Positions 1 through 64,000 of a DNA stretch of 64,000 nt are shown here, piece by piece. Source of the DNA: Vicinamibacteria bacterium. GTDB taxonomy: Bacteria > Acidobacteriota > Vicinamibacteria > Marinacidobacterales > Marinacidobacteraceae. Each line of letters opens with the position of its first letter. Position 1 is the first letter of the stretch. Under the pieces are notes generated by a model. It did not search any database. It saw nothing but the letters and a program-made list of their open reading frames with translations, and had not been told where the DNA came from. The DNA lies in the NCBI GenBank assembly GCA_963668695.2, contig CAXXLQ010000004.1, forward strand, positions 2,304,001 through 2,368,000, given 5' to 3'. The translations under genes were made by a program, and so were the position numbers.

Positions 1-2057
1 CCGTCCGTGAAGAAGAGCCAGGTCTCTCCCGCACAAAGCGGTTGCGATCGCTCCTCGATGATTGCATCGAAGACCGGTCCCGGATCCAGCGCCAATCCGA
101 GGCCCGGAGGTTCGAGCGCCTCGGAGCGGGGCCATTCGCCGTCTTGTCGAATCAGATGGAGGAGGGGACTGTGACCGGCTCGGGCAAACGTGACCCGGCT
201 GGCGGCAGAGTCGAAAACTGCGTAGGTGATGGTGATGAAGGTGCGCGAATCGAGTTCGTTGTACAGAACCCGGTTCGCTTCGATCAGCACCGTGCGCGGC
301 GACTCGTGGATTCGACTCAAGGCGAGCATCAGACCCTTGAGTTCGGCCATGATGAAAGCAGCCCGAGTTCCGGTCCCGGATACGTCGGCGATCACCACTC
401 CGAGCTGATTCGGTCCGAGCGGGTACAGGTCGTAGTAGTCGCCGCCCACCTCGGTTGCGGGCCGGCAGACGGCCGCCATCGCAAATCCCGGTACTGAGAC
501 CGATCCTTCGGGAGGCAGTAGCCGTGCCTGGGACTGGCGCGCGGTCTCCATTTCCTGTTCGAGAACGGCCGCGCGCCGGAGACGGCCCATGTCGTCGGCG
601 ATCTTGGCGGTCATGATGTTGAAGGAACTCGCGAGTTCTCCCAGCTGGTCAGGAGATGCGGCGCGAACCTGATGCCCGAAGTTCCCGCTCCGGACAAAAT
701 CGGTCCCCTGACTCAGAGCTTCGACGGATCGGGTGATCGAGCGAGCAAGCCGCAGCCCGGCGGAGAAAGCCACGCACTCGATGAGCACGAAGACGATGCC
801 GAGGCCGCCGAGTACCAGGAGCAGGCCGCTGCGCCAGTCCTGATTGCTGATCGCCACGGGCTCGGAGAGTCCACTTGTTGTTCCCTGGATCAGATGAATC
901 GGGGCGAACCCGATGGCCACCAGGATGGTGCCCCCTTCCATGTCCGGACCCCAGGGAACGGCATCGAGCAACAGCGGCTCGTCCCAGCCGATCGTGAATC
1001 GATCGTCGCCCGATCCTGAGAAGTGCAGCGGGGCAGGCGGATCCTCGTTTTGATCTCCCAGATAGAGCGTCCACACCGTACGGACGCTCAGGTCCTCCTC
1101 CCGGGCGCTTTGCTCGAGCAACGGCGCCAGCGGAGCCAGGACGACTGCCAGGCGATCCCCGCGTGGGCTGGGAAACACCGCGCCGAACCACTCGGTGTCT
1201 TCCATCTGCACTACGCCCTCGTACGCGGTGCGAGCCCATTCAGGCACCGCATCGGACTCGCGAATGGGCCCTTCGCTACCGGAATGCACCAATCGGACGA
1301 TGCGTCCATCCTCGACCTCGAGATACCAGGCCGCCGCTCCGGGAGCGAAGGGTGTGATCCTCGCAATCGCTCTCTCCAGGCCCAGAGCGATTTCCGGCGC
1401 ACCCGATCCCGGGGAGACCTCCAGCAGCGTCTGTTGAGCCGCCGAGGCGAACGCTGTCCCGCGGGCTGCCAGGTTCGCCTGGAAGGCATAGGAGCCGAAC
1501 AGCCCCAGAACTACGTAGAAGGCGAGCAGAAAGAAAGAGGTGAGCAGCAGGACCGGCAACAGCCCCACGAACAGGTAGGAGACGGCCAGTTTCCGGCGCA
1601 CGGGATAGAGCACCCAGTGGAGCAGATCGCGCCCGAAGTACACGAGCACCGCCCCCAGCGTGATGACGAAGACCGTCCAGGCGTCCGCCGTCCACGAGCG
1701 GGGAAGGGCCCCTGCCGAGGAAAGTGTGGCGATCGCTCCGACCCCGAGCAGCAAACGACCGGGCCAGGAGCGGGCGAGAGCCTTCGCCGCACGTCCCAGA
1801 CCTTTGGCCAGGGATCCGGGATAGGCAGGCGTCGCGGGAGGCGGAACTGATGCGGAGGCTGGCCCGGCCGGTCGCCCCGCGTGCTGCGGTGGGTCTTGGG
1901 TGGAAATGTGTTGGCGTGCGGGTGTTTGAGAAACGGCAGTTGGCCGGATTGCTGGATCCGGGGCGTTCCCGATGAGGTCCGGTTCGACCCCTCTGGGGGA
2001 CGCGCGCTCGCACTCGAAACCCGAAGGCTCGGCGCCGCCCGCAGAGCGGACGATCCG
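1..2057 (-). CDS. Membrane HAMP-domain PP2C/SpoIIE (RsbU-like) phosphatase; 3' end runs off the window, start uncertain (frame open up to 2057)
   Basis: Hand translation of a minus frame missing from the ORF track gives EVGGDYYD, VIADVSGTG..AAFIMAELKG and LFFTDG, plus N-terminal TM segments (VRRKLAVSYLFVGLLPVLL). Confidence 0.85.
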
Positions 2058-2460
2058 TCAGAGCGCGGTGCGCCGCCGAGACACCGGGTCCAGAGGCGGT
2101 TCCGAAACAGAACGTGCGGCCGGCCGGCCAGTTCCGCCAGGCAAGGCCCCGCTTGGAATGGTCCGGTTACCGCGACACGGGTCGGAAGCGCCGGTGAGCA
2201 CCGGGCCGGCAAGAGCACGGGCCGGCGCCCCGAGTACTCGATTCAAGTGTAGCAGCCTATGAACGAAGTTACGTGGCCCAGTTGCCGTGAAAATGGTTTG
2301 GAGCGCCCGTGTTCACACCGGCATCGCGGCCGCAGGCCGCGAAACTCCCGCCGATCCCTTCGCCCATCGCCTGGACCATCCGGGGACGGCGAAACGCCGC
2401 CTGGACGGGTAGGTTGCGTCGCGCCATCCCCGTTGCCCGTCGCGACATGCGGGGATGGCC

Positions 2461-2520
2461 TGGGGGAGTTTCGTCCCCCTGTGGGGGACGATGCCGGTCT
2501 GAAGACCGGCGCTCCAGGCG
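2461..2520. repeat. REP-like palindrome (GGAGCGCCGGTCTTCAGACCGGC family, reverse orientation)
   Basis: GCCGGTCTGAAGACCGGCGCTCC hairpin; related copies near 34750, 45890, 50700, 50860 and 55860. Confidence 0.7.
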
Positions 2521-2567
2521 CGTCTCGTGCGCCTCCGCTGGGCGGCACCGTACACTCCCGAAAGCCC

Positions 2568-3341
2568 ATGCCCATGCGTCTTCCGGACCGCTGTCTCACC
2601 GCTGTCATCGTCCTTATGGTGGGTCTCGGAGTTGGGGAACCTGCGGTGGGCAACCAGATCGCGACCGAAGCCGCGCCCGCCATTCGGCTCTACGGAGTCG
2701 TGAGGCAGCGGGACGGCGGGGTGGCACTCCTGCGGTTTGGTGCTGGAAGGCCCGTGGCGCTCCAGGTTGGCGAATCCCATCGCGGTTTCACGGTTCGCGA
2801 GGTGCTCGCCGACGGCGTGCAACTTGAAGCTCCTGACGGCCAGACTTTGGCCGTGGCTCTCCCGGACACATGGACCCTCGCGGAAAGCGGGGAGCTGCCT
2901 CCCGTTCCGGAGCCGCCCCTGGAATCCGGGGCACTTGCCGAGGTCCCATCTCTCTCCGAGCTGACGCCGTTTGAGCCTCCTCCCGCCATCCCGCAACCGA
3001 GTCCGGCGTCCCCGGAACGGGGTGAACGGCGCTTTTCTCGAGATGACGTGCGGCTCCGGCTGCAGTCCGAACTCCCGCGAATCCTCGCGGGTGCCGTTGT
3101 GGCGCCTCGGGTACTCGGAAACGAGGTGGTGGGGTTGGAGTTGGTCGCATTCCCCACCGACACCGTGCTCGGAGAGGTCGGACTTATCCCCGGCGATGTT
3201 CTGCTGGCGGTAAACGGCAGGGAAGTGCGGGGGGCGGAATCGCTGGCGGTGCTCGTTCAGCGGTTTCAGACGGCAAGCGAGATCGAGATCACGGTGGATC
3301 GCGACGGCGAGATCTTCCCGTTGCGCTACCGGATCGAATAG
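2568..3341 (+). CDS. GspC-like protein with C-terminal PDZ domain
   Basis: N-terminal hydrophobic segment, IRLYGVV...ALL...LQVGE (GspC HR-like), PDZ motif GLIPGDVLLAVNG; ATG 2568 preferred over 2259. Confidence 0.65.
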   Translation: MPMRLPDRCLTAVIVLMVGLGVGEPAVGNQIATEAAPAIRLYGVVRQRDGGVALLRFGAGRPVALQVGESHRGFTVREVLADGVQLEAPDGQTLAVALPDTWTLAESGELPPVPEPPLESGALAEVPSLSELTPFEPPPAIPQPSPASPERGERRFSRDDVRLRLQSELPRILAGAVVAPRVLGNEVVGLELVAFPTDTVLGEVGLIPGDVLLAVNGREVRGAESLAVLVQRFQTASEIEITVDRDGEIFPLRYRIE

Positions 3342-3426
3342 CCGACCCTTCCGTTCCGCGATTCTCCGGAACTCCCCACGCCCAGGGACAGAGGCGCGCT
3401 GGCGGGTCGCGCCGGATCCCTGGTTA

Positions 3427-3559
3427 GCAGCCGGTGGATAAAGTCACGCGGCCCAGTTCTCCCGGTGGGGGCTCGAGCGGCGATGCATCCCGGCTGAGCC
3501 GCCCCCCACCGGGAGGACCGGCCGCTCTCGACGCTCACGCCACCTTGTCCACCGGCTGC
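3427..3559. mobile_element. MITE-like element, short copy
   Basis: TA|GCAGCCGGTGGATAAAGT ... CCTTGTCCACCGGCTGC|TA terminal inverted repeats with TA on both sides. Confidence 0.8.
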
Positions 3560-3972
3560 TACCGCGGTGTTGCGACGCTGCGCTCGGACGGACGGAGCAG
3601 CACCACAACCTCGCCGGGTTCTACCAGCTGATGGTGAGTCTTCGCGTGGACTTCGAAGGCGGCCGCGTCCTCGCGCAGCGACGCAATCGAATCCTGGAGT
3701 CCCTTTGCTTCCTGTCCGAGGCGCGCGACCTCAGCAGCCAACTGGTCCTGCAACCGCCCCTGTTCATTCAGCGATTCGAGTCCGCTGACACCAACGGCGG
3801 CGGCGGAGATTCCGATCAAGACCGTGACGATCACCGGCGCTGTCCGCTCGGGTCGCTCGACCAGGACGCGTCCCCATCCTGCGCTCCTCCGGAGGATGCG
3901 TTTCCCCAGGGTTCCAAATCTGCGGTGCAAGCCGCTTAGCGCGGAAGCTGCCGCTTCATTCGAGGATGTCAT
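3559..3972 (-). CDS. ftsB: Septum formation initiator, FtsB/DivIC family
   Basis: One TM segment, coiled coil, C-terminal ...AKTHHQLVEPGEVVV motif. Confidence 0.7.
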   Translation of the reverse strand: MTSSNEAAASALSGLHRRFGTLGKRILRRSAGWGRVLVERPERTAPVIVTVLIGISAAAVGVSGLESLNEQGRLQDQLAAEVARLGQEAKGLQDSIASLREDAAAFEVHAKTHHQLVEPGEVVVLLRPSERSVATPR

Positions 3973-4059
3973 GGCTCCGACGGGGACTCTCCCGAGCTGG
4001 GGTCTCCGTTCCCATTCTATTCGGAAGCGGGGACGGGGCCGGCCGAGAGCCGGCTCCTA

Positions 4060-4567
4060 GCAGCCTGTGGTGAAACCCACGTGAGCGCCGAGGCCCCCAC
4101 CGGGAGAACTGGCCGGCGAGGCGCCCGGCTGACAAGGCGCGTGAGGGAGGAGCCCCCACCGGGAGAACTGGCCCGGGTGTATTTCGACCGAAACGCAACG
4201 ATGAGCGGCGCGCAGCGACGCGGTGAACAGCCGGTGGTGGAACCCACGTGAGCGCCGAGGCCGGTGAGGCGCCCGGCTGACAAGGCGCGTGAGGGAGGAG
4301 CCCCCACCGGGAGAACTGGCCCGGGTGTATTCCGACCGAAACGCAACGATGAGCGGCGCGCAGCGACGCGGTTCAGCCGGGATGGATCGCCGGCCGAACG
4401 CCGCGTGGGTTTCATCACCGGTTGTTTGGCCGGGATGGATCGCCGGCCGAGCCCCCACCGGGAGAACTGGGCCGCGTGGGTTTCATCACCGGTTGTTTGG
4501 CCGGGATGGATCGCCGGTCGAGCCCCCACCGGGAGAACTGGGCCGTGTGGGTTTTGCCACAGGCTGC
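4060..4567. mobile_element. Composite MITE-like repeat cluster
   Basis: TA|GCAGCCTGTGG ... CCACAGGCTGC|TA; internal tandem modules. Confidence 0.85.
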
Positions 4568-7473
4568 TAGCCGCCGAGTTGCCCCGCGAGTTCCGTCAGC
4601 CGCTCGGTCTGATCGTTCAGTGAGGCGAGTCGTTCGCGCACCTTGTCCACCACGGCCGGATCGGCGCCCTTAAGGAAACCGGGATTCGCCAGACGTTTCC
4701 GAGTGCTCTCGCGCTCCTTGGTGAGACGCTGCAGCTGTCCTTCAACGCGGCGACGTACCGCGTCGAGATCAACCGCTTGTCCGAGGGCGGTTTGCGCTTC
4801 GAAAGCCGGGTCCACGATGGAGACCCGGCCTGCCGCATCGACCCCGCTCGTACTGGTCGTCGGTGAGGGCCAGCTCGCATCTGGCAACGCGACCGAAATG
4901 GACGAGAGGCGGGCGAGAGAAGCGACGGGGCCGCGGCATTCGGAGAGCAGAGCGCCGAATCCGGCGAGTCCACGCGATTCTCTTACCGAGACAGCAAGTC
5001 GCAGATCCGGAGGCAGGCCCGCGTCGGCGCGCAGTTTGCGGATAGCGCTCACCAACCTCTGGAGAGCCTCGAACCGCTCCTCGAGGCGCTGGTCGCGCGT
5101 TCCTCCCGTCGCCGGAAACGTGGAGCGGGCAAGCAGATCCGCTTCCGGCCGCTGACCGCTCCAGAGGTTCTTCCGGTCCATGGCGATCCGGAGACGCGAG
5201 AAGAGGTGCTCGGTCACGAAGGGAGTCACGGGATGGAGCAGATGCAGGGTGTCGCTCAGGACGCCGCCAAGCGTGGCGGCAGTGCGCCGCGCCGCTCTCG
5301 GTCCGGAACGTAGGCGCACCTTGGCCAACTCGACGTACCAATCGCAGAAGTCGTTCCAGACAAATCGATAGAGAACGGCTCCCACGGCGGCGAAATCGAA
5401 GCAGTCGAGGGCCGTTCGCACTTCGCTTACGCAGGCGCTTGCCCGGGAAACGATCCATCGATCCTCGGCCTGTGGTTCCCCCAGGGGGCCCTCATCCGCT
5501 ACTTCATCAAGGGCAAGGAGTGCGAAGCGGGAGGCATTCCAGAGCTTTGTCAGAAAACGGCGGCCGATCTCGTGGAACTTCGAAAGCGAAAGGCGCATTT
5601 CCTGCCCTTCGGAACAAAGCCGCACCAGGGTGAACCGCAAGGCATCGGCCCCTACTCCCTCGAAGCCTTCAGGGAAACTCCGCTCGACACGATGGAGGAG
5701 TTCCTTCATGTTGGTGGGACGGGCCTCATGCACTGGCCTCTTGAGTTCCGCCAGGGTGGCCCCGTCGATCACCGCGAGCGGGTCCACTCCGTTCCCCTTG
5801 CTCTTGCTCATGACCGCGCCGCGTTCGTCGAGCACGGTGGGGTGGATGTAGACGTCGCGGTACGGAAGCTGGCCCGTCATCTCGATGCCGGCAAAGTTCA
5901 TCCGCGCCACCCAGAAGAAGAGGATTCCCTTGTCGGTGGACAGCACCGAGGTCGGGAAGTAGCGAGCGAGGTCGGGTGTCTTGTCCGGCCAGCCGAGCGT
6001 GCTCATCGGCCAGAGCCAGGAACTGAACCAGGTGTCCAGTACGTCTTCGTCCTGACGCCACGCTTCCGGGTCTGCGAGTACCTCGGGGGGTGTATCGACA
6101 CCCACCGCGACACTGCCGCTTTTCCGGTGGTGCCAGGCCGGGATGCGGTGCCCCCACCAGATCTGGCGGCTGATCGTCCAGTCCCGAATCTCGATGAGCC
6201 ACCGCGCGTAGACCTGCTCCCAGCGGGCTGGGTAAAAGCGAAGTTCGCCCTCGCGCACCTTTTCCCATCCCATCTCCCCTTTCTCGAATCCGCTTCGCCG
6301 AAGCGCCCGGTCCGCAAGCGGGCGCATCCTGACGAACCATTGGTCGGAGAGGCGGTACTCGATCGGGGCTCCGGAACGCTGTGCCCGACCCAGTGGCACC
6401 TGGTGCGGGGTTACCGCCTCGAGGAGTCCCGCAGCTTCAAGCGCGGCGACTGCCTCCCGGCGCGCCTCATATCGGTCGAGGCCACGGAAGGCCTCGGGCA
6501 CTTCGTTGTTCAGGGTCGCGTCCTCGTGCATCACATTCCGGGGTTCGAGGTGATGGCGTTCCCCAATCTCGAAGTCGTGCGGATCGTGCGCCGGAGTGAT
6601 CTTGAGACAACCGGTCCCGAAGTCCCGTTCCACCCCGGAGTCGGCGATGACCGGAATCACATGGCCCGTAAGCGGAAGATGGACCTGCCGGCCGATGAAC
6701 TCACGGTAGCGGGGATCCTCGGGATGCACCGCGACGGCGACATCCCCGAACAGCGTCTCCGGCCGGGTAGTCGCTACCGTGAGGTGCCGCTGGGAGTTGT
6801 CTGCGAGCGGATAGTTGATGCTCCACAGGTGGCCTGGCTCTCCGCCGGGAGCCGTTTCGACTTCGTCGTCGGAGAGCGCCGTTCGGTCCACGGGGCACCA
6901 GTTGACCACCCGTTTGCCGCGATAGATCAGTCCGCGGTCGTAGAGCGCCTTGAAGACCGTGCGCACGGCTCGGGAAAGCCCCTCGTCCATCGTGAACCGG
7001 GTGCGGCGGAAGTCGCACGAACATCCCAACTTGCGAAGCTGTTCCAGGATGATGCCCCCGAACTCCTCCCGCCATTCCCAGACCCGTTCGATGAAGGCCT
7101 CGCGTCCCAAGGCCCGGTAATCCACGCCCTGAGCGTCGAGGTGCTTTCGGACGACAGTCTGGGTGGAGATGCCGGCATGGTCGGTTCCCGGGACCCAGAG
7201 GGCGTCCCGCCCTTCCATTCGCCGGTACCGAATCAGTACGTCCTGAATCGTGTTGTTGAGGGCGTGGCCCATGTGGAGCCGGCCGGTGATGTTGGGAGGC
7301 GGGATGACGATCGTGAACGGCTCCCGCCCCGGATCGCCCTCCGGCCGTGTCCGGCCGCCGGAATCCACCTCCGTTTCGAAGGCCGCCGCCTCCGCCCAGC
7401 GCTCCCACCCTTCGGCCTCGACGGCCGCCGAGTCGAAGCGGGTGGCCAGGGCGCTTCCTCGCCCGGTACTCAC
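4567..7473 (-). CDS. valS: Valine--tRNA ligase
   Basis: PPPNITGRLHMGH (HIGH), GTDHAGI, WTISRQIWWGHRIP, DVLDTWFSS, MSKSKGN, C-terminal coiled coil. Confidence 0.98.
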   Translation of the reverse strand: MSTGRGSALATRFDSAAVEAEGWERWAEAAAFETEVDSGGRTRPEGDPGREPFTIVIPPPNITGRLHMGHALNNTIQDVLIRYRRMEGRDALWVPGTDHAGISTQTVVRKHLDAQGVDYRALGREAFIERVWEWREEFGGIILEQLRKLGCSCDFRRTRFTMDEGLSRAVRTVFKALYDRGLIYRGKRVVNWCPVDRTALSDDEVETAPGGEPGHLWSINYPLADNSQRHLTVATTRPETLFGDVAVAVHPEDPRYREFIGRQVHLPLTGHVIPVIADSGVERDFGTGCLKITPAHDPHDFEIGERHHLEPRNVMHEDATLNNEVPEAFRGLDRYEARREAVAALEAAGLLEAVTPHQVPLGRAQRSGAPIEYRLSDQWFVRMRPLADRALRRSGFEKGEMGWEKVREGELRFYPARWEQVYARWLIEIRDWTISRQIWWGHRIPAWHHRKSGSVAVGVDTPPEVLADPEAWRQDEDVLDTWFSSWLWPMSTLGWPDKTPDLARYFPTSVLSTDKGILFFWVARMNFAGIEMTGQLPYRDVYIHPTVLDERGAVMSKSKGNGVDPLAVIDGATLAELKRPVHEARPTNMKELLHRVERSFPEGFEGVGADALRFTLVRLCSEGQEMRLSLSKFHEIGRRFLTKLWNASRFALLALDEVADEGPLGEPQAEDRWIVSRASACVSEVRTALDCFDFAAVGAVLYRFVWNDFCDWYVELAKVRLRSGPRAARRTAATLGGVLSDTLHLLHPVTPFVTEHLFSRLRIAMDRKNLWSGQRPEADLLARSTFPATGGTRDQRLEERFEALQRLVSAIRKLRADAGLPPDLRLAVSVRESRGLAGFGALLSECRGPVASLARLSSISVALPDASWPSPTTSTSGVDAAGRVSIVDPAFEAQTALGQAVDLDAVRRRVEGQLQRLTKERESTRKRLANPGFLKGADPAVVDKVRERLASLNDQTERLTELAGQLGG

Positions 7474-7475
7474 TG

Positions 7476-7728
7476 GCAGCCTGTGGATGAAGTGGCGTGA
7501 GCGCCGAGAGCGGCCAGTCTCCCGGTGGGGGCGAGGCGCCCGGCTGACGAGGCGCGCGAGGGAGGAGCCCCCACCGGGAGAACTGGCCCGGGTGTATTTC
7601 GACCGAAGCGCAACGATGAGCAGTGCGAAGCGCCAGTTCTCCCGGTGGGGGGGCGGTTCAGCCGGGATGCATCGCCGCTCGAGCCCCCACCGGGAGAACT
7701 GGGCCGCGTCACTTCGTTCACAGGCTGC
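7476..7728. mobile_element. MITE-like element
   Basis: GCAGCCTGTGGATGAAGT ... ACTTCGTTCACAGGCTGC|TA. Confidence 0.85.
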
Positions 7729-7731
7729 TAT

Positions 7732-8892
7732 TTAGCAGACGGCGGCGGCCAGGGTGGCTGCGCGATCGGTGCTTTCCCAGGGGAAACCAGCGCTCTCGTG
7801 TCCGAAGTGGCCACCCTTTGCGGTGTTCTCGTAGATGGGGCGGCGCAGGTCGAAGTGGTCGATGATTTCCTTGGGAGTCAGCCCGAAGATATCGCGGACG
7901 GCGCCTTCGATGACCGCGTCGTCCGCGGTTCCGGTACCAAAGGTATCCACCCGGACCGAAACCGGCTCCGCACGGCCGATTGCGTAGGCGATCTGCACCT
8001 CGGCCCTTCGCGCGAGTTCCCCCGCCACCACGTTCTTGGCGATGTAGCGAGCCATGTAGGCGGCCGAGCGGTCCACCTTGGTCGGGTCCTTGCCCGAAAA
8101 AGCACCGCCGCCGTGGCGGGCCATCCCGCCATAGGTGTCGACGATAATCTTCCGGCCCGTGAGTCCGCAGTCGGCCGCCGGGCCGCCCTCTACGAATTTC
8201 CCGGTTGGATTGACGAGGATCGAGAGTGAGCCGGCTCGAAACTTCTCTGGAAGCACCGGGAGCACGATCTGTTCCTCGATGTCGCGAACCACGCGATCGA
8301 GAGCATCTTCCGCGTGTTGGGTGGACGCGACGACGGTCGGAACGGAGACGGGGTTTCCGGCTCTGTCATAGGCCACAGTGACCTGCGCCTTCCCGTCCGG
8401 ACCCAGATACGGAACTTCTCCGCTCCTCCGCGCTTCAGTCAGCCGCCGTGTGATCCGGTGCGCCAGCATGATGGGGAGCGGCATGAGTTCCGGCGTCTCG
8501 TCGCAGGCGAAACCGAACATCATCCCCTGGTCCCCCGCGCCGCCGGTGTCCACACCCAGGGCGATGTCCGCGGTCTGCCGGCCCATATGGACGTGGACCT
8601 CCACGGCGTCGGCGTCGAAGTCGTCGTTCCTTCCCGTGTACCCGATTCGCCGGATCGTTCGGCGGACCACGGCCTCGAGTTCCGCCGGTGAGGGGCCACC
8701 CCGGGCGGTGGCTTCCCCGGCAATCACCGCGCGACCCGCAGTAACGAGGGTTTCGCAGGCGACCCGGGCCAGTGGATCCCGCGTCAGGAAGGCATCCAGA
8801 ATGGCATCAGAAATCTGGTCCGCGACCTTGTCCGGGTGGCCTTCGGTCACGGACTCCGACGTAAAGAGCCGCAGGTCGCGGTGGTGTTGCAC
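7732..8892 (-). CDS. metK: S-adenosylmethionine synthetase
   Basis: [39 protein letters not shown]; GTG at 8892 with a purine-rich RBS upstream. Confidence 0.98.
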
Positions 8893-9066
8893 GCTTACAG
8901 AACGCCTTCCTCTTTCTGGGGTCTTGACCGGATGGGAGAGGCAACCTTCATGGGTCGCCTCGGGAGCCGTCGTCGATGAGCGGCGCGCGATGATAGCAGC
9001 CCGGATTCGACCCGGATTCGCGGCGCCGAGCTGGATCCCGACGCTCGAAACGGGGGCGAATTGGTG

Positions 9067-10197
9067 ATGGCGGGCACTCCCCGGCCCACCGCGGTCATCC
9101 TCCTCGCAGGCAAGTCCGAGCGAACCTGGCCGCTGACCGCCGACTTCCCGAAGCCGCTCCTGCCGCTCTGGGGCCGGCCGCTCACCGAGCGCGTGCTTGA
9201 CCAGTTGGACGGGCTCGTGGACACCGCGGTCCTGGTGGTCGGCCATCAGAAGGAGCGGATCCTCGCCCATTTCGGTAGGAAGTACCGGGGTATCCGCCTG
9301 GTGCCCGTCGAGCAGGAGCGCGCCCGCGGCACCGCCGATGCGCTTCGGGTCGCTCGGGCCGTTGTCGGGGGTCCGGTCCTCGTCCTGAACGGGGACGACT
9401 TCTACCACCACGACGACCTGGCCCGGGTGACGCAGCACCCTCAGGCGATCCTGTGCAAGGAGGCCAGCGACCCCTGGAACCGGGCGACGGTCACCGTGAC
9501 CGACGACGACTGGCTGGTGGATGTCGAGGAAAAGCCTCCGGAGGCCAAGCCCTGGCAGTTGAGCAGCGTGGGCGCCTATTCACTGGCGCGCGAGGACCTG
9601 GATCACCTGGGGGAAGTGCGGGAGAGCGCGCGCGGTGAACTCGAACTGCCGGATCTCATCCGGATCCTGGCTCGTTCTCCCGGGGTGCGGGCCGTGCGCG
9701 CCCAGCGCCCCTGGATTCCGCTCACTTATCCGTGGGACGTCATCGGCCGCATCGTTCCGCTGTTCGGGGGCGACCCTCCGGGGGCCGGGGCCCGGGCGCT
9801 CGGGTTCGAGACGAGCACCGGACGAATGGGGGAGGGCGCCATCTTTCTCGGGGAGGGCGCATCGGTGCACCCGGACGCCCGCCTGCGGGGGCCGGTGGAA
9901 CTTGGTGCCGGGGCCCGGATTGGCGCGGGCGCGGCCGTGGAGCGTGCGGTACTGATGGAGGGGGCGCGCATTGGAGCTGGAGCGATCGTCCGGGACAGCG
10001 TGCTTGGGCGCGGCGCCTCGGTCGGAGCAGGGGCGCGTCTCCTCTCGGGCCCAGTCGAGCGAATCCAGGTGCTCCGGCACACGGCGCGGGTTGGGGTGCC
10101 CGTCGTGGGGGCCTGCCTGGGAGCGAATGCGAGTGTCGCGAGCGGTTCGGAGACGCCTCCCGGCATCCTGCTGGGCCCGGGTCAGTCTTTCGGGTAG
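9067..10197 (+). CDS. Sugar-phosphate nucleotidyltransferase with hexapeptide (LbH) C-terminus, GlmU/MPG1-like
   Basis: [42 protein letters not shown], LbH repeats. Confidence 0.85.
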
Positions 10198-10927
10198 CAG
10201 CCGGTGGTGGACCCGGGTGAGCGCCGAGGCCGGCCAGTTCTCCCGGTGGGGGCGAGGCCCAGTTCTCCCGGTGGGGCCAGTCCTCCCGGTGGGGGCCCGG
10301 CTGACAAGGCGCGTGAGGGAGGAGCCCCCACCGGGAGAACTGGCCCGGGTGTATTTCGACCGAAACGCAACGATGAGCGGCGCGCCGCGACGCGGGTAAC
10401 AGCCTGTGGTGGAACCCGCGTGAGCGCCGAGGCTGGCGAGGCGCCCGGCTGACAAGGCGCGTGAGGAAGGAGCCCCCACCGGGAGAACTGGCCCGGGTGT
10501 ATTTCGACCGAAACGCAACGACGAGCGGCGCGAAGCGACGCGGGTAACAGCCTGTGGTGGAACGCCGCGTGAGCGCCGAGGCTGGCGAGGCAGTTCTCCC
10601 GGTGGGGGTCCGGCTGACAAGGCGCGTGAGGAAGGAGCCCCCACCGGGAGAACTGGCCCGGGTGTATTTCGACCGAAACGCAACGATGAGCGACGCGAAG
10701 CGACGCGGTTCAGCCGGGATGGATCGCCGGCCGAGCCCCCACCGGGAGAACTGGGCCGCGTGGGTTTCATCACCGGCTGTTTGGCCGGGATGGATCTGAT
10801 CGCCGGCCGAGCCCCCACCGGGAGAACTGGGCCGCGCGGGTTTCATTGCAGGCTGTTTGGCCGGGATGGATCGCCGGCCGAGCCCCCACCGGGAGAACTG
10901 GGCCGCGTGGGTTTCACCACAGGCTGT
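10197..10927. mobile_element. Large composite MITE-like cluster between convergent genes
   Basis: Three tandem core modules plus 71-bp submodules; each end coincides with a stop codon. Confidence 0.85.
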
Positions 10928-13197
10928 TAACGCCGTTGCAGCAGCAAAAAGACCGAAGCAAGGCCGAAAAACAGGTTCGGAGACCAGGCTGCGAGGACCG
11001 GATCAAGTAGCTCCGCGTCCCCGATGGAACGGAAGAACTGGGTGGCGACCAGATAAACGATCGCGATGGCGAACGCGATTGTGGCGCTGGCCCACGCGCT
11101 CTGATTCGTCCTCCGGAATGCGAACGGCAGGCCGATGAGCACCGTGACCAGCGATGCGAAGGGCAGGGAGGTCTTGGTCTCGAGAGCCACATGGAGCGAA
11201 GGATCGTGATGGCCTGCGGCCTCGATCGTTTCGATGCGGCGCTGCAGATCGCCGTAGGGGAGCTGGTCCGTGGCCAGATCCTGCGCAAGAAGGGCGTCGG
11301 GTATCGAGACGTCCGGAATCTCGCGGATAGCGAAGGGCTCGGCAGCCCGACCGCGATGGAAGTTGCGCTCCCAGCCTCCGATACCCGTCCAGCTCCGCTC
11401 TGCCTCGGACCAATGGGCGGAAGCCGCATAGCTGCGGGCGGCAAGCGACGCTCCGTCGGGGTTCAACCGGAAGATGGACAGCCCGCTCAAGACCGCGTTG
11501 TCCGCGTCGAAATCGTCGTAGTGGTAGATCTGGCCCGCGGGGCCCATGCCCCAGTGGCGCTCCAGCGGATTCACGGTGCGCCGCGTCTCGCCCCGGATGC
11601 GAGCGCCGGTGTCTTCGGTTTCGGACGCCGTCAGAGGAATCAGCCGTTCCTGAAGTCCGAAGCCCGCGCCACTCGCAAGGATTCCCACGGCAAGAGCCGG
11701 GACGACGAGGCGCGTGCGACTGATTCCCCCGCTGAGAAACGCCGTCACCTCGTTTTGGCGGCTCAGAATCCCGAAGGTCACGAGTGTCGCCGTGAGGGTC
11801 GCGAGCGGCAGCATCTGCGCCGTGTAGGCGGGGATCGAGAGGCCGAGGTAGCGAAGCACGGTAAAGGCCGGGATGTCCCGCTCGAAGGCGCCACGGATCA
11901 CCCCGTTCAACAGGCCGATCAGTTGCCATGAGAGGAGCGCGGCAAGTGAGATAAAGAGAAAAATGCAGAATTGGGTGACGACGTACCGGTCGAGGATGGT
12001 GGGCAGCCCGGGCGGACGCCAGCGACGTACGGCTGAGCGGCGGCGGGGCACCCGAAGCCGCAGGCGACGGAGAACGCGGAGCATTGCGGCCAGCGGGTCC
12101 AGTTCCCGCGAGGCCACCGCCAGGAGGGCAATTCCGGCGGCGACCGTCAGGATGTTGGCCCCCCACATGGCGAGCCATGGCGACAGTTCCCCGGCGGCGG
12201 CGAGCTGTTCGCCGAACATGATCGGGACATACCAGGCGAAGACCACGAGGATTGCCATGGCGAAAGCTCCGGCGCGCGCCGGTCCCGGGGACGGTCGGAT
12301 CCCGAGTCCCAGGCCGAGCACCCCGAAGGCAAGGCAGGCGAAGGGAAAGGCGAATTTCTTGTGGATCTCGACCAGATAGATGGGGTGCTCGGTGCCTTCA
12401 TAGGCGGCCACCAGCTCCGGGAGGAACATGGCCCGGGCGCTGTGGCTGGGGCTCAGGGTTTCCGGGCCGAACACTTCCTCGGCGTCGAGGGGCAGGCGAA
12501 TCTCTTCGGCGCGTTGAATGCGGTACTGCCCCGGATCGTCGAGGTCCGCGTTGTGGACCTCCACACCGCTGAGTTCGAGGAAAGCAAGGCGCTCTTCGGG
12601 GACCGTTACCAGCCGTCCGCGGTCCGCCACAAAGATCGTCGGCTCGCCGACACGTGCGGTGTCGGCGAGGAAGACCCGCCTCCAGCCCTCCTCACCCGGT
12701 GGCGCCTCCCCCACCAGCAGGACCCGACCGTCGAGGAGCTCGTCATAGAAGATGCGGGGCTCGATTTCCGTGCGCAGCCGGGAGCTCAGGAGTTCGTCCC
12801 TCAGTTCCACGAACCGCTGGTTCGACGGCGGGACGATTTCCAGCATCAACAGCAGACACAAACCGAATGCGGCGCCTGCCGCAGTGGCGACCGGCAGGAG
12901 GAGACGCCACGGAGAGATTCCGCCGGCCCGCATGGCGATGAGTTCGTGGCCGCTCGAGAGCCGGTTGAGCGCCATCAGCACGCCGAGCAGAAGCGCGCTT
13001 GGAACCGCGACCGCCAGGAGCGCGGGGATCAGTTGGGCAAAGGCCAGGCCCACCGTGGCCGGGTTCGCTCCCTGGGTGACGATTAGCCGGATGTGGACGA
13101 TGAGTTCGTTCAGCAGCAGCGCGAACAGGAAAACCGCAGTCCCGAGAAATACGCCAGGGGCGATGAGCCGGAGAATGTAGCGATTGAGAAGGCCCAC
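10927..13197 (-). CDS. Fused LptF/LptG LPS export ABC permease
   Basis: Two tandem YjgP/YjgQ halves (LLNRYI...ELIAMRAGGIS...KKFAFPFACL; ILDRYV...NEVTAFLSGGIS...AAWSPN). Confidence 0.92.
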   Translation of the reverse strand: MGLLNRYILRLIAPGVFLGTAVFLFALLLNELIVHIRLIVTQGANPATVGLAFAQLIPALLAVAVPSALLLGVLMALNRLSSGHELIAMRAGGISPWRLLLPVATAAGAAFGLCLLLMLEIVPPSNQRFVELRDELLSSRLRTEIEPRIFYDELLDGRVLLVGEAPPGEEGWRRVFLADTARVGEPTIFVADRGRLVTVPEERLAFLELSGVEVHNADLDDPGQYRIQRAEEIRLPLDAEEVFGPETLSPSHSARAMFLPELVAAYEGTEHPIYLVEIHKKFAFPFACLAFGVLGLGLGIRPSPGPARAGAFAMAILVVFAWYVPIMFGEQLAAAGELSPWLAMWGANILTVAAGIALLAVASRELDPLAAMLRVLRRLRLRVPRRRSAVRRWRPPGLPTILDRYVVTQFCIFLFISLAALLSWQLIGLLNGVIRGAFERDIPAFTVLRYLGLSIPAYTAQMLPLATLTATLVTFGILSRQNEVTAFLSGGISRTRLVVPALAVGILASGAGFGLQERLIPLTASETEDTGARIRGETRRTVNPLERHWGMGPAGQIYHYDDFDADNAVLSGLSIFRLNPDGASLAARSYAASAHWSEAERSWTGIGGWERNFHRGRAAEPFAIREIPDVSIPDALLAQDLATDQLPYGDLQRRIETIEAAGHHDPSLHVALETKTSLPFASLVTVLIGLPFAFRRTNQSAWASATIAFAIAIVYLVATQFFRSIGDAELLDPVLAAWSPNLFFGLASVFLLLQRR

Positions 13198-13249
13198 TGC
13201 GGAGTTCCCGGATTGTAGGAGCCGGCGGTTGAAGTGACGCGGCGTTCAA

Positions 13250-14075
13250 GCGGCGATCCATCCCGGCCAAACAGCCTGTGATGAAACCCACGCGGCCCAG
13301 TTCTCCCGGTGGGGGCTCGGCCGACGATCCATCCCGGCCAAACAGCATGTGATGAAACCCGCGCGGCCCAGTTCTCCCGGTGGGGGCTCGGCCGACGATC
13401 CATCCCGGCTGACCGCGTCGCTGCGCGCCGCTCATCGTTGCGTTTCGGTCGAAATACACGCGGGCCAGTTCTCCCGGTGGGGGCTCCTCCCTCACGCGCC
13501 TTGTCAGCCGGGCCCCCACCGGGAGGACTGGCCCCACCGGGAGAACTGGGCCTCGCCCCCACCGGGAGAACTGGCCAGCCTCGGCGCTCACGCGGGTTCC
13601 ATCACCGGCTGTTCACCGCGTCGCTGCGCGCCGCTCATCGTTGCGTTTCGGTCGAAATACACAGGGTATTCCTCCCTCACGCGCCTTGTCAGCCGGGCCC
13701 CCACCGGGAGGACTGGCCCCACCGGGAGAACTGGGCCTCGCCCCCACCGGGAGAACTGGCCGGCCTCGGCGCTCATGCGGGTTCCACCACCGGCTGTTCA
13801 CCGCGTCGCTGCGCGCCGCTCATCGTTGCGTTTCGGTCGAAATACACAGGGTATTCCTCCCTCGCGCGCCTTGTCAGCCGGGCGCCTCGCCGCTCTCGGC
13901 GCTCACGTCACTTCAACCACCGGCCCCTCGGAGCCTGTGGACAAAGTCCCGCGGCGTTCGGCGCGCGATCCATCCTGGCTGAACCGCGTCGCTGCGCGCC
14001 GCTCATCGTTGCGTTTCGGTCGAAATACACAGGGTATTCCTCCCTCGCGCGCCTTGTCAGCCGTGCGCCTCGAGG
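13250..14075. mobile_element. Composite MITE-like repeat cluster, reverse orientation
   Basis: Four copies of CCGCGTCGCTGCGCGCCGCTCATCGTTGCGTTTCGGTCGAAATACAC with 19-bp inserts. Confidence 0.85.
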
Positions 14076-14310
14076 CTCCCACCGGGAGAAATCCCCATGA
14101 TCGGGTCGCCCTGCACACCCCGCCCGTCAAGGAAGAGCCGGGCGGCTCGCTCGGCGGTGGGGGCTCCCTCGCCGGCGCGCCATTCGAGGTGGGGAGAGGT
14201 GTGGCACTCACGTTGCCATGGCGCAGCGTCATCGGCGCTGGTTTCGCGCTCCCGCGCCGTGCCGGTGTGGAGCCCCCACCGGGAGGACTGGCCGGCGTTC
14301 CCTGTCCGGC
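14076..14310. repeat. Second dispersed repeat family (~200 bp), paralog at 58062-58280
   Basis: Shared blocks CATGATCGGGTC..CTGCACACCC and ATGGCGCAGCGTCATCGGCGCTGGTTTCGCGCTCCCGCGC. Confidence 0.8.
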
Positions 14311-14382
14311 GCCGCTTGATTTCAGCCCCGGTCTGCCAGCGCGCCGGGAACGGATTGTCGATCTCTTTCCGATCTCCCATAC

Positions 14383-14454
14383 CCACCGTATCTTGGGGGT
14401 GACGGTATCCCCAGACACAATATGTTGTGGGTTCCGCCTGTGACCGCGTAAGAT
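14383..14454 (+). promoter_or_regulatory. Two NrdR-like boxes overlapping the putative smc promoter
   Basis: CCACCGTATCTTGGGG (14383) and ACACAATATGTTGTGG (14415), 32 bp apart; TTGTGG-N18-TAAGAT. Confidence 0.65.
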
Positions 14455-14504
14455 ACGGGTGGCGCTGGGCAGCGCCGTAGCCACAATCTTCAGGTGAAAT
14501 TCGA

Positions 14505-17500
14505 GTGAGGATCGAGCGCCTCGAAATCGCCGGATTCAAGAGCTTCGCCGAGCCGGTAACGCTTGAGTTCGGGCAGGGAGCCACCGCTGTCGTGGGACCG
14601 AACGGCTGCGGCAAGAGCAACATCGCGGATGCGGTCTTCTGGGTGCTCGGTGAGTTGGGCGCCGGCACGATCCGGGCGCGCGGCAAGGAACTCATCTTCA
14701 GTGGGAGCGCCCTGCGCGAGCCACTCGGAGTCGCCGAAGTGCGGCTCCATGTCAGCGGTGTCCTGCTGCCCCACCCTCGAGCCCTGGCGAATGGTTCCAC
14801 CGGCAACGTATCCGGGAACTCCATGCCCGCGAACGGTGCGTCCCAGACCCGCGGTTCTCTCCACGGCATGCCGGGGAACGGCGCGGCCGCTCGAGACCCA
14901 TCCGATGCCGTTTTCTCCGCCGTTGGTCTGCAACGGGAAGTGGTCGTCAGCCGCCGGGTGGACGCCAGTGGACAGTCGGTCTACGAGATGGATGGCCGAC
15001 GTTGCACCCGGCGGGACATCCGACGGTTGTTCGCCGGCACCGGGCTCGGTCCCGGGTCGTACGCGCTCATCGAACAGGGACGCGCCAACGAAGTGCTCAG
15101 CCGGAAACCGGCTGACCTTCGGCTCTTGGTCGAGGAGGCTGTCGGGCTGGGTGCGTATCGTCTGAATCGCCGGGAAAGCGAGGCGAACCTGCGGGCGGCC
15201 GAGAAGGCGCTCGAGCGGGTGCGCGAACGGCTTGCCGAACTCGACCGCTACATCCGGGTCGCTCGTCGGGACTCCCGGACCGCCAGCCGGGTTCGGGAAG
15301 CCTCTGATCGGGTCCGGTTACTCGGCGTCGCCGAACAAGCTGCCCGGCGGGAAGGGCTCCTCGCGCGTCTCCGGCAGAACGAAGTCCCGGAAGAGACCCT
15401 GAGTGCCGAGCGCGCCCGGCGGTCCTTGAGCCTCGCGGCCTTCGAACGATTCGTGGAAACGATCCGTGACCAAGCCGCCCGGACGGAGTCCGAACTCCGC
15501 GAGGCGACGCGGGAAATCGGGAATTCGGGTGCGCGGCGGGCGAGCGCGATCGCAGTCCTCGACGAGGGTGCGCGGGCCGCGGCAATCCGCGCGTCGCGCG
15601 TATCACGCCTCGATACGGAAGCTGATACGCTCGGTGCTCGCCTCGACGATCTCGAGGACACGCGACGGGAGAGCGCCCGGAGGGCCGGGGAGTTTCCTTC
15701 CCGGCTCGCGGAACTGACCGGCGCTGCGAAGGAGCGGGCGGCGGCCAGGGACCGCGCACTGGCCGAAGAGCGCGAAGCCCAGTCCGCCGTGTGGGAGCTT
15801 CGACGGGAGGCGGATCGCCTGCGGGGGAGCCTCTCCGCGTCCCGAATGTCACGGGAGCAATATGCGGGGAGGCGAGAGCGACTCGCGGCGGCCGGACTCG
15901 GACTCTCCGGAAACCGGAGGGAACTCGAAGCTCGGATGGAACACGCAACCCGAGGGCTTTCCGAAGCAGCTTCAAGAGTCCGGGCGCAACAGGAAGAAAC
16001 CACCCGGATGCGCCGGCAACTCGAGATTGCCGAAGAGGCGTGGCGATCCGCGGCTTCCGACGCCGAGACCGCGCGGGAGCTGGAGGCGCGGGCCGAGAGG
16101 GACCTGGCGGCGCTCTCGGGCCGACTTCGCTCGCTGAAGGCGCTCGTTGTTTCGCGGGAACAGCTTGGAGAAGGTGTCTCGAAACTCATTGAGGCAGCTC
16201 ATCGCCGCGGAATTGCGCTTGGCGGTGCGGTGGGAGAGTTGGTTGAGGTGGATGCGGGTTACGAGCTGGCAGCGGAGCGGGTCCTCGGCGTCCACCGGAT
16301 CCGGCTCGATCGGGTCTCCGACGTGTCGGAACTGATTGAGGAACTTGGAGGCGACGAAGCCGGACCTTCGGAGGTAGTGGTGTCCGAGTTGCTCGAGGCT
16401 TGCGGGCCGCCCGAGCGGCCGGCATCCGCTGGCGACGACCGTTTGAGCGACCACTTGACGCCGGTGGATCCGGGGCTCGATTCCGTCATTCCGAACGCGG
16501 TGGTCACGGGGAGCCTCGAGGAGGCGCTGGCCGCCTTCGTGCGGAAGCCGGGGGTCTATGTGACTCGGGACGGCGCCAGCGTGGCGCTACCCGGAATCGT
16601 GCGCTTTGGGCGTGGCGGGCCCGGGGAAGGCTTCCTGAGCACTCGCCGCGAAGTGGCCGAACTCGAAGCGGGAGAGGAAGAAGGAACCCGCCGACTTGCC
16701 CGGCTCGCGCGGTCGCGTACCGCCGCCGTACAAACCGCGGACGAGGCTGGAAGGGCGGTCGAAGAACTTCGCGGGGCAGCGGGACGTGCGGAAAACCTCG
16801 TCGTGCGCCTCCGGCTCGAGTCGGCCCATCATCAGGAGACAGTCGAGAACGTCCGAAAGAGGATCGAAGAACTGAGCGCCGAGGTTTCGCGCCATTCCGA
16901 GGAACTGGAGCGCAACGAGAAAGACGACTCGCGAGCGGCGAAGAATCTGGCCCGTGACGAGATCCGGCTCGAGCAGGCGTCCCGCGAGCTGGTTGAGCGC
17001 GAGGCGGCACACGCGGCTCTCCGGCGCGAGCTCGAGCAGCGCGAGCAGCGGTGGCGCGACGCGGACCGTGAGCTAACCCGTCAGAACGCGGTGGCCGACG
17101 AGGTCGCGGGTCGGGCCCGGGCCCTCGAACGGCAGGTACAAGAGGACCGGCACCGGCTCGCGCGGATCCACTCGGAGTGCGCCGCTGCGCGCCGTGAGGA
17201 AGAAGAATGGCTGGCGCGACGGGAGTCGGCGCTTCGCGAACGAAGCTCCGCTGATTCGACGATTGCGGAACGGGAGACTCGGGAGCAGGTGCTGACCTCG
17301 ACCGCCGCGGGCCTGCGATCTCGACTGGAGCACGCCGTGGAGGCGGCGCGTCGGCGTGGCCTCGAACTCCGGGATGTAGAGGAACGGCTGCACCAGCTTC
17401 AGTCGGCAACCCAGGAGGCCCGAGGCCTCCTGAGGGAGTTGGAGAACGAGTTCCGGCGGGCGCATGGACGTGAGTTCGCTGAGCAAGCCGCGTCGCTCCC

Positions 17501-18404
17501 TGCTGCGCTCCGCGGTCGGTCGCGGGAAGCGATCGCCGAGGAAATACGGCAGGTGCAGGAACGGATCGAAAAACTGGGCCCGGTGAACGAAATCGCCGAG
17601 GCACGACTCCGCGAGTTGGAGGCGGAACGGAGTGAGCCCGAATCACACCTCCGGGATGTGGAACAGGGAATTGCCGACGGACTCAGCGCGATCCGACGCC
17701 AGGACCGCGAGGCGCGTCGAATCTTTCGCGAGGGCTTTGAAGCCGTGAGTTCCGGGTTTGATGCGGCCTTTCGGCAGCTCTTCGGTGGTGGTCGCGCCGC
17801 ACTGCGGTTGGTCGAGATAAAGGATTCGGCGAACGAGGAGAACCTGGGAGAGGATTCCTCGAAGGAAGCGAAGTCGGCAGTGTCCGGTGATTCCGGTGAT
17901 CAGATGGACGCGGCGGGGACCGGGGAGCTGGCGGCAGAGGTCGAAACCTGGAACGGCAACGGAGCCTCCCTCGCGCCGGAAATGCCGGTCGATGCCCATT
18001 TCGGAGTCGAGATTGCGGCGCAGCCGCCGGGGAAAAAGCTGCAAAGCGTCCGCCTCCTCTCCGGTGGAGAGAAGGCCATGACCGCCATCGCTTTCCTGAT
18101 CGCCCTGTTCCGCTACCGCCCGGCGCCCTTCTGCCTGCTCGACGAGGTGGACGCTCCCCTGGACGACGCGAACGTGCAGCGGTTCGCGTCCATGTTGGGT
18201 GAACTCAAGCGGGATACGCAACTCGTGGTCATCACCCATAACCGGTTGACCATGGAGGCTTGTGAGCATCTCTATGGAGTCACGATGGAGGAGCCGGGCG
18301 TTTCCAGACTGATCTCGGTTCAGATCGGCGACGACGTGGACAGCTGGATCGCCGGCGCCGCCGATGCGGACGCCGCCGGTGACGCCGCCACGATGCATAT
18401 CTGA
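14505..18404 (+). CDS. smc: Chromosome segregation protein SMC
   Basis: GFKSF, GPNGCGKSN, long coiled coils with hinge, LSGGEK, LLDEVDAPLD, VITH. Confidence 0.95.
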   Translation: MRIERLEIAGFKSFAEPVTLEFGQGATAVVGPNGCGKSNIADAVFWVLGELGAGTIRARGKELIFSGSALREPLGVAEVRLHVSGVLLPHPRALANGSTGNVSGNSMPANGASQTRGSLHGMPGNGAAARDPSDAVFSAVGLQREVVVSRRVDASGQSVYEMDGRRCTRRDIRRLFAGTGLGPGSYALIEQGRANEVLSRKPADLRLLVEEAVGLGAYRLNRRESEANLRAAEKALERVRERLAELDRYIRVARRDSRTASRVREASDRVRLLGVAEQAARREGLLARLRQNEVPEETLSAERARRSLSLAAFERFVETIRDQAARTESELREATREIGNSGARRASAIAVLDEGARAAAIRASRVSRLDTEADTLGARLDDLEDTRRESARRAGEFPSRLAELTGAAKERAAARDRALAEEREAQSAVWELRREADRLRGSLSASRMSREQYAGRRERLAAAGLGLSGNRRELEARMEHATRGLSEAASRVRAQQEETTRMRRQLEIAEEAWRSAASDAETARELEARAERDLAALSGRLRSLKALVVSREQLGEGVSKLIEAAHRRGIALGGAVGELVEVDAGYELAAERVLGVHRIRLDRVSDVSELIEELGGDEAGPSEVVVSELLEACGPPERPASAGDDRLSDHLTPVDPGLDSVIPNAVVTGSLEEALAAFVRKPGVYVTRDGASVALPGIVRFGRGGPGEGFLSTRREVAELEAGEEEGTRRLARLARSRTAAVQTADEAGRAVEELRGAAGRAENLVVRLRLESAHHQETVENVRKRIEELSAEVSRHSEELERNEKDDSRAAKNLARDEIRLEQASRELVEREAAHAALRRELEQREQRWRDADRELTRQNAVADEVAGRARALERQVQEDRHRLARIHSECAAARREEEEWLARRESALRERSSADSTIAERETREQVLTSTAAGLRSRLEHAVEAARRRGLELRDVEERLHQLQSATQEARGLLRELENEFRRAHGREFAEQAASLPAALRGRSREAIAEEIRQVQERIEKLGPVNEIAEARLRELEAERSEPESHLRDVEQGIADGLSAIRRQDREARRIFREGFEAVSSGFDAAFRQLFGGGRAALRLVEIKDSANEENLGEDSSKEAKSAVSGDSGDQMDAAGTGELAAEVETWNGNGASLAPEMPVDAHFGVEIAAQPPGKKLQSVRLLSGGEKAMTAIAFLIALFRYRPAPFCLLDEVDAPLDDANVQRFASMLGELKRDTQLVVITHNRLTMEACEHLYGVTMEEPGVSRLISVQIGDDVDSWIAGAADADAAGDAATMHI

Positions 18405-18532
18405 TAACTCGTGACTGGCGTGGGGCAGGGCGGCCGATTGGTCGCGCTACGTCGCTCCGGGAGGCGGCCTGCCGCACCCCAGCTCGCGGCCGGGGCGAGG
18501 GGATTCCCGCTGGGTGGCGAGCGCGGGATTCG

Positions 18533-19591
18533 TTGGCCACGGGCCGAACGCCGGACCGCGCCGCCTCCGGCCTGCTCGCGTTGATTGCCGCGCCGGTGCC
18601 AGGTCTCCCCCGCCGGGCCATGGTGTTTGCCGCCGGTCGGGGGGAGCGCATGGGGCCCCTCACCGCGCGCCGGGCCAAGCCGTCGCTGCCGCTCGGCGGA
18701 GTCCCGTTGCTGAGTCGGCTACTCCGGTGGCTCGCCGGCGCGGGGGTCGGGGAAGCGGTTGTCAATCTCCACCACCGGCCCGAGACTCTGGAGCCCATTC
18801 TGGAGGCCGCCGAGCGGACGTTGCCGGGGTTCCGGGTCCTCCGGTCGCCCGAACCGCAGTTGCTCGGCACTTCGGGTGGTCTGTCCTGTGCCGCGGCGCG
18901 CTTCGGACTAGGGCGCGCCGGCAAGGGGCCGCTGCTGGTGATGAACGGCGACACGCTCCCCACTTTCGATCTCGGGGAGATGGTCGCCTTCCACGGCGCG
19001 CGGAGCGAAGAAGCCACATTGCTCTCCGATCCGGAACCCGGACCGGAGTTCTCCGGCGAGCGCCGGCTGGAGACCGATCCGACCGGGACGATCACGGGGC
19101 TCAGCGGGCCGGGGGGACCCGGTCTCGGCTTCGCCGGGGTCTGGTTGCTCGAGCCGCCGGCCTTCGGCTACTTGAGCGGGGGCCCGGGAGGGCTTTCGCA
19201 AGACCTCCTGCCCGGACTCATCGCGGCGGGCTCGGCCCGAGCCTTTCCGAGTCGTGCCCCCTGGTTTGAGATAGGGACTCCGCGCCGCTATCTGGAAGCT
19301 TCGCTGCGCGCCCTCGAACACGAAACGCTTCCCGAGGTCCCGCACCGGTCGGAGAGCACCGGGAGAGTTCGCTTCGAAGCGGGAGCACACGGGAAGCCGG
19401 CCGAGCTGATCGGTGCCGGGAGTGTTCTTGAGGCGGAGGCACGCGTCGAAGGGTCGGTGCTTCTCGAAGATGTGCGCGTCGGAGCGCGGGCCGTCGTTCG
19501 AGGCTCGGTGGTGGCGGCCGGGGAAAGGGTTCCGCCGGGTGCGCGGATCGAAGATGCGCTCTTTGCGGGTGGCGTCGCTGTGCCCCTGTGA
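18533..19591 (+). CDS. NDP-sugar nucleotidyltransferase, MurU-like (start uncertain)
   Basis: AMVFAAGRGERMGPLT...KPSLP, VVNLHH, MNGD, WFEIGTP. Confidence 0.8.
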   Translation: MATGRTPDRAASGLLALIAAPVPGLPRRAMVFAAGRGERMGPLTARRAKPSLPLGGVPLLSRLLRWLAGAGVGEAVVNLHHRPETLEPILEAAERTLPGFRVLRSPEPQLLGTSGGLSCAAARFGLGRAGKGPLLVMNGDTLPTFDLGEMVAFHGARSEEATLLSDPEPGPEFSGERRLETDPTGTITGLSGPGGPGLGFAGVWLLEPPAFGYLSGGPGGLSQDLLPGLIAAGSARAFPSRAPWFEIGTPRRYLEASLRALEHETLPEVPHRSESTGRVRFEAGAHGKPAELIGAGSVLEAEARVEGSVLLEDVRVGARAVVRGSVVAAGERVPPGARIEDALFAGGVAVPL

Positions 19592-19592
19592 A

Positions 19593-20750
19593 ATGGTCCC
19601 GCCGTCCATGAGGAGTGCAGCGTCGCTCGGCGCTTTGACCCCGAAGGCTCCAACCTCGGACGCGAGGAGCCGCCTCGAACTCTTTCTCCGGCGGTCGGAC
19701 GGACCCCTGGCGAGATCGCCGGACGGGGCACGCGTGGAGCCGCTCGTCAAGGAGGCGGGTGAACGGGTCTATTTCCGGATTGGCCCTCGAAGTCCAGTTG
19801 ACCGAGAGGCCGACACGGGAGGCAGGACCCTGGTCCTCTGCGTCATGGCGGAACCCTACGAGCCCGGGACTCTGCCGTTCGCGAATTCCACGCTGTTGTA
19901 CCGCGAACTCGGCGTTCGAGCGCCGCGGATTCTGGAAGAAGTCCCGGAACTCGGAGTGATTGCGCTCGAAGACCTCGGGGACGATCTCCTCCAGATGGTT
20001 GCACTCGACGGTGCGGCCGAGGTTCCCTCCTTGTACGACGAGGCAACGGAGATCATTGCCCGAATTCAGCGCGAAGGGGCTCGTCTCGATGGGACGCCTG
20101 GCGCGAGCCGGTTCCAGGCCTTTTCCCATCGGCTCGACACCGGGCTCTTTTTCCAGGAACTGCTGTTTTTTTCTCAGCACTTCCTCACGGACTACGCCGG
20201 GCTCCGGATGGCCGGCACGGCCGGACAGGAACTGGAGTCACTGTTGAGAGCGCTCGCGGAGGAGGCGGCCGGCGGTCCGTCGGCGCTCGCCCATCGGGAT
20301 TTCCACTCGCGCAATCTGATCGCGGGTGGCGAATCCCCTGATTCTTCTGGCTCACTCCCGGGGCGCCTGCGTGTGATCGACCATCAGGACTCTCGCATCG
20401 GTCCCCGCGCCTACGACCTGATGTCGCTGATACGTGATCCGTACGTGGCCAGGGAAGGGGATTCGGCCATGCCGTTTCGGGAACGCGACCTGATCCTTCG
20501 GTTCCAGGATGCCGCCGGGGTGCGCGGGAGTGCGGAAGAGTTGCTCTCCGAGTTCGATGCGGTCGCGCTCCAGCGCAACCTGAAGGCCCTCGGCACCTAT
20601 GGATTCCAGGTTTCCCGGCGAGGGAACGACGTCTACCGTCGCTATATCGGTCCGACCCTGCAAATGGTCAGTCAAAACCTGGAGCGCCACCACGATCGCG
20701 CCGATCGGCGGAGTCTCGGGAGTCTTCTCGCGGACCTTCCGGACGCCTGA
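19593..20750 (+). CDS. Aminoglycoside-phosphotransferase-fold kinase, AmgK-like
   Basis: LEDLGD, HRDFHSRNL, VIDHQDSRIGP.YDLMSL.RD, LQRNLKALGTYG. Confidence 0.8.
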   Translation: MVPPSMRSAASLGALTPKAPTSDARSRLELFLRRSDGPLARSPDGARVEPLVKEAGERVYFRIGPRSPVDREADTGGRTLVLCVMAEPYEPGTLPFANSTLLYRELGVRAPRILEEVPELGVIALEDLGDDLLQMVALDGAAEVPSLYDEATEIIARIQREGARLDGTPGASRFQAFSHRLDTGLFFQELLFFSQHFLTDYAGLRMAGTAGQELESLLRALAEEAAGGPSALAHRDFHSRNLIAGGESPDSSGSLPGRLRVIDHQDSRIGPRAYDLMSLIRDPYVAREGDSAMPFRERDLILRFQDAAGVRGSAEELLSEFDAVALQRNLKALGTYGFQVSRRGNDVYRRYIGPTLQMVSQNLERHHDRADRRSLGSLLADLPDA

Positions 20751-20793
20751 CACGTAAACTCCCGCGCCGGCGCTGTCAACAACCGCGCATCCC

Positions 20794-22155
20794 ATGCCCC
20801 AACCGTCGAAAGACCCCGCGTCACCTGGATCCTGGAAGGATCGTCGCCTCCCGACGATCGCATCCCTGTGCCGGACGCTCGCGCAGGACGCCGCCCCGGA
20901 GGGGGTGCCGGCAACCCTCCGCGGATGGCTGGCCGGACGGCGTTCGAGTGGCAAGCTGCTATTTCTCAGCTTCAGGGATGGCTCCGGCTTTGCCCAGGTG
21001 GTTGTCGCGAAGGCGGCGGTTCCGGCCGATACCTTCGAAAAGGCCCGGCACTGTCCTTTGGAGAGTGCGGTCGAGATCGTCGGGGCAGCGTTTTCCGAGC
21101 CCCGCGCACCCGGCGGAATGGAGATCCGGGCCTCGGGTTTTGCGGTCCTGCACGCCGCCGATCCCTATCCCATCACTCCGAAGGAACACGGGACTTCCTT
21201 CCTGCTCGACCACCGGCATCTGTGGCTGAGATCCAGGAAACAACACGCGCTGCTCCGGATTCGGGACGAGGTTCTTCACGCGTTCCGGGAATACCTGCGG
21301 GAACAGGATTTCGTGAACGCCGACACGCCGATCTTCACCCCGAACGCCTGCGAAGGGACAACCACCCTCTTCGAGACCCGCTATTTCGATCGCCGGGCCT
21401 ATTTGAGCCAAAGCGGCCAGTTGTATAACGAGGCCATCGCCATGTCAGTGGGACGGACGTACTGCCTCGGGCCCACTTTCCGGGCCGAAAAGTCGAAGAC
21501 ACGCCGCCATCTCATCGAGTTCTGGATGCTGGAGCCCGAGGTGGCCTTCGCGGAACTCGGGGACATCATCGACCTTGCGGAGGGCCTCATCTGCCACGCC
21601 GTTTCACGCGTTCTCGAGAACCGGGCGACCGAACTCGAGATCCTGGGACGGGAAACGGCTCCGCTTGAACGAATCCGGGCACCGTTCCCCCGCGTGACCT
21701 ACGACGAGGCGGCCGAGATCCTGGCCCGCAAGGGAACCGGCTTTACACTGGGGGACGACTTCGGGGCACAGGACGAGACGGCTCTCACCGAGGACCTGGA
21801 CCGTCCTCTTTGCATCACGCACTTCCCGGCCGCGATCAAGGCCTTCTACATGGAACCCGATCCCCAGCGCCCGGATCGGGTCCTCTGCCTCGACATCATT
21901 GCCCCGGAGGGTTACGGCGAGGTTGTCGGCGGGGGCCAGCGCATCCACGACTACGAACTGCTACGCCGGCGCGTGCGCGAACATGACCTGCCGGAAGACG
22001 CCTTCGAGTGGTATCTCGATCTCCGCCGGTACGGGACGACCCCGCACTCCGGTTTCGGGCTCGGAATCGAGCGCTTCGTCGCCTGGATGTCGGGACTCTC
22101 CCATCTCAGGGAGGCGATTGCCTTCCCCCGCACCTTGTACCGGCTGGCCCCGTGA
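20794..22155 (+). CDS. asnS: Asparagine--tRNA ligase
   Basis: RHLWLRS, AYLSQSGQLY, GPTFRAEKSKTRRHL.EFWMLEPE, PHSGFGLGIER. Confidence 0.97.
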   Translation: MPQPSKDPASPGSWKDRRLPTIASLCRTLAQDAAPEGVPATLRGWLAGRRSSGKLLFLSFRDGSGFAQVVVAKAAVPADTFEKARHCPLESAVEIVGAAFSEPRAPGGMEIRASGFAVLHAADPYPITPKEHGTSFLLDHRHLWLRSRKQHALLRIRDEVLHAFREYLREQDFVNADTPIFTPNACEGTTTLFETRYFDRRAYLSQSGQLYNEAIAMSVGRTYCLGPTFRAEKSKTRRHLIEFWMLEPEVAFAELGDIIDLAEGLICHAVSRVLENRATELEILGRETAPLERIRAPFPRVTYDEAAEILARKGTGFTLGDDFGAQDETALTEDLDRPLCITHFPAAIKAFYMEPDPQRPDRVLCLDIIAPEGYGEVVGGGQRIHDYELLRRRVREHDLPEDAFEWYLDLRRYGTTPHSGFGLGIERFVAWMSGLSHLREAIAFPRTLYRLAP

Positions 22156-22184
22156 AGCCCACCAGGAGTCTGTTCCGGTAATGG

Positions 22185-22348
22185 CGCGAGCACCGCGGCC
22201 GGTGAGGCCCAGTTCTCCCGGTGGGGCCAGTCCTCCCGGTGGGGGCCCGGCTGACAAGGCGCGAACGGGAGGAATACCGGGTGTATTGCGACCGATTCGC
22301 AACGCAGAGCGAAGCGGTTCAGCAGGGATGCATCGCGGGTCGAATGCC
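22185..22348. repeat. Degenerate MITE fragment between asnS and rimO
   Basis: GGCCCAGTTCTCCCGGTGGGGCCAGTCCTCCCGGTGGGGGCCCGGCTGACAAGGCGCG core with many substitutions downstream. Confidence 0.75.
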
Positions 22349-23749
22349 GTGCGATTACCGGGACAGGCTCCTAAGGTGGGGCTGGTGAGCCTCGGATGCG
22401 CGAAGAACCTGCTCGACAGCGAGGTCATGGCAGGCGTCCTCACCAGCCGCGGATTCGAGATGACATCCGATCTGGCGGAGGCGGAGGCGCTCGTGGTGAA
22501 CACCTGCGGGTTCATTGGTCCGGCGAAGGAGGAGGGGGTGAACGCCATCCTCGAGTTGGCGCAGTTCAAGAACCGCGGCCGGTGCCGGCGATTGGTGGTG
22601 GCCGGATGCCTGGCGCAGCGGTATGCGAGCGAGCTCGCGCGTGAGATCCCCGAGATCGACGCGGTCCTCGGGCTCGACGAGGTCGAACGCATTGCGGATG
22701 TCCTGATCGCTCCCGAGCGGCGGACCCCGCCGCTACGCGCCGACCAATCGGTCACCTGGCTCTACGACCACACTACCCCCCGGATTCGTTCCACCCCGCC
22801 GCACATCGCCTACATCAAGGTGGCCGAGGGCTGCGACTATCCCTGCACGTTCTGTGTGATCCCGCAGATTCGTGGACATTTCCGCAGTCGTGATCCGGAT
22901 TCGGTGCTCGCCGAGGCGGAGTCGCTGGCCCGGACGGGTACCCGGGAACTCATTCTGGTGGCGCAGGATACGACCGCCTACGGCAAGGATCTCGGGATCC
23001 GGCACGGGCTCGCGAAACTCCTGCGCCAGCTCGCCGAAGTGAGCGGCATCGCCTGGGTGCGTTTCCTCTACGCCTATCCGACAACGCTCGATGACGAGGT
23101 ACTCGGGGCGATGGCGGAGGTCCCGGAAGTCTGTCGTTACGTGGACATCCCGCTGCAGCACGCGAGCCGCCGAGTCCTGCGGGACATGCGTCGTCCCGGG
23201 AATCGGGACAGCAACGAGCGGCTCCTCGCGCGGATCCGCGAGGCAGTGCCCGGGGTCGCCATCCGAAGCACCTTCATCGTCGGGTTTCCCGGGGAAACCG
23301 AAGAAGAGTTCCGGGAGCTCCACGACTTCGTGGAAGGAGCCCGGTTCGACGCGATGGGAGCGTTTGTCTATTCGAACGAAGAGTCCGCCGCTTCGTTCGT
23401 GGAGCGCGAAGTGGTTTCGGAAGCCGAGAAGGAAGAACGCCGGGCACGCCTCATGGAGCTGCAACGGGGTATCGCTCTCGCCCGCCACCGCGAAATGGTC
23501 GGGAGCGTTGTTCCGGTGCTGGTGGACGGCGACGCTGAAGAGAGCGAGTTGCTCACGGCCGGGCGGACCGAAAAACAGGCGCCGGACGTGGACGCCCGCG
23601 TCCTCATCGTGGATGGGGAGGCGCCGGCAGGCCGGTTTGTGGACGTGAAGATCACCGAGGCGCATCCGGAGGATCTGGTGGGCGAAGCTCTCGGAGGGAC
23701 CGATTTCCGGAGCCCCGACAGATCCGCGAGCTGTCCCCTATCCAGATAG
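22349..23749 (+). CDS. rimO: Ribosomal protein S12 methylthiotransferase (alternative start ATG 22181)
   Basis: SLGCAKNLLDSE, VNTCGFI, radical SAM CDYPCTFC, APDVD TRAM tail. Confidence 0.95.
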   Translation: MRLPGQAPKVGLVSLGCAKNLLDSEVMAGVLTSRGFEMTSDLAEAEALVVNTCGFIGPAKEEGVNAILELAQFKNRGRCRRLVVAGCLAQRYASELAREIPEIDAVLGLDEVERIADVLIAPERRTPPLRADQSVTWLYDHTTPRIRSTPPHIAYIKVAEGCDYPCTFCVIPQIRGHFRSRDPDSVLAEAESLARTGTRELILVAQDTTAYGKDLGIRHGLAKLLRQLAEVSGIAWVRFLYAYPTTLDDEVLGAMAEVPEVCRYVDIPLQHASRRVLRDMRRPGNRDSNERLLARIREAVPGVAIRSTFIVGFPGETEEEFRELHDFVEGARFDAMGAFVYSNEESAASFVEREVVSEAEKEERRARLMELQRGIALARHREMVGSVVPVLVDGDAEESELLTAGRTEKQAPDVDARVLIVDGEAPAGRFVDVKITEAHPEDLVGEALGGTDFRSPDRSASCPLSR

Positions 23750-23846
23750 AGACGGCCAGTCCACCTCTCGGGAGAGGGGCGGGACATCCGCGCCGCGGGC
23801 TTTCCCGACTGAGATTCGCGTCTGCTTCAGCGATCTCGGAGTGGGG

Positions 23847-23940
23847 TATACTCAGTCGTTCGGGTGCGGCCGGGGTGGGCCGGGGTGGGGTCGCTCCCGT
23901 TTGTTCCTTGACCCGTCGCGCTCCGGTGCGGCGGGTTTTC
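23847..23940 (+). promoter_or_regulatory. rimP-nusA leader: -10 box and terminator-like hairpin
   Basis: TATACT at 23847; ACCCGTCGC-N8-GCGGCGGGT followed by T residues at 23911-23939. Confidence 0.5.
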
Positions 23941-23971
23941 TCCGATCCCCCAATTTCGAGAGGCTGTACGC

Positions 23972-24520
23972 ATTTCGCAAGAAGAACCGGACCCGCAGCG
24001 CCTTCACCAAGCGGGCGACGATCTCGCCGCGCACATCGAGAGACTGGCGCGGCGAGCGGCGGCGAGTGCTCAGGTTGAGTTGGCATGGATCGAGATCAAG
24101 GGACCGCGCAGCGGACGGCGGGTACGGGTTTTCATCGAGCGAACCGACGATGCGGTAGGGCTGAGAGATTGCGAACGGGTGAACGAAAAGCTGTCCGCAC
24201 TCCTCGATCTGGAGGATCCGATTCCCGGGACCTACACCCTCGAGGTGAGCACGCCGGGTCTCGATCGTCCGCTGCGTTCGGTCGAGGAGTGCCGGCGATT
24301 CCTCGGGCGGCGGGTTCGGATACGCCACCGGATGGAGAATCGACAGGACACCGTGACCGCAACGCTGCGGGCGGTGAAGGAGGACGGCGTCCTCTGCCTG
24401 AATGGGCCCAACGCAGAGCGGCAAATCGCCTGGAGCGAGGTTCTCGCGGCCCGTCTCGCTCCGGACTTCGAGGCCCTGCTCGGAAGGGGTCCCGGCGAGC
24501 GGAGGAGCCAGTCGAGCTGA
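23972..24520 (+). CDS. rimP: Ribosome maturation factor RimP (likely ATT start)
   Basis: VRVFIE, DCERVN..LS..LD.EDPI...YTLEVSTPGLDRPL; frame continues upstream of TTG 24080 to GAGAGG-N8-ATT. Confidence 0.9.
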   Translation: MSQEEPDPQRLHQAGDDLAAHIERLARRAAASAQVELAWIEIKGPRSGRRVRVFIERTDDAVGLRDCERVNEKLSALLDLEDPIPGTYTLEVSTPGLDRPLRSVEECRRFLGRRVRIRHRMENRQDTVTATLRAVKEDGVLCLNGPNAERQIAWSEVLAARLAPDFEALLGRGPGERRSQSS

Positions 24521-26829
24521 TGGCTGCCATCGAGGAACTCGCCGCGGAAGTGGATCGGGCCGAGATCATCGCGAGCGTGGAACAGGCAGCAGCGCTGGCC
24601 GCTTCGCGCAGTAGCGGCCTCTCGTTGCGCGCCCGCCTCGATGCCGAAAAAGGACATCTCGTGTGCTACGTGGTGAAGCGCGTGGCCAAGGAGGTGCAGG
24701 ATCCCGAAACTGAGGTCGGAGTGGAGGCAGCTCCCGATGGTTTTTCCCCGGGAGATCTGGTGGAGGTTGAGGTTCCCTTCGGGACGGCGGCCCGCAGCGC
24801 GGCACGGGCGGCCGGCGCGGTACTCGAGGCGCGCCTCCGAGCCGCGCGGATGCTCTCCCGCGCCGAACCGTACCGCGACCGTGTCGGCAAGCTGGAAACG
24901 GCGATCGTCGCCCGTCGCGAAGGGCAGGACCTCATCGTCAACCTCGGTCCGGTAGAGGGACGGCTGCCTGCCGAAGAACAGAGCCGACACGAGGTCTTCA
25001 ATCCGGAAGAAACCATCCGGGTGGCGGTGCACTCCATCGAGCCCGACGATCCTCCCGTCATCCTGTCCCGGATTGCCCCGGCAGTGCTCGCGGGCCTCAT
25101 CGAACGCGAGACCCCGGAGGTTCGCCGCGGAGTGGTCGAGGTTCGAGCGGTGGCACGCCATCCCGGCATCCGGGCGAAGGTGGCGGTATCGAGCGCCGTG
25201 CCCGGAGTGGACCCCGTAGCCGCCTGCCTCGGGCCGGGAGGCTCTCGCATACGTGCTGTAAGCCTCGAGCTCCGCGGTGAACGAGTGGATGTGGTTCTCT
25301 GGGACAAAACGATGGAGAAGTTTGCGCGCAATGCGCTTCGCCCAGCGGAAGTGCTCGACATCTGTACGGTGGACGAGGAATCTCAAGACGGGGGGTCGCG
25401 GAGGCTCCGCGAAAAGGGCGGGTTGCTGGTGACCGTTTCCGAAGCCGAGCTCCCGCGGACCCTCGGCAAGCGTGGTCAGAACGTTCGCCTGGCGTCCGAA
25501 CTGCTCGGAGTTGACATCGAAGTGGTGGCCGAGGGCGATGCACAGGAAGCAGACGAACGGAGCTCTCGCCGGGAGGACGCCCTCGACACCGGCTCTCCCG
25601 GGCGTGGTCCCCGCGATACGGAGTATCCCCGGCGCGGTCCCCGCGATACGGAGTATCCCGGGCGTGGTCCCCGCGATACGGAGTATCCCCGGCGTGGTCC
25701 CCGCGATACGGAGTATCCCCGGCGTGGTCCCCGCGATACGGAGTATCCCCGGCGTGGTCCCCGCGATACGGAGTATCCCCGGCGCGGTCCCCGCGATACG
25801 GAGTATCCCCGGCGTGGTCCCCGCGATACGGAGTATCCCCGGCGCGGTCCCCGCGATGCGGAGTATCCCCGGCGTGGTCCCCGCGATGCGGAGTCTCCCC
25901 GGCGCGGTCCCCGCGATGCGGAGTATCCCCGGCGCGGTCCCCGCGATGCGGAGTATCCCCGGCGTGGTCCCCGCGATGCGGAGTCTCCCCCCCGGCGTGG
26001 TCCCCGCGATGCGGAGTCTCCCCCCCGGCGTGGTCCCCGCGATACGGAGTATCCCCGGCGTGGTCCCCGCGATACGGAGTATCCCCGGCGTGGTCCCCGC
26101 GATACGGAGTATCCCCGGCGTGGTCCCCGCGATGCGGAGTCTCCCCGGCGTGGTCCCCGCGATACGGAGTATCCCCGGCGTGGTCCCCGCGATACGGAGT
26201 ATCCCCGGCGCGGTCCCCGCGATACGGAGTATCCCCGGCGCGGTCCCCGCGATACGGAGTATCCCCGGCGCGGTCCCCGCGATACGGAGTATCCCCGGCG
26301 TGGTCCCCGCGATGCGGAGTATCCCCGGCGCGGTCCCCGTGATACGGAGTATCCCCGGCGCGGTCCCCGTGATACGGAGTATCCCCGGCGCGGTCCCCGC
26401 GATGCGGAGTATCCCCGGCGTGGTCCCCGCGATACGGAGTATCCCCGGCGCGGTCCCCGCGATGCGGAGTATCCCCGGCGTGGTCCCCGCGATGCGGAGT
26501 ATCCCCCCCGGCGTGGTCCCCGCGATGCGGAGTCTCCCCGGCGTGGTCCCCGCGATGCGGAGTCTCCCCGGCGTGGTCCCCGCGATGCGGAGTCTCCCCG
26601 GCGTGGTCCCCGCGATGCGGAGTCTCCCCGGCGTGGTCCCCGCGATGCGGAGTATCCCCGGCGTGGTCCCCGCGATACGGGGTCTTCCCGGCGGAATCCC
26701 GACCAGCGGCGGGGAGGACCTGGCGCGCCCTCGCGGGACCACGGACCCCGGAATCAGAAACCACGTCCCCGGCGGGACGATCGGCCGGATCGGGTGAGGG
26801 AATCCGCGCCGGAGTCGCGGGAGCAGTAG
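24520..26829 (+). CDS. nusA: Transcription factor NusA with long C-terminal tandem-repeat tail
   Basis: S1 and KH motifs (ARHPGIRAKVAV, DPVAAC.G..GSRI, GKRGQNVRLASEL); ATG overlaps the rimP TGA; gene order rimP-nusA-infB. Confidence 0.9.
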   Translation: MAAIEELAAEVDRAEIIASVEQAAALAASRSSGLSLRARLDAEKGHLVCYVVKRVAKEVQDPETEVGVEAAPDGFSPGDLVEVEVPFGTAARSAARAAGAVLEARLRAARMLSRAEPYRDRVGKLETAIVARREGQDLIVNLGPVEGRLPAEEQSRHEVFNPEETIRVAVHSIEPDDPPVILSRIAPAVLAGLIERETPEVRRGVVEVRAVARHPGIRAKVAVSSAVPGVDPVAACLGPGGSRIRAVSLELRGERVDVVLWDKTMEKFARNALRPAEVLDICTVDEESQDGGSRRLREKGGLLVTVSEAELPRTLGKRGQNVRLASELLGVDIEVVAEGDAQEADERSSRREDALDTGSPGRGPRDTEYPRRGPRDTEYPGRGPRDTEYPRRGPRDTEYPRRGPRDTEYPRRGPRDTEYPRRGPRDTEYPRRGPRDTEYPRRGPRDAEYPRRGPRDAESPRRGPRDAEYPRRGPRDAEYPRRGPRDAESPPRRGPRDAESPPRRGPRDTEYPRRGPRDTEYPRRGPRDTEYPRRGPRDAESPRRGPRDTEYPRRGPRDTEYPRRGPRDTEYPRRGPRDTEYPRRGPRDTEYPRRGPRDAEYPRRGPRDTEYPRRGPRDTEYPRRGPRDAEYPRRGPRDTEYPRRGPRDAEYPRRGPRDAEYPPRRGPRDAESPRRGPRDAESPRRGPRDAESPRRGPRDAESPRRGPRDAEYPRRGPRDTGSSRRNPDQRRGGPGAPSRDHGPRNQKPRPRRDDRPDRVRESAPESREQ
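25598..26690 (+). repeat. 36 tandem 30-bp units encoding RRGPRD(T/A)E(Y/S)P inside nusA
   Basis: Unit CGGCGYGGTCCCCGCGATRCGGAGTMTCCC; three units carry an extra in-frame CCC. Confidence 0.97.
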
Positions 26830-26835
26830 CTATTT

Positions 26836-29568
26836 ATGCCGTCCACGGTCAGGGTCAGCGACCTCGCCAAAGAGGTTGGGTTGGAGCCCGGAGAACTCCT
26901 CCGGGTTCTTCAGGCGGATTTCGGCGTGCGCGCCCGGACGGTCTCCTCGTCCATCCCGGACGGTGACGCACGAAAGGTAAGGAACCGGCTGCGATTGCAG
27001 CAGCGGCGTGCTTCGCGCCCCGATCGCCGTCTGCAGGCCGCGGAGAACATCCGCCGCGCTGCCGAACAGCGCCTCCTCCGCGATGCCGCAGAAGTGAAGG
27101 CCCGCGGCGAGGCCGAGCGCAGGGCGCGGGAAAGGGCGCGGGAAGAAGCGGAGAAGAAGGCTCAGGAAGAGGCGGAAGCGAGGGCGCAGGCCGAGGAAGC
27201 GGAGGCGCAAAGGCAAGAGCTCGAACGCGCCGCCGCCGAGCGAAAGGCCGAAGAAGAGCGCCAGGCTGCCGAGGCCGCTGCCCGGGGAGCGGCTGAGGCC
27301 CGCAAGCCTGAGACGGCCCGCAAGCTCGAGGAGCAGGCGCAGGAGAAGAGGACAGTCCGCCCGACCGTCCCGGAAACCCCCGCTGGTGAGCGCGATGGTC
27401 GCCGCGGGCGGGTTCGGGATCTTGAGCCGTCCGCCCGTCTGGCTGCGGCCTCCGCGAAGCCCGCCGAACCGGCCCCGGCCAAGCCGCCCTCGCGCCGGAT
27501 CGAGACGCGCAGCATCGCTTCCTCTGCAAGGCCCAGCGAATTCCGACCTGGAGCCACGGACCGCAAGATCGTTCCCACTGTGATCCGACCTGTCCGTCGG
27601 GCCACACCTCCACGAATCCGGGCTACCCCGCCGCCAATGCGTCGAACGCCCGCAGCCCCGCCCAAGCTGCAACGTCCGGGTATGGGCCGCCGATCAAAGG
27701 GGAGACGGCGCCAGGGGCCGGCGGAGACCCCCGAGGTTCTCGATGGATTCGACAGCCAGCTGCCTCCCGGGTTACGGCAGGCGGTGAACCGGGAATCCCG
27801 TACCAACGCGAAGATTGCACTCAGTGAGGCCATTACCGTGAAGGGACTCGCGGAGGCCATGAGCATCCCGACCGTCGAGGTGATCAAGGCGTTGTTGCTT
27901 CATCACGGGCTGGCGGTGTCCATCAATCAGCCGCTCGATGCGGAAACCGCCTCGAAACTGGTTCGCCGGTTCGGAGGTTCGATCATCGAGGCTTCGGCAT
28001 CGAAGGACGAACTGGAGTCTGGCGCCGCGGAACTGTCCGACGAACAGAAAGAGGGGTTGGTCGAGCGCGCCCCGGTGGTCACCGTGATGGGTCATGTGGA
28101 CCACGGCAAGACGAGCCTTCTCGATGCCATCCGTAGCGCGCGGGTCGTGGACACGGAGGCGGGTGGCATTACCCAGCACATGAGCGCCTATTCGGTGGAA
28201 ACGAACGGCCACCGCCTTGTCTTCCTCGACACCCCCGGACACGAAGCGTTTACCAAGATGCGAGCGCGCGGCGCCGGGGTTACCGATGTGGTCGTCCTGG
28301 TGGTGGCGGCCGACGACGGGGTAAAAGAGCAGACGATCGAAGCCCTCAACCACGCCCGCGCCGCCGGGGTTCCCATGGTGGTTGCCGTCAACAAGATGGA
28401 TAAGCCATCAGCCGATCCGGAGCTGGTGATGCGGCAGCTCGCCGAACGCGAGGTGACCCCGGAGGACTGGGGCGGCGACGCCATCTTCTGTCGGGTTTCC
28501 GCCAAGACCCACGAGGGGCTTTCGGATCTGCTGCAATCAGTACTCGACGTGGCCGAACTCGAGGAGCCCACCGCGAATCCGATCGGCCCCGCGCAGGGAG
28601 TCGTCCTTGAGGCCCGCATGGACAAGGGCCGTGGCCCGGTGGCCCAGTTCCTGGTCCAGGGGGGCACGTTGTCCGTCGGTGACACGGTTAGCGCCGGCGC
28701 GGCGTGGGGCAAGGTTCGGGCGATTCTGGACGAATCGGGGCGCCGCCTGAAGACGGCGCCTCCCTCGACGCCCTGCGAGGTGCTCGGACTCACTGAAGTC
28801 CCGGTGGTTGGCGACCGCTTCTCGGCAAGCCAGACGCCTTCCGAAGCGCGCCGGGTGGCGGAAGAGAAGAAGGGCGAAGCACGGCTGCGGTTGATCGAGG
28901 GACGCCAGCGGCTGAACCTCCAGAACCTTCACTCCCAGATGAGCGGCGGGTTGAAGGAGCTCTCGATCGTGGTGAAGGCGGACGTTGGCGGGACCGTGGA
29001 AGCGGTCAGGGACTCTTTGGAGCGTCTCTCCACGGACGAAGTAAAGGTCCGGGTGATCCATGCCGCCGCGGGGGCTGTTTCGGAGAGCGACGTGAACCTG
29101 GCATCGGCTACCGACTCCATCATCGTGGCTTTTGGAGTCCGCCCGGACCCCCAGGCGCAGCGTCTCGCGGAGCAGGAGAGGGTGGAGATTCGCGGCCATA
29201 CGGTCATCTACCACTTGGTCGAGGAGATGCAGAAAGCGCTGGAGGGCCTCCTCGAACCCGAGACCGAGGTCGTCGAGCTCGGCAAGATCGAAGTACGGCA
29301 AACTTTCCAGGTGCCGCGGGTGGGCGTGGTGGCCGGCTCTTACGTCCTCGCCGGCAGTGTTCCCAGAAGCGCCCACGTGCGGTTGGTGCGCGACGGCAGA
29401 CTGGTATATACCGGCCGCATCGGCAGCCTTCGGCGGTTCAAGGAGGATGTGGCCCAGGTTCGCGAGGGCTTCGAATGCGGCGTCGGCATCGCCGGCTACA
29501 ACGACGTGAAGATCGGCGACATCATCGAGGCGTTCCGCGAGGAACAAGTCAGTCCCGTCGCCGGCTAA
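26836..29568 (+). CDS. infB: Translation initiation factor IF-2
   Basis: VTVMGHVDHGKTSLLD, DTPGHEAF, NKMD, FECG. Confidence 0.98.
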   Translation: MPSTVRVSDLAKEVGLEPGELLRVLQADFGVRARTVSSSIPDGDARKVRNRLRLQQRRASRPDRRLQAAENIRRAAEQRLLRDAAEVKARGEAERRARERAREEAEKKAQEEAEARAQAEEAEAQRQELERAAAERKAEEERQAAEAAARGAAEARKPETARKLEEQAQEKRTVRPTVPETPAGERDGRRGRVRDLEPSARLAAASAKPAEPAPAKPPSRRIETRSIASSARPSEFRPGATDRKIVPTVIRPVRRATPPRIRATPPPMRRTPAAPPKLQRPGMGRRSKGRRRQGPAETPEVLDGFDSQLPPGLRQAVNRESRTNAKIALSEAITVKGLAEAMSIPTVEVIKALLLHHGLAVSINQPLDAETASKLVRRFGGSIIEASASKDELESGAAELSDEQKEGLVERAPVVTVMGHVDHGKTSLLDAIRSARVVDTEAGGITQHMSAYSVETNGHRLVFLDTPGHEAFTKMRARGAGVTDVVVLVVAADDGVKEQTIEALNHARAAGVPMVVAVNKMDKPSADPELVMRQLAEREVTPEDWGGDAIFCRVSAKTHEGLSDLLQSVLDVAELEEPTANPIGPAQGVVLEARMDKGRGPVAQFLVQGGTLSVGDTVSAGAAWGKVRAILDESGRRLKTAPPSTPCEVLGLTEVPVVGDRFSASQTPSEARRVAEEKKGEARLRLIEGRQRLNLQNLHSQMSGGLKELSIVVKADVGGTVEAVRDSLERLSTDEVKVRVIHAAAGAVSESDVNLASATDSIIVAFGVRPDPQAQRLAEQERVEIRGHTVIYHLVEEMQKALEGLLEPETEVVELGKIEVRQTFQVPRVGVVAGSYVLAGSVPRSAHVRLVRDGRLVYTGRIGSLRRFKEDVAQVREGFECGVGIAGYNDVKIGDIIEAFREEQVSPVAG

Positions 29569-29598
29569 CAGCGCCGCTCCTTCCCACGGGTTCGCAGA

Positions 29599-29931
29599 GT
29601 GGCCGGCCCCAAGACGCGGGTGGGGCTGCTTCGCATCACCCTGCGTTTGCCGTACGCCCGTTCGCGGAAAGATCGGCGCAGCGTGGTGCGGTCGCTATCG
29701 GATCGGCTGCGCGCCCGCTGCCTCGTTGCGGTTGCCGAAACCGGGGATCCGGAAACGCTCCGTGAGGCCGAGGTTTCGGTGGTTGCCGTCGGCCTCGGCG
29801 AAGAGGTAGTGAGCGCCCGATTGGAAACTGCGAGAAACATCGCCGTTCGCGCGTACCCTTCGGAGGTTGCGGACGCCGCGATCGAGTGGCTGACCGTTGA
29901 GGATTGGCAGCCTGTGGATCAAGTGACGTGA
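29599..29931 (+). CDS. DUF503 (YlxP-like) protein
   Basis: VGLLRITLRLP..RSRKDRRSVVRSL..RLR...AVAE; lies between infB and rbfA. Confidence 0.85.
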   Translation: MAGPKTRVGLLRITLRLPYARSRKDRRSVVRSLSDRLRARCLVAVAETGDPETLREAEVSVVAVGLGEEVVSARLETARNIAVRAYPSEVADAAIEWLTVEDWQPVDQVT

Positions 29932-29993
29932 GCACCGAGGCCCAGCGGGATGCATCGCCGGTCAAACGCCGCGCGACTTTGTCCACCGGCTGC
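29907..29993. mobile_element. Minimal MITE copy (~87 bp)
   Basis: GCAGCCTGTGGATCAAGT ... ACTTTGTCCACCGGCTGC|TA. Confidence 0.75.
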
Positions 29994-29999
29994 TAAGAG

Positions 30000-30428
30000 A
30001 TGAGGACCGGAGGAAGACGCGAGCGGGTGGCGGAAGCCATCCGACGGGAAGTTGCCGGAATCTTGCGATTCGAGTTGGCTGACCCCCGGGTCCGGCGCGC
30101 GACCGTGACCCGGGTTGCGTTGACCGGAGATCTCGGCGCGGCTCGAGTCTACGTGTCGATCTACGGCAGCGACGCCGAACAGAAGGAAACGCTTGCCGTT
30201 CTCGACCGGGCTCGGGGTCGGGTGCGTACCTTGCTGGGTTCACGGGTCCGGCTGCGCGCCACTCCGGAGATTCGGTTTGTCTTCGACCCGTCGGTTGAGT
30301 TCTCGATTCGTCTGGAGCAGATCCTGGACCGGGAGCGCGCTACCCGCCCGGCGGCGCCCGGGAGCAGCGAGTCCGCCGAGGGGGCGGGGGAGGAGGCAAC
30401 CGGCGGAGCCGATGAGGAGGAACCCTGA
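30000..30428 (+). CDS. rbfA: Ribosome-binding factor A
   Basis: RERVAEAIRREVA, DPR, VTRV.LTGDL..ARVY, LRATPEIRFVFDPS. Confidence 0.96.
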   Translation: MRTGGRRERVAEAIRREVAGILRFELADPRVRRATVTRVALTGDLGAARVYVSIYGSDAEQKETLAVLDRARGRVRTLLGSRVRLRATPEIRFVFDPSVEFSIRLEQILDRERATRPAAPGSSESAEGAGEEATGGADEEEP

Positions 30429-31381
30429 CTTCCGGTCTGCTCCTCGTTGACAAGGACGAGGGACTGACCTCGTTTGCCGTCGTTCGGCGCCTTCGAAGTT
30501 TGCTCGGCGGGGTTCGGGCGGGGCACGCTGGTTCCCTCGACCCCTTTGCCACCGGCCTGCTTCCCGTCTGCGTCGGCAGGGCTACCCGGCTCGTGCGATT
30601 CGTCTCCTCGGGCGCAAAGCGATATTCGGCTCGGGTGCGTTTCGGGCAGGCCACCGATACCGACGATCCGACCGGCGAGCCGGTCGGACCTCCGGCGGCT
30701 TGTCCGGACGCGTCCGCGATCCGGCGGGCGCTCCCCGGATTCCTCGGCGCCATCGAACAGCGCCCTCCTAACTTCTCGGCCAAACACGTTGGCGGCCGGC
30801 GGGCGTACCGGCTGGCCCGTGCGGGCGAACCGGTCGAATTGGCCCCAGCCCGCGTGCGGGTGGACGAGCTGCACCTTCTCAGCTACGACGGAGAGATTGC
30901 GGAGATTGCCTGTCAGGTTGGGCCCGGTACCTACATTCGGGCGCTCGCCCGGGATCTCGGCGAGCGCCTCGGAGGAGCCGCGCATCTGGTCGGTTTGCGG
31001 CGTACCGGAGTTGGGCCTTTTCGGGTGTCGGACGCGGTGCGGCTCGAAGACTTGTTGGATCGCGGTGATGTTCTGGAGCGCCTGCTCGATCCGCTGGCCG
31101 CACTGGAAGGGATGCCGCGGCTGCTGGTATCGGAAGACGAGTGCGCGCTGTTGGGTCACGGCCGCCTGCTCCCCTACCGCGCTCGCGACCCGCTGGACGA
31201 GGGAACCGAGGAAATGCCGCTGGCGGACGGCTTCCGTTGCGCCGTGGCGCAAACGGGGGCTCCTGGCGGACCTGGATTGGGCAAGGACGCTGGCCTTGCC
31301 CTGATTGCGGTCGTTTCGGCGACCGCTCTCGGCTGGCAGCCGGTCGTGGTATGGAATCCCGGCCCGACACTTCCTGAATGA
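30425..31381 (+). CDS. truB: tRNA pseudouridine(55) synthase (likely CTG start overlapping the rbfA stop)
   Basis: GLLLVDK..GLTS upstream of GHAGSLDPFATGLL, TDTDD..G, GTYIRALARDLG. Confidence 0.93.
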   Translation: MTSGLLLVDKDEGLTSFAVVRRLRSLLGGVRAGHAGSLDPFATGLLPVCVGRATRLVRFVSSGAKRYSARVRFGQATDTDDPTGEPVGPPAACPDASAIRRALPGFLGAIEQRPPNFSAKHVGGRRAYRLARAGEPVELAPARVRVDELHLLSYDGEIAEIACQVGPGTYIRALARDLGERLGGAAHLVGLRRTGVGPFRVSDAVRLEDLLDRGDVLERLLDPLAALEGMPRLLVSEDECALLGHGRLLPYRARDPLDEGTEEMPLADGFRCAVAQTGAPGGPGLGKDAGLALIAVVSATALGWQPVVVWNPGPTLPE

Positions 31382-31464
31382 GGTTCCTGGCCCGGCGGCA
31401 TCCGAGAATCCCGGTGCGGTGTGAACCCGCGATCAAGCCGCACGAGAGGTCGCTGCTGCCCCTC

Positions 31465-31700
31465 ACAGTCTGGAGACGAAGTCACGCGCGGCCCAGTTCT
31501 CCCGGTGGGGGCTCTGCCGGCGCTGCATCCCGGTCGAACCGCGTCTCGGTGCGGCGCTCATCGTTGCGCTTCGGTCGAATACGCCTGGAATTCCTCCTCG
31601 CGGGCCTTGTCAGCCGGGCCCCCACCGGGAGGACTGGCCCCACCGGGAGAACTGGGCCTCGCCAGCCTCGGCGCTCACGTCACTTCGTCCCACGGGCTGC
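31465..31700. mobile_element. MITE-like element, degenerate
   Basis: Same core modules; right end CACTTCGTCCCACGGGCTGC. Confidence 0.75.
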
Positions 31701-31726
31701 TCGGTGTGGTAAGGTCCGGCCCGTAA

Positions 31727-31875
31727 AACCAGCCGACCGGGAATTGTGATCGCAAAGACCGAGCGTCTCGGCCTCCGGGCAACGAGTCAGGCAGACGGAA
31801 GCATTCATCAGGCGGCAGAAAGATAATTTTGACAGCGCTGGTCCCGGCTGGGGCGGCGAATCAGGAATAAGGGAA
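31727..31875 (+). promoter_or_regulatory. Possible structured rpsO (S15) leader
   Basis: CCAGCCG.ACC near 31729 can pair with GGT.CCCGGCTGG near 31840; S15 leaders are known but no model match was tested. Confidence 0.3.
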
Positions 31876-32145
31876 TTGGCACTCACACAGACATCACGAC
31901 GTGGGATCGTCGAGAAGTACCGGCGCCACGAAACGGACGCGGGTTCACCTGAGGTTCAGGTGGCGCTTCTCACTGCGCGGATCACGGGGCTGGCTGGCCA
32001 CTTCACCGATCATCGGAAGGACCACGCCTCGCGCCGGGGATTGCTCCGGATGGTGAGCCGCCGACGGCGGCTGCTGGACTATCTGCGACGGGAGAATCTG
32101 GAGCGCTATCGGCGCTTGATCGCCTCCCTCGGCCTCCGTAAGTAG
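31876..32145 (+). CDS. rpsO: 30S ribosomal protein S15
   Basis: [32 protein letters not shown]; 89 aa. Confidence 0.98.
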
Positions 32146-32171
32146 CCCCTCCCCCGGAAGCAGAATCCCCG

Positions 32172-32197
32172 GCCTCGCCGGTCATGGCGAGGCTTAT
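32172..32197 (+). terminator. Hairpin after rpsO
   Basis: GCCTCGCC-GGTCAT-GGCGAGGC followed by TTAT (weak U-tract). Confidence 0.4.
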
Positions 32198-32303
32198 GAG
32201 AACTGACAAATGAACGCTGGAAGCCCAGGTAGAACCTGCGGTTAACCAGAGAGAACTGACAAACGAACGCTGGAAGCCCAGGTAGAACCCGCGCTTAACC
32301 AGA
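32198..32303. repeat. Two tandem 53-bp direct repeats upstream of pnp
   Basis: GAGAACTGACAAAYGAACGCTGGAAGCCCAGGTAGAACCYGCGSTTAACCAGA x2, three mismatches. Confidence 0.92.
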
Positions 32304-32319
32304 CAAGGAAAGAAACAAA

Positions 32320-34536
32320 TTGATTGAAACGGTACGAACACAGATCGGAAGCAACGATCTGATCATTGAAACAGGCCGTCTGGCCCGGCAGGCCGCGGGA
32401 GCGGTGACTGTCCGTCTGGGTGACACGGTCGTGCTTGCCACGGTAGCTGCCTCTCGCAGCGACAGGCCTGACGTCGATTTCCTCCCGCTCGCCGTGGACT
32501 ATCGGGAGAACTTCTACGCGGCGGGGCGGATCCCTGGCGGCTTCTTCAAGCGGGAGGGCCGGCCGAACGAAAAGGAGATCGTCACCTGTCGTTTGATCGA
32601 TCGTCCGCTGCGCCCCCTTTTCCCGAGTAGTTGGCGTCGCGAAACGCAAGTCACCTGTCTCCTTCTTTCCACGGATCGTGAGAACGACTCCGATGTGCTC
32701 GCGATCACGGGCGCGGCAGCGGCACTCGGAATCTCCGACCTTCCGTTCGACACTTCCATCGGCGCGGTCCGGGTCGGCTTGGTGGACGATGAGTTCGTTC
32801 TCTGTCCGACCTTCTCCGATCTGGACCGTTCGACGCTCAATCTCGTCGTAGCCGGCTCCGACGACGCCATCGTGATGGTGGAGGCGGGGGCCGAGGACGT
32901 GCCCGAGAGCCGCATGGTGGAAGCCCTCAGTTTCGCCCACGAGGGAATTCGCCGCATCGTCGGCATCCAGCAGGAACTCGTACGCCGGCTGCAGCCGAAG
33001 AAGCAGGTGGTGGTTACGAGCGATCCTGATCCAGCGCTTGCCAGCGAGATAGCGGACGGGTTCCGCGAGCGGCTGCGGGACGCACTGCAACTGTCGGGCA
33101 AGATCGAGGCCTCACGGGCCGTCAACGAGGTGAAGGCGGCTATCTCCTCCAGTCTTGAAGGTCGAAGCGACGAAGAACGCGCTGCCGCCTCCGGCATCGT
33201 CAAAGCGATGGAAGAGGACATCCTGCGCAGCACGATTCTCGACGACGGAAAACGCCTTGACGGGCGGGCCTTCGACGAGATTCGGAAGGTGACCTGCGAA
33301 GTCGGTGTTCTTCCCCGAACCCACGGGTCTGCGCTATTTACCCGCGGGGAAACCCAGGCCCTCGTCGTTACCACCCTGGCCCCCTTGAGCGAGAGTCAGC
33401 GGCTGGACTGGGTCCACGGGTCCGGAGAGAAGCGCTTTCTCCTGCATTACAATTTCCCGGCGTTCTCGGTCGGAGAGGCTCGCATGATGCGCGGTCCCGG
33501 CCGGCGGGAAATCGGTCACGGAGCTCTCGCCGAACGCGCGCTGCTTCCTGCCATTCCCGGGGAAGAACAGTTCAACTACACCATCCGGATCGTGTCCGAC
33601 ACCCTCGAATCGAACGGATCGAGTTCCATGGCGGCCGTAACCGGTGGCTGTTTGTCCCTCATGGACGCCGGCGTGCCGCTGAAGGCGCCGATCGCCGGAA
33701 TCGCTATGGGTCTCATCACCCGAGGGGACGAATACCGGGTCCTTACCGACATCGCGGGATCCGAAGACCACTACGGCGACATGGACTTCAAGGTTGCCGG
33801 CACTGCGAACGGGATCACCGCGCTGCAGATGGACATCAAGATCTCCGGGTTGCGGCTCGACATCGTCAGCGACGCCCTGGAGCAGGCGCGTCAGGCGCGA
33901 GTCAAGATTCTCGGCTTCATGGCAGCCACGATTTCCGAGCCGCGAAGTGAGACCTCCCAGTACGCGCCCGCCATCCTGACGATGAAGATTCCGGTGCGGA
34001 AGATCCGCGACGTCATCGGCCCGGGAGGCAAGACCATTCGCGCGATTACCGACGAGACCGGGGCCAAGGTGGACGTGTCCGATGACGGGACCATCCAGAT
34101 CGCCGGGTTCGACGCCAAGTCCACGCAGCGCGCCAAGGAGAAAATCGAGGCCATCGCGGTGAGCCGGCTCCCCGAGGTCGGACGGGACTACCACGGAGTG
34201 GTGAAGACGATCGTTGATTTCGGCGCCTTCGTGGAGATCCTTCCGGGAACGGACGGCCTGCTCCACATCTCGGAGATTGCCGACCGCCATGTGAACAGCG
34301 TCCGGGACGAACTTCAGGAGGGCGACGAGGTAGAGGTCCGGGTCATCGAGGTGGACGGAACCGGGAGAACCCGGCTGTCCTGCAAGGACATCATCCGGGA
34401 GCGGGCGGGCTTGCCCCCGCTTCCGCCGCGCGCGCAGCGAAAGCGCGGGGGCGGCGGCGGAGGCCGTGACCGGGACGGCGGAGGCCGGGACCGGGACCGG
34501 GACGGAGGAGGCCGGGACCACCACCGCCGCCGGTAA
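32320..34536 (+). CDS. pnp: Polyribonucleotide nucleotidyltransferase
   Basis: ETGRLARQA, RTHGSALFTRGETQ, RREIGHG, ESNGSSSMA, GDMDFKVAG, KH and S1 domains. Confidence 0.98.
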   Translation: MIETVRTQIGSNDLIIETGRLARQAAGAVTVRLGDTVVLATVAASRSDRPDVDFLPLAVDYRENFYAAGRIPGGFFKREGRPNEKEIVTCRLIDRPLRPLFPSSWRRETQVTCLLLSTDRENDSDVLAITGAAAALGISDLPFDTSIGAVRVGLVDDEFVLCPTFSDLDRSTLNLVVAGSDDAIVMVEAGAEDVPESRMVEALSFAHEGIRRIVGIQQELVRRLQPKKQVVVTSDPDPALASEIADGFRERLRDALQLSGKIEASRAVNEVKAAISSSLEGRSDEERAAASGIVKAMEEDILRSTILDDGKRLDGRAFDEIRKVTCEVGVLPRTHGSALFTRGETQALVVTTLAPLSESQRLDWVHGSGEKRFLLHYNFPAFSVGEARMMRGPGRREIGHGALAERALLPAIPGEEQFNYTIRIVSDTLESNGSSSMAAVTGGCLSLMDAGVPLKAPIAGIAMGLITRGDEYRVLTDIAGSEDHYGDMDFKVAGTANGITALQMDIKISGLRLDIVSDALEQARQARVKILGFMAATISEPRSETSQYAPAILTMKIPVRKIRDVIGPGGKTIRAITDETGAKVDVSDDGTIQIAGFDAKSTQRAKEKIEAIAVSRLPEVGRDYHGVVKTIVDFGAFVEILPGTDGLLHISEIADRHVNSVRDELQEGDEVEVRVIEVDGTGRTRLSCKDIIRERAGLPPLPPRAQRKRGGGGGGRDRDGGGRDRDRDGGGRDHHRRR

Positions 34537-34747
34537 CCCACCAAGCGGTTCCCGGACGGGGCCATGAGTCCCGTCCGGGCCCGATGCTCAACCCGGAATC
34601 GAGTCGGGGGCCCCGTCCGGAAGCCCGGCGCTTCGCGCCGGGCTTCCGAAGTGCGGCGAGGGCCCCACGGAGACCCCGGAGCAGGAGGGTTTGGGGGACC
34701 CGACTCCAGCCGCTCCTGGCTCGGGCATCGAAACTTCCTTGCGCGCC

Positions 34748-34780
34748 TGGGAGCGCCGGTCTCCAGACCGGCATCGCCCG
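34748..34780. repeat. REP-like palindrome
   Basis: GGGAGCGCCGGTCTCCAGACCGGC. Confidence 0.7.
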
Positions 34781-35067
34781 CCGGAGGCGGGCGATGCGCG
34801 CAATTCAGTGCGCTTGGATCGCACCGCGCTGTTCGGTTAGCGCGGCGGCAAGTTCCGATTCGTCGTTTCCATTGTGTGAAAGGGGGGAGTCCCCCCTTTC
34901 ACACTTTCCCCCGAAACGGGGGGCAGCGACCGTAGTTCGCTGCCATCAGTCCTAGCTCAGTCGAGCTCGCGCCACGCTTCGCAGGCCGCGCGCGGCAGCG
35001 GCGGAAAGCCATGCGACACCCGCCGTCTTTCCCTCTCGGCCCGCCCCTTTCTTCGTAGAATTCCCGA

Positions 35068-35973
35068 ATGCCTGAAGCAGTCCTGACCACCTCGCTCGAG
35101 GGCGTTGCCCTCCGCTCGCGCGGCAAGGTCCGCGACATCTACGCCGTCGAGGATCAACTTCTCCTCGTCACCACGGACCGGGTCTCGGCTTTCGACGTGG
35201 TAATCCCCGAGGGGATTCCCGAAAAGGGTCGGGTGCTCAACAGCCTGAGCGCCTGGTGGCTGCGGCGCACGGAACACATCGTTCCCAATCACCTCGTTAC
35301 CGACGACGTGGACGAGTACCCCGAGGTCCTGGCGGCGGCGAAGGGAATGCTTGACGGCCGTTCCATGCTCGTGAAGCGGCTGAACCCGGTGCCGTTCGAG
35401 TGCGTGATGCGGGGTTTTCTCTACGGGTCGGGCTGGAAGGAGTACGGGCGGCTGGGCAGCGTGTGCGGCATTCCCCTTCCGAGCGGGATGCAACTCGCCG
35501 AGCGCTTTCCGAAGCCTCTCTTCACGCCCGCCACGAAGGCGGAGGACGGGCACGACGAGAACGTCAGCGAGGAGTTCATGGCGAATGCACTGGGACGGGA
35601 GCTGACCACCCGTCTCCACGAAATCTCCCGCGAGATCTACGCGAGTGGCGTGAAGTGGGCGGCGCAGCGCGGCATCATCATCGCCGACACCAAGTTCGAG
35701 TTCGGACAGGATGAAGACGGCGGCTTGTATCTCATTGACGAGGTGCTGACGCCAGACTCCTCGCGCTTCTGGCCGGCCGACGAGTACGCCCCCGGAAAAC
35801 TCCAATCCAGTTTCGACAAGCAATATGTGCGGGACTATCTGGAGACCCTCGACTGGGACAAATCGCCGCCGGCGCCGCATCTCCCTGCCGATGTGGTCCG
35901 CGGGACGACCGAGCGTTTCCTCAGCGCCTACCGCCAGATCACCGGTTCCGCCCTGCCGGCTCCCCGCTACTGA
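35068..35973 (+). CDS. purC: SAICAR synthetase
   Basis: RGKVRDIY, TDRVSAFD, ECVMRGFL.GSGW, ADTKFEFG, DEVLTPDSSRFW, SFDKQYVRD. Confidence 0.98.
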   Translation: MPEAVLTTSLEGVALRSRGKVRDIYAVEDQLLLVTTDRVSAFDVVIPEGIPEKGRVLNSLSAWWLRRTEHIVPNHLVTDDVDEYPEVLAAAKGMLDGRSMLVKRLNPVPFECVMRGFLYGSGWKEYGRLGSVCGIPLPSGMQLAERFPKPLFTPATKAEDGHDENVSEEFMANALGRELTTRLHEISREIYASGVKWAAQRGIIIADTKFEFGQDEDGGLYLIDEVLTPDSSRFWPADEYAPGKLQSSFDKQYVRDYLETLDWDKSPPAPHLPADVVRGTTERFLSAYRQITGSALPAPRY

Positions 35974-36032
35974 CGCGGGCGGAACCGTCCACCTAGCTCT
36001 TCAGGCGGGGCAGCGCCGGCTCCGCCGGCCAA

Positions 36033-36410
36033 ACAGCCGGTGATGAAACCCGCGCGGCCCAGTTCTCCCGGTGGGGGCTCGGCCGGCGATCCATCCCGGC
36101 TGAACCGCGTCGCTTCGCGGCGCTCATCGGTTTCGGTCGGAATACACGCGGGCCAGTTCTCCCGGTGGGGGCTCCTCCCTCACGCGCCTTGTCAGCCGGA
36201 CCCCCACCGGGAGAACTGGGCCTCGCCGGCCTCGGCGCTCACGCGGTTCCACCACCGGCTGTTCACCGCGTCGCTGCGCGGCGCTCATCGTTGCGTTTCG
36301 GTCGGAATACACGCGGGCCAGTTCTCCCGGTGGGGGCTCCTCCCTCACGCGCCTTGTCAGCCGGGCTCCTCCCCGGCCTCGGCGCTCACGCCGGTTCCAC
36401 CACAGGCTGT
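36033..36410. mobile_element. Composite MITE-like cluster
   Basis: ACAGCCGGTGATGAAACCC ... CCACAGGCTGT|TA. Confidence 0.85.
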
Positions 36411-37330
36411 TAATCGCGTCCGCCGACCCTGAGACGGATCGAGCCGTCGCTCGTGCGGAGGTTGATCTGGGGGCCTGTCCCGTCTCCCAGCGTGGTGAGC
36501 GCGACCGGGCCTTCGCGTTGCCATGCACGACGGTCGCTGTCGTCCTCCGCGGTGAGGTCGCCCACGGCCGAAACCAGCGCGTTCGTGCCGCGGGGAAGGC
36601 TGAGGCGCACCGGACCATCGGCGGTGCGCAGGAACCACTCGCTGTCCCGGGCCGCTCCTCCCGCGGCGACCTCCACTTCGATCCCCCCGTCCGCCGACAC
36701 CGCCATTACTTCCTGAAGTCGCCCAAGGAGGCGGATTCGTCCTTCGGCGGTTGCGGCGTGAAACCGCCCCTCGAGATTCTCACCCTGAATGTTTCCGTCG
36801 CCGGTGCGCAGGAGGACGGGATCTTGATCGGGTCCGGCCGGCGACCGCAGACCGTCCGCGAAGATCCTGCCAGCGGCCGTCGTCGCGCGGACCGGACCGG
36901 TCAGGCCGCTGAGCTCGATGCGTCCGGAAGTGGTTCGCGCGTCCACCGCCGTACCCGTGGGCACGGCGATCTCAAGCCTGAGAACGAGGTCTTCCCACGG
37001 GGGAAAGGCCCGGGCGGTCGCGATCCGGCCCGTCACCACCACGGCTTCCGGATCCTGTTCGCGGTCGAACTCAACGAGCAGGGCGGCGAGCGCAGCCTGC
37101 ATGGCCTCCCGGGTGGGGGCCCTTGCGGAGCGCCGCACCAAAACCTCGATGTCGGTCCCGAGGTGCTCCCGTACGCTCAGCGAACCGCGGCCGAGCCGGA
37201 CAACAAGCTCGGGGGCACCGGGCCGGGTGATCGTCTCCTCCGAGGTCTCCTCGACCCAAGGAAAACACCCGAACAACAGGCTCCCGAACGCGGTCAGAAC
37301 GACGAGCAGGGCCGGGATGAATCGCTTCAT
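36410..37330 (-). CDS. DUF4097-like beta-strand repeat lipoprotein
   Basis: MKRFIPALLVVLTAFGSLLFGC lipobox; repeated (T/S).(S/D)G.I motifs; ATGA overlap with the upstream gene. Confidence 0.75.
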   Translation of the reverse strand: MKRFIPALLVVLTAFGSLLFGCFPWVEETSEETITRPGAPELVVRLGRGSLSVREHLGTDIEVLVRRSARAPTREAMQAALAALLVEFDREQDPEAVVVTGRIATARAFPPWEDLVLRLEIAVPTGTAVDARTTSGRIELSGLTGPVRATTAAGRIFADGLRSPAGPDQDPVLLRTGDGNIQGENLEGRFHAATAEGRIRLLGRLQEVMAVSADGGIEVEVAAGGAARDSEWFLRTADGPVRLSLPRGTNALVSAVGDLTAEDDSDRRAWQREGPVALTTLGDGTGPQINLRTSDGSIRLRVGGRD

Positions 37331-39057
37331 CGATTCCCCTCCCGAGGATTTCCCTCTCGAGCCGGAGACTGTCGGACCCGGACCGACAGGTCGCCGTCGT
37401 CGGTCGAGATCGTCACTCGCCGGGAAGCGGAACCTGCCGACCCCGTCCAGCGCGAACGCCCGTCGCGGTCCGTCCGTTCCAGGGCGAAGTCGCTCTCGAC
37501 TTCGCCGCCCCCGGCCTCTGCCGAGAGCGCGAAGGAGCCATCCGCCGGGAGAGCCAACCGGATGTCGCCCCGGTCGGTCGTCAGAGTGACATCTCCGTTC
37601 AATGCGTCGGTCGCCACATCCACGAGGGCGTCCCCGCCGTCCACCGAGAGCGCCTGTGCGAATTCCCGCACGGTGATGGCGCCGGCACGGCCCGAGAAGC
37701 TCGCCGGGCCGAGGAGATTCGAAGCCCGCACCTCGCCGCGCCCGCTGGAAACCGTCACCGACCCGGCGATATTCGCGAGAATGAAAGCCCCGCCAGCTCC
37801 CGAGATTTCCACCGTGGAGCGCGCCTCCCGCACCTCGACGCTTGCGGACTCGGTCACGATGCGGAGCGGCCCCCCCACGGAGGTGGCCAGGATCGGGCCG
37901 AACTCCGAGCGTACCGTCGCCGAACTTTCGATCCGGTCGAGCGTGATCGGGGAGATCCGGGTTTCGACCTCGACCGGTCCGGTGGCCAACGCCACCTCGA
38001 CCGGAGCATCCCGGCCGCGCACCCGCACCGAGGAGCCCGCGCCCGAGATCCATACCGGGGCGCCTTCCGATTCGACCGTGACGGGACCGGTCACCGATTC
38101 GACTTCGACGACGGCCCGCCGGCCGCGGATCTGAAGCCCTCCCTCGATCTCCGACGCCCACACCGCGCCGTCGCGGGCCCGCAGCGAAACCGCTCCGCGC
38201 GCGCCCCGGACGTCAAGAGGGCCCTCGCTGGTCCGGGCCTCAACGTCTCCAAAAGGCCCTTGGATGCGTACCACCCCTTCGCCGCTGAATGCCGAGATGT
38301 TGACGCCCGGAGGAAGTACTACCCGAATCTCGATGGCCACATCGGATTCGCCGGAGTCCTCCACCCCGACCGGAATCCGGCCGCTCTCGGCGTCGAAGGG
38401 CCCGGCAACCAGCCGGACGGAAGCCGCGCGGGCGGCGGCCTGTTCCCGGTTCGCTGCCCACACGCGCTTCGAGAGGGTGACGCGGCCCTCTTTGGCAATA
38501 CCCGGCGGGAGTGGCTCCGCGGTGGCTTCCGGGCCCGTGGCGTCGTCCAGTCCGGACGGGGCGGAGGGCGCCGCCTCCACCAGGATGTTGCCCGCCGGTA
38601 CCGAGATCACGACATCCACCGGGCCATCGCCGGGCAGGGAAATCGTCCTCTCGGTGACGAAGACATGCTGCGGGAAATCGGCCATCCCCCGCGCCGCCAG
38701 TCGGCTCATCTCCAAGAGACGGAGTTCGAGGCCCTGGCTCTCGATCACTCGCTGGGCCAGGGTGAGGCCCGTGCCGCAAAGGATCAGCAGCAGGAGGAGG
38801 AAGACCTCCAGCGCGCCAAATCGTGTCCTTCCCTTCCACAGCCGGCGGACAATCTTGGACAGGCCCCAAACCACCAGCAGGAGAGGCCACCAGACCGCGG
38901 CGAGCGGCAGCAATTCGAAAACAAGCAGCACGAGCCGCGTTCCCGCGAGGTTTGCCGCGAGAAACAGTCCTCCGACAAGGATCAGCCCGATTCCGAGCGC
39001 GGTGCCGCAGCCGCTTCCGGAACGGGGAGTTTTTCCCGCCGTCCCGGGATCCATCAT
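37327..39057 (-). CDS. Membrane-anchored DUF4097-like protein with N-terminal DUF5668/LiaF-like TM domain
   Basis: GLILVGGLFLAANL...WWPLLLVVWGL TM region followed by beta-repeat units. Confidence 0.75.
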   Translation of the reverse strand: MMDPGTAGKTPRSGSGCGTALGIGLILVGGLFLAANLAGTRLVLLVFELLPLAAVWWPLLLVVWGLSKIVRRLWKGRTRFGALEVFLLLLLILCGTGLTLAQRVIESQGLELRLLEMSRLAARGMADFPQHVFVTERTISLPGDGPVDVVISVPAGNILVEAAPSAPSGLDDATGPEATAEPLPPGIAKEGRVTLSKRVWAANREQAAARAASVRLVAGPFDAESGRIPVGVEDSGESDVAIEIRVVLPPGVNISAFSGEGVVRIQGPFGDVEARTSEGPLDVRGARGAVSLRARDGAVWASEIEGGLQIRGRRAVVEVESVTGPVTVESEGAPVWISGAGSSVRVRGRDAPVEVALATGPVEVETRISPITLDRIESSATVRSEFGPILATSVGGPLRIVTESASVEVREARSTVEISGAGGAFILANIAGSVTVSSGRGEVRASNLLGPASFSGRAGAITVREFAQALSVDGGDALVDVATDALNGDVTLTTDRGDIRLALPADGSFALSAEAGGGEVESDFALERTDRDGRSRWTGSAGSASRRVTISTDDGDLSVRVRQSPAREGNPREGNR

Positions 39058-39260
39058 GGTGGGGGCGGCGGAGGGCCGGACGCCGGCCCCGAACCGGAGT
39101 CGCGGTCCCGAATCACCAGGCGCACGCCCACTGCAATCAGGATGAGCGGCCAGAACCGAACGAGCTCGTCGATATCGACGATGTCGAGGTTCGACAGCAA
39201 GAAAACAATCCCGATCAGGATCAGCACTGCTCCCGTCCAGTTCCCTCGCTGGGCCATCAT
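39054..39260 (-). CDS. Small DUF5668/LiaF-like membrane protein
   Basis: GAVLILIGIVFLLSNL....RFWPLILIAVGV. Confidence 0.8.
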   Translation of the reverse strand: MMAQRGNWTGAVLILIGIVFLLSNLDIVDIDELVRFWPLILIAVGVRLVIRDRDSGSGPASGPPPPPP

Positions 39261-39263
39261 CTA

Positions 39264-39480
39264 GCAGCCTGTGGATAGAGTGACGTGAGCGCCGAGGCCG
39301 GTGAGGCCCAGTTCTCCCGGTGGGGCCAGTCCTCCCGGTGGGGGCCCGGCTGACGAGGCGCGCGAGGGAGGAATACCTGATGTATTTCGACCGAAGCGCA
39401 ACGATGAGCGACGCGAAGCGGATGGGTTCAGCCGGGATGGATCGCCGGCCGAACGCCGCGTGACTTTGTTCACAGGCTGC
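39264..39480. mobile_element. MITE-like element inside the operon
   Basis: TA|GCAGCCTGTGGATAGAGT ... ACTTTGTTCACAGGCTGC. Confidence 0.85.
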
Positions 39481-40024
39481 TCGCCTCCTCCTCTTCACCT
39501 TCCTCCGGCGGTACCCGGGGCGGGATGTCGATCGGGGCCGGCGGGGAAGGGGAGACATCCGCAACCGGGGATGCGCCGAGCGGTTCCGCAGCGGCCTGAG
39601 TGGCCGGAGATCCCTCGGCAGGAGCGTCGGGAGCTCCCGGGATCAGGGGACGTCCCCTTAAAAGTTGGAATCCGATCCAGACGAGGACCAGCGGCCAGAG
39701 TCTGAGCGCCCACTCGAGTTCGGGAATCATGGCGAGGGTCGCGATTACGCCGGCCCCCATGAGCCCCACCGCCCAGTTGCGGTCCAAAGAGACTGTCGCC
39801 GGACGTCCTTCGGCGTGGGCCCGCACCACTTCTTCGGTCGTCCGGATCGCGTTCACAATCCCGAAGATCCATACCGCAATCACCGCGGCGACCAATTCAT
39901 CCTGCAGGAGGGCGACAAACGCCGCGGCGAGCGCCAGTCCGCGGGCCGTAGCCCCGGCATAGAGGTGACCGAGGCCGGGGAGCACAACGGACAGGACACC
40001 GGCGAGTCCCGGCGAGCGATTCAT
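39470..40024 (-). CDS. Membrane protein (TM2-like N-terminus plus DUF5668-like segment)
   Basis: RSPGLAGVLSVVLPGLGHLYAG...RG; LWPLVLVWIG. Confidence 0.7.
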   Translation of the reverse strand: MNRSPGLAGVLSVVLPGLGHLYAGATARGLALAAAFVALLQDELVAAVIAVWIFGIVNAIRTTEEVVRAHAEGRPATVSLDRNWAVGLMGAGVIATLAMIPELEWALRLWPLVLVWIGFQLLRGRPLIPGAPDAPAEGSPATQAAAEPLGASPVADVSPSPPAPIDIPPRVPPEEGEEEEASSL

Positions 40025-40647
40025 GGCGCGGTCCCTCCTTGCGGGTCTCCGGCGGCAGTTGATTCGGGGTCGGAGCCCGGCGGTTCGGGGTCGGAGCCCG
40101 GAGCCGCCGCCAGTTCGTCACGGTGCCGGGTTGCCCGCTCCAAATCCCGGAGCCGGTCCCCCAAGCGGTCCATTTGGTCCTCCAGTGCGAAGGAAACCGA
40201 GGCGCGAAGCACGCCGAGTTCGGCCAGGGCCCGGTCGGTCTGACGGTTCGCGGCCGCCCGCAGACTGCTGACCCCCTCCGATGCGCGGGGAAGGGACTCG
40301 AGGGCTCCCCGGACCAGCGGAGGCTGGAAGAACAACATCATGGCCGCGGCGGCGGCTGCGGCGACCCACGTTGGCCAGTAGTTCGCCCGTCGCACGTAGA
40401 GAGTTCGGAACCGGGGCAACGTTGCGGCCAGGATGCGCCCCGAGAGCTCCGGAGGCGACGGTCCCGCACCGGCGGCGAACTCGGCCAGTCCTCTGCGGAC
40501 CGCCCGGATCTCCCCGTAAAGACGGGCGAGTTCCGGATCCTGGGCCAACCGGGCCCGAACCTCCTGCGCCTCGGCGTCGTCCAGTTCACCCGCGGTAAGA
40601 GCTGACGCCAGATTCCGGAGGCGGGCGTCCGGGCGAGAATCTCTCAA
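40021..40647 (-). CDS. Putative transmembrane anti-sigma factor
   Basis: TTGA overlap with the sigma gene stop; SALTAGELD..E...V.ARL anti-sigma-like N-terminus lacking HxxxCxxC; one TM segment. Confidence 0.65.
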   Translation of the reverse strand: MRDSRPDARLRNLASALTAGELDDAEAQEVRARLAQDPELARLYGEIRAVRRGLAEFAAGAGPSPPELSGRILAATLPRFRTLYVRRANYWPTWVAAAAAAAMMLFFQPPLVRGALESLPRASEGVSSLRAAANRQTDRALAELGVLRASVSFALEDQMDRLGDRLRDLERATRHRDELAAAPGSDPEPPGSDPESTAAGDPQGGTAP

Positions 40648-41243
40648 CGGTTCGCTCCCCTGCTCGCGCCGGCAGGTTCGCTGCGACCCAATTCGCGTCG
40701 CGCCCGCGCCAGGTTCTGCCGGGCGCGGTGGATTCGGGACTTTACGGTTCCGAGCGGGATTCCGAGCCGCTCCGCGACCTCGGGGTAGTCGCAATCCATC
40801 AGGTCCCGGAGTATGAGTGGTTCCGAAAGCGCGGGAGGCAGCCGGTCGAGCAGCCGCCGTACCCGCGCGGCTTCTTCGCGCCGTTCGGCAATTGTGTCGG
40901 GTTGCCACGAGATCGGCACGGGAGCCTCTGGAATCTCGTCGCCGGACAACAGGAGCGGCGTGCGTCGCCGGCGTCGGTAGGCGTCGATGCCCACGTTGGT
41001 GGCGACCTGCCGCACCCAGGCGCCGAGCGCTCCGCTCGGACGATAACGGGGCAACACACTCACGAGCCGCATGAAGACGTCCTGAGTGAGTTCGTCCGCG
41101 TCGTCCGGGGTTGCGGCGAATCGGTAGGCGATGTGCCAGATGGGTTCCCGGAACCGGTCCACAAAAGCCCGCCACGCGTCCTCGTGGCCTGACAGGCATT
41201 GGCGGACGAGTGTGGCATCGGAGATTTGGGCCGGGGACTCCAC
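40644..41243 (-). CDS. ECF sigma-70 factor
   Basis: DADELTQDVF, W..QVATN..ID, Y.EVAE.LGIPLGTVKSRIHRAR. Confidence 0.95.
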   Translation of the reverse strand: MESPAQISDATLVRQCLSGHEDAWRAFVDRFREPIWHIAYRFAATPDDADELTQDVFMRLVSVLPRYRPSGALGAWVRQVATNVGIDAYRRRRRTPLLLSGDEIPEAPVPISWQPDTIAERREEAARVRRLLDRLPPALSEPLILRDLMDCDYPEVAERLGIPLGTVKSRIHRARQNLARARRELGRSEPAGASRGANR

Positions 41244-41279
41244 TGGTGGCGCTTCGGTTTTCTCCCGGTCAACCGAAGA

Positions 41280-41306
41280 TAACGAAGCTCCTCTCCCACC
41301 AGTTCT
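41280..41306 (-). promoter_or_regulatory. Candidate ECF-type autoregulatory promoter
   Basis: Minus strand GAAC-N17-CGTTA about 40 nt upstream of the sigma start. Confidence 0.4.
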
Positions 41307-41370
41307 CGGCGCAGCCGTCTCCGATCGCTACCGCACTGCTCCGTTTTCGTCGCCCCGCTGAAATGCGGGC

Positions 41371-41865
41371 TCAGGAGGACCTGCGAGCGGTTTTCTTCCG
41401 CCCCTTCGCGGGCGCCCGCTTGCGGAGGAGGGCCTGAACCTCCTTCACGAAATCGCGGGTGTCCTGAAAGTCGCGGTACACCGACGCGAAGCGCACGAAG
41501 GCGACGTGATCCTCGCGCTTGAGTTCCTCCATGAGGATTTCGCCGATCTCGGAGGCGGCGAGTTCCCGGTCCGGACTCTTCGCAACCAACGCACCCACCT
41601 GATCGGCGATGGCCTCGATCTTCTCTTCAGCGATCCGCCTTCCGCAGGCCCTCTTGAGACCTGACAAAACCTTGCCCCGATCGAAGACCTCGCGGTCGCC
41701 GTTCTTCTTGACCACCGTGCACGGGATCTCTTCGACCGCCTCGTAGCTCGTGAATCGCTTCGCGCACCCGAGGCATTCGCGGCGCCGGCGGATGATCTCG
41801 CCTTCCCGACTCTCGCGGGAATCCACGACCCGGTCTTCGGGGTTGCCGCAATAGGGGCACTTCAC
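41371..41865 (-). CDS. nrdR: Transcriptional repressor NrdR
   Basis: KCPYCG...RVVDSR...IRRRRECLGCAKRFTSYE, ATP cone, VAFVRFASVYRDF. Confidence 0.97.
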   Translation of the reverse strand: MKCPYCGNPEDRVVDSRESREGEIIRRRRECLGCAKRFTSYEAVEEIPCTVVKKNGDREVFDRGKVLSGLKRACGRRIAEEKIEAIADQVGALVAKSPDRELAASEIGEILMEELKREDHVAFVRFASVYRDFQDTRDFVKEVQALLRKRAPAKGRKKTARRSS

Positions 41866-42788
41866 TTCGGAGGTTCCACGGTGTGGGCAGCGTATACCCC
41901 CTCGATGGTCCGCGCCGGCTCCCGGAGCGCAATCTCCATTTCCATCCCGGGCCAGGTCGCGCCGCGGGGAACGAGTCCCACAATCTCCGAGTGGACCACT
42001 CCGGTGCCGGCGGCGCCGGCTTCCGCAAGAACCCGGCTGAACGCTTCCGCAAGGGACGTCCGACGCCAGTCGAGCAGGTTCATCGAAACCTGCGCGTGTG
42101 CCCGCGGTCCCGCGGGGTCGTGCTGCCGGACCCCGATCGCCCGCAGCGCCGGAAGTCCGCCACTGCTCGTCCGAATCCGCCCGGCGATGACCCGCGCGGT
42201 TTCCACGTCGGTGGTGTCGAGGTTCACGTTGAAGGCAATGAGCGGCTGCCGCGCGCCCACACACAGGCCGCCGGCCGACGGATGAAGGGTGGGCGGTCCG
42301 TAGTCGGGGCGGATTTCACCGCGGGCCAGACGGTTCGCGAGGCCGCGAAGTCCACCCTGGCGGATCTGAGGCAAGGGACGCCCACTCCCCTCGGCTTTCC
42401 CATAAAGAAAGACGGGGACGGATCCCTCGGCGCCGATCTCTTCCGCGAGCGAGCGGGCGACGCTGGCGGCCTCCTCCATGGTGGTTTCTCCGAGCGGCAC
42501 GATGGGCAACACGTCGAATGCTCCGATGCGCGGGTGTTCGCCGCGGTGCCGCCTCAGGTCAATGCGCTGGATTGCGGTCTCGAAGAGGGAGCGAGCCGCC
42601 GCGTGGATTTCCGGGGCGCTGCCGGCGAGCGTCAGTACGGAGCGATGATGGGAAGGGTCGGCGTGAACGTCGAGGAGAGGTCGCCCGGCCGCCTCGATCA
42701 GCCGGTCGAGCGTGTCCCGGGATCGTCCCTCGCTGAAGTTCGGGACCGCTTCGAGCAGCGCCTTCGGGGCCGGCGAGTTGTTGCCCAT
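41862..42788 (-). CDS. ftcD: Glutamate formiminotransferase
   Basis: EAVPNFSEGR, D..HHRSV, H.GEHPRIGA.DVLP, GARQPLIAFNVNL, QVSMNL, SEIVGLVP. Confidence 0.9.
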   Translation of the reverse strand: MGNNSPAPKALLEAVPNFSEGRSRDTLDRLIEAAGRPLLDVHADPSHHRSVLTLAGSAPEIHAAARSLFETAIQRIDLRRHRGEHPRIGAFDVLPIVPLGETTMEEAASVARSLAEEIGAEGSVPVFLYGKAEGSGRPLPQIRQGGLRGLANRLARGEIRPDYGPPTLHPSAGGLCVGARQPLIAFNVNLDTTDVETARVIAGRIRTSSGGLPALRAIGVRQHDPAGPRAHAQVSMNLLDWRRTSLAEAFSRVLAEAGAAGTGVVHSEIVGLVPRGATWPGMEMEIALREPARTIEGVYAAHTVEPPK

Positions 42789-42901
42789 CCAGCCCTCCTT
42801 GCCGGGACCGCGTCGGGAGAATTCCCGGCATTCCGCCCACGAATGGGACGGCCTAAAGGCCAAGGGCAGCAGTATAGTTTCGGTGTTCTCCGCCATTTCC
42901 G

Positions 42902-44044
42902 GTGCGGGGTTTTTCCCATGATTCGCACTTTCGTTGGTCCCGCTCCGTGAGGCCCGACGAGCCGGGAGAAGGCGCGACCCGGCCCAATCCGGAGTCTGGT
43001 TTGGAGTCCCGTCCGGAGAAGCCGGGCACAACAACACAGCCGCCTCCCCGGTCCGGCGGGGATGTGGAGGCGGCGGGCGCGCAAGCGGCGGGCTCAGACC
43101 AGGCGGCGAGCCCTCGATCCCGAATCGAGGAGACGCTCCGGCGCCGCAGTCCGCGCGGGGTGGAGGAATCCGATTCCGCTCGTGATCGCAAGCGAACCTC
43201 CGGGTTGCATCCCCCCCCGGAAGCTTCCGCCTCGGAGCACTGGAGTTGGACCATCCGGAGACGCGTAGCCGAGGGCAGTCCGGCGCCGGAGTCGGGAGCC
43301 GAACCCGCGGCGGAGGATGAGGCCGGCGCCGGCGAACTCCCACCCGCCTCCCAGGCGACGGAGATCCGGGAACGGGTAGAGCGTCGTCTCCAGGAGGTGG
43401 AGGATCGTCGTAGTCGTAACGTCGCCTCCGCGGGGACTGCGTCGACGCCAACCCCGACGAGCCCGCGGCGAGGCCTCGCCGCCGCGCCCGGATCGGAGGA
43501 GCCGTCGCGCGGGCCGGAAGATGCTCCAGATTGGGAAATGCCCTGGGTTGAAGACGAAGAGGGGCCCAAGCCGCGGGCGGAAATCCTCCCCGCCCGACCC
43601 CCATCGCGCCTTGCCGCCTTCATCGCAACCTGCGGTTTCATCGGGCGGATTCCGATCGCGCCGGGAACATTCGGAGCGGCAGTGGGCCTCCTTGCCTTCA
43701 CCCTGACCCGGAATTTGGCGGGTGGTGTCTCCGTGACTCTGCTCGCGATCGCCGTGGCCGTCGGCGTCTGGGCCGGCGGGCGGCACGCGAAGGATCTTCG
43801 TCAGCCGGACCCGCGCTCCGTAGTGGTGGACGAGTTTTGCGGCATGTGGCTCGCGCTTGTCGGCACGAATCCTTCCCTCCTGGTAGTGGCGATTGCGTTC
43901 GCGGCGTTTCGGTTCCTGGACATCGTGAAGCCGCCGCCCGTTCGACAGGCGGAGCGGCTCGCGGGCGGGGTCGGCATCATGGCCGACGACCTGGTCGCGG
44001 GTGGCATCGTGCGCGTGGCCTTGCTGCTGGCCCTGGGGATGTAG
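42902..44044 (+). CDS. pgpA: Phosphatidylglycerophosphatase A with long low-complexity N-terminus (start uncertain; ATG 43538 possible)
   Basis: G.IPIAPGTFG, DPRSVVVDEFCG, FRFLDIVKPPP, GIMADDLVAG. Confidence 0.85.
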   Translation: MRGFSHDSHFRWSRSVRPDEPGEGATRPNPESGLESRPEKPGTTTQPPPRSGGDVEAAGAQAAGSDQAASPRSRIEETLRRRSPRGVEESDSARDRKRTSGLHPPPEASASEHWSWTIRRRVAEGSPAPESGAEPAAEDEAGAGELPPASQATEIRERVERRLQEVEDRRSRNVASAGTASTPTPTSPRRGLAAAPGSEEPSRGPEDAPDWEMPWVEDEEGPKPRAEILPARPPSRLAAFIATCGFIGRIPIAPGTFGAAVGLLAFTLTRNLAGGVSVTLLAIAVAVGVWAGGRHAKDLRQPDPRSVVVDEFCGMWLALVGTNPSLLVVAIAFAAFRFLDIVKPPPVRQAERLAGGVGIMADDLVAGGIVRVALLLALGM

Positions 44045-44056
44045 CCGGTGGCCCTG

Positions 44057-44136
44057 GCAGCCTCTGGACGAAGTCACGCGGCCCAGTTCTCCCGGTGGGG
44101 GCTTCGGCGCTCACGTCCCTTCATCCACAGGCTGCC
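44057..44136. mobile_element. Minimal MITE copy
   Basis: GCAGCCTCTGGACGAAGT ... TCATCCACAGGCTGC. Confidence 0.7.
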
Positions 44137-44241
44137 AGCTGAGCCCGGGACCGAACCGGGAAGTCGCGGGATGCGAGAGAACTCGTTCTCGGGTCGGGCA
44201 AGGCTCTCGGAGCCGGTCTTCTGACCGCCGGAGGGAGTCTG

Positions 44242-45546
44242 TTGCCGAGCGCGGCGATAGTGGCGGTCGGCACCGAACTTCTCGCGCCTTACCGCACGGA
44301 CCGCAACACCCCGCTCCTGAAGGAGCGGCTCTCGGAAACGGGAGTGCAGGTTGTTTTTTCGGCAGTAGTTCCCGATGAGGAATCCGTCATGGAGGAGACT
44401 CTTCGGGCCGCTCTCCGGCGCTGCCGGTTCGTCTTTGTTTGCGGCGGTCTCGGTCCGACCACCGACGACGTAACGCGATTCGTCGCCGCCAGCCTTCTGG
44501 AAGTCCCGCTTGTCGAGGATGCGGCCTCACTCGCCAGGATTGAGTCCCGCTTCAGAAGCCGCGGAATGGAAATGCCGGGGGTGAACCGCCAGCAGGCGCT
44601 GATACCTGACGGGGCGGCGGCGCTGCCCAATCCAGCGGGAACCGCGCCCGGAGTGCTGGCGCGCACGGACGAGGGGGCGTGGCTCGTGCTCCTCCCCGGG
44701 CCACCGTCGGAACTGACCGCCATGTTCGACGCGGAGGTTCGTCCCCGACTGGCGCGCGAAATCGGACTGTCGGAGGGTCGGGTTCGCGAGACGCTCGGGA
44801 TCGCGGGTTTGCCTGAATCGGTCCTGCAGGAGCGCATTCTGGATCTCACTCCGGCAAGGAATGCGCCCGAGCAACTCGCGATCCTCGCCTCCGGCGGCGA
44901 GATCGACGTTCGGGTGACCGGACCCCCTGGACGGAAGGCGGAAGTCCGGCGGTTGGCTGACCGGATGGCCGGGCGGTTGGGCAGTGCAGTCTTCACCAGG
45001 ACGGCCGGGGAGCATCTTGAACACGTGGTGGGGCGCACGCTCACGGGACGTGGAGAGCGCGCCGCCTTTGCGGAATCGCTTACCGGAGGACTGATCGCCG
45101 AGCGGGTTACCCGCGTTCCGGGGTCCTCGGCGTGGTTCGATCTGGGGATCGTGGCCTACGCCAACGCGGCGAAGCGCGATCTGCTGGAGGTCCCGGACAG
45201 CGTGCTCGGAGAGCACGGAGCGGTCAGCGAAGCCGTGGCGGTGGCGATGGCTGATGGTGCTCGCCGCCGGTCCGGGAATGTTTGGGGCGTTGCCGTCACC
45301 GGGATCGCCGGGCCGGGCGGGGGGAGCGTGGAGAAGCCGGTGGGTCTCGTCTGGATCGCCGTCAGCGGGCCCGTCTTGCGCACGCAGCGGTTCCGCTTTC
45401 CCGGAGACCGGTCGCTCGTCAGGCAACTCACCGCGACGGCGGCTCTCGATCTGCTCCGCCGGACGATGCTCGCAGCCGGTGGGCAGAGTGACGTGAGCGC
45501 CGAGAGCGGCCAGTCTCCCGGTCGGGGCGAGGCGCCCGGCCTTTAG
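44242..45546 (+). CDS. cinA: CinA (MoCF-like domain plus NMN amidohydrolase PncC)
   Basis: VGTELL, GGLGPTTDDVT, LPGPPSE, AESLTGG, HGAVS, TGIAGPGGG..KPVG. Confidence 0.95.
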   Translation: MPSAAIVAVGTELLAPYRTDRNTPLLKERLSETGVQVVFSAVVPDEESVMEETLRAALRRCRFVFVCGGLGPTTDDVTRFVAASLLEVPLVEDAASLARIESRFRSRGMEMPGVNRQQALIPDGAAALPNPAGTAPGVLARTDEGAWLVLLPGPPSELTAMFDAEVRPRLAREIGLSEGRVRETLGIAGLPESVLQERILDLTPARNAPEQLAILASGGEIDVRVTGPPGRKAEVRRLADRMAGRLGSAVFTRTAGEHLEHVVGRTLTGRGERAAFAESLTGGLIAERVTRVPGSSAWFDLGIVAYANAAKRDLLEVPDSVLGEHGAVSEAVAVAMADGARRRSGNVWGVAVTGIAGPGGGSVEKPVGLVWIAVSGPVLRTQRFRFPGDRSLVRQLTATAALDLLRRTMLAAGGQSDVSAESGQSPGRGEAPGL

Positions 45547-46012
45547 TAGCCCGTGGAAAAAGCACCCCGCACTGTTCCCAGGGCGCCACGTACGCCGAAT
45601 GCGTCGGTTTTCTGTGTGCGGGACGCTTTTCCTACGGGCTGTTGATGTCGCGTATCGCTCCGCGATCCGCGACATCGGTTTTCGTGGTGAGGGGAAACCC
45701 CTCCCCACGCCCCTCCCCACGCCCCTCCTCTGCAGCGCTCCGCGCCGCGGATGGGCAGATGCAGACTTTCACCACCGGTTGTTGAGGCGCTGGAAGATGC
45801 GTGGGCCGCAGTCACGGCGGATTCCCGTTTCCTCCCGTATGTGCAACTCCACGGTTCGAGGCCTGCCTCTTCACAGATATCGCTCTCGTCTGAAGGCCCC
45901 CACCGGGAGAACTGGCCGGCGTTCCTTTGCGGCCGGCGCCATCGGGACGGTCGGCCTGCCCGCGAGGCTGTATTTCACAGCGACTGGGCCGCGTGACTCT
46001 GCCCACCGGCTG
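45472..46012. mobile_element. Nested composite MITE (~540 bp)
   Basis: Outer TIRs CAGCCGGTGGGCAGAGTGAC / GTGACTCTGCCCACCGGCTG enclosing an inner TIR pair and a REP remnant. Confidence 0.7.
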
Positions 46013-46041
46013 CTCAAGTGCGAGGATCTCGCCCCGTCCCC

Positions 46042-46674
46042 ATGGAACGCGGAGTAGCGGTCCATCCGCCGCGGCTCTTCGCGGCCCTGCCGCTTCCGGA
46101 GCGCCTCCGAAAGGAGCTCTTTGCCGCTTCGGGTGCGATCGCCGGGTTGCTCCCGGCCTCCCTCTTCCGGCGGGTCCCTCCCGAGAACCTGCATCTGACG
46201 CTGCGCTTTTTCGGCGCCGAAACGGGCTCGCTTGACCGCGAGGGAATCGCGGCTCTGCTCCGCGAGCGCCTCGGGGCTTGTCCACCGGGACCGCTGACTC
46301 TGAAGGCCTCTGAGGTGTCGGCTTTCGCCTCTCTCCGCCGGGCCCGGATCGTCTGGGTGGGTCTCAGCGAGGAAGGAATCACGAAAGGCGAATCGGGGCG
46401 CCTCCTGTCCCTCCAGCAGGAGGTGGAGGCGGTGGCGCGGGACATCGGCCTCGCTCCGGAGAATCGCCCTTTCGTTCCCCACGTGACGCTAGGCCGTTTG
46501 CGCTCCCCGTCGCGCCTCCCGGTGCAGGGGCTCGCGGCCGCCGGCCCCGCCGCGCCCGGTAGCGCCTGGTCCTCGGATTTCACCGTCCGGGAATTCGTTC
46601 TGTTTGCCAGCTTCCTCACCCCGGGCGGGGCGATTTACGAGCCTCTCAGCCGCTTCCCGCTGGAGGCGCGCTGA
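46042..46674 (+). CDS. thpR: RNA 2',3'-cyclic phosphodiesterase (2H family)
   Basis: RLFAAL, NLHLTLRF, PFVPHVTLGR, S.LTPGGAIY. Confidence 0.92.
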   Translation: MERGVAVHPPRLFAALPLPERLRKELFAASGAIAGLLPASLFRRVPPENLHLTLRFFGAETGSLDREGIAALLRERLGACPPGPLTLKASEVSAFASLRRARIVWVGLSEEGITKGESGRLLSLQQEVEAVARDIGLAPENRPFVPHVTLGRLRSPSRLPVQGLAAAGPAAPGSAWSSDFTVREFVLFASFLTPGGAIYEPLSRFPLEAR

Positions 46675-46689
46675 CCGCAGGTCGGTTTC

Positions 46690-47847
46690 CTACCGCCCGC
46701 CGCTTTCTTCCGGCCCGGAAGCGGCCAGCCGAAATTCCGCGAGGAGGTCGGGGCCAAGGCAGGCATAGCGCGCCGAGCGGCGGTCGGGCTGGGCGTACGG
46801 CAATTCCCGGTGCTGTTCGGCCGGAGCCCTGGTGGCGTCGAAGAGCCCGGTTCCCTCGGCACGGCCCAGAAAACGCGGAGCCATGTAGAGCACCAGGCGG
46901 TCGGCCAGTCCCTGTTGCAGGAAGGCCGATGTGAGCCGGGGGCCTGCCTCGACCAGGAGGGTGTGCGCACCGCGGCGCCCCACCTCCGCCAGGACCGCTT
47001 CGAGCGCAATGGGCTGCGTCACGCCGTCAGCCGGGGCGCCCGGGACGTCGGCGACCGCGGCCTCGACCACCTCGGCGCCCAGGCCCTCCAACCGGCGGCG
47101 GGCCGGTTCCGGAGCGTCGGGTGCGCAAATTACGAGCACCGGATCATGGTCCAGGCCGCGGAGGATGCGCGCCTCCGGAGGAATTCTGAGGCTCGGGTCC
47201 AGAATCACGCGCAGGAGGGGGCGGGAACCGCGTCGGGGTCTGGGCGTGAGGAGAGGGTCGTCGGCCGCCACCGTCGCGATTCCGGTGAGGATGGCATCGT
47301 TTTCCCGGCGCAGCACTCTCCCGTGCCGGCGGGTGCGCGGGCGGGTAATCCAGCGCGTGCCCGGTGGGGCCATGACTCCATCCACGGAAATCGCGGCCTT
47401 CACCGTCACCCAGGGGGTGCCGGTCCTGAGGAATTTGAAGAACGACGGATTCAGGTCCTGCGCTTCCTGGCGAAGGACTCCCGTCGTGACGTCAACGCCC
47501 GCGGAGCGAAGGCGATCGAATCCTCCTCCCCGAACCCGCGGGTCGGGGTCCGCGTGCGAGGCGACGACCCGACGGACTCCCGAGGCGATGATCCGTTCTA
47601 CGCAGGGCGGGGTTCGTCCGACGTGGCAGCAGGGTTCGAGGTTGACGTAGAGCGTGGCGCCCCGGGCCGCGTTACCCACCGTGAGGACCTGGGCTTCCGC
47701 GTGCGGGCGTCCGGCGCGGGCGTGGAAACCTTCGGAAAGGACGTGTTCGTCGCGTACCAAAACGGCGCCCACCGCCGGGTTGGGCGGCGCCGTGTACTGG
47801 CCCAGCAGGGCGAGTTCGAGCGCCCGCCGCATAAAGCGATTGTCCAC
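46690..47847 (-). CDS. ribD: Riboflavin deaminase/reductase
   Basis: FMRRALEL, PNPAVGAV, PHAE, NLEPCCHVGRTPPC, DDPLLT, LLVEAG. Confidence 0.96.
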   Translation of the reverse strand: MDNRFMRRALELALLGQYTAPPNPAVGAVLVRDEHVLSEGFHARAGRPHAEAQVLTVGNAARGATLYVNLEPCCHVGRTPPCVERIIASGVRRVVASHADPDPRVRGGGFDRLRSAGVDVTTGVLRQEAQDLNPSFFKFLRTGTPWVTVKAAISVDGVMAPPGTRWITRPRTRRHGRVLRRENDAILTGIATVAADDPLLTPRPRRGSRPLLRVILDPSLRIPPEARILRGLDHDPVLVICAPDAPEPARRRLEGLGAEVVEAAVADVPGAPADGVTQPIALEAVLAEVGRRGAHTLLVEAGPRLTSAFLQQGLADRLVLYMAPRFLGRAEGTGLFDATRAPAEQHRELPYAQPDRRSARYACLGPDLLAEFRLAASGPEESGGR

Positions 47848-47869
47848 GAAGCGGATCGTATGGGGGCCG

Positions 47870-48158
47870 GCAGCCTGTGGACAAGGTCGCGCGGCGTTCC
47901 CGAGCCAGAAGAGATGGGGGTCGGGTGGTCCCGCCCCCCATCCCTTCCGCTCCGGGGTCTGCGCGGTGCTGGCGCCCCGTTCCGGAAACGAGCGGCGATG
48001 CATCCCGGCTGAACCACGCCGCGTCGCGTCGCTCATCGTTGCGCTTCGGTCGAAATGCAGCCGGGCCAGTTCTCCCGGTGGGGGCTCCTCCCTCGCGCGC
48101 CTTGTCAGCCGGCGGCCTCACCGCTCTCGGCGCTCACGCCACTTTGTCCACAGGCCGC
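47870..48158. mobile_element. MITE-like element between ribD and ribE
   Basis: GCAGCCTGTGGACAAGGT ... ACTTTGTCCACAGGCCG. Confidence 0.8.
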
Positions 48159-48201
48159 TGAGCTTGCGCGGCGGGAGCGGATCGGGCAATCTCCCTGTCG
48201 C

Positions 48202-48831
48202 ATGTTCACCGGGCTGGTCAGCGCCGTCGGAGAGGTAGTGACAGTGGAGGATCTCGAGGCCGGACGGCTTCTCACTGTCGCCCATCGTGGCGGAGAGTTC
48301 ACCGGCCTTGGTGTTGGTGACAGCGTCGCGGTGTCCGGGGTCTGCCTTACCGCGGTGGCGGCCGGGTCCGAGTTCACCTCGTTCCAGGTGGCGGCCGAGA
48401 CGCTATCCCTGACGACGCTGGGCAGTGCACGGCTGGGAACCCGGGTGAATCTGGAGTTGCCCCTGCGCGCCACCGATCGCCTGGGCGGGCACTTCGTCCA
48501 GGGACACGTGGACGGGTGTGGAGAGGTGATCGCGGCGGGCGGATCCGACGCCGACTACCGGGTTCTGGTTCGGCACGGCGAGCCCCGGTGGATTGTCCGC
48601 AAGGGTTCGATCGCGCTGGACGGAGTCAGCCTGACGGTGGCGTCTTCCTCGCCCGACGAAGCGTGCTTCGAAGTGATGCTGATTCCCCACACGCGGGCCG
48701 CCACGACTCTCGGTGCTCTCCGGGAGGGGGACCGGGTCAATCTGGAGTACGACATCCTGGCCAAGTACGTTGGTGCGCTTGTTCCGGGTCCAGCCGGTGG
48801 CCCGGGAGGAACGGGCGGAGGCCGAGGCTAA
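48202..48831 (+). CDS. ribE: Riboflavin synthase alpha chain
   Basis: [49 protein letters not shown]. Confidence 0.97.
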
Positions 48832-49207
48832 CAGCCGGTGGTGGAACCCGGGTGAGCGCCGAGCCCGGCCAGTTCTCCCGGTGGGGGCGAGGCGCTCGGC
48901 TGACAAGGCGCGTGAGGGAGGAGCCCCCACCGGGAGAACTGGCCCGGGTGTATTCCGACCGAAACGCAACGATGAGCGGCGCAAAGCGACGCGTTCAGCC
49001 GGGATGGATCGCCGGCCGAGCCCCCACCGGGAGAACTGGGCCGCGTGGGTTTCACTACCGGTTGTTTGGCCGGGATGCATCGCCGGGCGAGCCCCCACCG
49101 GGAGAACTGGGCCGCGTGGGTTTCACTACCGGTTGTTTGGCCGGGATGCATCGCCGGGCGAGCCCCCACCGGGAGAACTGGGCCGCGTGGGTTTCGCCAC
49201 CGGCTGT
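48831..49207. mobile_element. Composite MITE-like cluster
   Basis: TA|ACAGCCGGTGG, core module, two tandem 71-bp submodules, CCACCGGCTG end. Confidence 0.85.
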
Positions 49208-49268
49208 AGAATCCCTCTTTGAGACGGTTTCCGAACGAGGGCCTTCGGTCCGACGAGGGGTTGCGCGC

Positions 49269-50498
49269 GTGCCTGACACGGGAAAGAGTGAATCCACGCC
49301 GTTTTGGCCGGTGGAGCGGGCCGTTCGGGAGATTGCGGCCGGGCGGATGGTCATCGTGGTGGATGACCAGGATCGTGAGAACGAGGGCGATCTGACCATC
49401 GCTGCTGAAAAGGTCACCCCCGACGCGATCAACTTCATGGCCACGCACGGGCGCGGCCTCATCTGCCTGCCGATGACCGGCGAACGTCTCGACGAACTGG
49501 ACGTGCCGCTGATGGTCCAGGAAAACACTTCGGTGCACGAGACCGCGTTTTGCGTCTCTGTCGAAGCGAGAGACGGCGTCACGACCGGCATCTCCGCTGC
49601 CGACCGCGCCCGCACCATCCAGGTTGCGATTCACGAGGAGACACGTCCCGCGGAACTCGTCCGCCCCGGCCACGTCTTTCCGCTCCGCGCCCGTCCCGGG
49701 GGAGTGCTGCAGCGCGCGGGGCAGACCGAAGCAGGAGTGGATCTGGCCCGGATTGCAGGGCTTTATCCCGCGGCGGTGATCTGCGAGGTGATGAAGGAAG
49801 ACGGGACGATGGCTCGGCTTCCTGATCTCATGACTTTCGCGGAAGAGCACGGGATGGCGGTCGTGAGCGTGGCCGACCTGATCCGCTATCGGCTGGGCAC
49901 CGAGTCGTTGGTCCGCCGGCTGGTGGCAACGGTTCTCCCCACCCGGTTCGGCGCGTTCCGGACGACCGCCTACGAAAACACGCTCGACGGAACCAAGCAC
50001 CTGGTTCTGCAAATGGGAGAGGCCTGTCCGGACACGCCCGTTTTGGTGCGCGTCCACAGCCAGTGCCTTACCGGTGAAGTCTTCGGGTCCATGCGATGCG
50101 ACTGCGGCCCCCAGCTCGAGGCGGCCCTCGCTCGAATCGGCCACGAGGGTTCCGGAGTGCTGCTCTACCTGAACCAGGAGGGCAGGGGCATCGGCCTCGT
50201 CAACAAGCTGCGGGCCTATGCCGCCCAGGACGGCGGTCTCGATACCGTGGACGCCAACACCCACCTCGGGTTCCGCGCCGATCAACGCGAGTATGGCATC
50301 GGGGCCCAGATCCTCCGCGACCTCGGAGTGGGTCGTATTCGACTGTTGACCAACAATCCGCGGAAGTTCGTCGCGCTCGAGGCGCACGGTCTCGTCATCG
50401 AGGAGCGCGTTCCGATCGAGATTCCGGCGAACAAGTACTCCCGCAACTATCTGCGCACCAAGAAGGAACGCATGGGCCACCTCCTGACGGAGGTATAA
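49269..50498 (+). CDS. ribBA: DHBP synthase / GTP cyclohydrolase II
   Basis: [53 protein letters not shown]. Confidence 0.97.
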
Positions 50499-50696
50499 CA
50501 GCCTGTGGTGAAACCCACGCGGCCCAGTTCTCCCGGTGGGGGCTCGGTCGGCGATCCATCCCGGCTGAACCGCGTCGCTTCGCGCCGCTCATCGTTGCGT
50601 TTCGGTCGAAATACACTCGGTATTCCTCCTTCACGCGCCTTGTCAGCCGGGCGCCTCACCGGCCTCGGCGCTCACGCGGGTTCCACCACAGGCTGT
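50498..50696. mobile_element. MITE-like element
   Basis: TA|ACAGCCTGTGG ... CCACAGGCTGT|TA. Confidence 0.88.
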
Positions 50697-50779
50697 TAGG
50701 AGCGCCGGCCAGTTCTCCCGGTGGGGCCTTCAGACCGGCATCGCCCCCCACAGGGGGGCGACACTCCCATCGCTGCCCC

Positions 50780-50845
50780 CTGGATGAGCTCTGGATGAGC
50801 TCTGGATGAGCCCTGGATGAGCCCTGGATGAGCCCTGGATGAGCT
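50780..50845. repeat. Six tandem 11-bp units CTGGATGAGCY
   Basis: Directly visible; flanked by REP-like copies at ~50699 and ~50858. Confidence 0.92.
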
Positions 50846-51051
50846 GTTGCCGCCCGCTGTAGCGCCGGTCTTCAGGCCCCGCCGGAAGAATTGGCGAGCA
50901 GCGTCCCCCGCGGGGGAGCGAAACCCTCACTATCCAACTTCACGGCCCGCGACACCGGAAGCGCGGTGCCCCATCCATCCCAAAGGCGCCGACGGCGCTT
51001 CGCCCTCGCTTGGTACGATCCCACCGACCAACCCCTGAAGGGAGCGATTTC

Positions 51052-51624
51052 TTGGCCAACACCTACGCGACAAACGAGTTCCGCAGCGGGCTCAAGGTCC
51101 TGCTCGATTCCGACCCCTGCGTCCTGATCGACTGCGAGTTCGTAAAGCCCGGCAAGGGGCAGACGTTCACCCGCATCCGCTACCGGAACCTCAAGACGGG
51201 CCGGGTTCTTGACAAGACCTTCAAGTCGGGCGAGAAAGTGGAAGCCGCCGACGTGATGGACACCGAGATGGAGTTCCTCTACAGCGACGGCGGCGAGTGG
51301 CACTTCATGGACCCGAACACCTACGAGCAGTACGCGGCCGGCCGCGCGGTGCTTGATGGCCAGGAGAAATGGCTGCTCCAGGGCATGAACTGCGGCGTCA
51401 CGCTCTACAACGACGCCATCCTGCTGGTTCACCCCCCCCACTTCGTGGACCTCAAGGTGGTCGAAACCGAACCCGGGATCCGGGGGGATACCGCGACCGG
51501 CGGTTCGAAGAACGCCACCCTGGAGACCGGCACCGTGGTGCGGGTTCCGCTGTTCATCGAAGCGGGCGAGGCGCTTCGCCTCGACACGCGTTCCGGCGAG
51601 TACGTGTCCCGGGTAAGGAACTGA
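51052..51624 (+). CDS. efp: Elongation factor P (Lys34 type)
   Basis: FVKPGKGQ, FMDP.TYEQ, PGIRGDTATGG.K.ATLETG..V.VPLFI, DTRSGEY; GGAG RBS before TTG. Confidence 0.97.
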   Translation: MANTYATNEFRSGLKVLLDSDPCVLIDCEFVKPGKGQTFTRIRYRNLKTGRVLDKTFKSGEKVEAADVMDTEMEFLYSDGGEWHFMDPNTYEQYAAGRAVLDGQEKWLLQGMNCGVTLYNDAILLVHPPHFVDLKVVETEPGIRGDTATGGSKNATLETGTVVRVPLFIEAGEALRLDTRSGEYVSRVRN

Positions 51625-52568
51625 GCGAGAGCGGAAGCGGCGGCTGGGGGCCTTCGGCGTCCCTCGCAAACCTCCGGGAGCGCGCCCGGCTGCTGGGGCG
51701 GCTCCGGGGCTTTCTGACCGCCCGCGGTTATCTGGAGGTAGAGACGCCGATCCTCGGGCCTTGTCCCACGCCCGATCGTCATCTCGAGTCGGTTCACGCG
51801 GCTGGCGGCTTCCTCCACACCTCGCCGGAATTCGCGATGAAGCGTCTGCTGGCGGCCGGCAGTGGTCCCATCTTCCAGATCGTGAAGGCGTTTCGCGCCG
51901 GCGAGTCGGGACGGCATCACGCCGTGGAATTCACCATCGCCGAGTGGTACCGCCTCGGCCCGCTCGACGGGTTGCTCACGGAAATGGACCTGTTGCTCGG
52001 AGACCTGCTGGGCACTCCTCGCGCCGAGCGCCGAACCTACCGCGAGCTGTTCCTCGCCGCCGTGGGGGTGGATCCCCTCTCGACGCGGGACGAACGCCTC
52101 CGGACGCTGGCCGAGGCGCACGGCCACCCGGGCCGCCCCGATGATCGAGCCGGCGCTCTCGATTTCCTGTTCTCGCGTCTCGTGGAGCCGGGTCTCGGCG
52201 CTCGCGCCCCGACGATCGTCACCCGGTTCCCCGCCCCGCTGGCGGCGCTCGCCCGACTCACCCCGGACGATCCGCGGACGGCCGAACGCTTCGAGGTCTT
52301 CTGGGGTGGCCTCGAACTCGCGAACGGCTACGACGAGCTTCAGGATCCGCAGGAGCATCGCCGCCGCTTCGCGGCGGAGCAGAGTGCGCGCGCCCGGGCC
52401 GGACGACGCTCTGGAAAAAGCGACGAGCGTCTGCTGGCGGCTCTCGAAGAGGCGGGACTGCCGCGCTGTTCCGGCGTAGCCCTCGGGGTGGACCGGCTCG
52501 TGATGGCGGCGGTCGGGGCTCGGGCGCTGGACGAAGTGATTACGTTTCGGGAGGAGCCGGGTTCGTGA
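51621..52568 (+). CDS. epmA: EF-P lysine aminoacylase EpmA (likely CTG start)
   Basis: W.PSAS, LEVETP, LHTSPEFAMKRLL, FRAGESGRHH..EFT..EWY, ELANGYDEL, SGVALGVDRL; no anticodon domain. Confidence 0.95.
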   Translation: MSESGSGGWGPSASLANLRERARLLGRLRGFLTARGYLEVETPILGPCPTPDRHLESVHAAGGFLHTSPEFAMKRLLAAGSGPIFQIVKAFRAGESGRHHAVEFTIAEWYRLGPLDGLLTEMDLLLGDLLGTPRAERRTYRELFLAAVGVDPLSTRDERLRTLAEAHGHPGRPDDRAGALDFLFSRLVEPGLGARAPTIVTRFPAPLAALARLTPDDPRTAERFEVFWGGLELANGYDELQDPQEHRRRFAAEQSARARAGRRSGKSDERLLAALEEAGLPRCSGVALGVDRLVMAAVGARALDEVITFREEPGS

Positions 52569-52638
52569 CCTTGGTGGCTGTCTCCCTTGCCAGCCGCCCG
52601 GTACACTGGCCGGCTCTTTCCGGGAGGAAACTGTCTCG

Positions 52639-55600
52639 ATGAACACTGGAAGACTTCTTCGCATTCCGCTGGCTGCGGTCCTGATCGGACTCGTCGCCGC
52701 CCCCCTCGCCCTGGGGCAAGGCAGCCATCGCGACTACGACGAGCACTTCGACGAAGCGAACGTCACCGTCCCCCCCGAGTACTACGAAGAGATGCGTTTC
52801 CGGGCGGTCGGCTTCACCCGCGGCGGGCGTTCCACCGCGGCGGTGGGGGTGCCGGGCGACCCGCTTACCTACTACTTCGGGGGAACGGGCGCCGGCGTGT
52901 TCAAGACGGCTGACGCCGGGCACAACTGGACGAACGTCAGCGACGGGTTCTTCGGGGTCGGCGCGGTGGGCGCGATCGCCGTGGCACCTTCCGACGTGAA
53001 CGTCGTGTATGTGGGTACGGGCTCCGCATGCCCCCGGGGGAACATCTCGGTGGGCGACGGGATGTACCGCTCGACCGACGCCGGGAAGACCTGGACGCAT
53101 GTCGGCCTCCGGCACGCCGGCCAGATCGGCGCGATCGCCGTCCATCCCGACAATCCGGATGTCGCCTACGCCGCGGCGCTCGGTTACATCTTCGGAACGA
53201 ACGAGGATCGGGGAATCTTCCGCACCAAAGACGGTGGCGCGACCTGGGAGAAGGTCTTCTTCCTGTCCGACCGCACCGGGTTTGTGGACATCCAGATGGA
53301 TCCGAACAATCCCCGCATCCTCTACGCCGGCGCCTGGCGCGCGGAGAGGAAGCCCTGGACCATGATTTCGGGGAGCGAAGACGGCGGCATCTATCGGAGC
53401 AAGGATGGCGGCGACACCTGGGCCAGAGTGGAGGGCGGTCTGCCGTCCGGGATGGTCGGGAAGACGGCCATCGCGATCTCGCCCGCGAACTCGGACCGCA
53501 TCTGGGCGCTCGTCGAGGTGGAAGGCGACGAGGGCGGCCTCTACCGCTCCGACGACGGCGGGGAGAGCTGGAGCCGGATCAACGACGACGCCAACCTGCG
53601 CCAGCGCCCCTGGTACTACATCCACATCTACGCGGATCCGACGGACGAAAACACCATCTACGGCTTGAACGTGGGCTTCCACAAGTCCATTGACGGCGGC
53701 AAGACCTTCCCCGAGCGCATCCGGGTTCCGCACGGCGACAACCACGACCTCTGGATCAATCCGGACAACCCGATGAACATGATCAATGCGAACGACGGCG
53801 GCGCGAACATCTCGTTCGACGGCGGCAAGAGCTGGACCGACCTGATGGGCCAAGAGACTTCCGAGATCTACCGGGTGTTCGTGGACGACCAGTGGCCCTA
53901 CCGGATCTACGGCTCGCAACAGGACAACAGCACGATTTCGGTGCCGTCCCGCGGCGGCTTCGGCGTGGTCCCTGACTGGTACCAGGTTGGTGGCTGCGAG
54001 AGCGGCCACATCGCGGTGGATCCACGCGACCCGGACATCATCTACGCCGGCTGCTACGGGGGTTCCATCTCACGGGTGAACCGCAAGACCGGCGAGTCCC
54101 GGCAGATCCTCCACTACCCGCAGCTCCAGCTCGGGCAGGCGGCCCGCGACCTGAAGTACCGCTTCCAGTGGAACGCGCCGATCCGGCTGTCGCCGCACGA
54201 TCCGGACATCCTCTACCACGCTTCGCAGGTGGTCCACATGTCCCGGGACGAGGGGCAGAGCTGGACGGTGGTGAGCCCCGACCTGACCACCAACGACCCC
54301 GAGCATCAGGACTACTCCGGCGGTCCCATCACCCACGACAGCACCGGCGTCGAGGTCTACAACACCATCTTCGCCTTCGAGGAGTCGCCGCACACCCCGG
54401 GTGAACTCTGGGCGGGGAGCGACGACGGCCGGGTCCACATCTCCCGCGACCGCGGCACGACGTGGACCGAAATCACTCCGGAGGGCATGCCCGCAGGGGG
54501 GACGGTGAATGTCGTCGAGCTGTCGGCGCACGACCCGGCACGGGCCTTCATCGCCGTGTACCGGTATCGGGAAAACGACTTCCGGCCGTACATCTTCCGC
54601 ACCAACAACGCCGGGGAGAGCTGGGATCTGCTTACCGACGGGACCAATGGCATCCCGCCCACGCACACGACGCGGGCGATCCGCGAGGATCCGGACCGCC
54701 AGGGACTGCTCTATGCGGGAACCGAGTTCGGTCTCTATGTCTCGTTCGACGACGGCGCCCACTGGCAACGGTTCCAGAACAACCTCCCGGTCACCCCGGT
54801 AACCGACCTCCGGGTGCACCGGAAGGATCTGGTGGTTTCCACCCAGGGCCGGTCCTTCTGGGTGCTCGACGACCTGAGTCCGCTGCACCAGACGACCGAC
54901 GAGACGATGGCTGCGGAGTCGGTGCTCTACGCGCCCCGGACGGCCTTTCGCGGCGGTTTTGGGGGTGCGGCCCAGATCCAGTACCACCTGAAGAGCGAGC
55001 CTGAATGCGCGATCACTCTGGAAATCTTCGACTCGGAGGGGAGTGCGATCCGGAAGATCACCGGCGAGCCGGGCGCCGCCGCCCCGAGTGGCCCGGTTTC
55101 GCCGTTCGCGGCGTTCTTCGGCGGCGGTGAGGGTGCCCGCCTGCCGGCGGCGGAGGGCCTCAATTCCTTCCGCTGGAATCTCCGCGGCGAGGGTATCCAG
55201 CGCCCGGCCGGCGTCGTCCACTGGGGAGGCACTCCGGGGCTTCCAGTGCTGCCTGGCGCCTACGAGGTCCGGCTTACGGTCGGCGAGGAAACACATTCCC
55301 AGCCGCTCGAGGTGGCGATCAACCCGAACCTCGCGTCCACCGCCGATGATCTGGCGAAGCAGCGGGAACTGGGCGAAACCGTCGCCGGCGAACTGGAGAA
55401 ACTCTTCGGCGCGCTGAACCGGCTCCGCGACGTCAAGTCCCAGGCGGGTGACATCGTGGGACGGCTCCTCAAGGCAGGGAAGGCCGACGAGGAACTCGGG
55501 AATCTCAGCAAGGCGCTCACCGACCGACTGACCGAGATCGAGGAGACGATCACCCAGACGAACAGCAAGTCGTCGCAGGACCCGATCAACTTCCCGCCGC

Positions 55601-55821
55601 AGATCGACAACCAGTTGGTCACGCTCTACGGCTACATCGTGCAGGCCGACTACGAGCCGACCGCGGGCGCCTACCAGCGCTTCGACGATCTGAAGCCCGA
55701 ACTCGACGCCATCCACGCCAACTTCGAAGCCGCGATGACGGAGCACCTGACTCCGTTCAATGAGCGGGTGGCCTCCCTCGGCGTCCCGGCGGTCCTGGTC
55801 GCCACGGAGGAGAACGAGTAA
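52639..55821 (+). CDS. Secreted VPS10/BNR-repeat beta-propeller protein (glycosyl hydrolase-like)
   Basis: Signal peptide, many S.DGG.TW Asp-boxes, GGAGG RBS. Confidence 0.88.
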   Translation: MNTGRLLRIPLAAVLIGLVAAPLALGQGSHRDYDEHFDEANVTVPPEYYEEMRFRAVGFTRGGRSTAAVGVPGDPLTYYFGGTGAGVFKTADAGHNWTNVSDGFFGVGAVGAIAVAPSDVNVVYVGTGSACPRGNISVGDGMYRSTDAGKTWTHVGLRHAGQIGAIAVHPDNPDVAYAAALGYIFGTNEDRGIFRTKDGGATWEKVFFLSDRTGFVDIQMDPNNPRILYAGAWRAERKPWTMISGSEDGGIYRSKDGGDTWARVEGGLPSGMVGKTAIAISPANSDRIWALVEVEGDEGGLYRSDDGGESWSRINDDANLRQRPWYYIHIYADPTDENTIYGLNVGFHKSIDGGKTFPERIRVPHGDNHDLWINPDNPMNMINANDGGANISFDGGKSWTDLMGQETSEIYRVFVDDQWPYRIYGSQQDNSTISVPSRGGFGVVPDWYQVGGCESGHIAVDPRDPDIIYAGCYGGSISRVNRKTGESRQILHYPQLQLGQAARDLKYRFQWNAPIRLSPHDPDILYHASQVVHMSRDEGQSWTVVSPDLTTNDPEHQDYSGGPITHDSTGVEVYNTIFAFEESPHTPGELWAGSDDGRVHISRDRGTTWTEITPEGMPAGGTVNVVELSAHDPARAFIAVYRYRENDFRPYIFRTNNAGESWDLLTDGTNGIPPTHTTRAIREDPDRQGLLYAGTEFGLYVSFDDGAHWQRFQNNLPVTPVTDLRVHRKDLVVSTQGRSFWVLDDLSPLHQTTDETMAAESVLYAPRTAFRGGFGGAAQIQYHLKSEPECAITLEIFDSEGSAIRKITGEPGAAAPSGPVSPFAAFFGGGEGARLPAAEGLNSFRWNLRGEGIQRPAGVVHWGGTPGLPVLPGAYEVRLTVGEETHSQPLEVAINPNLASTADDLAKQRELGETVAGELEKLFGALNRLRDVKSQAGDIVGRLLKAGKADEELGNLSKALTDRLTEIEETITQTNSKSSQDPINFPPQIDNQLVTLYGYIVQADYEPTAGAYQRFDDLKPELDAIHANFEAAMTEHLTPFNERVASLGVPAVLVATEENE

Positions 55822-55958
55822 CCCCAGCGTGTGGCGCGCAGGCAAGGGACCGCTGGGCAGTTCCCCCGGTGGGGCCCTTCAGACCGGCATCGCCCCGCGT
55901 CAGCGGGGCGATGCCGGGGTCCTTGCGCGCCCGCGTTCGGGTGCGGCGAGGTGACCGC

Positions 55959-56990
55959 TTGATCCTCTCCCGCCGCACTGCGCTTTCGCTGCTCGGGGGC
56001 GTGGCCGCCGCACCGCTAACGGCAGCCCACCGTGCGGATGCCCGGCAGCCGAACCTGATCCGGCCGCCGCGCATCCGTCCCGGCGATGTCTTCGGGCTCG
56101 TGAGCCCGGCCACCGCCGCCTTCGAGACCGACCCGACGGAAATCTTCGCCGATGCCTTCCGGGCGGTCGGGCTGGAACCCCGGCTCGGCCCCAACTACTA
56201 CCGGCGGCGGGGCTATTTCGCGGGAAGCGATGCCGAGCGGGCCGCGGACATCATGGAGTTCTTCGCCGATCCCGAGGTGAAGGGCATCTTCGCCCGCGGC
56301 GGTTGGGGTTCGGCACGGGTGCTCCCCCATCTCGATTACGACCTGATCCGGGCGAATCCCAAGGTGCTCCTCGGCTATAGCGACGCGACGGCGCTGCTCA
56401 CCGGCGTCCACGCGAAGACCGGCCTGGTCGTGATGCACGGCCCCGGCCCCGGAAACGTCTTTTCTACCGACCACTTCCGGCGCACCCTGATGGAAGGGGA
56501 GGCGGGGCTGCTCGAGAACATGGTTCCGGACCCCGGGGACCACATCGTTGCTCGCGAGCATCGGACGCGCACGATCACCGGCGGGAGGGCGAGCGGAGCG
56601 CTCCTGGGCGGGAATCTGACCGTGCTCACCGCGATCATGGGGTCGGAATATCTGCCGGATTTCACCGGGGCCATCCTCTTCCTCGAGGATGTGGATGAGG
56701 CGGTCTACCGGGTGGACCGGATGATGACGACCCTGAAGCTGGCCGGCGTCCTCGACCGGATTGCCGGTCTCATCTTCGGCCGCTGCACCGACTGCGATCC
56801 CGGATCGGGGTTCGGCTCGCTCACCTTGGAGCAGGTGCTCGAGGACCACATCGCTCCCCTCGGTATCCCCGCCTTCCGGGGAAGCATGATCGGCCACATC
56901 CCCGAGCAGTTCACCCTGCCCATCGGTGGCCGCGCCGAAATGGATGCGGACCGAGGGACGATCCGTTTGCTGGAACCGGCCGTCCGGTAG
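55959..56990 (+). CDS. S66 LD-carboxypeptidase with Tat-like signal
   Basis: SRRTALSLL, RGGWGS, LGYSD.T, GGNL, LFLEDV.E..YRVDR, IGH....TLPIG. Confidence 0.92.
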   Translation: MILSRRTALSLLGGVAAAPLTAAHRADARQPNLIRPPRIRPGDVFGLVSPATAAFETDPTEIFADAFRAVGLEPRLGPNYYRRRGYFAGSDAERAADIMEFFADPEVKGIFARGGWGSARVLPHLDYDLIRANPKVLLGYSDATALLTGVHAKTGLVVMHGPGPGNVFSTDHFRRTLMEGEAGLLENMVPDPGDHIVAREHRTRTITGGRASGALLGGNLTVLTAIMGSEYLPDFTGAILFLEDVDEAVYRVDRMMTTLKLAGVLDRIAGLIFGRCTDCDPGSGFGSLTLEQVLEDHIAPLGIPAFRGSMIGHIPEQFTLPIGGRAEMDADRGTIRLLEPAVR

Positions 56991-57096
56991 ACCGCGATCC
57001 GGTGCTGCCGGGGCATGGGGTGGGCGTGCGGGTCGGAGGATCTTGAAGCCTGCGGGCCACCATCCCCTCCGGGTGGCCACTGATTCATAGATCGAA

Positions 57097-57113
57097 ATAA
57101 CTAGTGTTATAGT
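57097..57113 (+). promoter_or_regulatory. Candidate ArsR operator overlapping an extended -10
   Basis: ATAAC-TAGT-GTTAT inverted repeat; TGnTATAGT just upstream of arsR. Confidence 0.5.
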
Positions 57114-57123
57114 CATTTTGGTC

Positions 57124-57522
57124 ATGGCAACAACCGAACCCATAACCGAGGAACTGGCGGCGGCAGCTCTGGCCGCGTTGGGGAATCCAACCCGGCTGCG
57201 GCTCTACCGGCTGTTGGTCCGGGCCGGGCCGTCCGGAGTCCCGGTGGGGGAACTCGTCGGCAGGCTCAAAACGCCGGCCTCGACCCTCGCCCACCACCTC
57301 GCCTGTCTGACCCGGGCGGGTCTCGTCGAGCAGGAGCAACGTGGCCGCGAGGTGCGGTCCCACCCCGACTTTGCCGCCATGACCCGACTGATGAACTTTC
57401 TTACCGCCGAATGCTGCGTGGGAATTGGTTCTCCCGAAATCGCTACGGCCCAACCCACGGAGAATGCTTGTGTCCCGACTTCAACTTGCCCTGAATGTGA
57501 CGAATCTGGAGAAGGCGATTGA
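57124..57522 (+). CDS. arsR: ArsR/SmtB repressor with C-terminal ECC
   Basis: ALGNPTRLRLYRLLVRAGPSG.PVG, STLAHHL..L..AGLV, FLTAECC. Confidence 0.9.
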   Translation: MATTEPITEELAAAALAALGNPTRLRLYRLLVRAGPSGVPVGELVGRLKTPASTLAHHLACLTRAGLVEQEQRGREVRSHPDFAAMTRLMNFLTAECCVGIGSPEIATAQPTENACVPTSTCPECDESGEGD

Positions 57523-57910
57523 CTTCTATTCGCGGATGTTCGCGACCCCGCCGGCGAAGGTGAAACCCGGTTACGCGAACTTCGCCATCGCCGACCCACC
57601 GCTAAAGCTCGTGCTTTTCGAGGGCCCGGAGGGGGCGACGATCAACCATCTCGGCGTGGAGGTCGAGGCGGCCCGCCAGGTACGGGCGGCCGAGGGGCGC
57701 CTGCGGGAGTCGGGGCTCGATACGACGGGAGTGGATGACACCGTCTGCTGCTACGCGGAGAAGACCGAGACCTGGGTCACCGATCCCGATGGCGCCCGCT
57801 GGGAGTGGTACGTGAAGTCGGGCGACGCGGAGCAGCTTCAGAACGTGGTGATCTCGACGGACGGGTCGAAAATGAGGACAGAGGGCACGGAAGGGACCTG
57901 CTGTACCTGA
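57470..57910 (+). CDS. arsI: ArsI/CadI glyoxalase-fold metalloenzyme (candidate C-As lyase)
   Basis: SRLQLALNV...FYS.MF..PAKVKPGYANF.IADPPLKLVL, NHLGVEV, CCYA, WVTDPDG..WEWY; GGAG RBS before GTG. Confidence 0.85.
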   Translation: MSRLQLALNVTNLEKAIDFYSRMFATPPAKVKPGYANFAIADPPLKLVLFEGPEGATINHLGVEVEAARQVRAAEGRLRESGLDTTGVDDTVCCYAEKTETWVTDPDGARWEWYVKSGDAEQLQNVVISTDGSKMRTEGTEGTCCT

Positions 57911-58061
57911 ACGGCGGGCGCCGTTAGGGTGGTCCGCTGAGCACGTTTCGCCCGCCTCCGGCGGGCGGTGCCGGTGTGAACATCGGCGTTCCCTCGCCGT
58001 CGCGCGCTCGACGATGATCGGTCGTATGCGTTCTTCACTGGGCTTCGCCCAGCGGTGCCGG

Positions 58062-58280
58062 CCCCCACCGGGAGAAACCCTCATGATCGGGTCTTCCTGC
58101 ACACCCTCGCCCGTCATGGAAAAGACGCGGCGCGGGTAGCGGGAGCGGCGAGCGGTCGCGCCCTCCGGGACTCGAAGGTGGTGCGGGCCTCACGTTGGCA
58201 TGGCGCAGCGTCATCGGCGCTGGTTTCGCGCTCCCGCGCGATGCCGGTCGGAGACCGGCCCAGTTCTCCCGGTGGGGGCC
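58062..58280. repeat. Second copy of the ~200-bp repeat family seen at 14076-14310
   Basis: Shared sequence blocks; 19-bp module at both ends. Confidence 0.8.
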
Positions 58281-58362
58281 CGCTGTCGCGCGTCGTCGGG
58301 CGGGTTGGTGCGGCCCTCTCCCTCTGATGCGCCGTCCCGTCAGCCCTGCCGGACCTGCGCCC

Positions 58363-59781
58363 TCAAATCGATTTCGACGCGGTGCGAGTTTTCGTGAGGG
58401 AGCAGGCTTGGGACGCGGGTTTCGCCGGGTGCGCCCTGATCCCGGGCAGGCGTTCCAATAGCACGAGGGAGACGGCTTCCCAGTCCTGCTCGCTGCGGGC
58501 ACGCCAACGATCCGCACCACGTCGGTGAGCCCGGCGTCCAGCGACTGGAGCGCCCCCTCTGCCCGGTCGAGGGCGAAATGGGTCTGCGCCCGAACATCGT
58601 CGCCACCCATGACCCGGCCACGATGGGTGGGGATCACTCCGGTGATCCGGATGCGGTCCCCAGTGCGGACCGCCTCCCCGAATCCGGCCTCCGGCCGCCA
58701 ACTCCAGTCCCCGCGCCGTTCGCCGCGCCGCGTAAGGCGCCGGGAAATGGGTCACGTGGTGGTGCAGATCCCCCGAGGCGGTGAGGTAGGGGGGACGCCG
58801 GTATTCGTCGCCGCAGTCTCCCGGGATGGGGTCGAGACCAGCCTGAACCTCGGTCAGCTCCGCCAGCGAACGTTCGTCGAGGGAGAAATCGAAGAGGCGC
58901 AGGTTGTCCTCCAGATGGCTCCGTTCTCCGGGCCTGGCCCCCACGATCACCCCGGCCACCCCGGGTTGTTCCAGCACGTAGCGGGCGGCGACATTCGCGA
59001 CGGACACCCCGTAGCGGTCCGCGACCCGCCGGGCGGCGCGCAGCACCCCCTGGAAGCGCTCCCAACCGCCGGCTTCCTCGATGAAGCGGCGGTACTTCAT
59101 CTGCGACCAGGTGAGCGACTCGGAGATCGGCGGCGCCGGGGCCCCGAGCCAGCGGTCACTCAGGAGCCCTCCGGCCAAGGTCCCATAGACGATGAGCCGA
59201 ACCCCATGCGTCCGGCAAACGTCCGTCATGCGCCCCGCCGGCCGGCGGTCGAGCAGCGAGTAACAGACCTGGTTCGAGACGATGGGGATACCGCTGCGGA
59301 GCGCCAGGTCGAGATGCACGGCATCGAAGTTTGTGACTCCGAGGTGCTGGATCCTCCCGGCAGCCTGTATTGCCATCAGGTGAAACAGGCAGTCCCACCA
59401 ACCGGGGTCGGGATAGCTCCAGGCGTGGAACTGAAGCAGATCGAGCCGATCGGTCCCGATGCGGTCGAGCGAGCGACGGATCGCGGTCTGGACCTCCTGC
59501 CGCGATGCAACTCCAGGTTCGGGCACCCACTTCGTGAGTACCTGGACCTCCGGGTGCCGTTTGCGGAGCGAACCGGCAATGAGCTCCGCGGAGCCGTAGT
59601 GATCGGCCACATCGAAGGTGGTGAACCCGGCGTCCACCGCCGGTTCGAGCGCCCGCGCCGCTCCTGCGCTCTCGAGCGAAACCCCGTCCCGCTCCTGGTC
59701 GGCGACCTGCCAGAGCCCGGTCAGCACGCGGCAAACCTCGAGCCCCGGTCCAAGCCGGGTCCGTTCCACCGGCCGGCTCAC
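58363..59781 (-). CDS. Aldo/keto reductase with a frameshift-damaged C-terminal RidA/YjgF domain
   Basis: GLWQVAD, TFDVADHYGSAE, TKWVP, LDLLQFHAW, LGVTNFD, SNQVCYSLLD; GTGA overlap with the permease stop. Confidence 0.85.
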   Translation of the reverse strand: MSRPVERTRLGPGLEVCRVLTGLWQVADQERDGVSLESAGAARALEPAVDAGFTTFDVADHYGSAELIAGSLRKRHPEVQVLTKWVPEPGVASRQEVQTAIRRSLDRIGTDRLDLLQFHAWSYPDPGWWDCLFHLMAIQAAGRIQHLGVTNFDAVHLDLALRSGIPIVSNQVCYSLLDRRPAGRMTDVCRTHGVRLIVYGTLAGGLLSDRWLGAPAPPISESLTWSQMKYRRFIEEAGGWERFQGVLRAARRVADRYGVSVANVAARYVLEQPGVAGVIVGARPGERSHLEDNLRLFDFSLDERSLAELTEVQAGLDPIPGDCGDEYRRPPYLTASGDLHHHVTHFPAPYAARRTARGLELAAGGRIRGGGPHWGPHPDHRSDPHPSWPGHGWRRCSGADPFRPRPGRGGAPVAGRRAHRRGADRWRARSEQDWEAVSLVLLERLPGIRAHPAKPASQACSLTKTRTASKSI

Positions 59782-61283
59782 CCGGGCGGCAGTTCCCGGA
59801 AGAGGCGCTCGGTGTCCACCCCGGCCCGCCGGAGCCGCGCCATCTCGCGCAGGTAGATCAGCGAGGCCACTCCCATCACCAGCACCCACAGCCAGGTCGA
59901 GTGGAAGTACCAGGCGGCGGTTTCGGTGGACAGATCCTTGACGATATGGAGGACGAGGAAGAGCCCCAGGATCATCGCTCCCCCGCCACCGACGAGGCGC
60001 TGTGCGGTCCGTCCCAGCACCTTCACCTCACGGGCGAGCCCCGGGTTGCGGCGCGGCAGGGTCACCAGCGAGAGACAGATGAGCCCGAAGTTCACGAGCA
60101 TCGAGGTGACGAGGATGTCGATCCCCAGAAAGAAGTCGCCCGCGAGGTGGCTCCCGAGGATGCCCACCGTGGCCATCACCCCACTCAGCAGGATCGCGAT
60201 CCAAGGGGTGTGAAAGCGCTGGTGGACCGCAGCCACTCCCTTCGGGAAGATGCCGTCCTCCGCCCAGGCGAACATCATGCGGGAGACGGCGAGCAGCATT
60301 GCCGGGAGGTCGTTGATGAGGGCGACGGCAGCCCCGGCCAGGATCGCCGCGGTGCCCGCGGCCGGGAGCAGATAGCCGAGAAGTCCGGGCGCGGTCACGT
60401 CGCGCAGCGCCGCCTCTTCGGCGATGAAGCTCCACGGCACCGCGTGGTACATCGCGGCGGTGAACAGGAAGTAGAAGCCGCCGACCGAGGCGATCGCGAT
60501 TCCGATGGCCAGGGGTATGTTGCGGCTGGGGTTTTTCGCCTCGCCACCGGCCTGAGCGATGGAATCGAAACCGATGAAGGTAGAAAAGAGCACGACGGCC
60601 GCCGCCACGAACGGGACAAGTTGCCATGGAGTTGTGGCTGTCTCCGGAACGGACCGGCCTTCAGTCGCCATGAGCGCCGCGGCGAAGTCCCCGTGATCGA
60701 AGGCGAAGCCGCTGACGATGACCACCCCGCCCAGCACGAACATCAGGAACATCATGGGGACCAGGGTGCGTTCGTAGAGCTTCAGGCCGCGCAAATTGAC
60801 CAGCACGAAGGTCCAGAGGAAGGCGATCGAGATGCCCACGCGTACCGGCCCCCGCTCGAGCGCCGCGGCGATCCCCGGGAAGGAGAGCGCCCCAGCGATG
60901 TCGCGCAGGAAGGGGACCAGCAGATAGGACACCACCCCGATCGCGATCGAGAGGCCGAACCACTGCGAGAAGCTGGCGATGAAGCCCCACCAGGGACTCA
61001 GCGCCCGGCTCGCGTACACGTAGCTGCCTCCCGCCCGGGGCATCGCCGATCCCAGACTGGCATACGCGAGCGCCGCGAGGACCGCGGGCACCGCCGCCAA
61101 GACATAGGCCGGCAGGACGTAGGGGCCGATTTCCGGGAGGCCCCTCAGCAGCATGAAGGGCATCACGTTGATCGCGGCGCCCAGCATCGAGCAGATCCCG
61201 GTCGCGGCCAGACCCATGAGGCCGAGATTCCGGGCGAGCCCCGCGCCGGAGCCGGGATTCCGGGCGCCGGGGGGCGAAATCAT
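59778..61283 (-). CDS. APC-family amino acid permease
   Basis: LARNLGL, YASLGSAMPRAGGSYVY, FIGFDSIAQAGGEAKNP.RN, about 12 TM segments. Confidence 0.92.
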   Translation of the reverse strand: MISPPGARNPGSGAGLARNLGLMGLAATGICSMLGAAINVMPFMLLRGLPEIGPYVLPAYVLAAVPAVLAALAYASLGSAMPRAGGSYVYASRALSPWWGFIASFSQWFGLSIAIGVVSYLLVPFLRDIAGALSFPGIAAALERGPVRVGISIAFLWTFVLVNLRGLKLYERTLVPMMFLMFVLGGVVIVSGFAFDHGDFAAALMATEGRSVPETATTPWQLVPFVAAAVVLFSTFIGFDSIAQAGGEAKNPSRNIPLAIGIAIASVGGFYFLFTAAMYHAVPWSFIAEEAALRDVTAPGLLGYLLPAAGTAAILAGAAVALINDLPAMLLAVSRMMFAWAEDGIFPKGVAAVHQRFHTPWIAILLSGVMATVGILGSHLAGDFFLGIDILVTSMLVNFGLICLSLVTLPRRNPGLAREVKVLGRTAQRLVGGGGAMILGLFLVLHIVKDLSTETAAWYFHSTWLWVLVMGVASLIYLREMARLRRAGVDTERLFRELPPG

Positions 61284-61468
61284 GTGCGCACCTTATCGGT
61301 TGGTACACCGGACGAGCGCGCGGTGGCGCCCGATTCGGCGTGGACGTGAACCGCGAAGCAGTGAGCAGTGCCGGGTCGGGAAGTCAGAAAAAGGGCCATA
61401 TCGTGCGGAATATCTGATTTTCAGCAAATACGCTAAGCTGTCTCACACGCACGCTCAGGAGGTTGAAG

Positions 61469-61720
61469 GTGGCGCTGACGCTCGTTGTTTCCGACCGTGG
61501 CCAAATCACACTGCCCGCCCGGGTTCGCAAGCGAATGGGGATCAAGGGTGGGGACGTGATGATTCTGGAGGAACGCAACGACGAACTCGTCTTGAGACCT
61601 GGAATCGTCCTCGAGTACGAGTTCTACAGTGACGAACAGATCGCCGAGTGGGACGCTGCCGACACCCTGGGCGATCAAGAGCGGGAGCGCCTTCTTGAGG
61701 CTGTCGCGCGTCTGAAGTGA
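61469..61720 (+). CDS. AbrB/MazE-family antitoxin
   Basis: VSDRGQITLPARVRKRMGIKGGD; AGGAGG RBS. Confidence 0.88.
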   Translation: MALTLVVSDRGQITLPARVRKRMGIKGGDVMILEERNDELVLRPGIVLEYEFYSDEQIAEWDAADTLGDQERERLLEAVARLK

Positions 61721-62127
61721 GGCTCTTCCTCGACGCCAATATCCTATTCACCGCTGCGCACAATCCGCGAGGCAAAGCAGCTTTCGTCATTGAGGCAGGG
61801 AAGAACGGGCGCTGGGATCTCGTTACCAGTAGTTACGCGAGGGAGGAAGCCCGGCGCAATCTCACGAAGAAGTTCCCACCGGGCTTGGATGACTACGACG
61901 CGCTGTTTGCCGGTGTCCAAGTCGTGGGCCATCCTCCCGACCTTCCGTTTCCCGCGGCTTTGGTGGAGAAGGATCGGCCCATTTTTCAGGCCGCTCTGGC
62001 AAGTCGTTCGACCCACTTGCTGACGGGCGATATTCGGGACTTCGGTTCGTTCATGAACCGACCCGACGAGACGTTCGGGATCCTGATTCAGACGGTTGCA
62101 GAGTTCCTCGCGTCCACTGGCGCGTGA
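61717..62127 (+). CDS. PIN-domain (VapC-like) toxin
   Basis: RLFLDANILF, EEARRNL, KDRPIFQAA, HLLTGD.RDF; GTGA overlap. Confidence 0.88.
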   Translation: MRLFLDANILFTAAHNPRGKAAFVIEAGKNGRWDLVTSSYAREEARRNLTKKFPPGLDDYDALFAGVQVVGHPPDLPFPAALVEKDRPIFQAALASRSTHLLTGDIRDFGSFMNRPDETFGILIQTVAEFLASTGA

Positions 62128-62184
62128 TCCGCGCGGGCAACCCGGCGGAGATCTTGAAAGCGACCCCTCGCGTCGGGTCGTCCC

Positions 62185-64000
62185 TCAGATCAACCCGTGG
62201 AGCGGGCCGCCGGGAGCCGCGAGGGCGTCCACGCGGCGGGTGACGGCGGGGTCCTCGATGAGGGGAGGCGCGTGGTGGGGCTTGAGGCGCGCGTCGATAA
62301 CGACCGGTTCGACGCAACTCCAATGCTTGTGGCGGACGCCCGCCCGCCGGCCGTGGACATCGTGCGAAGGGTTGGACCGGGTGAAGGCGACCCAGAGGAG
62401 GCTGCGGAGGCTCTCCGCGGCGAAGTCCGGGTCGTCGCAGAGGACGACGAGCGGCATTCCGGTGAGGTCGGCGCCCGCGCGTTCCGCGGCGTCAAGCGCA
62501 TTCCACAGCGGCGCGAGATCGGCTTCCACCCGGTCGTAGGATTCGAAGCGGGCCCCCCCGAGGACGAAGACGCCCGGCAGCACGGCCCGAAGGCCGTAAA
62601 ACCCCGCGGGAAGCGCCGCGCCCACCCCGTCGGGAGCCGCTCGGGCGAGTGATCTCCTCTCGGGTCCCGCTCCGGCGATGACCAGCTTGGAGCCGGCGTT
62701 CAGGCCGCTTCCGGAATAGTCGAGAGTGTCGATCGTGGTGCGGGTCTGGAAATGAAGGTCGGAGGCGAGATCCACCCGGCGGAGGACGTGGTCGAGCATC
62801 GCCGCGATGTCGTGGGCGGCCAGCTCCGGCGCGTCCTCGCGCGCCGCGATGAAGAGGTACTTGGCGAGCGAGCACTGCCCGAAACCCAGGATGGCGTTTG
62901 CGATCGTCCACAGTTCCTGCGGCCGCCGGCCGGTAAAGGGCGAGTAGCGCTCGCTCCCGACCGCGAGCAGCAGCGGGTGCACGCCGGCCGCGTCCACCGC
63001 GTGCACGGAATGGACGCCGGGCAGCGTGGTCGGAACCATCGGCTCGGTGATCTCGTGGATGAGCCGGCCGAAGGTGGTGTCTTCCTGCGGGGGGCGGCCC
63101 ACCACCGTGAACGGCCAGATGGCTCCCTCGCGGTGGGTCACCGAGGTCACTCGCAGGACCGGGAACGGGTGGGTCAGGCTGTAGTAGCCGAGGTGGTCCC
63201 CGAAGGGACCCTCGGGGAGGGTGCGGCCCGGGTCCACCCAGCCGGTGATGGTGAAGTCGGCATCCGCCGAGACCACGAAGCCGTCGTCCCGCCGCCGCCA
63301 GCTGAAGCGCCTTCCGGCCAGCATCCCGGCGAAGAGGAGTTCGCTAAGCCCCTCCGGGAGCGGCATCACCGCGGCGAGCGTGTGGGCCGGGGGGCCCCCG
63401 ACGAAGATGCTGACCCGGAGCGGCTCCCCCCGGCGCTCGGCCGCCGTGTGGTGCACTCCGATGCCGCGATGGATCTGGTAATGCATCCCGGCCTCTTCGT
63501 CGCCGTACTCGCCCCCGGCGAGCTGGATGCGGTACATCCCGACGTTGGACGAGAGCGGGGCGCCGAAGGGGCCTCCTCCGGGAGGAACGTCGGGATCCTC
63601 GGTGAACACCTGGGGCAGGGTGATGAACGGACCCCCGTCGTCCGGCCAGGAGGTGATTCGCGGAACGTTCGAGAGGGAAATCCGGTGAGCCTGGCTCGGC
63701 GCGGCGCCAACCCGCCGGGGCAGGGAATGGATCGCGGCCGCCGCGGCGCTGAGCGGAACTGAGGGCCGCCTCCGCAGATCCGAGAAGACCTTGCCCGGCT
63801 CGGCGCGGTAACGCACGGCCGCCTTGGCGCCGTCGAGCCCGTGGCGGAGCAGGAAGCGGGCGCGCTCCATCGTTCCGAAGAGGTTCGAAACGCAGGGGAA
63901 CGCCGAGCCCTTCACCCGCTCGTAGAGGATCGCGGGCGCCCCGGCGGCGTAGGCGCGGCGCTGGATCTCGGCGACCTCGAGGTGTCCGTCCACTTCGTCC
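62185..64000 (-). CDS. UbiD-family decarboxylase (5' end beyond the window)
   Basis: SNLFGT, DGGPFITLPQV, NVGMYRIQ, PEGPFGDHLGYY, VGRPPQED, DTLDYS, GSKLVI. Confidence 0.93.
   Translation of the reverse strand, partial: DEVDGHLEVAEIQRRAYAAGAPAILYERVKGSAFPCVSNLFGTMERARFLLRHGLDGAKAAVRYRAEPGKVFSDLRRRPSVPLSAAAAAIHSLPRRVGAAPSQAHRISLSNVPRITSWPDDGGPFITLPQVFTEDPDVPPGGGPFGAPLSSNVGMYRIQLAGGEYGDEEAGMHYQIHRGIGVHHTAAERRGEPLRVSIFVGGPPAHTLAAVMPLPEGLSELLFAGMLAGRRFSWRRRDDGFVVSADADFTITGWVDPGRTLPEGPFGDHLGYYSLTHPFPVLRVTSVTHREGAIWPFTVVGRPPQEDTTFGRLIHEITEPMVPTTLPGVHSVHAVDAAGVHPLLLAVGSERYSPFTGRRPQELWTIANAILGFGQCSLAKYLFIAAREDAPELAAHDIAAMLDHVLRRVDLASDLHFQTRTTIDTLDYSGSGLNAGSKLVIAGAGPERRSLARAAPDGVGAALPAGFYGLRAVLPGVFVLGGARFESYDRVEADLAPLWNALDAAERAGADLTGMPLVVLCDDPDFAAESLRSLLWVAFTRSNPSHDVHGRRAGVRHKHWSCVEPVVIDARLKPHHAPPLIEDPAVTRRVDALAAPGGPLHGLI

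Follow-up and report, generated by a model that had tools for sequence, protein, structure and literature searches.

The 16-nt core in the window and the genome

We analyzed a 64-kb stretch of DNA, here called the window, from one of a group of marine Acidobacteria that carry the 16-nt core CCCACCGGGAGRACTG. The core has 51 exact matches in the window and 54 matches at two or fewer mismatches; an initial annotation had counted roughly 55 to 60 copies by hand. Exact matches numbered zero in 100 dinucleotide-preserving shuffles. The core has two alleles, the A-variant and the G-variant, which differ by an A/G choice at position 12. All 51 exact cores fall between long open reading frames; cores reside in MITEs, in REP-like elements, and in tandem runs of the unit itself. 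The initial annotation placed the start of the feature at 4084, but cores at 3454 and 3505 lie just before it. The features are listed below in window coordinates, with P labels marking sites in the MITE.

3454-3469 (minus) and 3505-3520: exact core and decayed core (two mismatches) in a MITE, by 16-mer match
4090-4114: filled P1 site, GAGGCC-core-GCCGGCGAGG
4096..4540 (plus): composite MITE array, inserted at a TA, with five exact cores at P1C (4096), P3 (4155, 4303), and P4 (4454, 4525)
4147-4176: filled MITE centre
4257..4269 (plus): empty P1 site, GAGGCCGGTGAGG, matching the filled 4090-4114
4390..4409 (plus): empty P4 site, CCGGCCGAAC^GCCGCGTGGG
7570..7701 (plus, minus, plus): three exact cores at P3, P5, and P4 of one MITE, with a decayed copy near 7519
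10226-10257: filled site in the opposite orientation, with a doublet at 10260-10293
10235..10900: ten cores, namely a close trio at 10235-10293 (P1B, then an 18-nt tandem pair at P2), P3 at 10327, 10475, and 10640, P2 at 10591, and P4 at 10738-10900, the last in 71-76-nt tandem units
13298..13758: nine cores
13515-13573 and 13700-13758: two core triplets, G-variant-GC-A-variant-GGCCTCGCC-A-variant
13873..13899 (plus): empty P2 and P1B sites, GTCAGCCGGGCGCCTCGCCGCTCTCGG
14275..14290 (plus): REP-like loop holding a core of the G-variant, GGTGTGGAGCC-core-GCCGGCGTTCC
22210..22243 (minus): 18-nt tandem doublet, A-variant and G-variant
31494..31654: three cores, two of them forming a doublet (31621-31654)
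36060..36334: four cores in a single intergenic repeat array
39309..39342 (minus): P2 doublet; the MITE that holds it has the empty ATAC form at its centre (39366-39389)
44084..44099 (minus): mini-MITE with the core at its centre, between two inverted ends
45899..45914 (plus): REP-like loop core with unique flanks, TCTGAAGGCC-core-GCCGGCGTTCC
48067..48082 (minus): intergenic repeat with one core
48870..49180: MITE array holding five cores
50525..50540 (minus): P4 core in a MITE with P3, P2, and P1 all empty
50710..50725 (minus): 18-nt variant in a REP-like loop, GCCGGC-core (minus strand)-GCCTTCAGACCGGC
55858..55873 (minus): one-mismatch core, CCCACCGGGGGAACTG
58261..58276 (minus): core adjoining an intact REP-like hairpin, GCCGGTCGGAGACCGGC-C-core-G-GCCCGCTG

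Every position quoted in the initial annotation (4090, 4257, 10226, 10255-10298, 45891, 50701, 14272, 58257, 39368, and 4147) reads as it was described. Filled and empty forms of a site coexist (4090-4114 versus 4257-4269), the unit takes the place of the ATAC arm in some MITE centres (ATAC centre at 39370 versus the filled form at 4147-4176), and it interrupts a REP (loop core at 45899, 18-nt variant at 50710).

Across the 4.1-Mb genome (G000) the core occurs 1,497 times, approximately once per 2.7 kb, evenly split between strands (741 and 756) and with no replichore bias (p = 0.21). High-GC3 open frames hold just 61 of the 1,497 cores, almost all of them in 5' extensions. The majority of cores reside within an active TA-inserting hairpin MITE, so copy number results mostly from hitch-hiking, and roughly ten contexts account for approximately 85% of cores. 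The core rides on this MITE and is not itself a MITE. Like MITEs such as RUP and Correia elements, a class to which the carrier belongs, the core is nonautonomous, intergenic, and highly polymorphic between close genomes; unlike them, it lacks inverted ends, has roughly one-tenth of their length, and appears to have no constant target duplication.

Unit length, junctions, and sites

Removing 18 nt recreates a 24-mer known elsewhere in the genome for up to 270 copies, and the corresponding figure for 19 nt is up to 145, whereas deletions of 16, 17, or 20 to 23 nt recreate an existing 24-mer in only 0 to 2 copies. An exact empty counterpart is available for 429 of 1,496 copies, spanning 92 contexts. 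The unit has two forms that are about equally common, an 18-nt form (C+core+G) and a 19-nt form (core+GCC). The initial annotation described a 19-bp unit consisting of the core plus a GCC duplication, present in opposite orientations; the 19-nt form and the orientations hold, but the 18-nt form is as common, and only 711 of 1,496 copies have GCC at each end of the core, with no duplication in the 18-nt class. That class, which makes up all of the P2, P4, and RND gene sites, sits in the context GGGC/C-core-G/GCCT without a flanking direct repeat, so its empty form could not be produced by slippage deletion, and we read it as insertion rather than deletion. The indivisibility of 19 by 3 does not explain an avoidance of conserved coding DNA, because the unit is often 18 nt long and one copy preserves the reading frame of a conserved RND transporter gene.

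Junction lengths range from 17 to 20 nt, with small replacements of the target (ATAC at P3, an A within the REP loop, a single base of the RND gene), and a single site can bear 18-nt and 19-nt junctions alike. Core boundaries fall almost always within 1 to 3 nt of the same 16 nt. Insertion depends on GCC: P1B is filled on the CTCGCC haplotype, with only 0 to 2 filled copies on the CTCACC and CTCCCC haplotypes. The filled state of P1B occurs with at least eight distinct right-hand alleles, and 11 of 36 P1B haplotypes are found both filled and empty. Filling of P3 is nearly confined to the centre alleles CGGG and CGAG and may therefore represent one or two events. Stems of at least 5 surround 12% of filled contexts and 6% of control positions, a weak enrichment of inverted repeats once the GCC/GGC triplets are set aside.

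The core is found in at least 12 site classes across unrelated repeats. It occupies six MITE positions, at least four families of REP-like or hairpin elements, one 50-nt repeat, and single sites. Left and right flanks form 188 combinations, with recombinant joints at the core. Every combination of occupancy at P1B, P2, and P3 is present (r2 of 0.002 to 0.048), and the core is missing from 160 of 608 left halves of the MITE. Ordinary MITE variants also show low linkage, which indicates that gene conversion among carriers adds to the reshuffling of occupancy. The core has entered many sites repeatedly and independently, in both orientations, including one gene. This much of the initial annotation's claim of repeated independent insertion stands; it does not extend to most of the ~1,500 copies, which are carried by MITEs.

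If the core were instead a passive part of the MITE, descended from a few ancestral positions, the empty forms would be deletions. The concentration of copies in about ten contexts, the restriction of the G-variant to certain positions, and the filling of P3 on two centre alleles only are as expected under this explanation, and most copies are indeed passive. We nevertheless regard it as highly improbable, given the 18-nt class without deletion-mediating repeats, the unrelated carrier families (with different carriers in other genera), the P1B haplotypes with both states, and the derived insertion in the RND gene. The RND gene insertion by itself already contradicts it.

Distribution and turnover across related genomes

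Of 41 related genomes, 21 contain the core, single-contig assemblies among them; this refutes its being a library adapter or an assembly artifact. That explanation, to which we give practically no credence and for which we found no evidence, is also at odds with the consistent biological context of the copies and with cores in contigs of sequencing runs from four studies covering 44000-52000 of the window. Five genera of family f1 share one unchanged 16-mer, with R at position 12, whereas a search of 16 genomes from the sister families f2 and f3 did not detect it. Carriers of the identical core differ in other genera, and the MITE backbone is highly alike between genera.

Among complete genomes of one genus, the number of cores ranges from 11 to about 1,500. 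In a comparison of G000 with G001, which are approximately 95% identical, 35 syntenic G000 cores comprised 13 unchanged, 11 absent, and 11 rearranged, and one orthologous MITE was near-identical in both genomes apart from core occupancy. MITE carriers are strongly polymorphic between close genomes: the entire array at 4096..4540 is missing from the equivalent TA in G001, and the MITE at 7570..7701 is missing from both G001 and G008. In the G001 orthologue of 3454..3520, the first core has a 2-nt deletion and the second is intact. The G001 site syntenic with the REP-like loop core at 45899 is 19 nt shorter, a difference that is not polarized, as no genome beyond G001 has an orthologue. The core diverges by 0.4 to 0.5% per site, versus at least 2.7 to 8.3% in adjoining anchors, so that variability in the flanks exceeds that of the core by a factor of about 6 to 15. 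Because mutated cores occur in orthologues, the exact copies are mostly young. Core turnover is fast.

The conserved RND transporter gene carries the core in frame in G000 and G001, which are 2 of 16 species of the genus. The corresponding stretch is 136 nt long in these two and 118 nt in all 14 other species; the difference is exactly 18 nt, and no carrier flank was transferred with the core. This core is a derived insertion into unique coding DNA, and it is the sole insertion event polarized by outgroups.

Conservation of the 16-mer at the family level, its density on evenly used strands without replichore bias, and a core far less variable than its flanks would all suit a functional site, either a DNA-uptake signal or a binding site for a host protein, that is selected and spread by gene conversion with the repeats as mere carriers. 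DNA uptake sequences of Neisseriaceae and Pasteurellaceae are fixed short words, conserved within a family and present in ~10^3 copies on both strands, all of which is also true of the core; unlike them, the core comes as an inserted block in selfish repeats, is not spread through core genes, and occupies positions that are unstable between close genomes. We consider a functional site improbable: almost all cores lie in selfish repeats rather than high-GC3 frames, their positions shift massively between ~95% identical genomes, orthologues retain mutated cores, 160 MITE left halves are coreless, core number varies greatly within one genus, and conversion would be unable to put a core into a unique gene.

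Possible modes of insertion and known systems

The two ends of the core, CCCACC... and ...AACTG, do not form an inverted pair. Its halves were never seen alone, the core is never split, and its potential to form a hairpin, with or without flanks, is no better than that of shuffles (z = +0.2 to +1.25). In G000 (92% complete), searches gave no match to the Y1/HUH transposase PF01797 (controls positive in 6 of 14 genomes), the reverse transcriptase RVT_1, or TnpB. IS110 genes are absent from G019, which has 57 cores; IS630-like genes have ends unrelated to the core; and no gene turned up next to a special "master" copy. The initial interpretation is partly supported, with insertion at many sites upheld, and separate events for most copies, an HUH or reverse transcriptase engine, the multiple-of-3 argument, and a general GCC duplication not upheld.

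The unit probably inserts by itself. On balance, we lean slightly toward the core, as an 18- or 19-nt unit, being an ultra-short noncoding mobile module that is multiplied by MITEs and REP-like elements once inside them; few mobile DNA units described would then be as small. For the insertion step itself, templated repair or replication is a tentative proposal. Targets would be GC-rich sites containing GCC, many at or close to the midpoint of a short palindrome or a hairpin loop, structures that may assist insertion, and existing copies would serve as donors. Where a strand is broken or a fork has stalled, a 3' end would pair through 1 to 3 nt (GCC, GC, or C) beside a distant core, copy the unstructured 16 nt, and return via the next GCC or GGC by template switching. 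The carriers then multiply the core passively, giving most of the ~1,500 copies, while short direct copies would allow tandem doubling and deletions between cores, yielding mosaic carriers. It is the junction range of 17 to 20 nt, together with GCC dependence, that favors such microhomology-primed insertion. Template switching is, however, expected to bring along variable donor flanks, and the near-constant boundaries fit better with an enzyme or a discrete oligonucleotide. The weak inverted-repeat enrichment, the low linkage among ordinary MITE variants, the narrow range of filled P3 alleles, and the single polarized event also count against our reading.

A dedicated, family-specific enzyme (a transposase, an integrase, or a nuclease plus ligase) could recognize the 16-mer and insert it at GCC by a 3-bp staggered cut, with the 18-nt forms arising through later one-base losses. 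The constant boundaries, the 711 of 1,496 copies with GCC at each end, the need for GCC at P1B, an indivisible core, and a 16-mer that is invariant in five f1 genera and was not found in the 16 f2 and f3 genomes are all consistent with such an enzyme. We think it unlikely, as the core offers no inverted or hairpin ends to grip, the 18-nt class without duplication fills whole site classes, junctions vary in length, and the gene searches pointed to no candidate, whether HUH, reverse transcriptase, or TnpB in G000, IS110 given G019, IS630-like genes given their ends, or a gene adjoining a master copy. Identity of the core across five genera, including the position-12 choice, suggests that a conserved factor may recognize it; horizontal spread could also explain this identity, given how alike the MITE backbone is across genera. 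In a related proposal, which we also think unlikely, the 16-mer would be the signature of a "writer" specific to this family of marine Acidobacteria, a protein acting alone or with a template, that reads GCC at hairpin-prone DNA and installs the exact word. Were this so, the unit would be the smallest actively transposed element known and would involve a new insertion chemistry.

The closest precedent for the unit is the cyanobacterial SDR elements, a set of small dispersed repeats (SDR1-8) of Nostocaceae that are reportedly 21 to 27 nt long and of which SDR4/5/6 are said to share a fold. Like SDRs, by these accounts, the unit is noncoding by size, high-copy, and nested in other repeats or mini-transposons; it also inserts precisely within short palindromes (GCC^GGC, GGC^GCC), is restricted to one coherent clade, and shows recent mobility through presence or absence at orthologous sites (RND gene; G000 versus G001). 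It differs in its size (a 16-nt core in an 18- to 19-nt unit), in having no hairpin of its own, in belonging to a different phylum, and in its GCC-dependent variable junction and one in-frame gene copy. Passages on SDR5 place its insertion point between bases 3 and 4 of the palindrome HIP1 (PMC3116915, PMC5861425, PMC4390886). The 16-mer did not occur in any of the papers searched.

REP and REPIN sequences are moved by RAYT (Y1 HUH) transposases (Bertels and Rainey 2011, PMC3116915). The core resembles them as a short extragenic repeat with hundreds of copies and frequent inverted pairs and mosaic clusters, but it is not palindromic, no Y1 transposase gene was found in G000, and the unit goes into REP-like loops rather than being a REP itself. 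Short GC-rich units inside other copies and in frame in genes are also known from yeast mitochondrial GC clusters and Rickettsia palindromic elements; these, unlike the core unit, are palindromic, 30 to 150 nt long, and from organelle or obligate intracellular genomes. With modules in many orders (188 flank combinations and all P1B/P2/P3 occupancies), the arrays also resemble the BIME/NIME mosaic intergenic repeats.

The core word and its insertion as a unit

We counted the core, a 16-base word with A or G at position 12 (CCCACCGGGAGRACTG), in the window (G000:C4:2304001-2368000) and across the source genome G000, an assembly of 4.10 Mb in four contigs with 67.5% G+C. The window holds 51 exact matches, compared to 0 in 100 shuffles, and 54 matches when up to two mismatches are allowed. 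Genome-wide, we detected 1,497 exact copies (approximately 366 per Mb; 741 forward and 756 reverse), which lie on every contig except the smallest. Position 12 is A in 1,325 copies and G in 172, while any other single mismatch occurs in just 99 copies and two mismatches in 63; the corresponding counts for a reversed-word control are 0 and 2. Contig C1 (144 kb) duplicates parts of C4 (e.g., C1:39921-40056 equals C4:394360-394495), which agrees with the 9% figure for contamination or duplication and inflates the core counts slightly. All the coordinates that the initial annotation quoted for its proposed 19-bp insertion unit were read, and all are right.

The bases adjoining the core are nearly fixed, with G-C-C on the 5' side and G-(C/G)-C on the 3' side; GCC adjoins the core on both sides in 711 of 1,496 copies, and 362 read GCC...GGC. 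Folding the core with or without its flanks gave no hairpin better than shuffles (z = +0.2 to +1.25), and half-cores alone did not rise above background. Because of these two results, the core is one indivisible, unstructured word. The absence of half-cores on their own also led us to reject the core as the fused ends of a larger transposon.

To ask what length is inserted, we excised the core plus n neighboring bases from each copy and looked for the joined 12+12-mer elsewhere in the genome. Excising 18 nt restored such a sequence in up to 270 copies and excising 19 nt in up to 145, whereas excising 16, 17, or 20 to 23 nt did so in 0 to 2 copies; peaks at 24 to 28 nt include pairs of neighboring cores. 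Overall, an exactly matching empty form exists for 429 of 1,496 copies, spread over 92 contexts; some of these cases are flagged as changes in copy number within tandem runs. The 18-nt form is C+core+G at a C^G step (e.g., GGGC^GCCT and GAAC^GCCG), and the 19-nt form is core+GCC at GCC^G. In the 18-nt class no repeat flanks the unit, and its empty form therefore cannot be a product of slippage.

One copy lies in frame in a gene for a 1,066-codon RND efflux transporter (G000:C4:393138-396336, core at approximately 394436), outside the window, with a duplicate of the gene on C1 near 39964. The stretch around it is 136 nt long in G000 and its closest relative, G001, versus 118 nt in all 14 of the 14 other species of the genus. 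Where G008, of the same genus, reads GAGCCCG-C-GCGGGAT, G000 reads GAGCCCG-GCC+core-GCGGGAT, a net gain of 18 nt. In the protein, Ala becomes Gly-Pro-His-Arg-Glu-Asn-Trp, so that six amino acids are gained (PHRENW, plus Ala to Gly), and the added residues fall in a loop after the conserved DDSIVVLEAIHRR motif. This copy is a derived insertion into unique coding DNA that brought no carrier flank along. It refutes the possibility that the core moves solely as part of a miniature element (MITE), and it likewise refutes the earlier proposal that the length of the unit keeps it out of genes.

Carriers, positions and targets

We clustered the 18-nt flanks of the cores into 84 left and 106 right classes, which occur in 188 combinations, and the ten commonest combinations hold approximately 85% of the copies. 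The majority of copies are at six positions of a long-hairpin MITE that inserts at TA, and both its TA sites and its empty sites are seen directly.

Positions in the MITE and other carriers of the core
P1, MITE: GAGGCC^GGCGAGG, occupied in both orientations
P2, MITE: GTCAGCCGGGC^GCCTC
P3, MITE: hairpin apex, with GCC-core-GCC in place of ATAC
P4, MITE: GCCGGCCGAAC^GCCGCG
P5, MITE: near CTGAACCGC
Other carrier: loops of a diverged REP-like family (GGTCTGAAG...CCGGCGTTCC)
Other carriers: two more REP-like or hairpin families, a 50-nt repeat, and a few single sites

Each of the main MITE positions is dimorphic, with the unit present at 351 of 824 P4 sites, 321 of 640 P3 sites, and 381 of 705 sites in the P2/P1 arm; P1 carries both the 18-nt and the 19-nt forms at one site. 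Only 61 of the 1,497 cores lie in high-GC3 open frames, a strict gene set that covers 41% of the genome and misses some genes, and nearly all of these are in 5' extensions ahead of the start codon.

The alleles around two positions bear on how often they were filled. P1B, one form of P1, is filled on the CTCGCC haplotype, versus 0 to 2 copies on CTCACC and CTCCCC; the filled state occurs on at least 8 alleles of the next three bases, and both states occur on 11 of 36 haplotypes. P1B therefore needs GCC and has been filled, or emptied, on many occasions. At P3, the filled and empty counts are 169 and 110 for the central allele CGGG, 87 and 67 for CGAG, and 2 and 50 for CTGG. Filling there is nearly exclusive to CGGG and CGAG, so it may have arisen just once or twice.

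Occupancy of P1B, P2, and P3 is near linkage equilibrium (r2 of 0.002 to 0.048), with every combination present. Ordinary variants of the MITE, apart from a single pair spanning the hairpin, are weakly linked too, and gene conversion between carriers therefore shuffles core states as well. Linkage does not separate insertion from gene conversion, and we rejected it as proof of mobility specific to the core. The exceptional pair links the T or C that follows GACAAGGCGCG to the variable base of CGACCGAA[A/G]CGC, with T accompanying A and C accompanying G (r2 = 0.65 over the MITE copies of the genome; an example is at window 10315 and 10372). It looks like a compensating base pair, which suggests selection on the MITE hairpin. 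Mirror copying between the hairpin arms was rejected, given that the occupied positions, compared by eye, are not mirror images.

Targets often look like the centers of short palindromes: GCC^GGC, GGC^GCC, the MITE apex, the REP-like loops, and CCCG..CGGG in the RND gene. This resemblance was judged by eye at P1, P2, the apex, the REP-like loops, and the inferred RND target; as a general rule it was rejected, since a simple count gives a weak excess beyond GCC/GGC triplets.

Some features of the repeats lie beside these results. REP-like copies with GGC[core]CCC rather than GCC[core]GCC all fall within approximately 90 kb just before the window (G000:C4:2074994-2163935), and pairing between their two altered flank bases, one C to G and the other G to C, is conceivable. 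At window 50781-50840 and beyond, a tandem 10-nt unit (CTGGATGAGC, with C/T variants) directly follows a REP-like element, and within this run a contig from the public sequencing run X1 is without 22 nt at window 50802. In window 25554-26693, part of a large + strand open frame (24085-26829), G000 matches G001 at many different offsets, approximately 30 nt apart, which indicates an internal tandem repeat of approximately 30 nt (10 codons).

Distribution and turnover

The exact core is present in 21 of 41 relatives searched, including 15 of 15 genomes of the genus and four more genera of the same family (G018 has 231 copies and G019 has 57); it was found in none of the 16 genomes of two sister families. 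Among few-contig genomes of one genus, the number of cores ranges from 11 to approximately 1,500. Cores of G019 lie in both arms of the TA-inserting hairpin MITE, and those of G018 lie in other repeats, often beside partial copies. At the G018 loci L046, L047, L059, and L073, the core is often followed by such partial copies (CCGGGAGAACTGG and GGGGAGAACCGG), which points to slippage or to nested partial insertions. In a scan of species genomes, the matches listed are all Acidobacteria records except one 6-kb contig labeled otherwise. The core-bearing stretch of the window is present in contigs of runs from four studies; the core is thus not an artefact, a possibility that the initial annotation had raised as a check. 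Samples from sponges contain the organism at high depth, and the metatranscriptome runs X16 and X17 include it.

We compared the divergence of cores with that of the anchors flanking them. Cores differ from their consensus at 0.53% of sites at P4 (30/5,616) and 0.41% at P3 (21/5,136), and anchors at no less than 8.3% and 2.7%, respectively; cores were ascertained through anchors with at most 4 mismatches, which makes the anchor values lower bounds. Cores in REP-like loops are more decayed than those at P3 and P4. In G001, the core orthologous to that at window 3454 carries a 2-nt deletion, and the one at window 3505, which is decayed in G000, is complete. Given that cores do mutate and that perfect copies are in excess, most copies are young or quickly replaced.

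Genes of G000 and G001 are approximately 93 to 97% identical, yet the MITE-bearing gaps mostly differ. For 35 G000 cores, a syntenic alignment to G001 spans the site, and of these 13 are the same, 11 absent, and 11 rearranged; in the reciprocal comparison of 20 G001 cores, these numbers are 12, 5, and 3. One orthologous MITE (C4:2255180-2255720) is nearly identical in the two genomes apart from its cores: P2 holds two units in G000 and none in G001, and P1B holds one in G001 and none in G000. The REP locus at window 45899 has no orthologue beyond G001 against which to polarize it. Contigs of all 22 public runs break at the repeats, and loose ends of the empty form at window 48922, 48944, and 49111 possibly come from paralogues.

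Relation to known elements and candidate mechanisms

Mobile DNA is usually thought to need ends for an enzyme to hold. To our knowledge, the small dispersed repeats (SDRs) of cyanobacteria (Nostocaceae) are the sole precedent for an exception, and we know of no explanation of their mechanism since 2008. SDRs are reportedly 21 to 27 nt long and share a hairpin; the present unit behaves like an SDR but is shorter and lacks such a hairpin. Membership tests place it outside the REPs, MITEs, and uptake sequences, and none of the papers searched contains the 16-mer or its sub-words. Three papers citing the SDR study of 2008 (PMC3116915, PMC5861425, PMC4390886) confirm the title phrase "very small mobile repeated elements" and show that SDR5 inserts precisely in the HIP1 palindrome, with the junction between bases 3 and 4, and a 2018 paper puts SDRs in one lineage only. 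We class the unit as a second, unrelated case of this rare and unexplained SDR-like kind: a 16-base word without ends, hairpin, or gene, present at approximately 1,500 copies, that reshapes other mobile elements and has lengthened a transporter by six amino acids. Its advantages are its smaller size, a clear GCC rule, rapid turnover at 95% identity, and several complete genomes, and the movement of such units is now testable by comparative genomics together with population long reads.

The most likely insertion step, in our view, is templated repair or replication restart, in which a few bases beside an existing core would serve as primer and the 16 nt would then be copied. We favor templating over a classical transposase because the junctions are variable (17 to 20 nt), small target replacements occur, GCC is needed, and there are neither ends nor a constant duplication. 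Our confidence is modest, because the boundaries are sharper than template switching predicts and the word is identical across genera. The same two points make a dedicated enzyme a serious rival; however, searches of G000 (92% complete) in which positive controls worked found no Y1/HUH transposase, RVT_1 reverse transcriptase, or TnpB, so that no gene was found there for the HUH or the reverse-transcriptase engine suggested earlier. If templated repair is the true route, a repair by-product can turn into a self-reinforcing genomic parasite; if an enzyme is responsible, it would be a new one. Cores have no replichore or replication-strand bias (p = 0.21).

Other candidate sources and partners were rejected. 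The core occurs in 0 of 58 predicted tRNA/tmRNA genes, which argues against a tRNA or other RNA gene as its source, and the window has no Rfam matches. IS630-like genes have unrelated ends without the core, and the IS110 family was not found in G019, which carries 57 cores. One IS630-like element outside the window (G000:C4:667060-668220, ends GTGTGGTGTCC...) occupies the very TA that separates two MITE copies; it is not the obvious helper, because its ends differ from the MITE ends. An IS110-family element, also outside the window (G000:C4:482100-483950), lies in a REP-like hairpin loop with AGGTC at both joints, which shows that REP-like loops attract insertions of more than one type.
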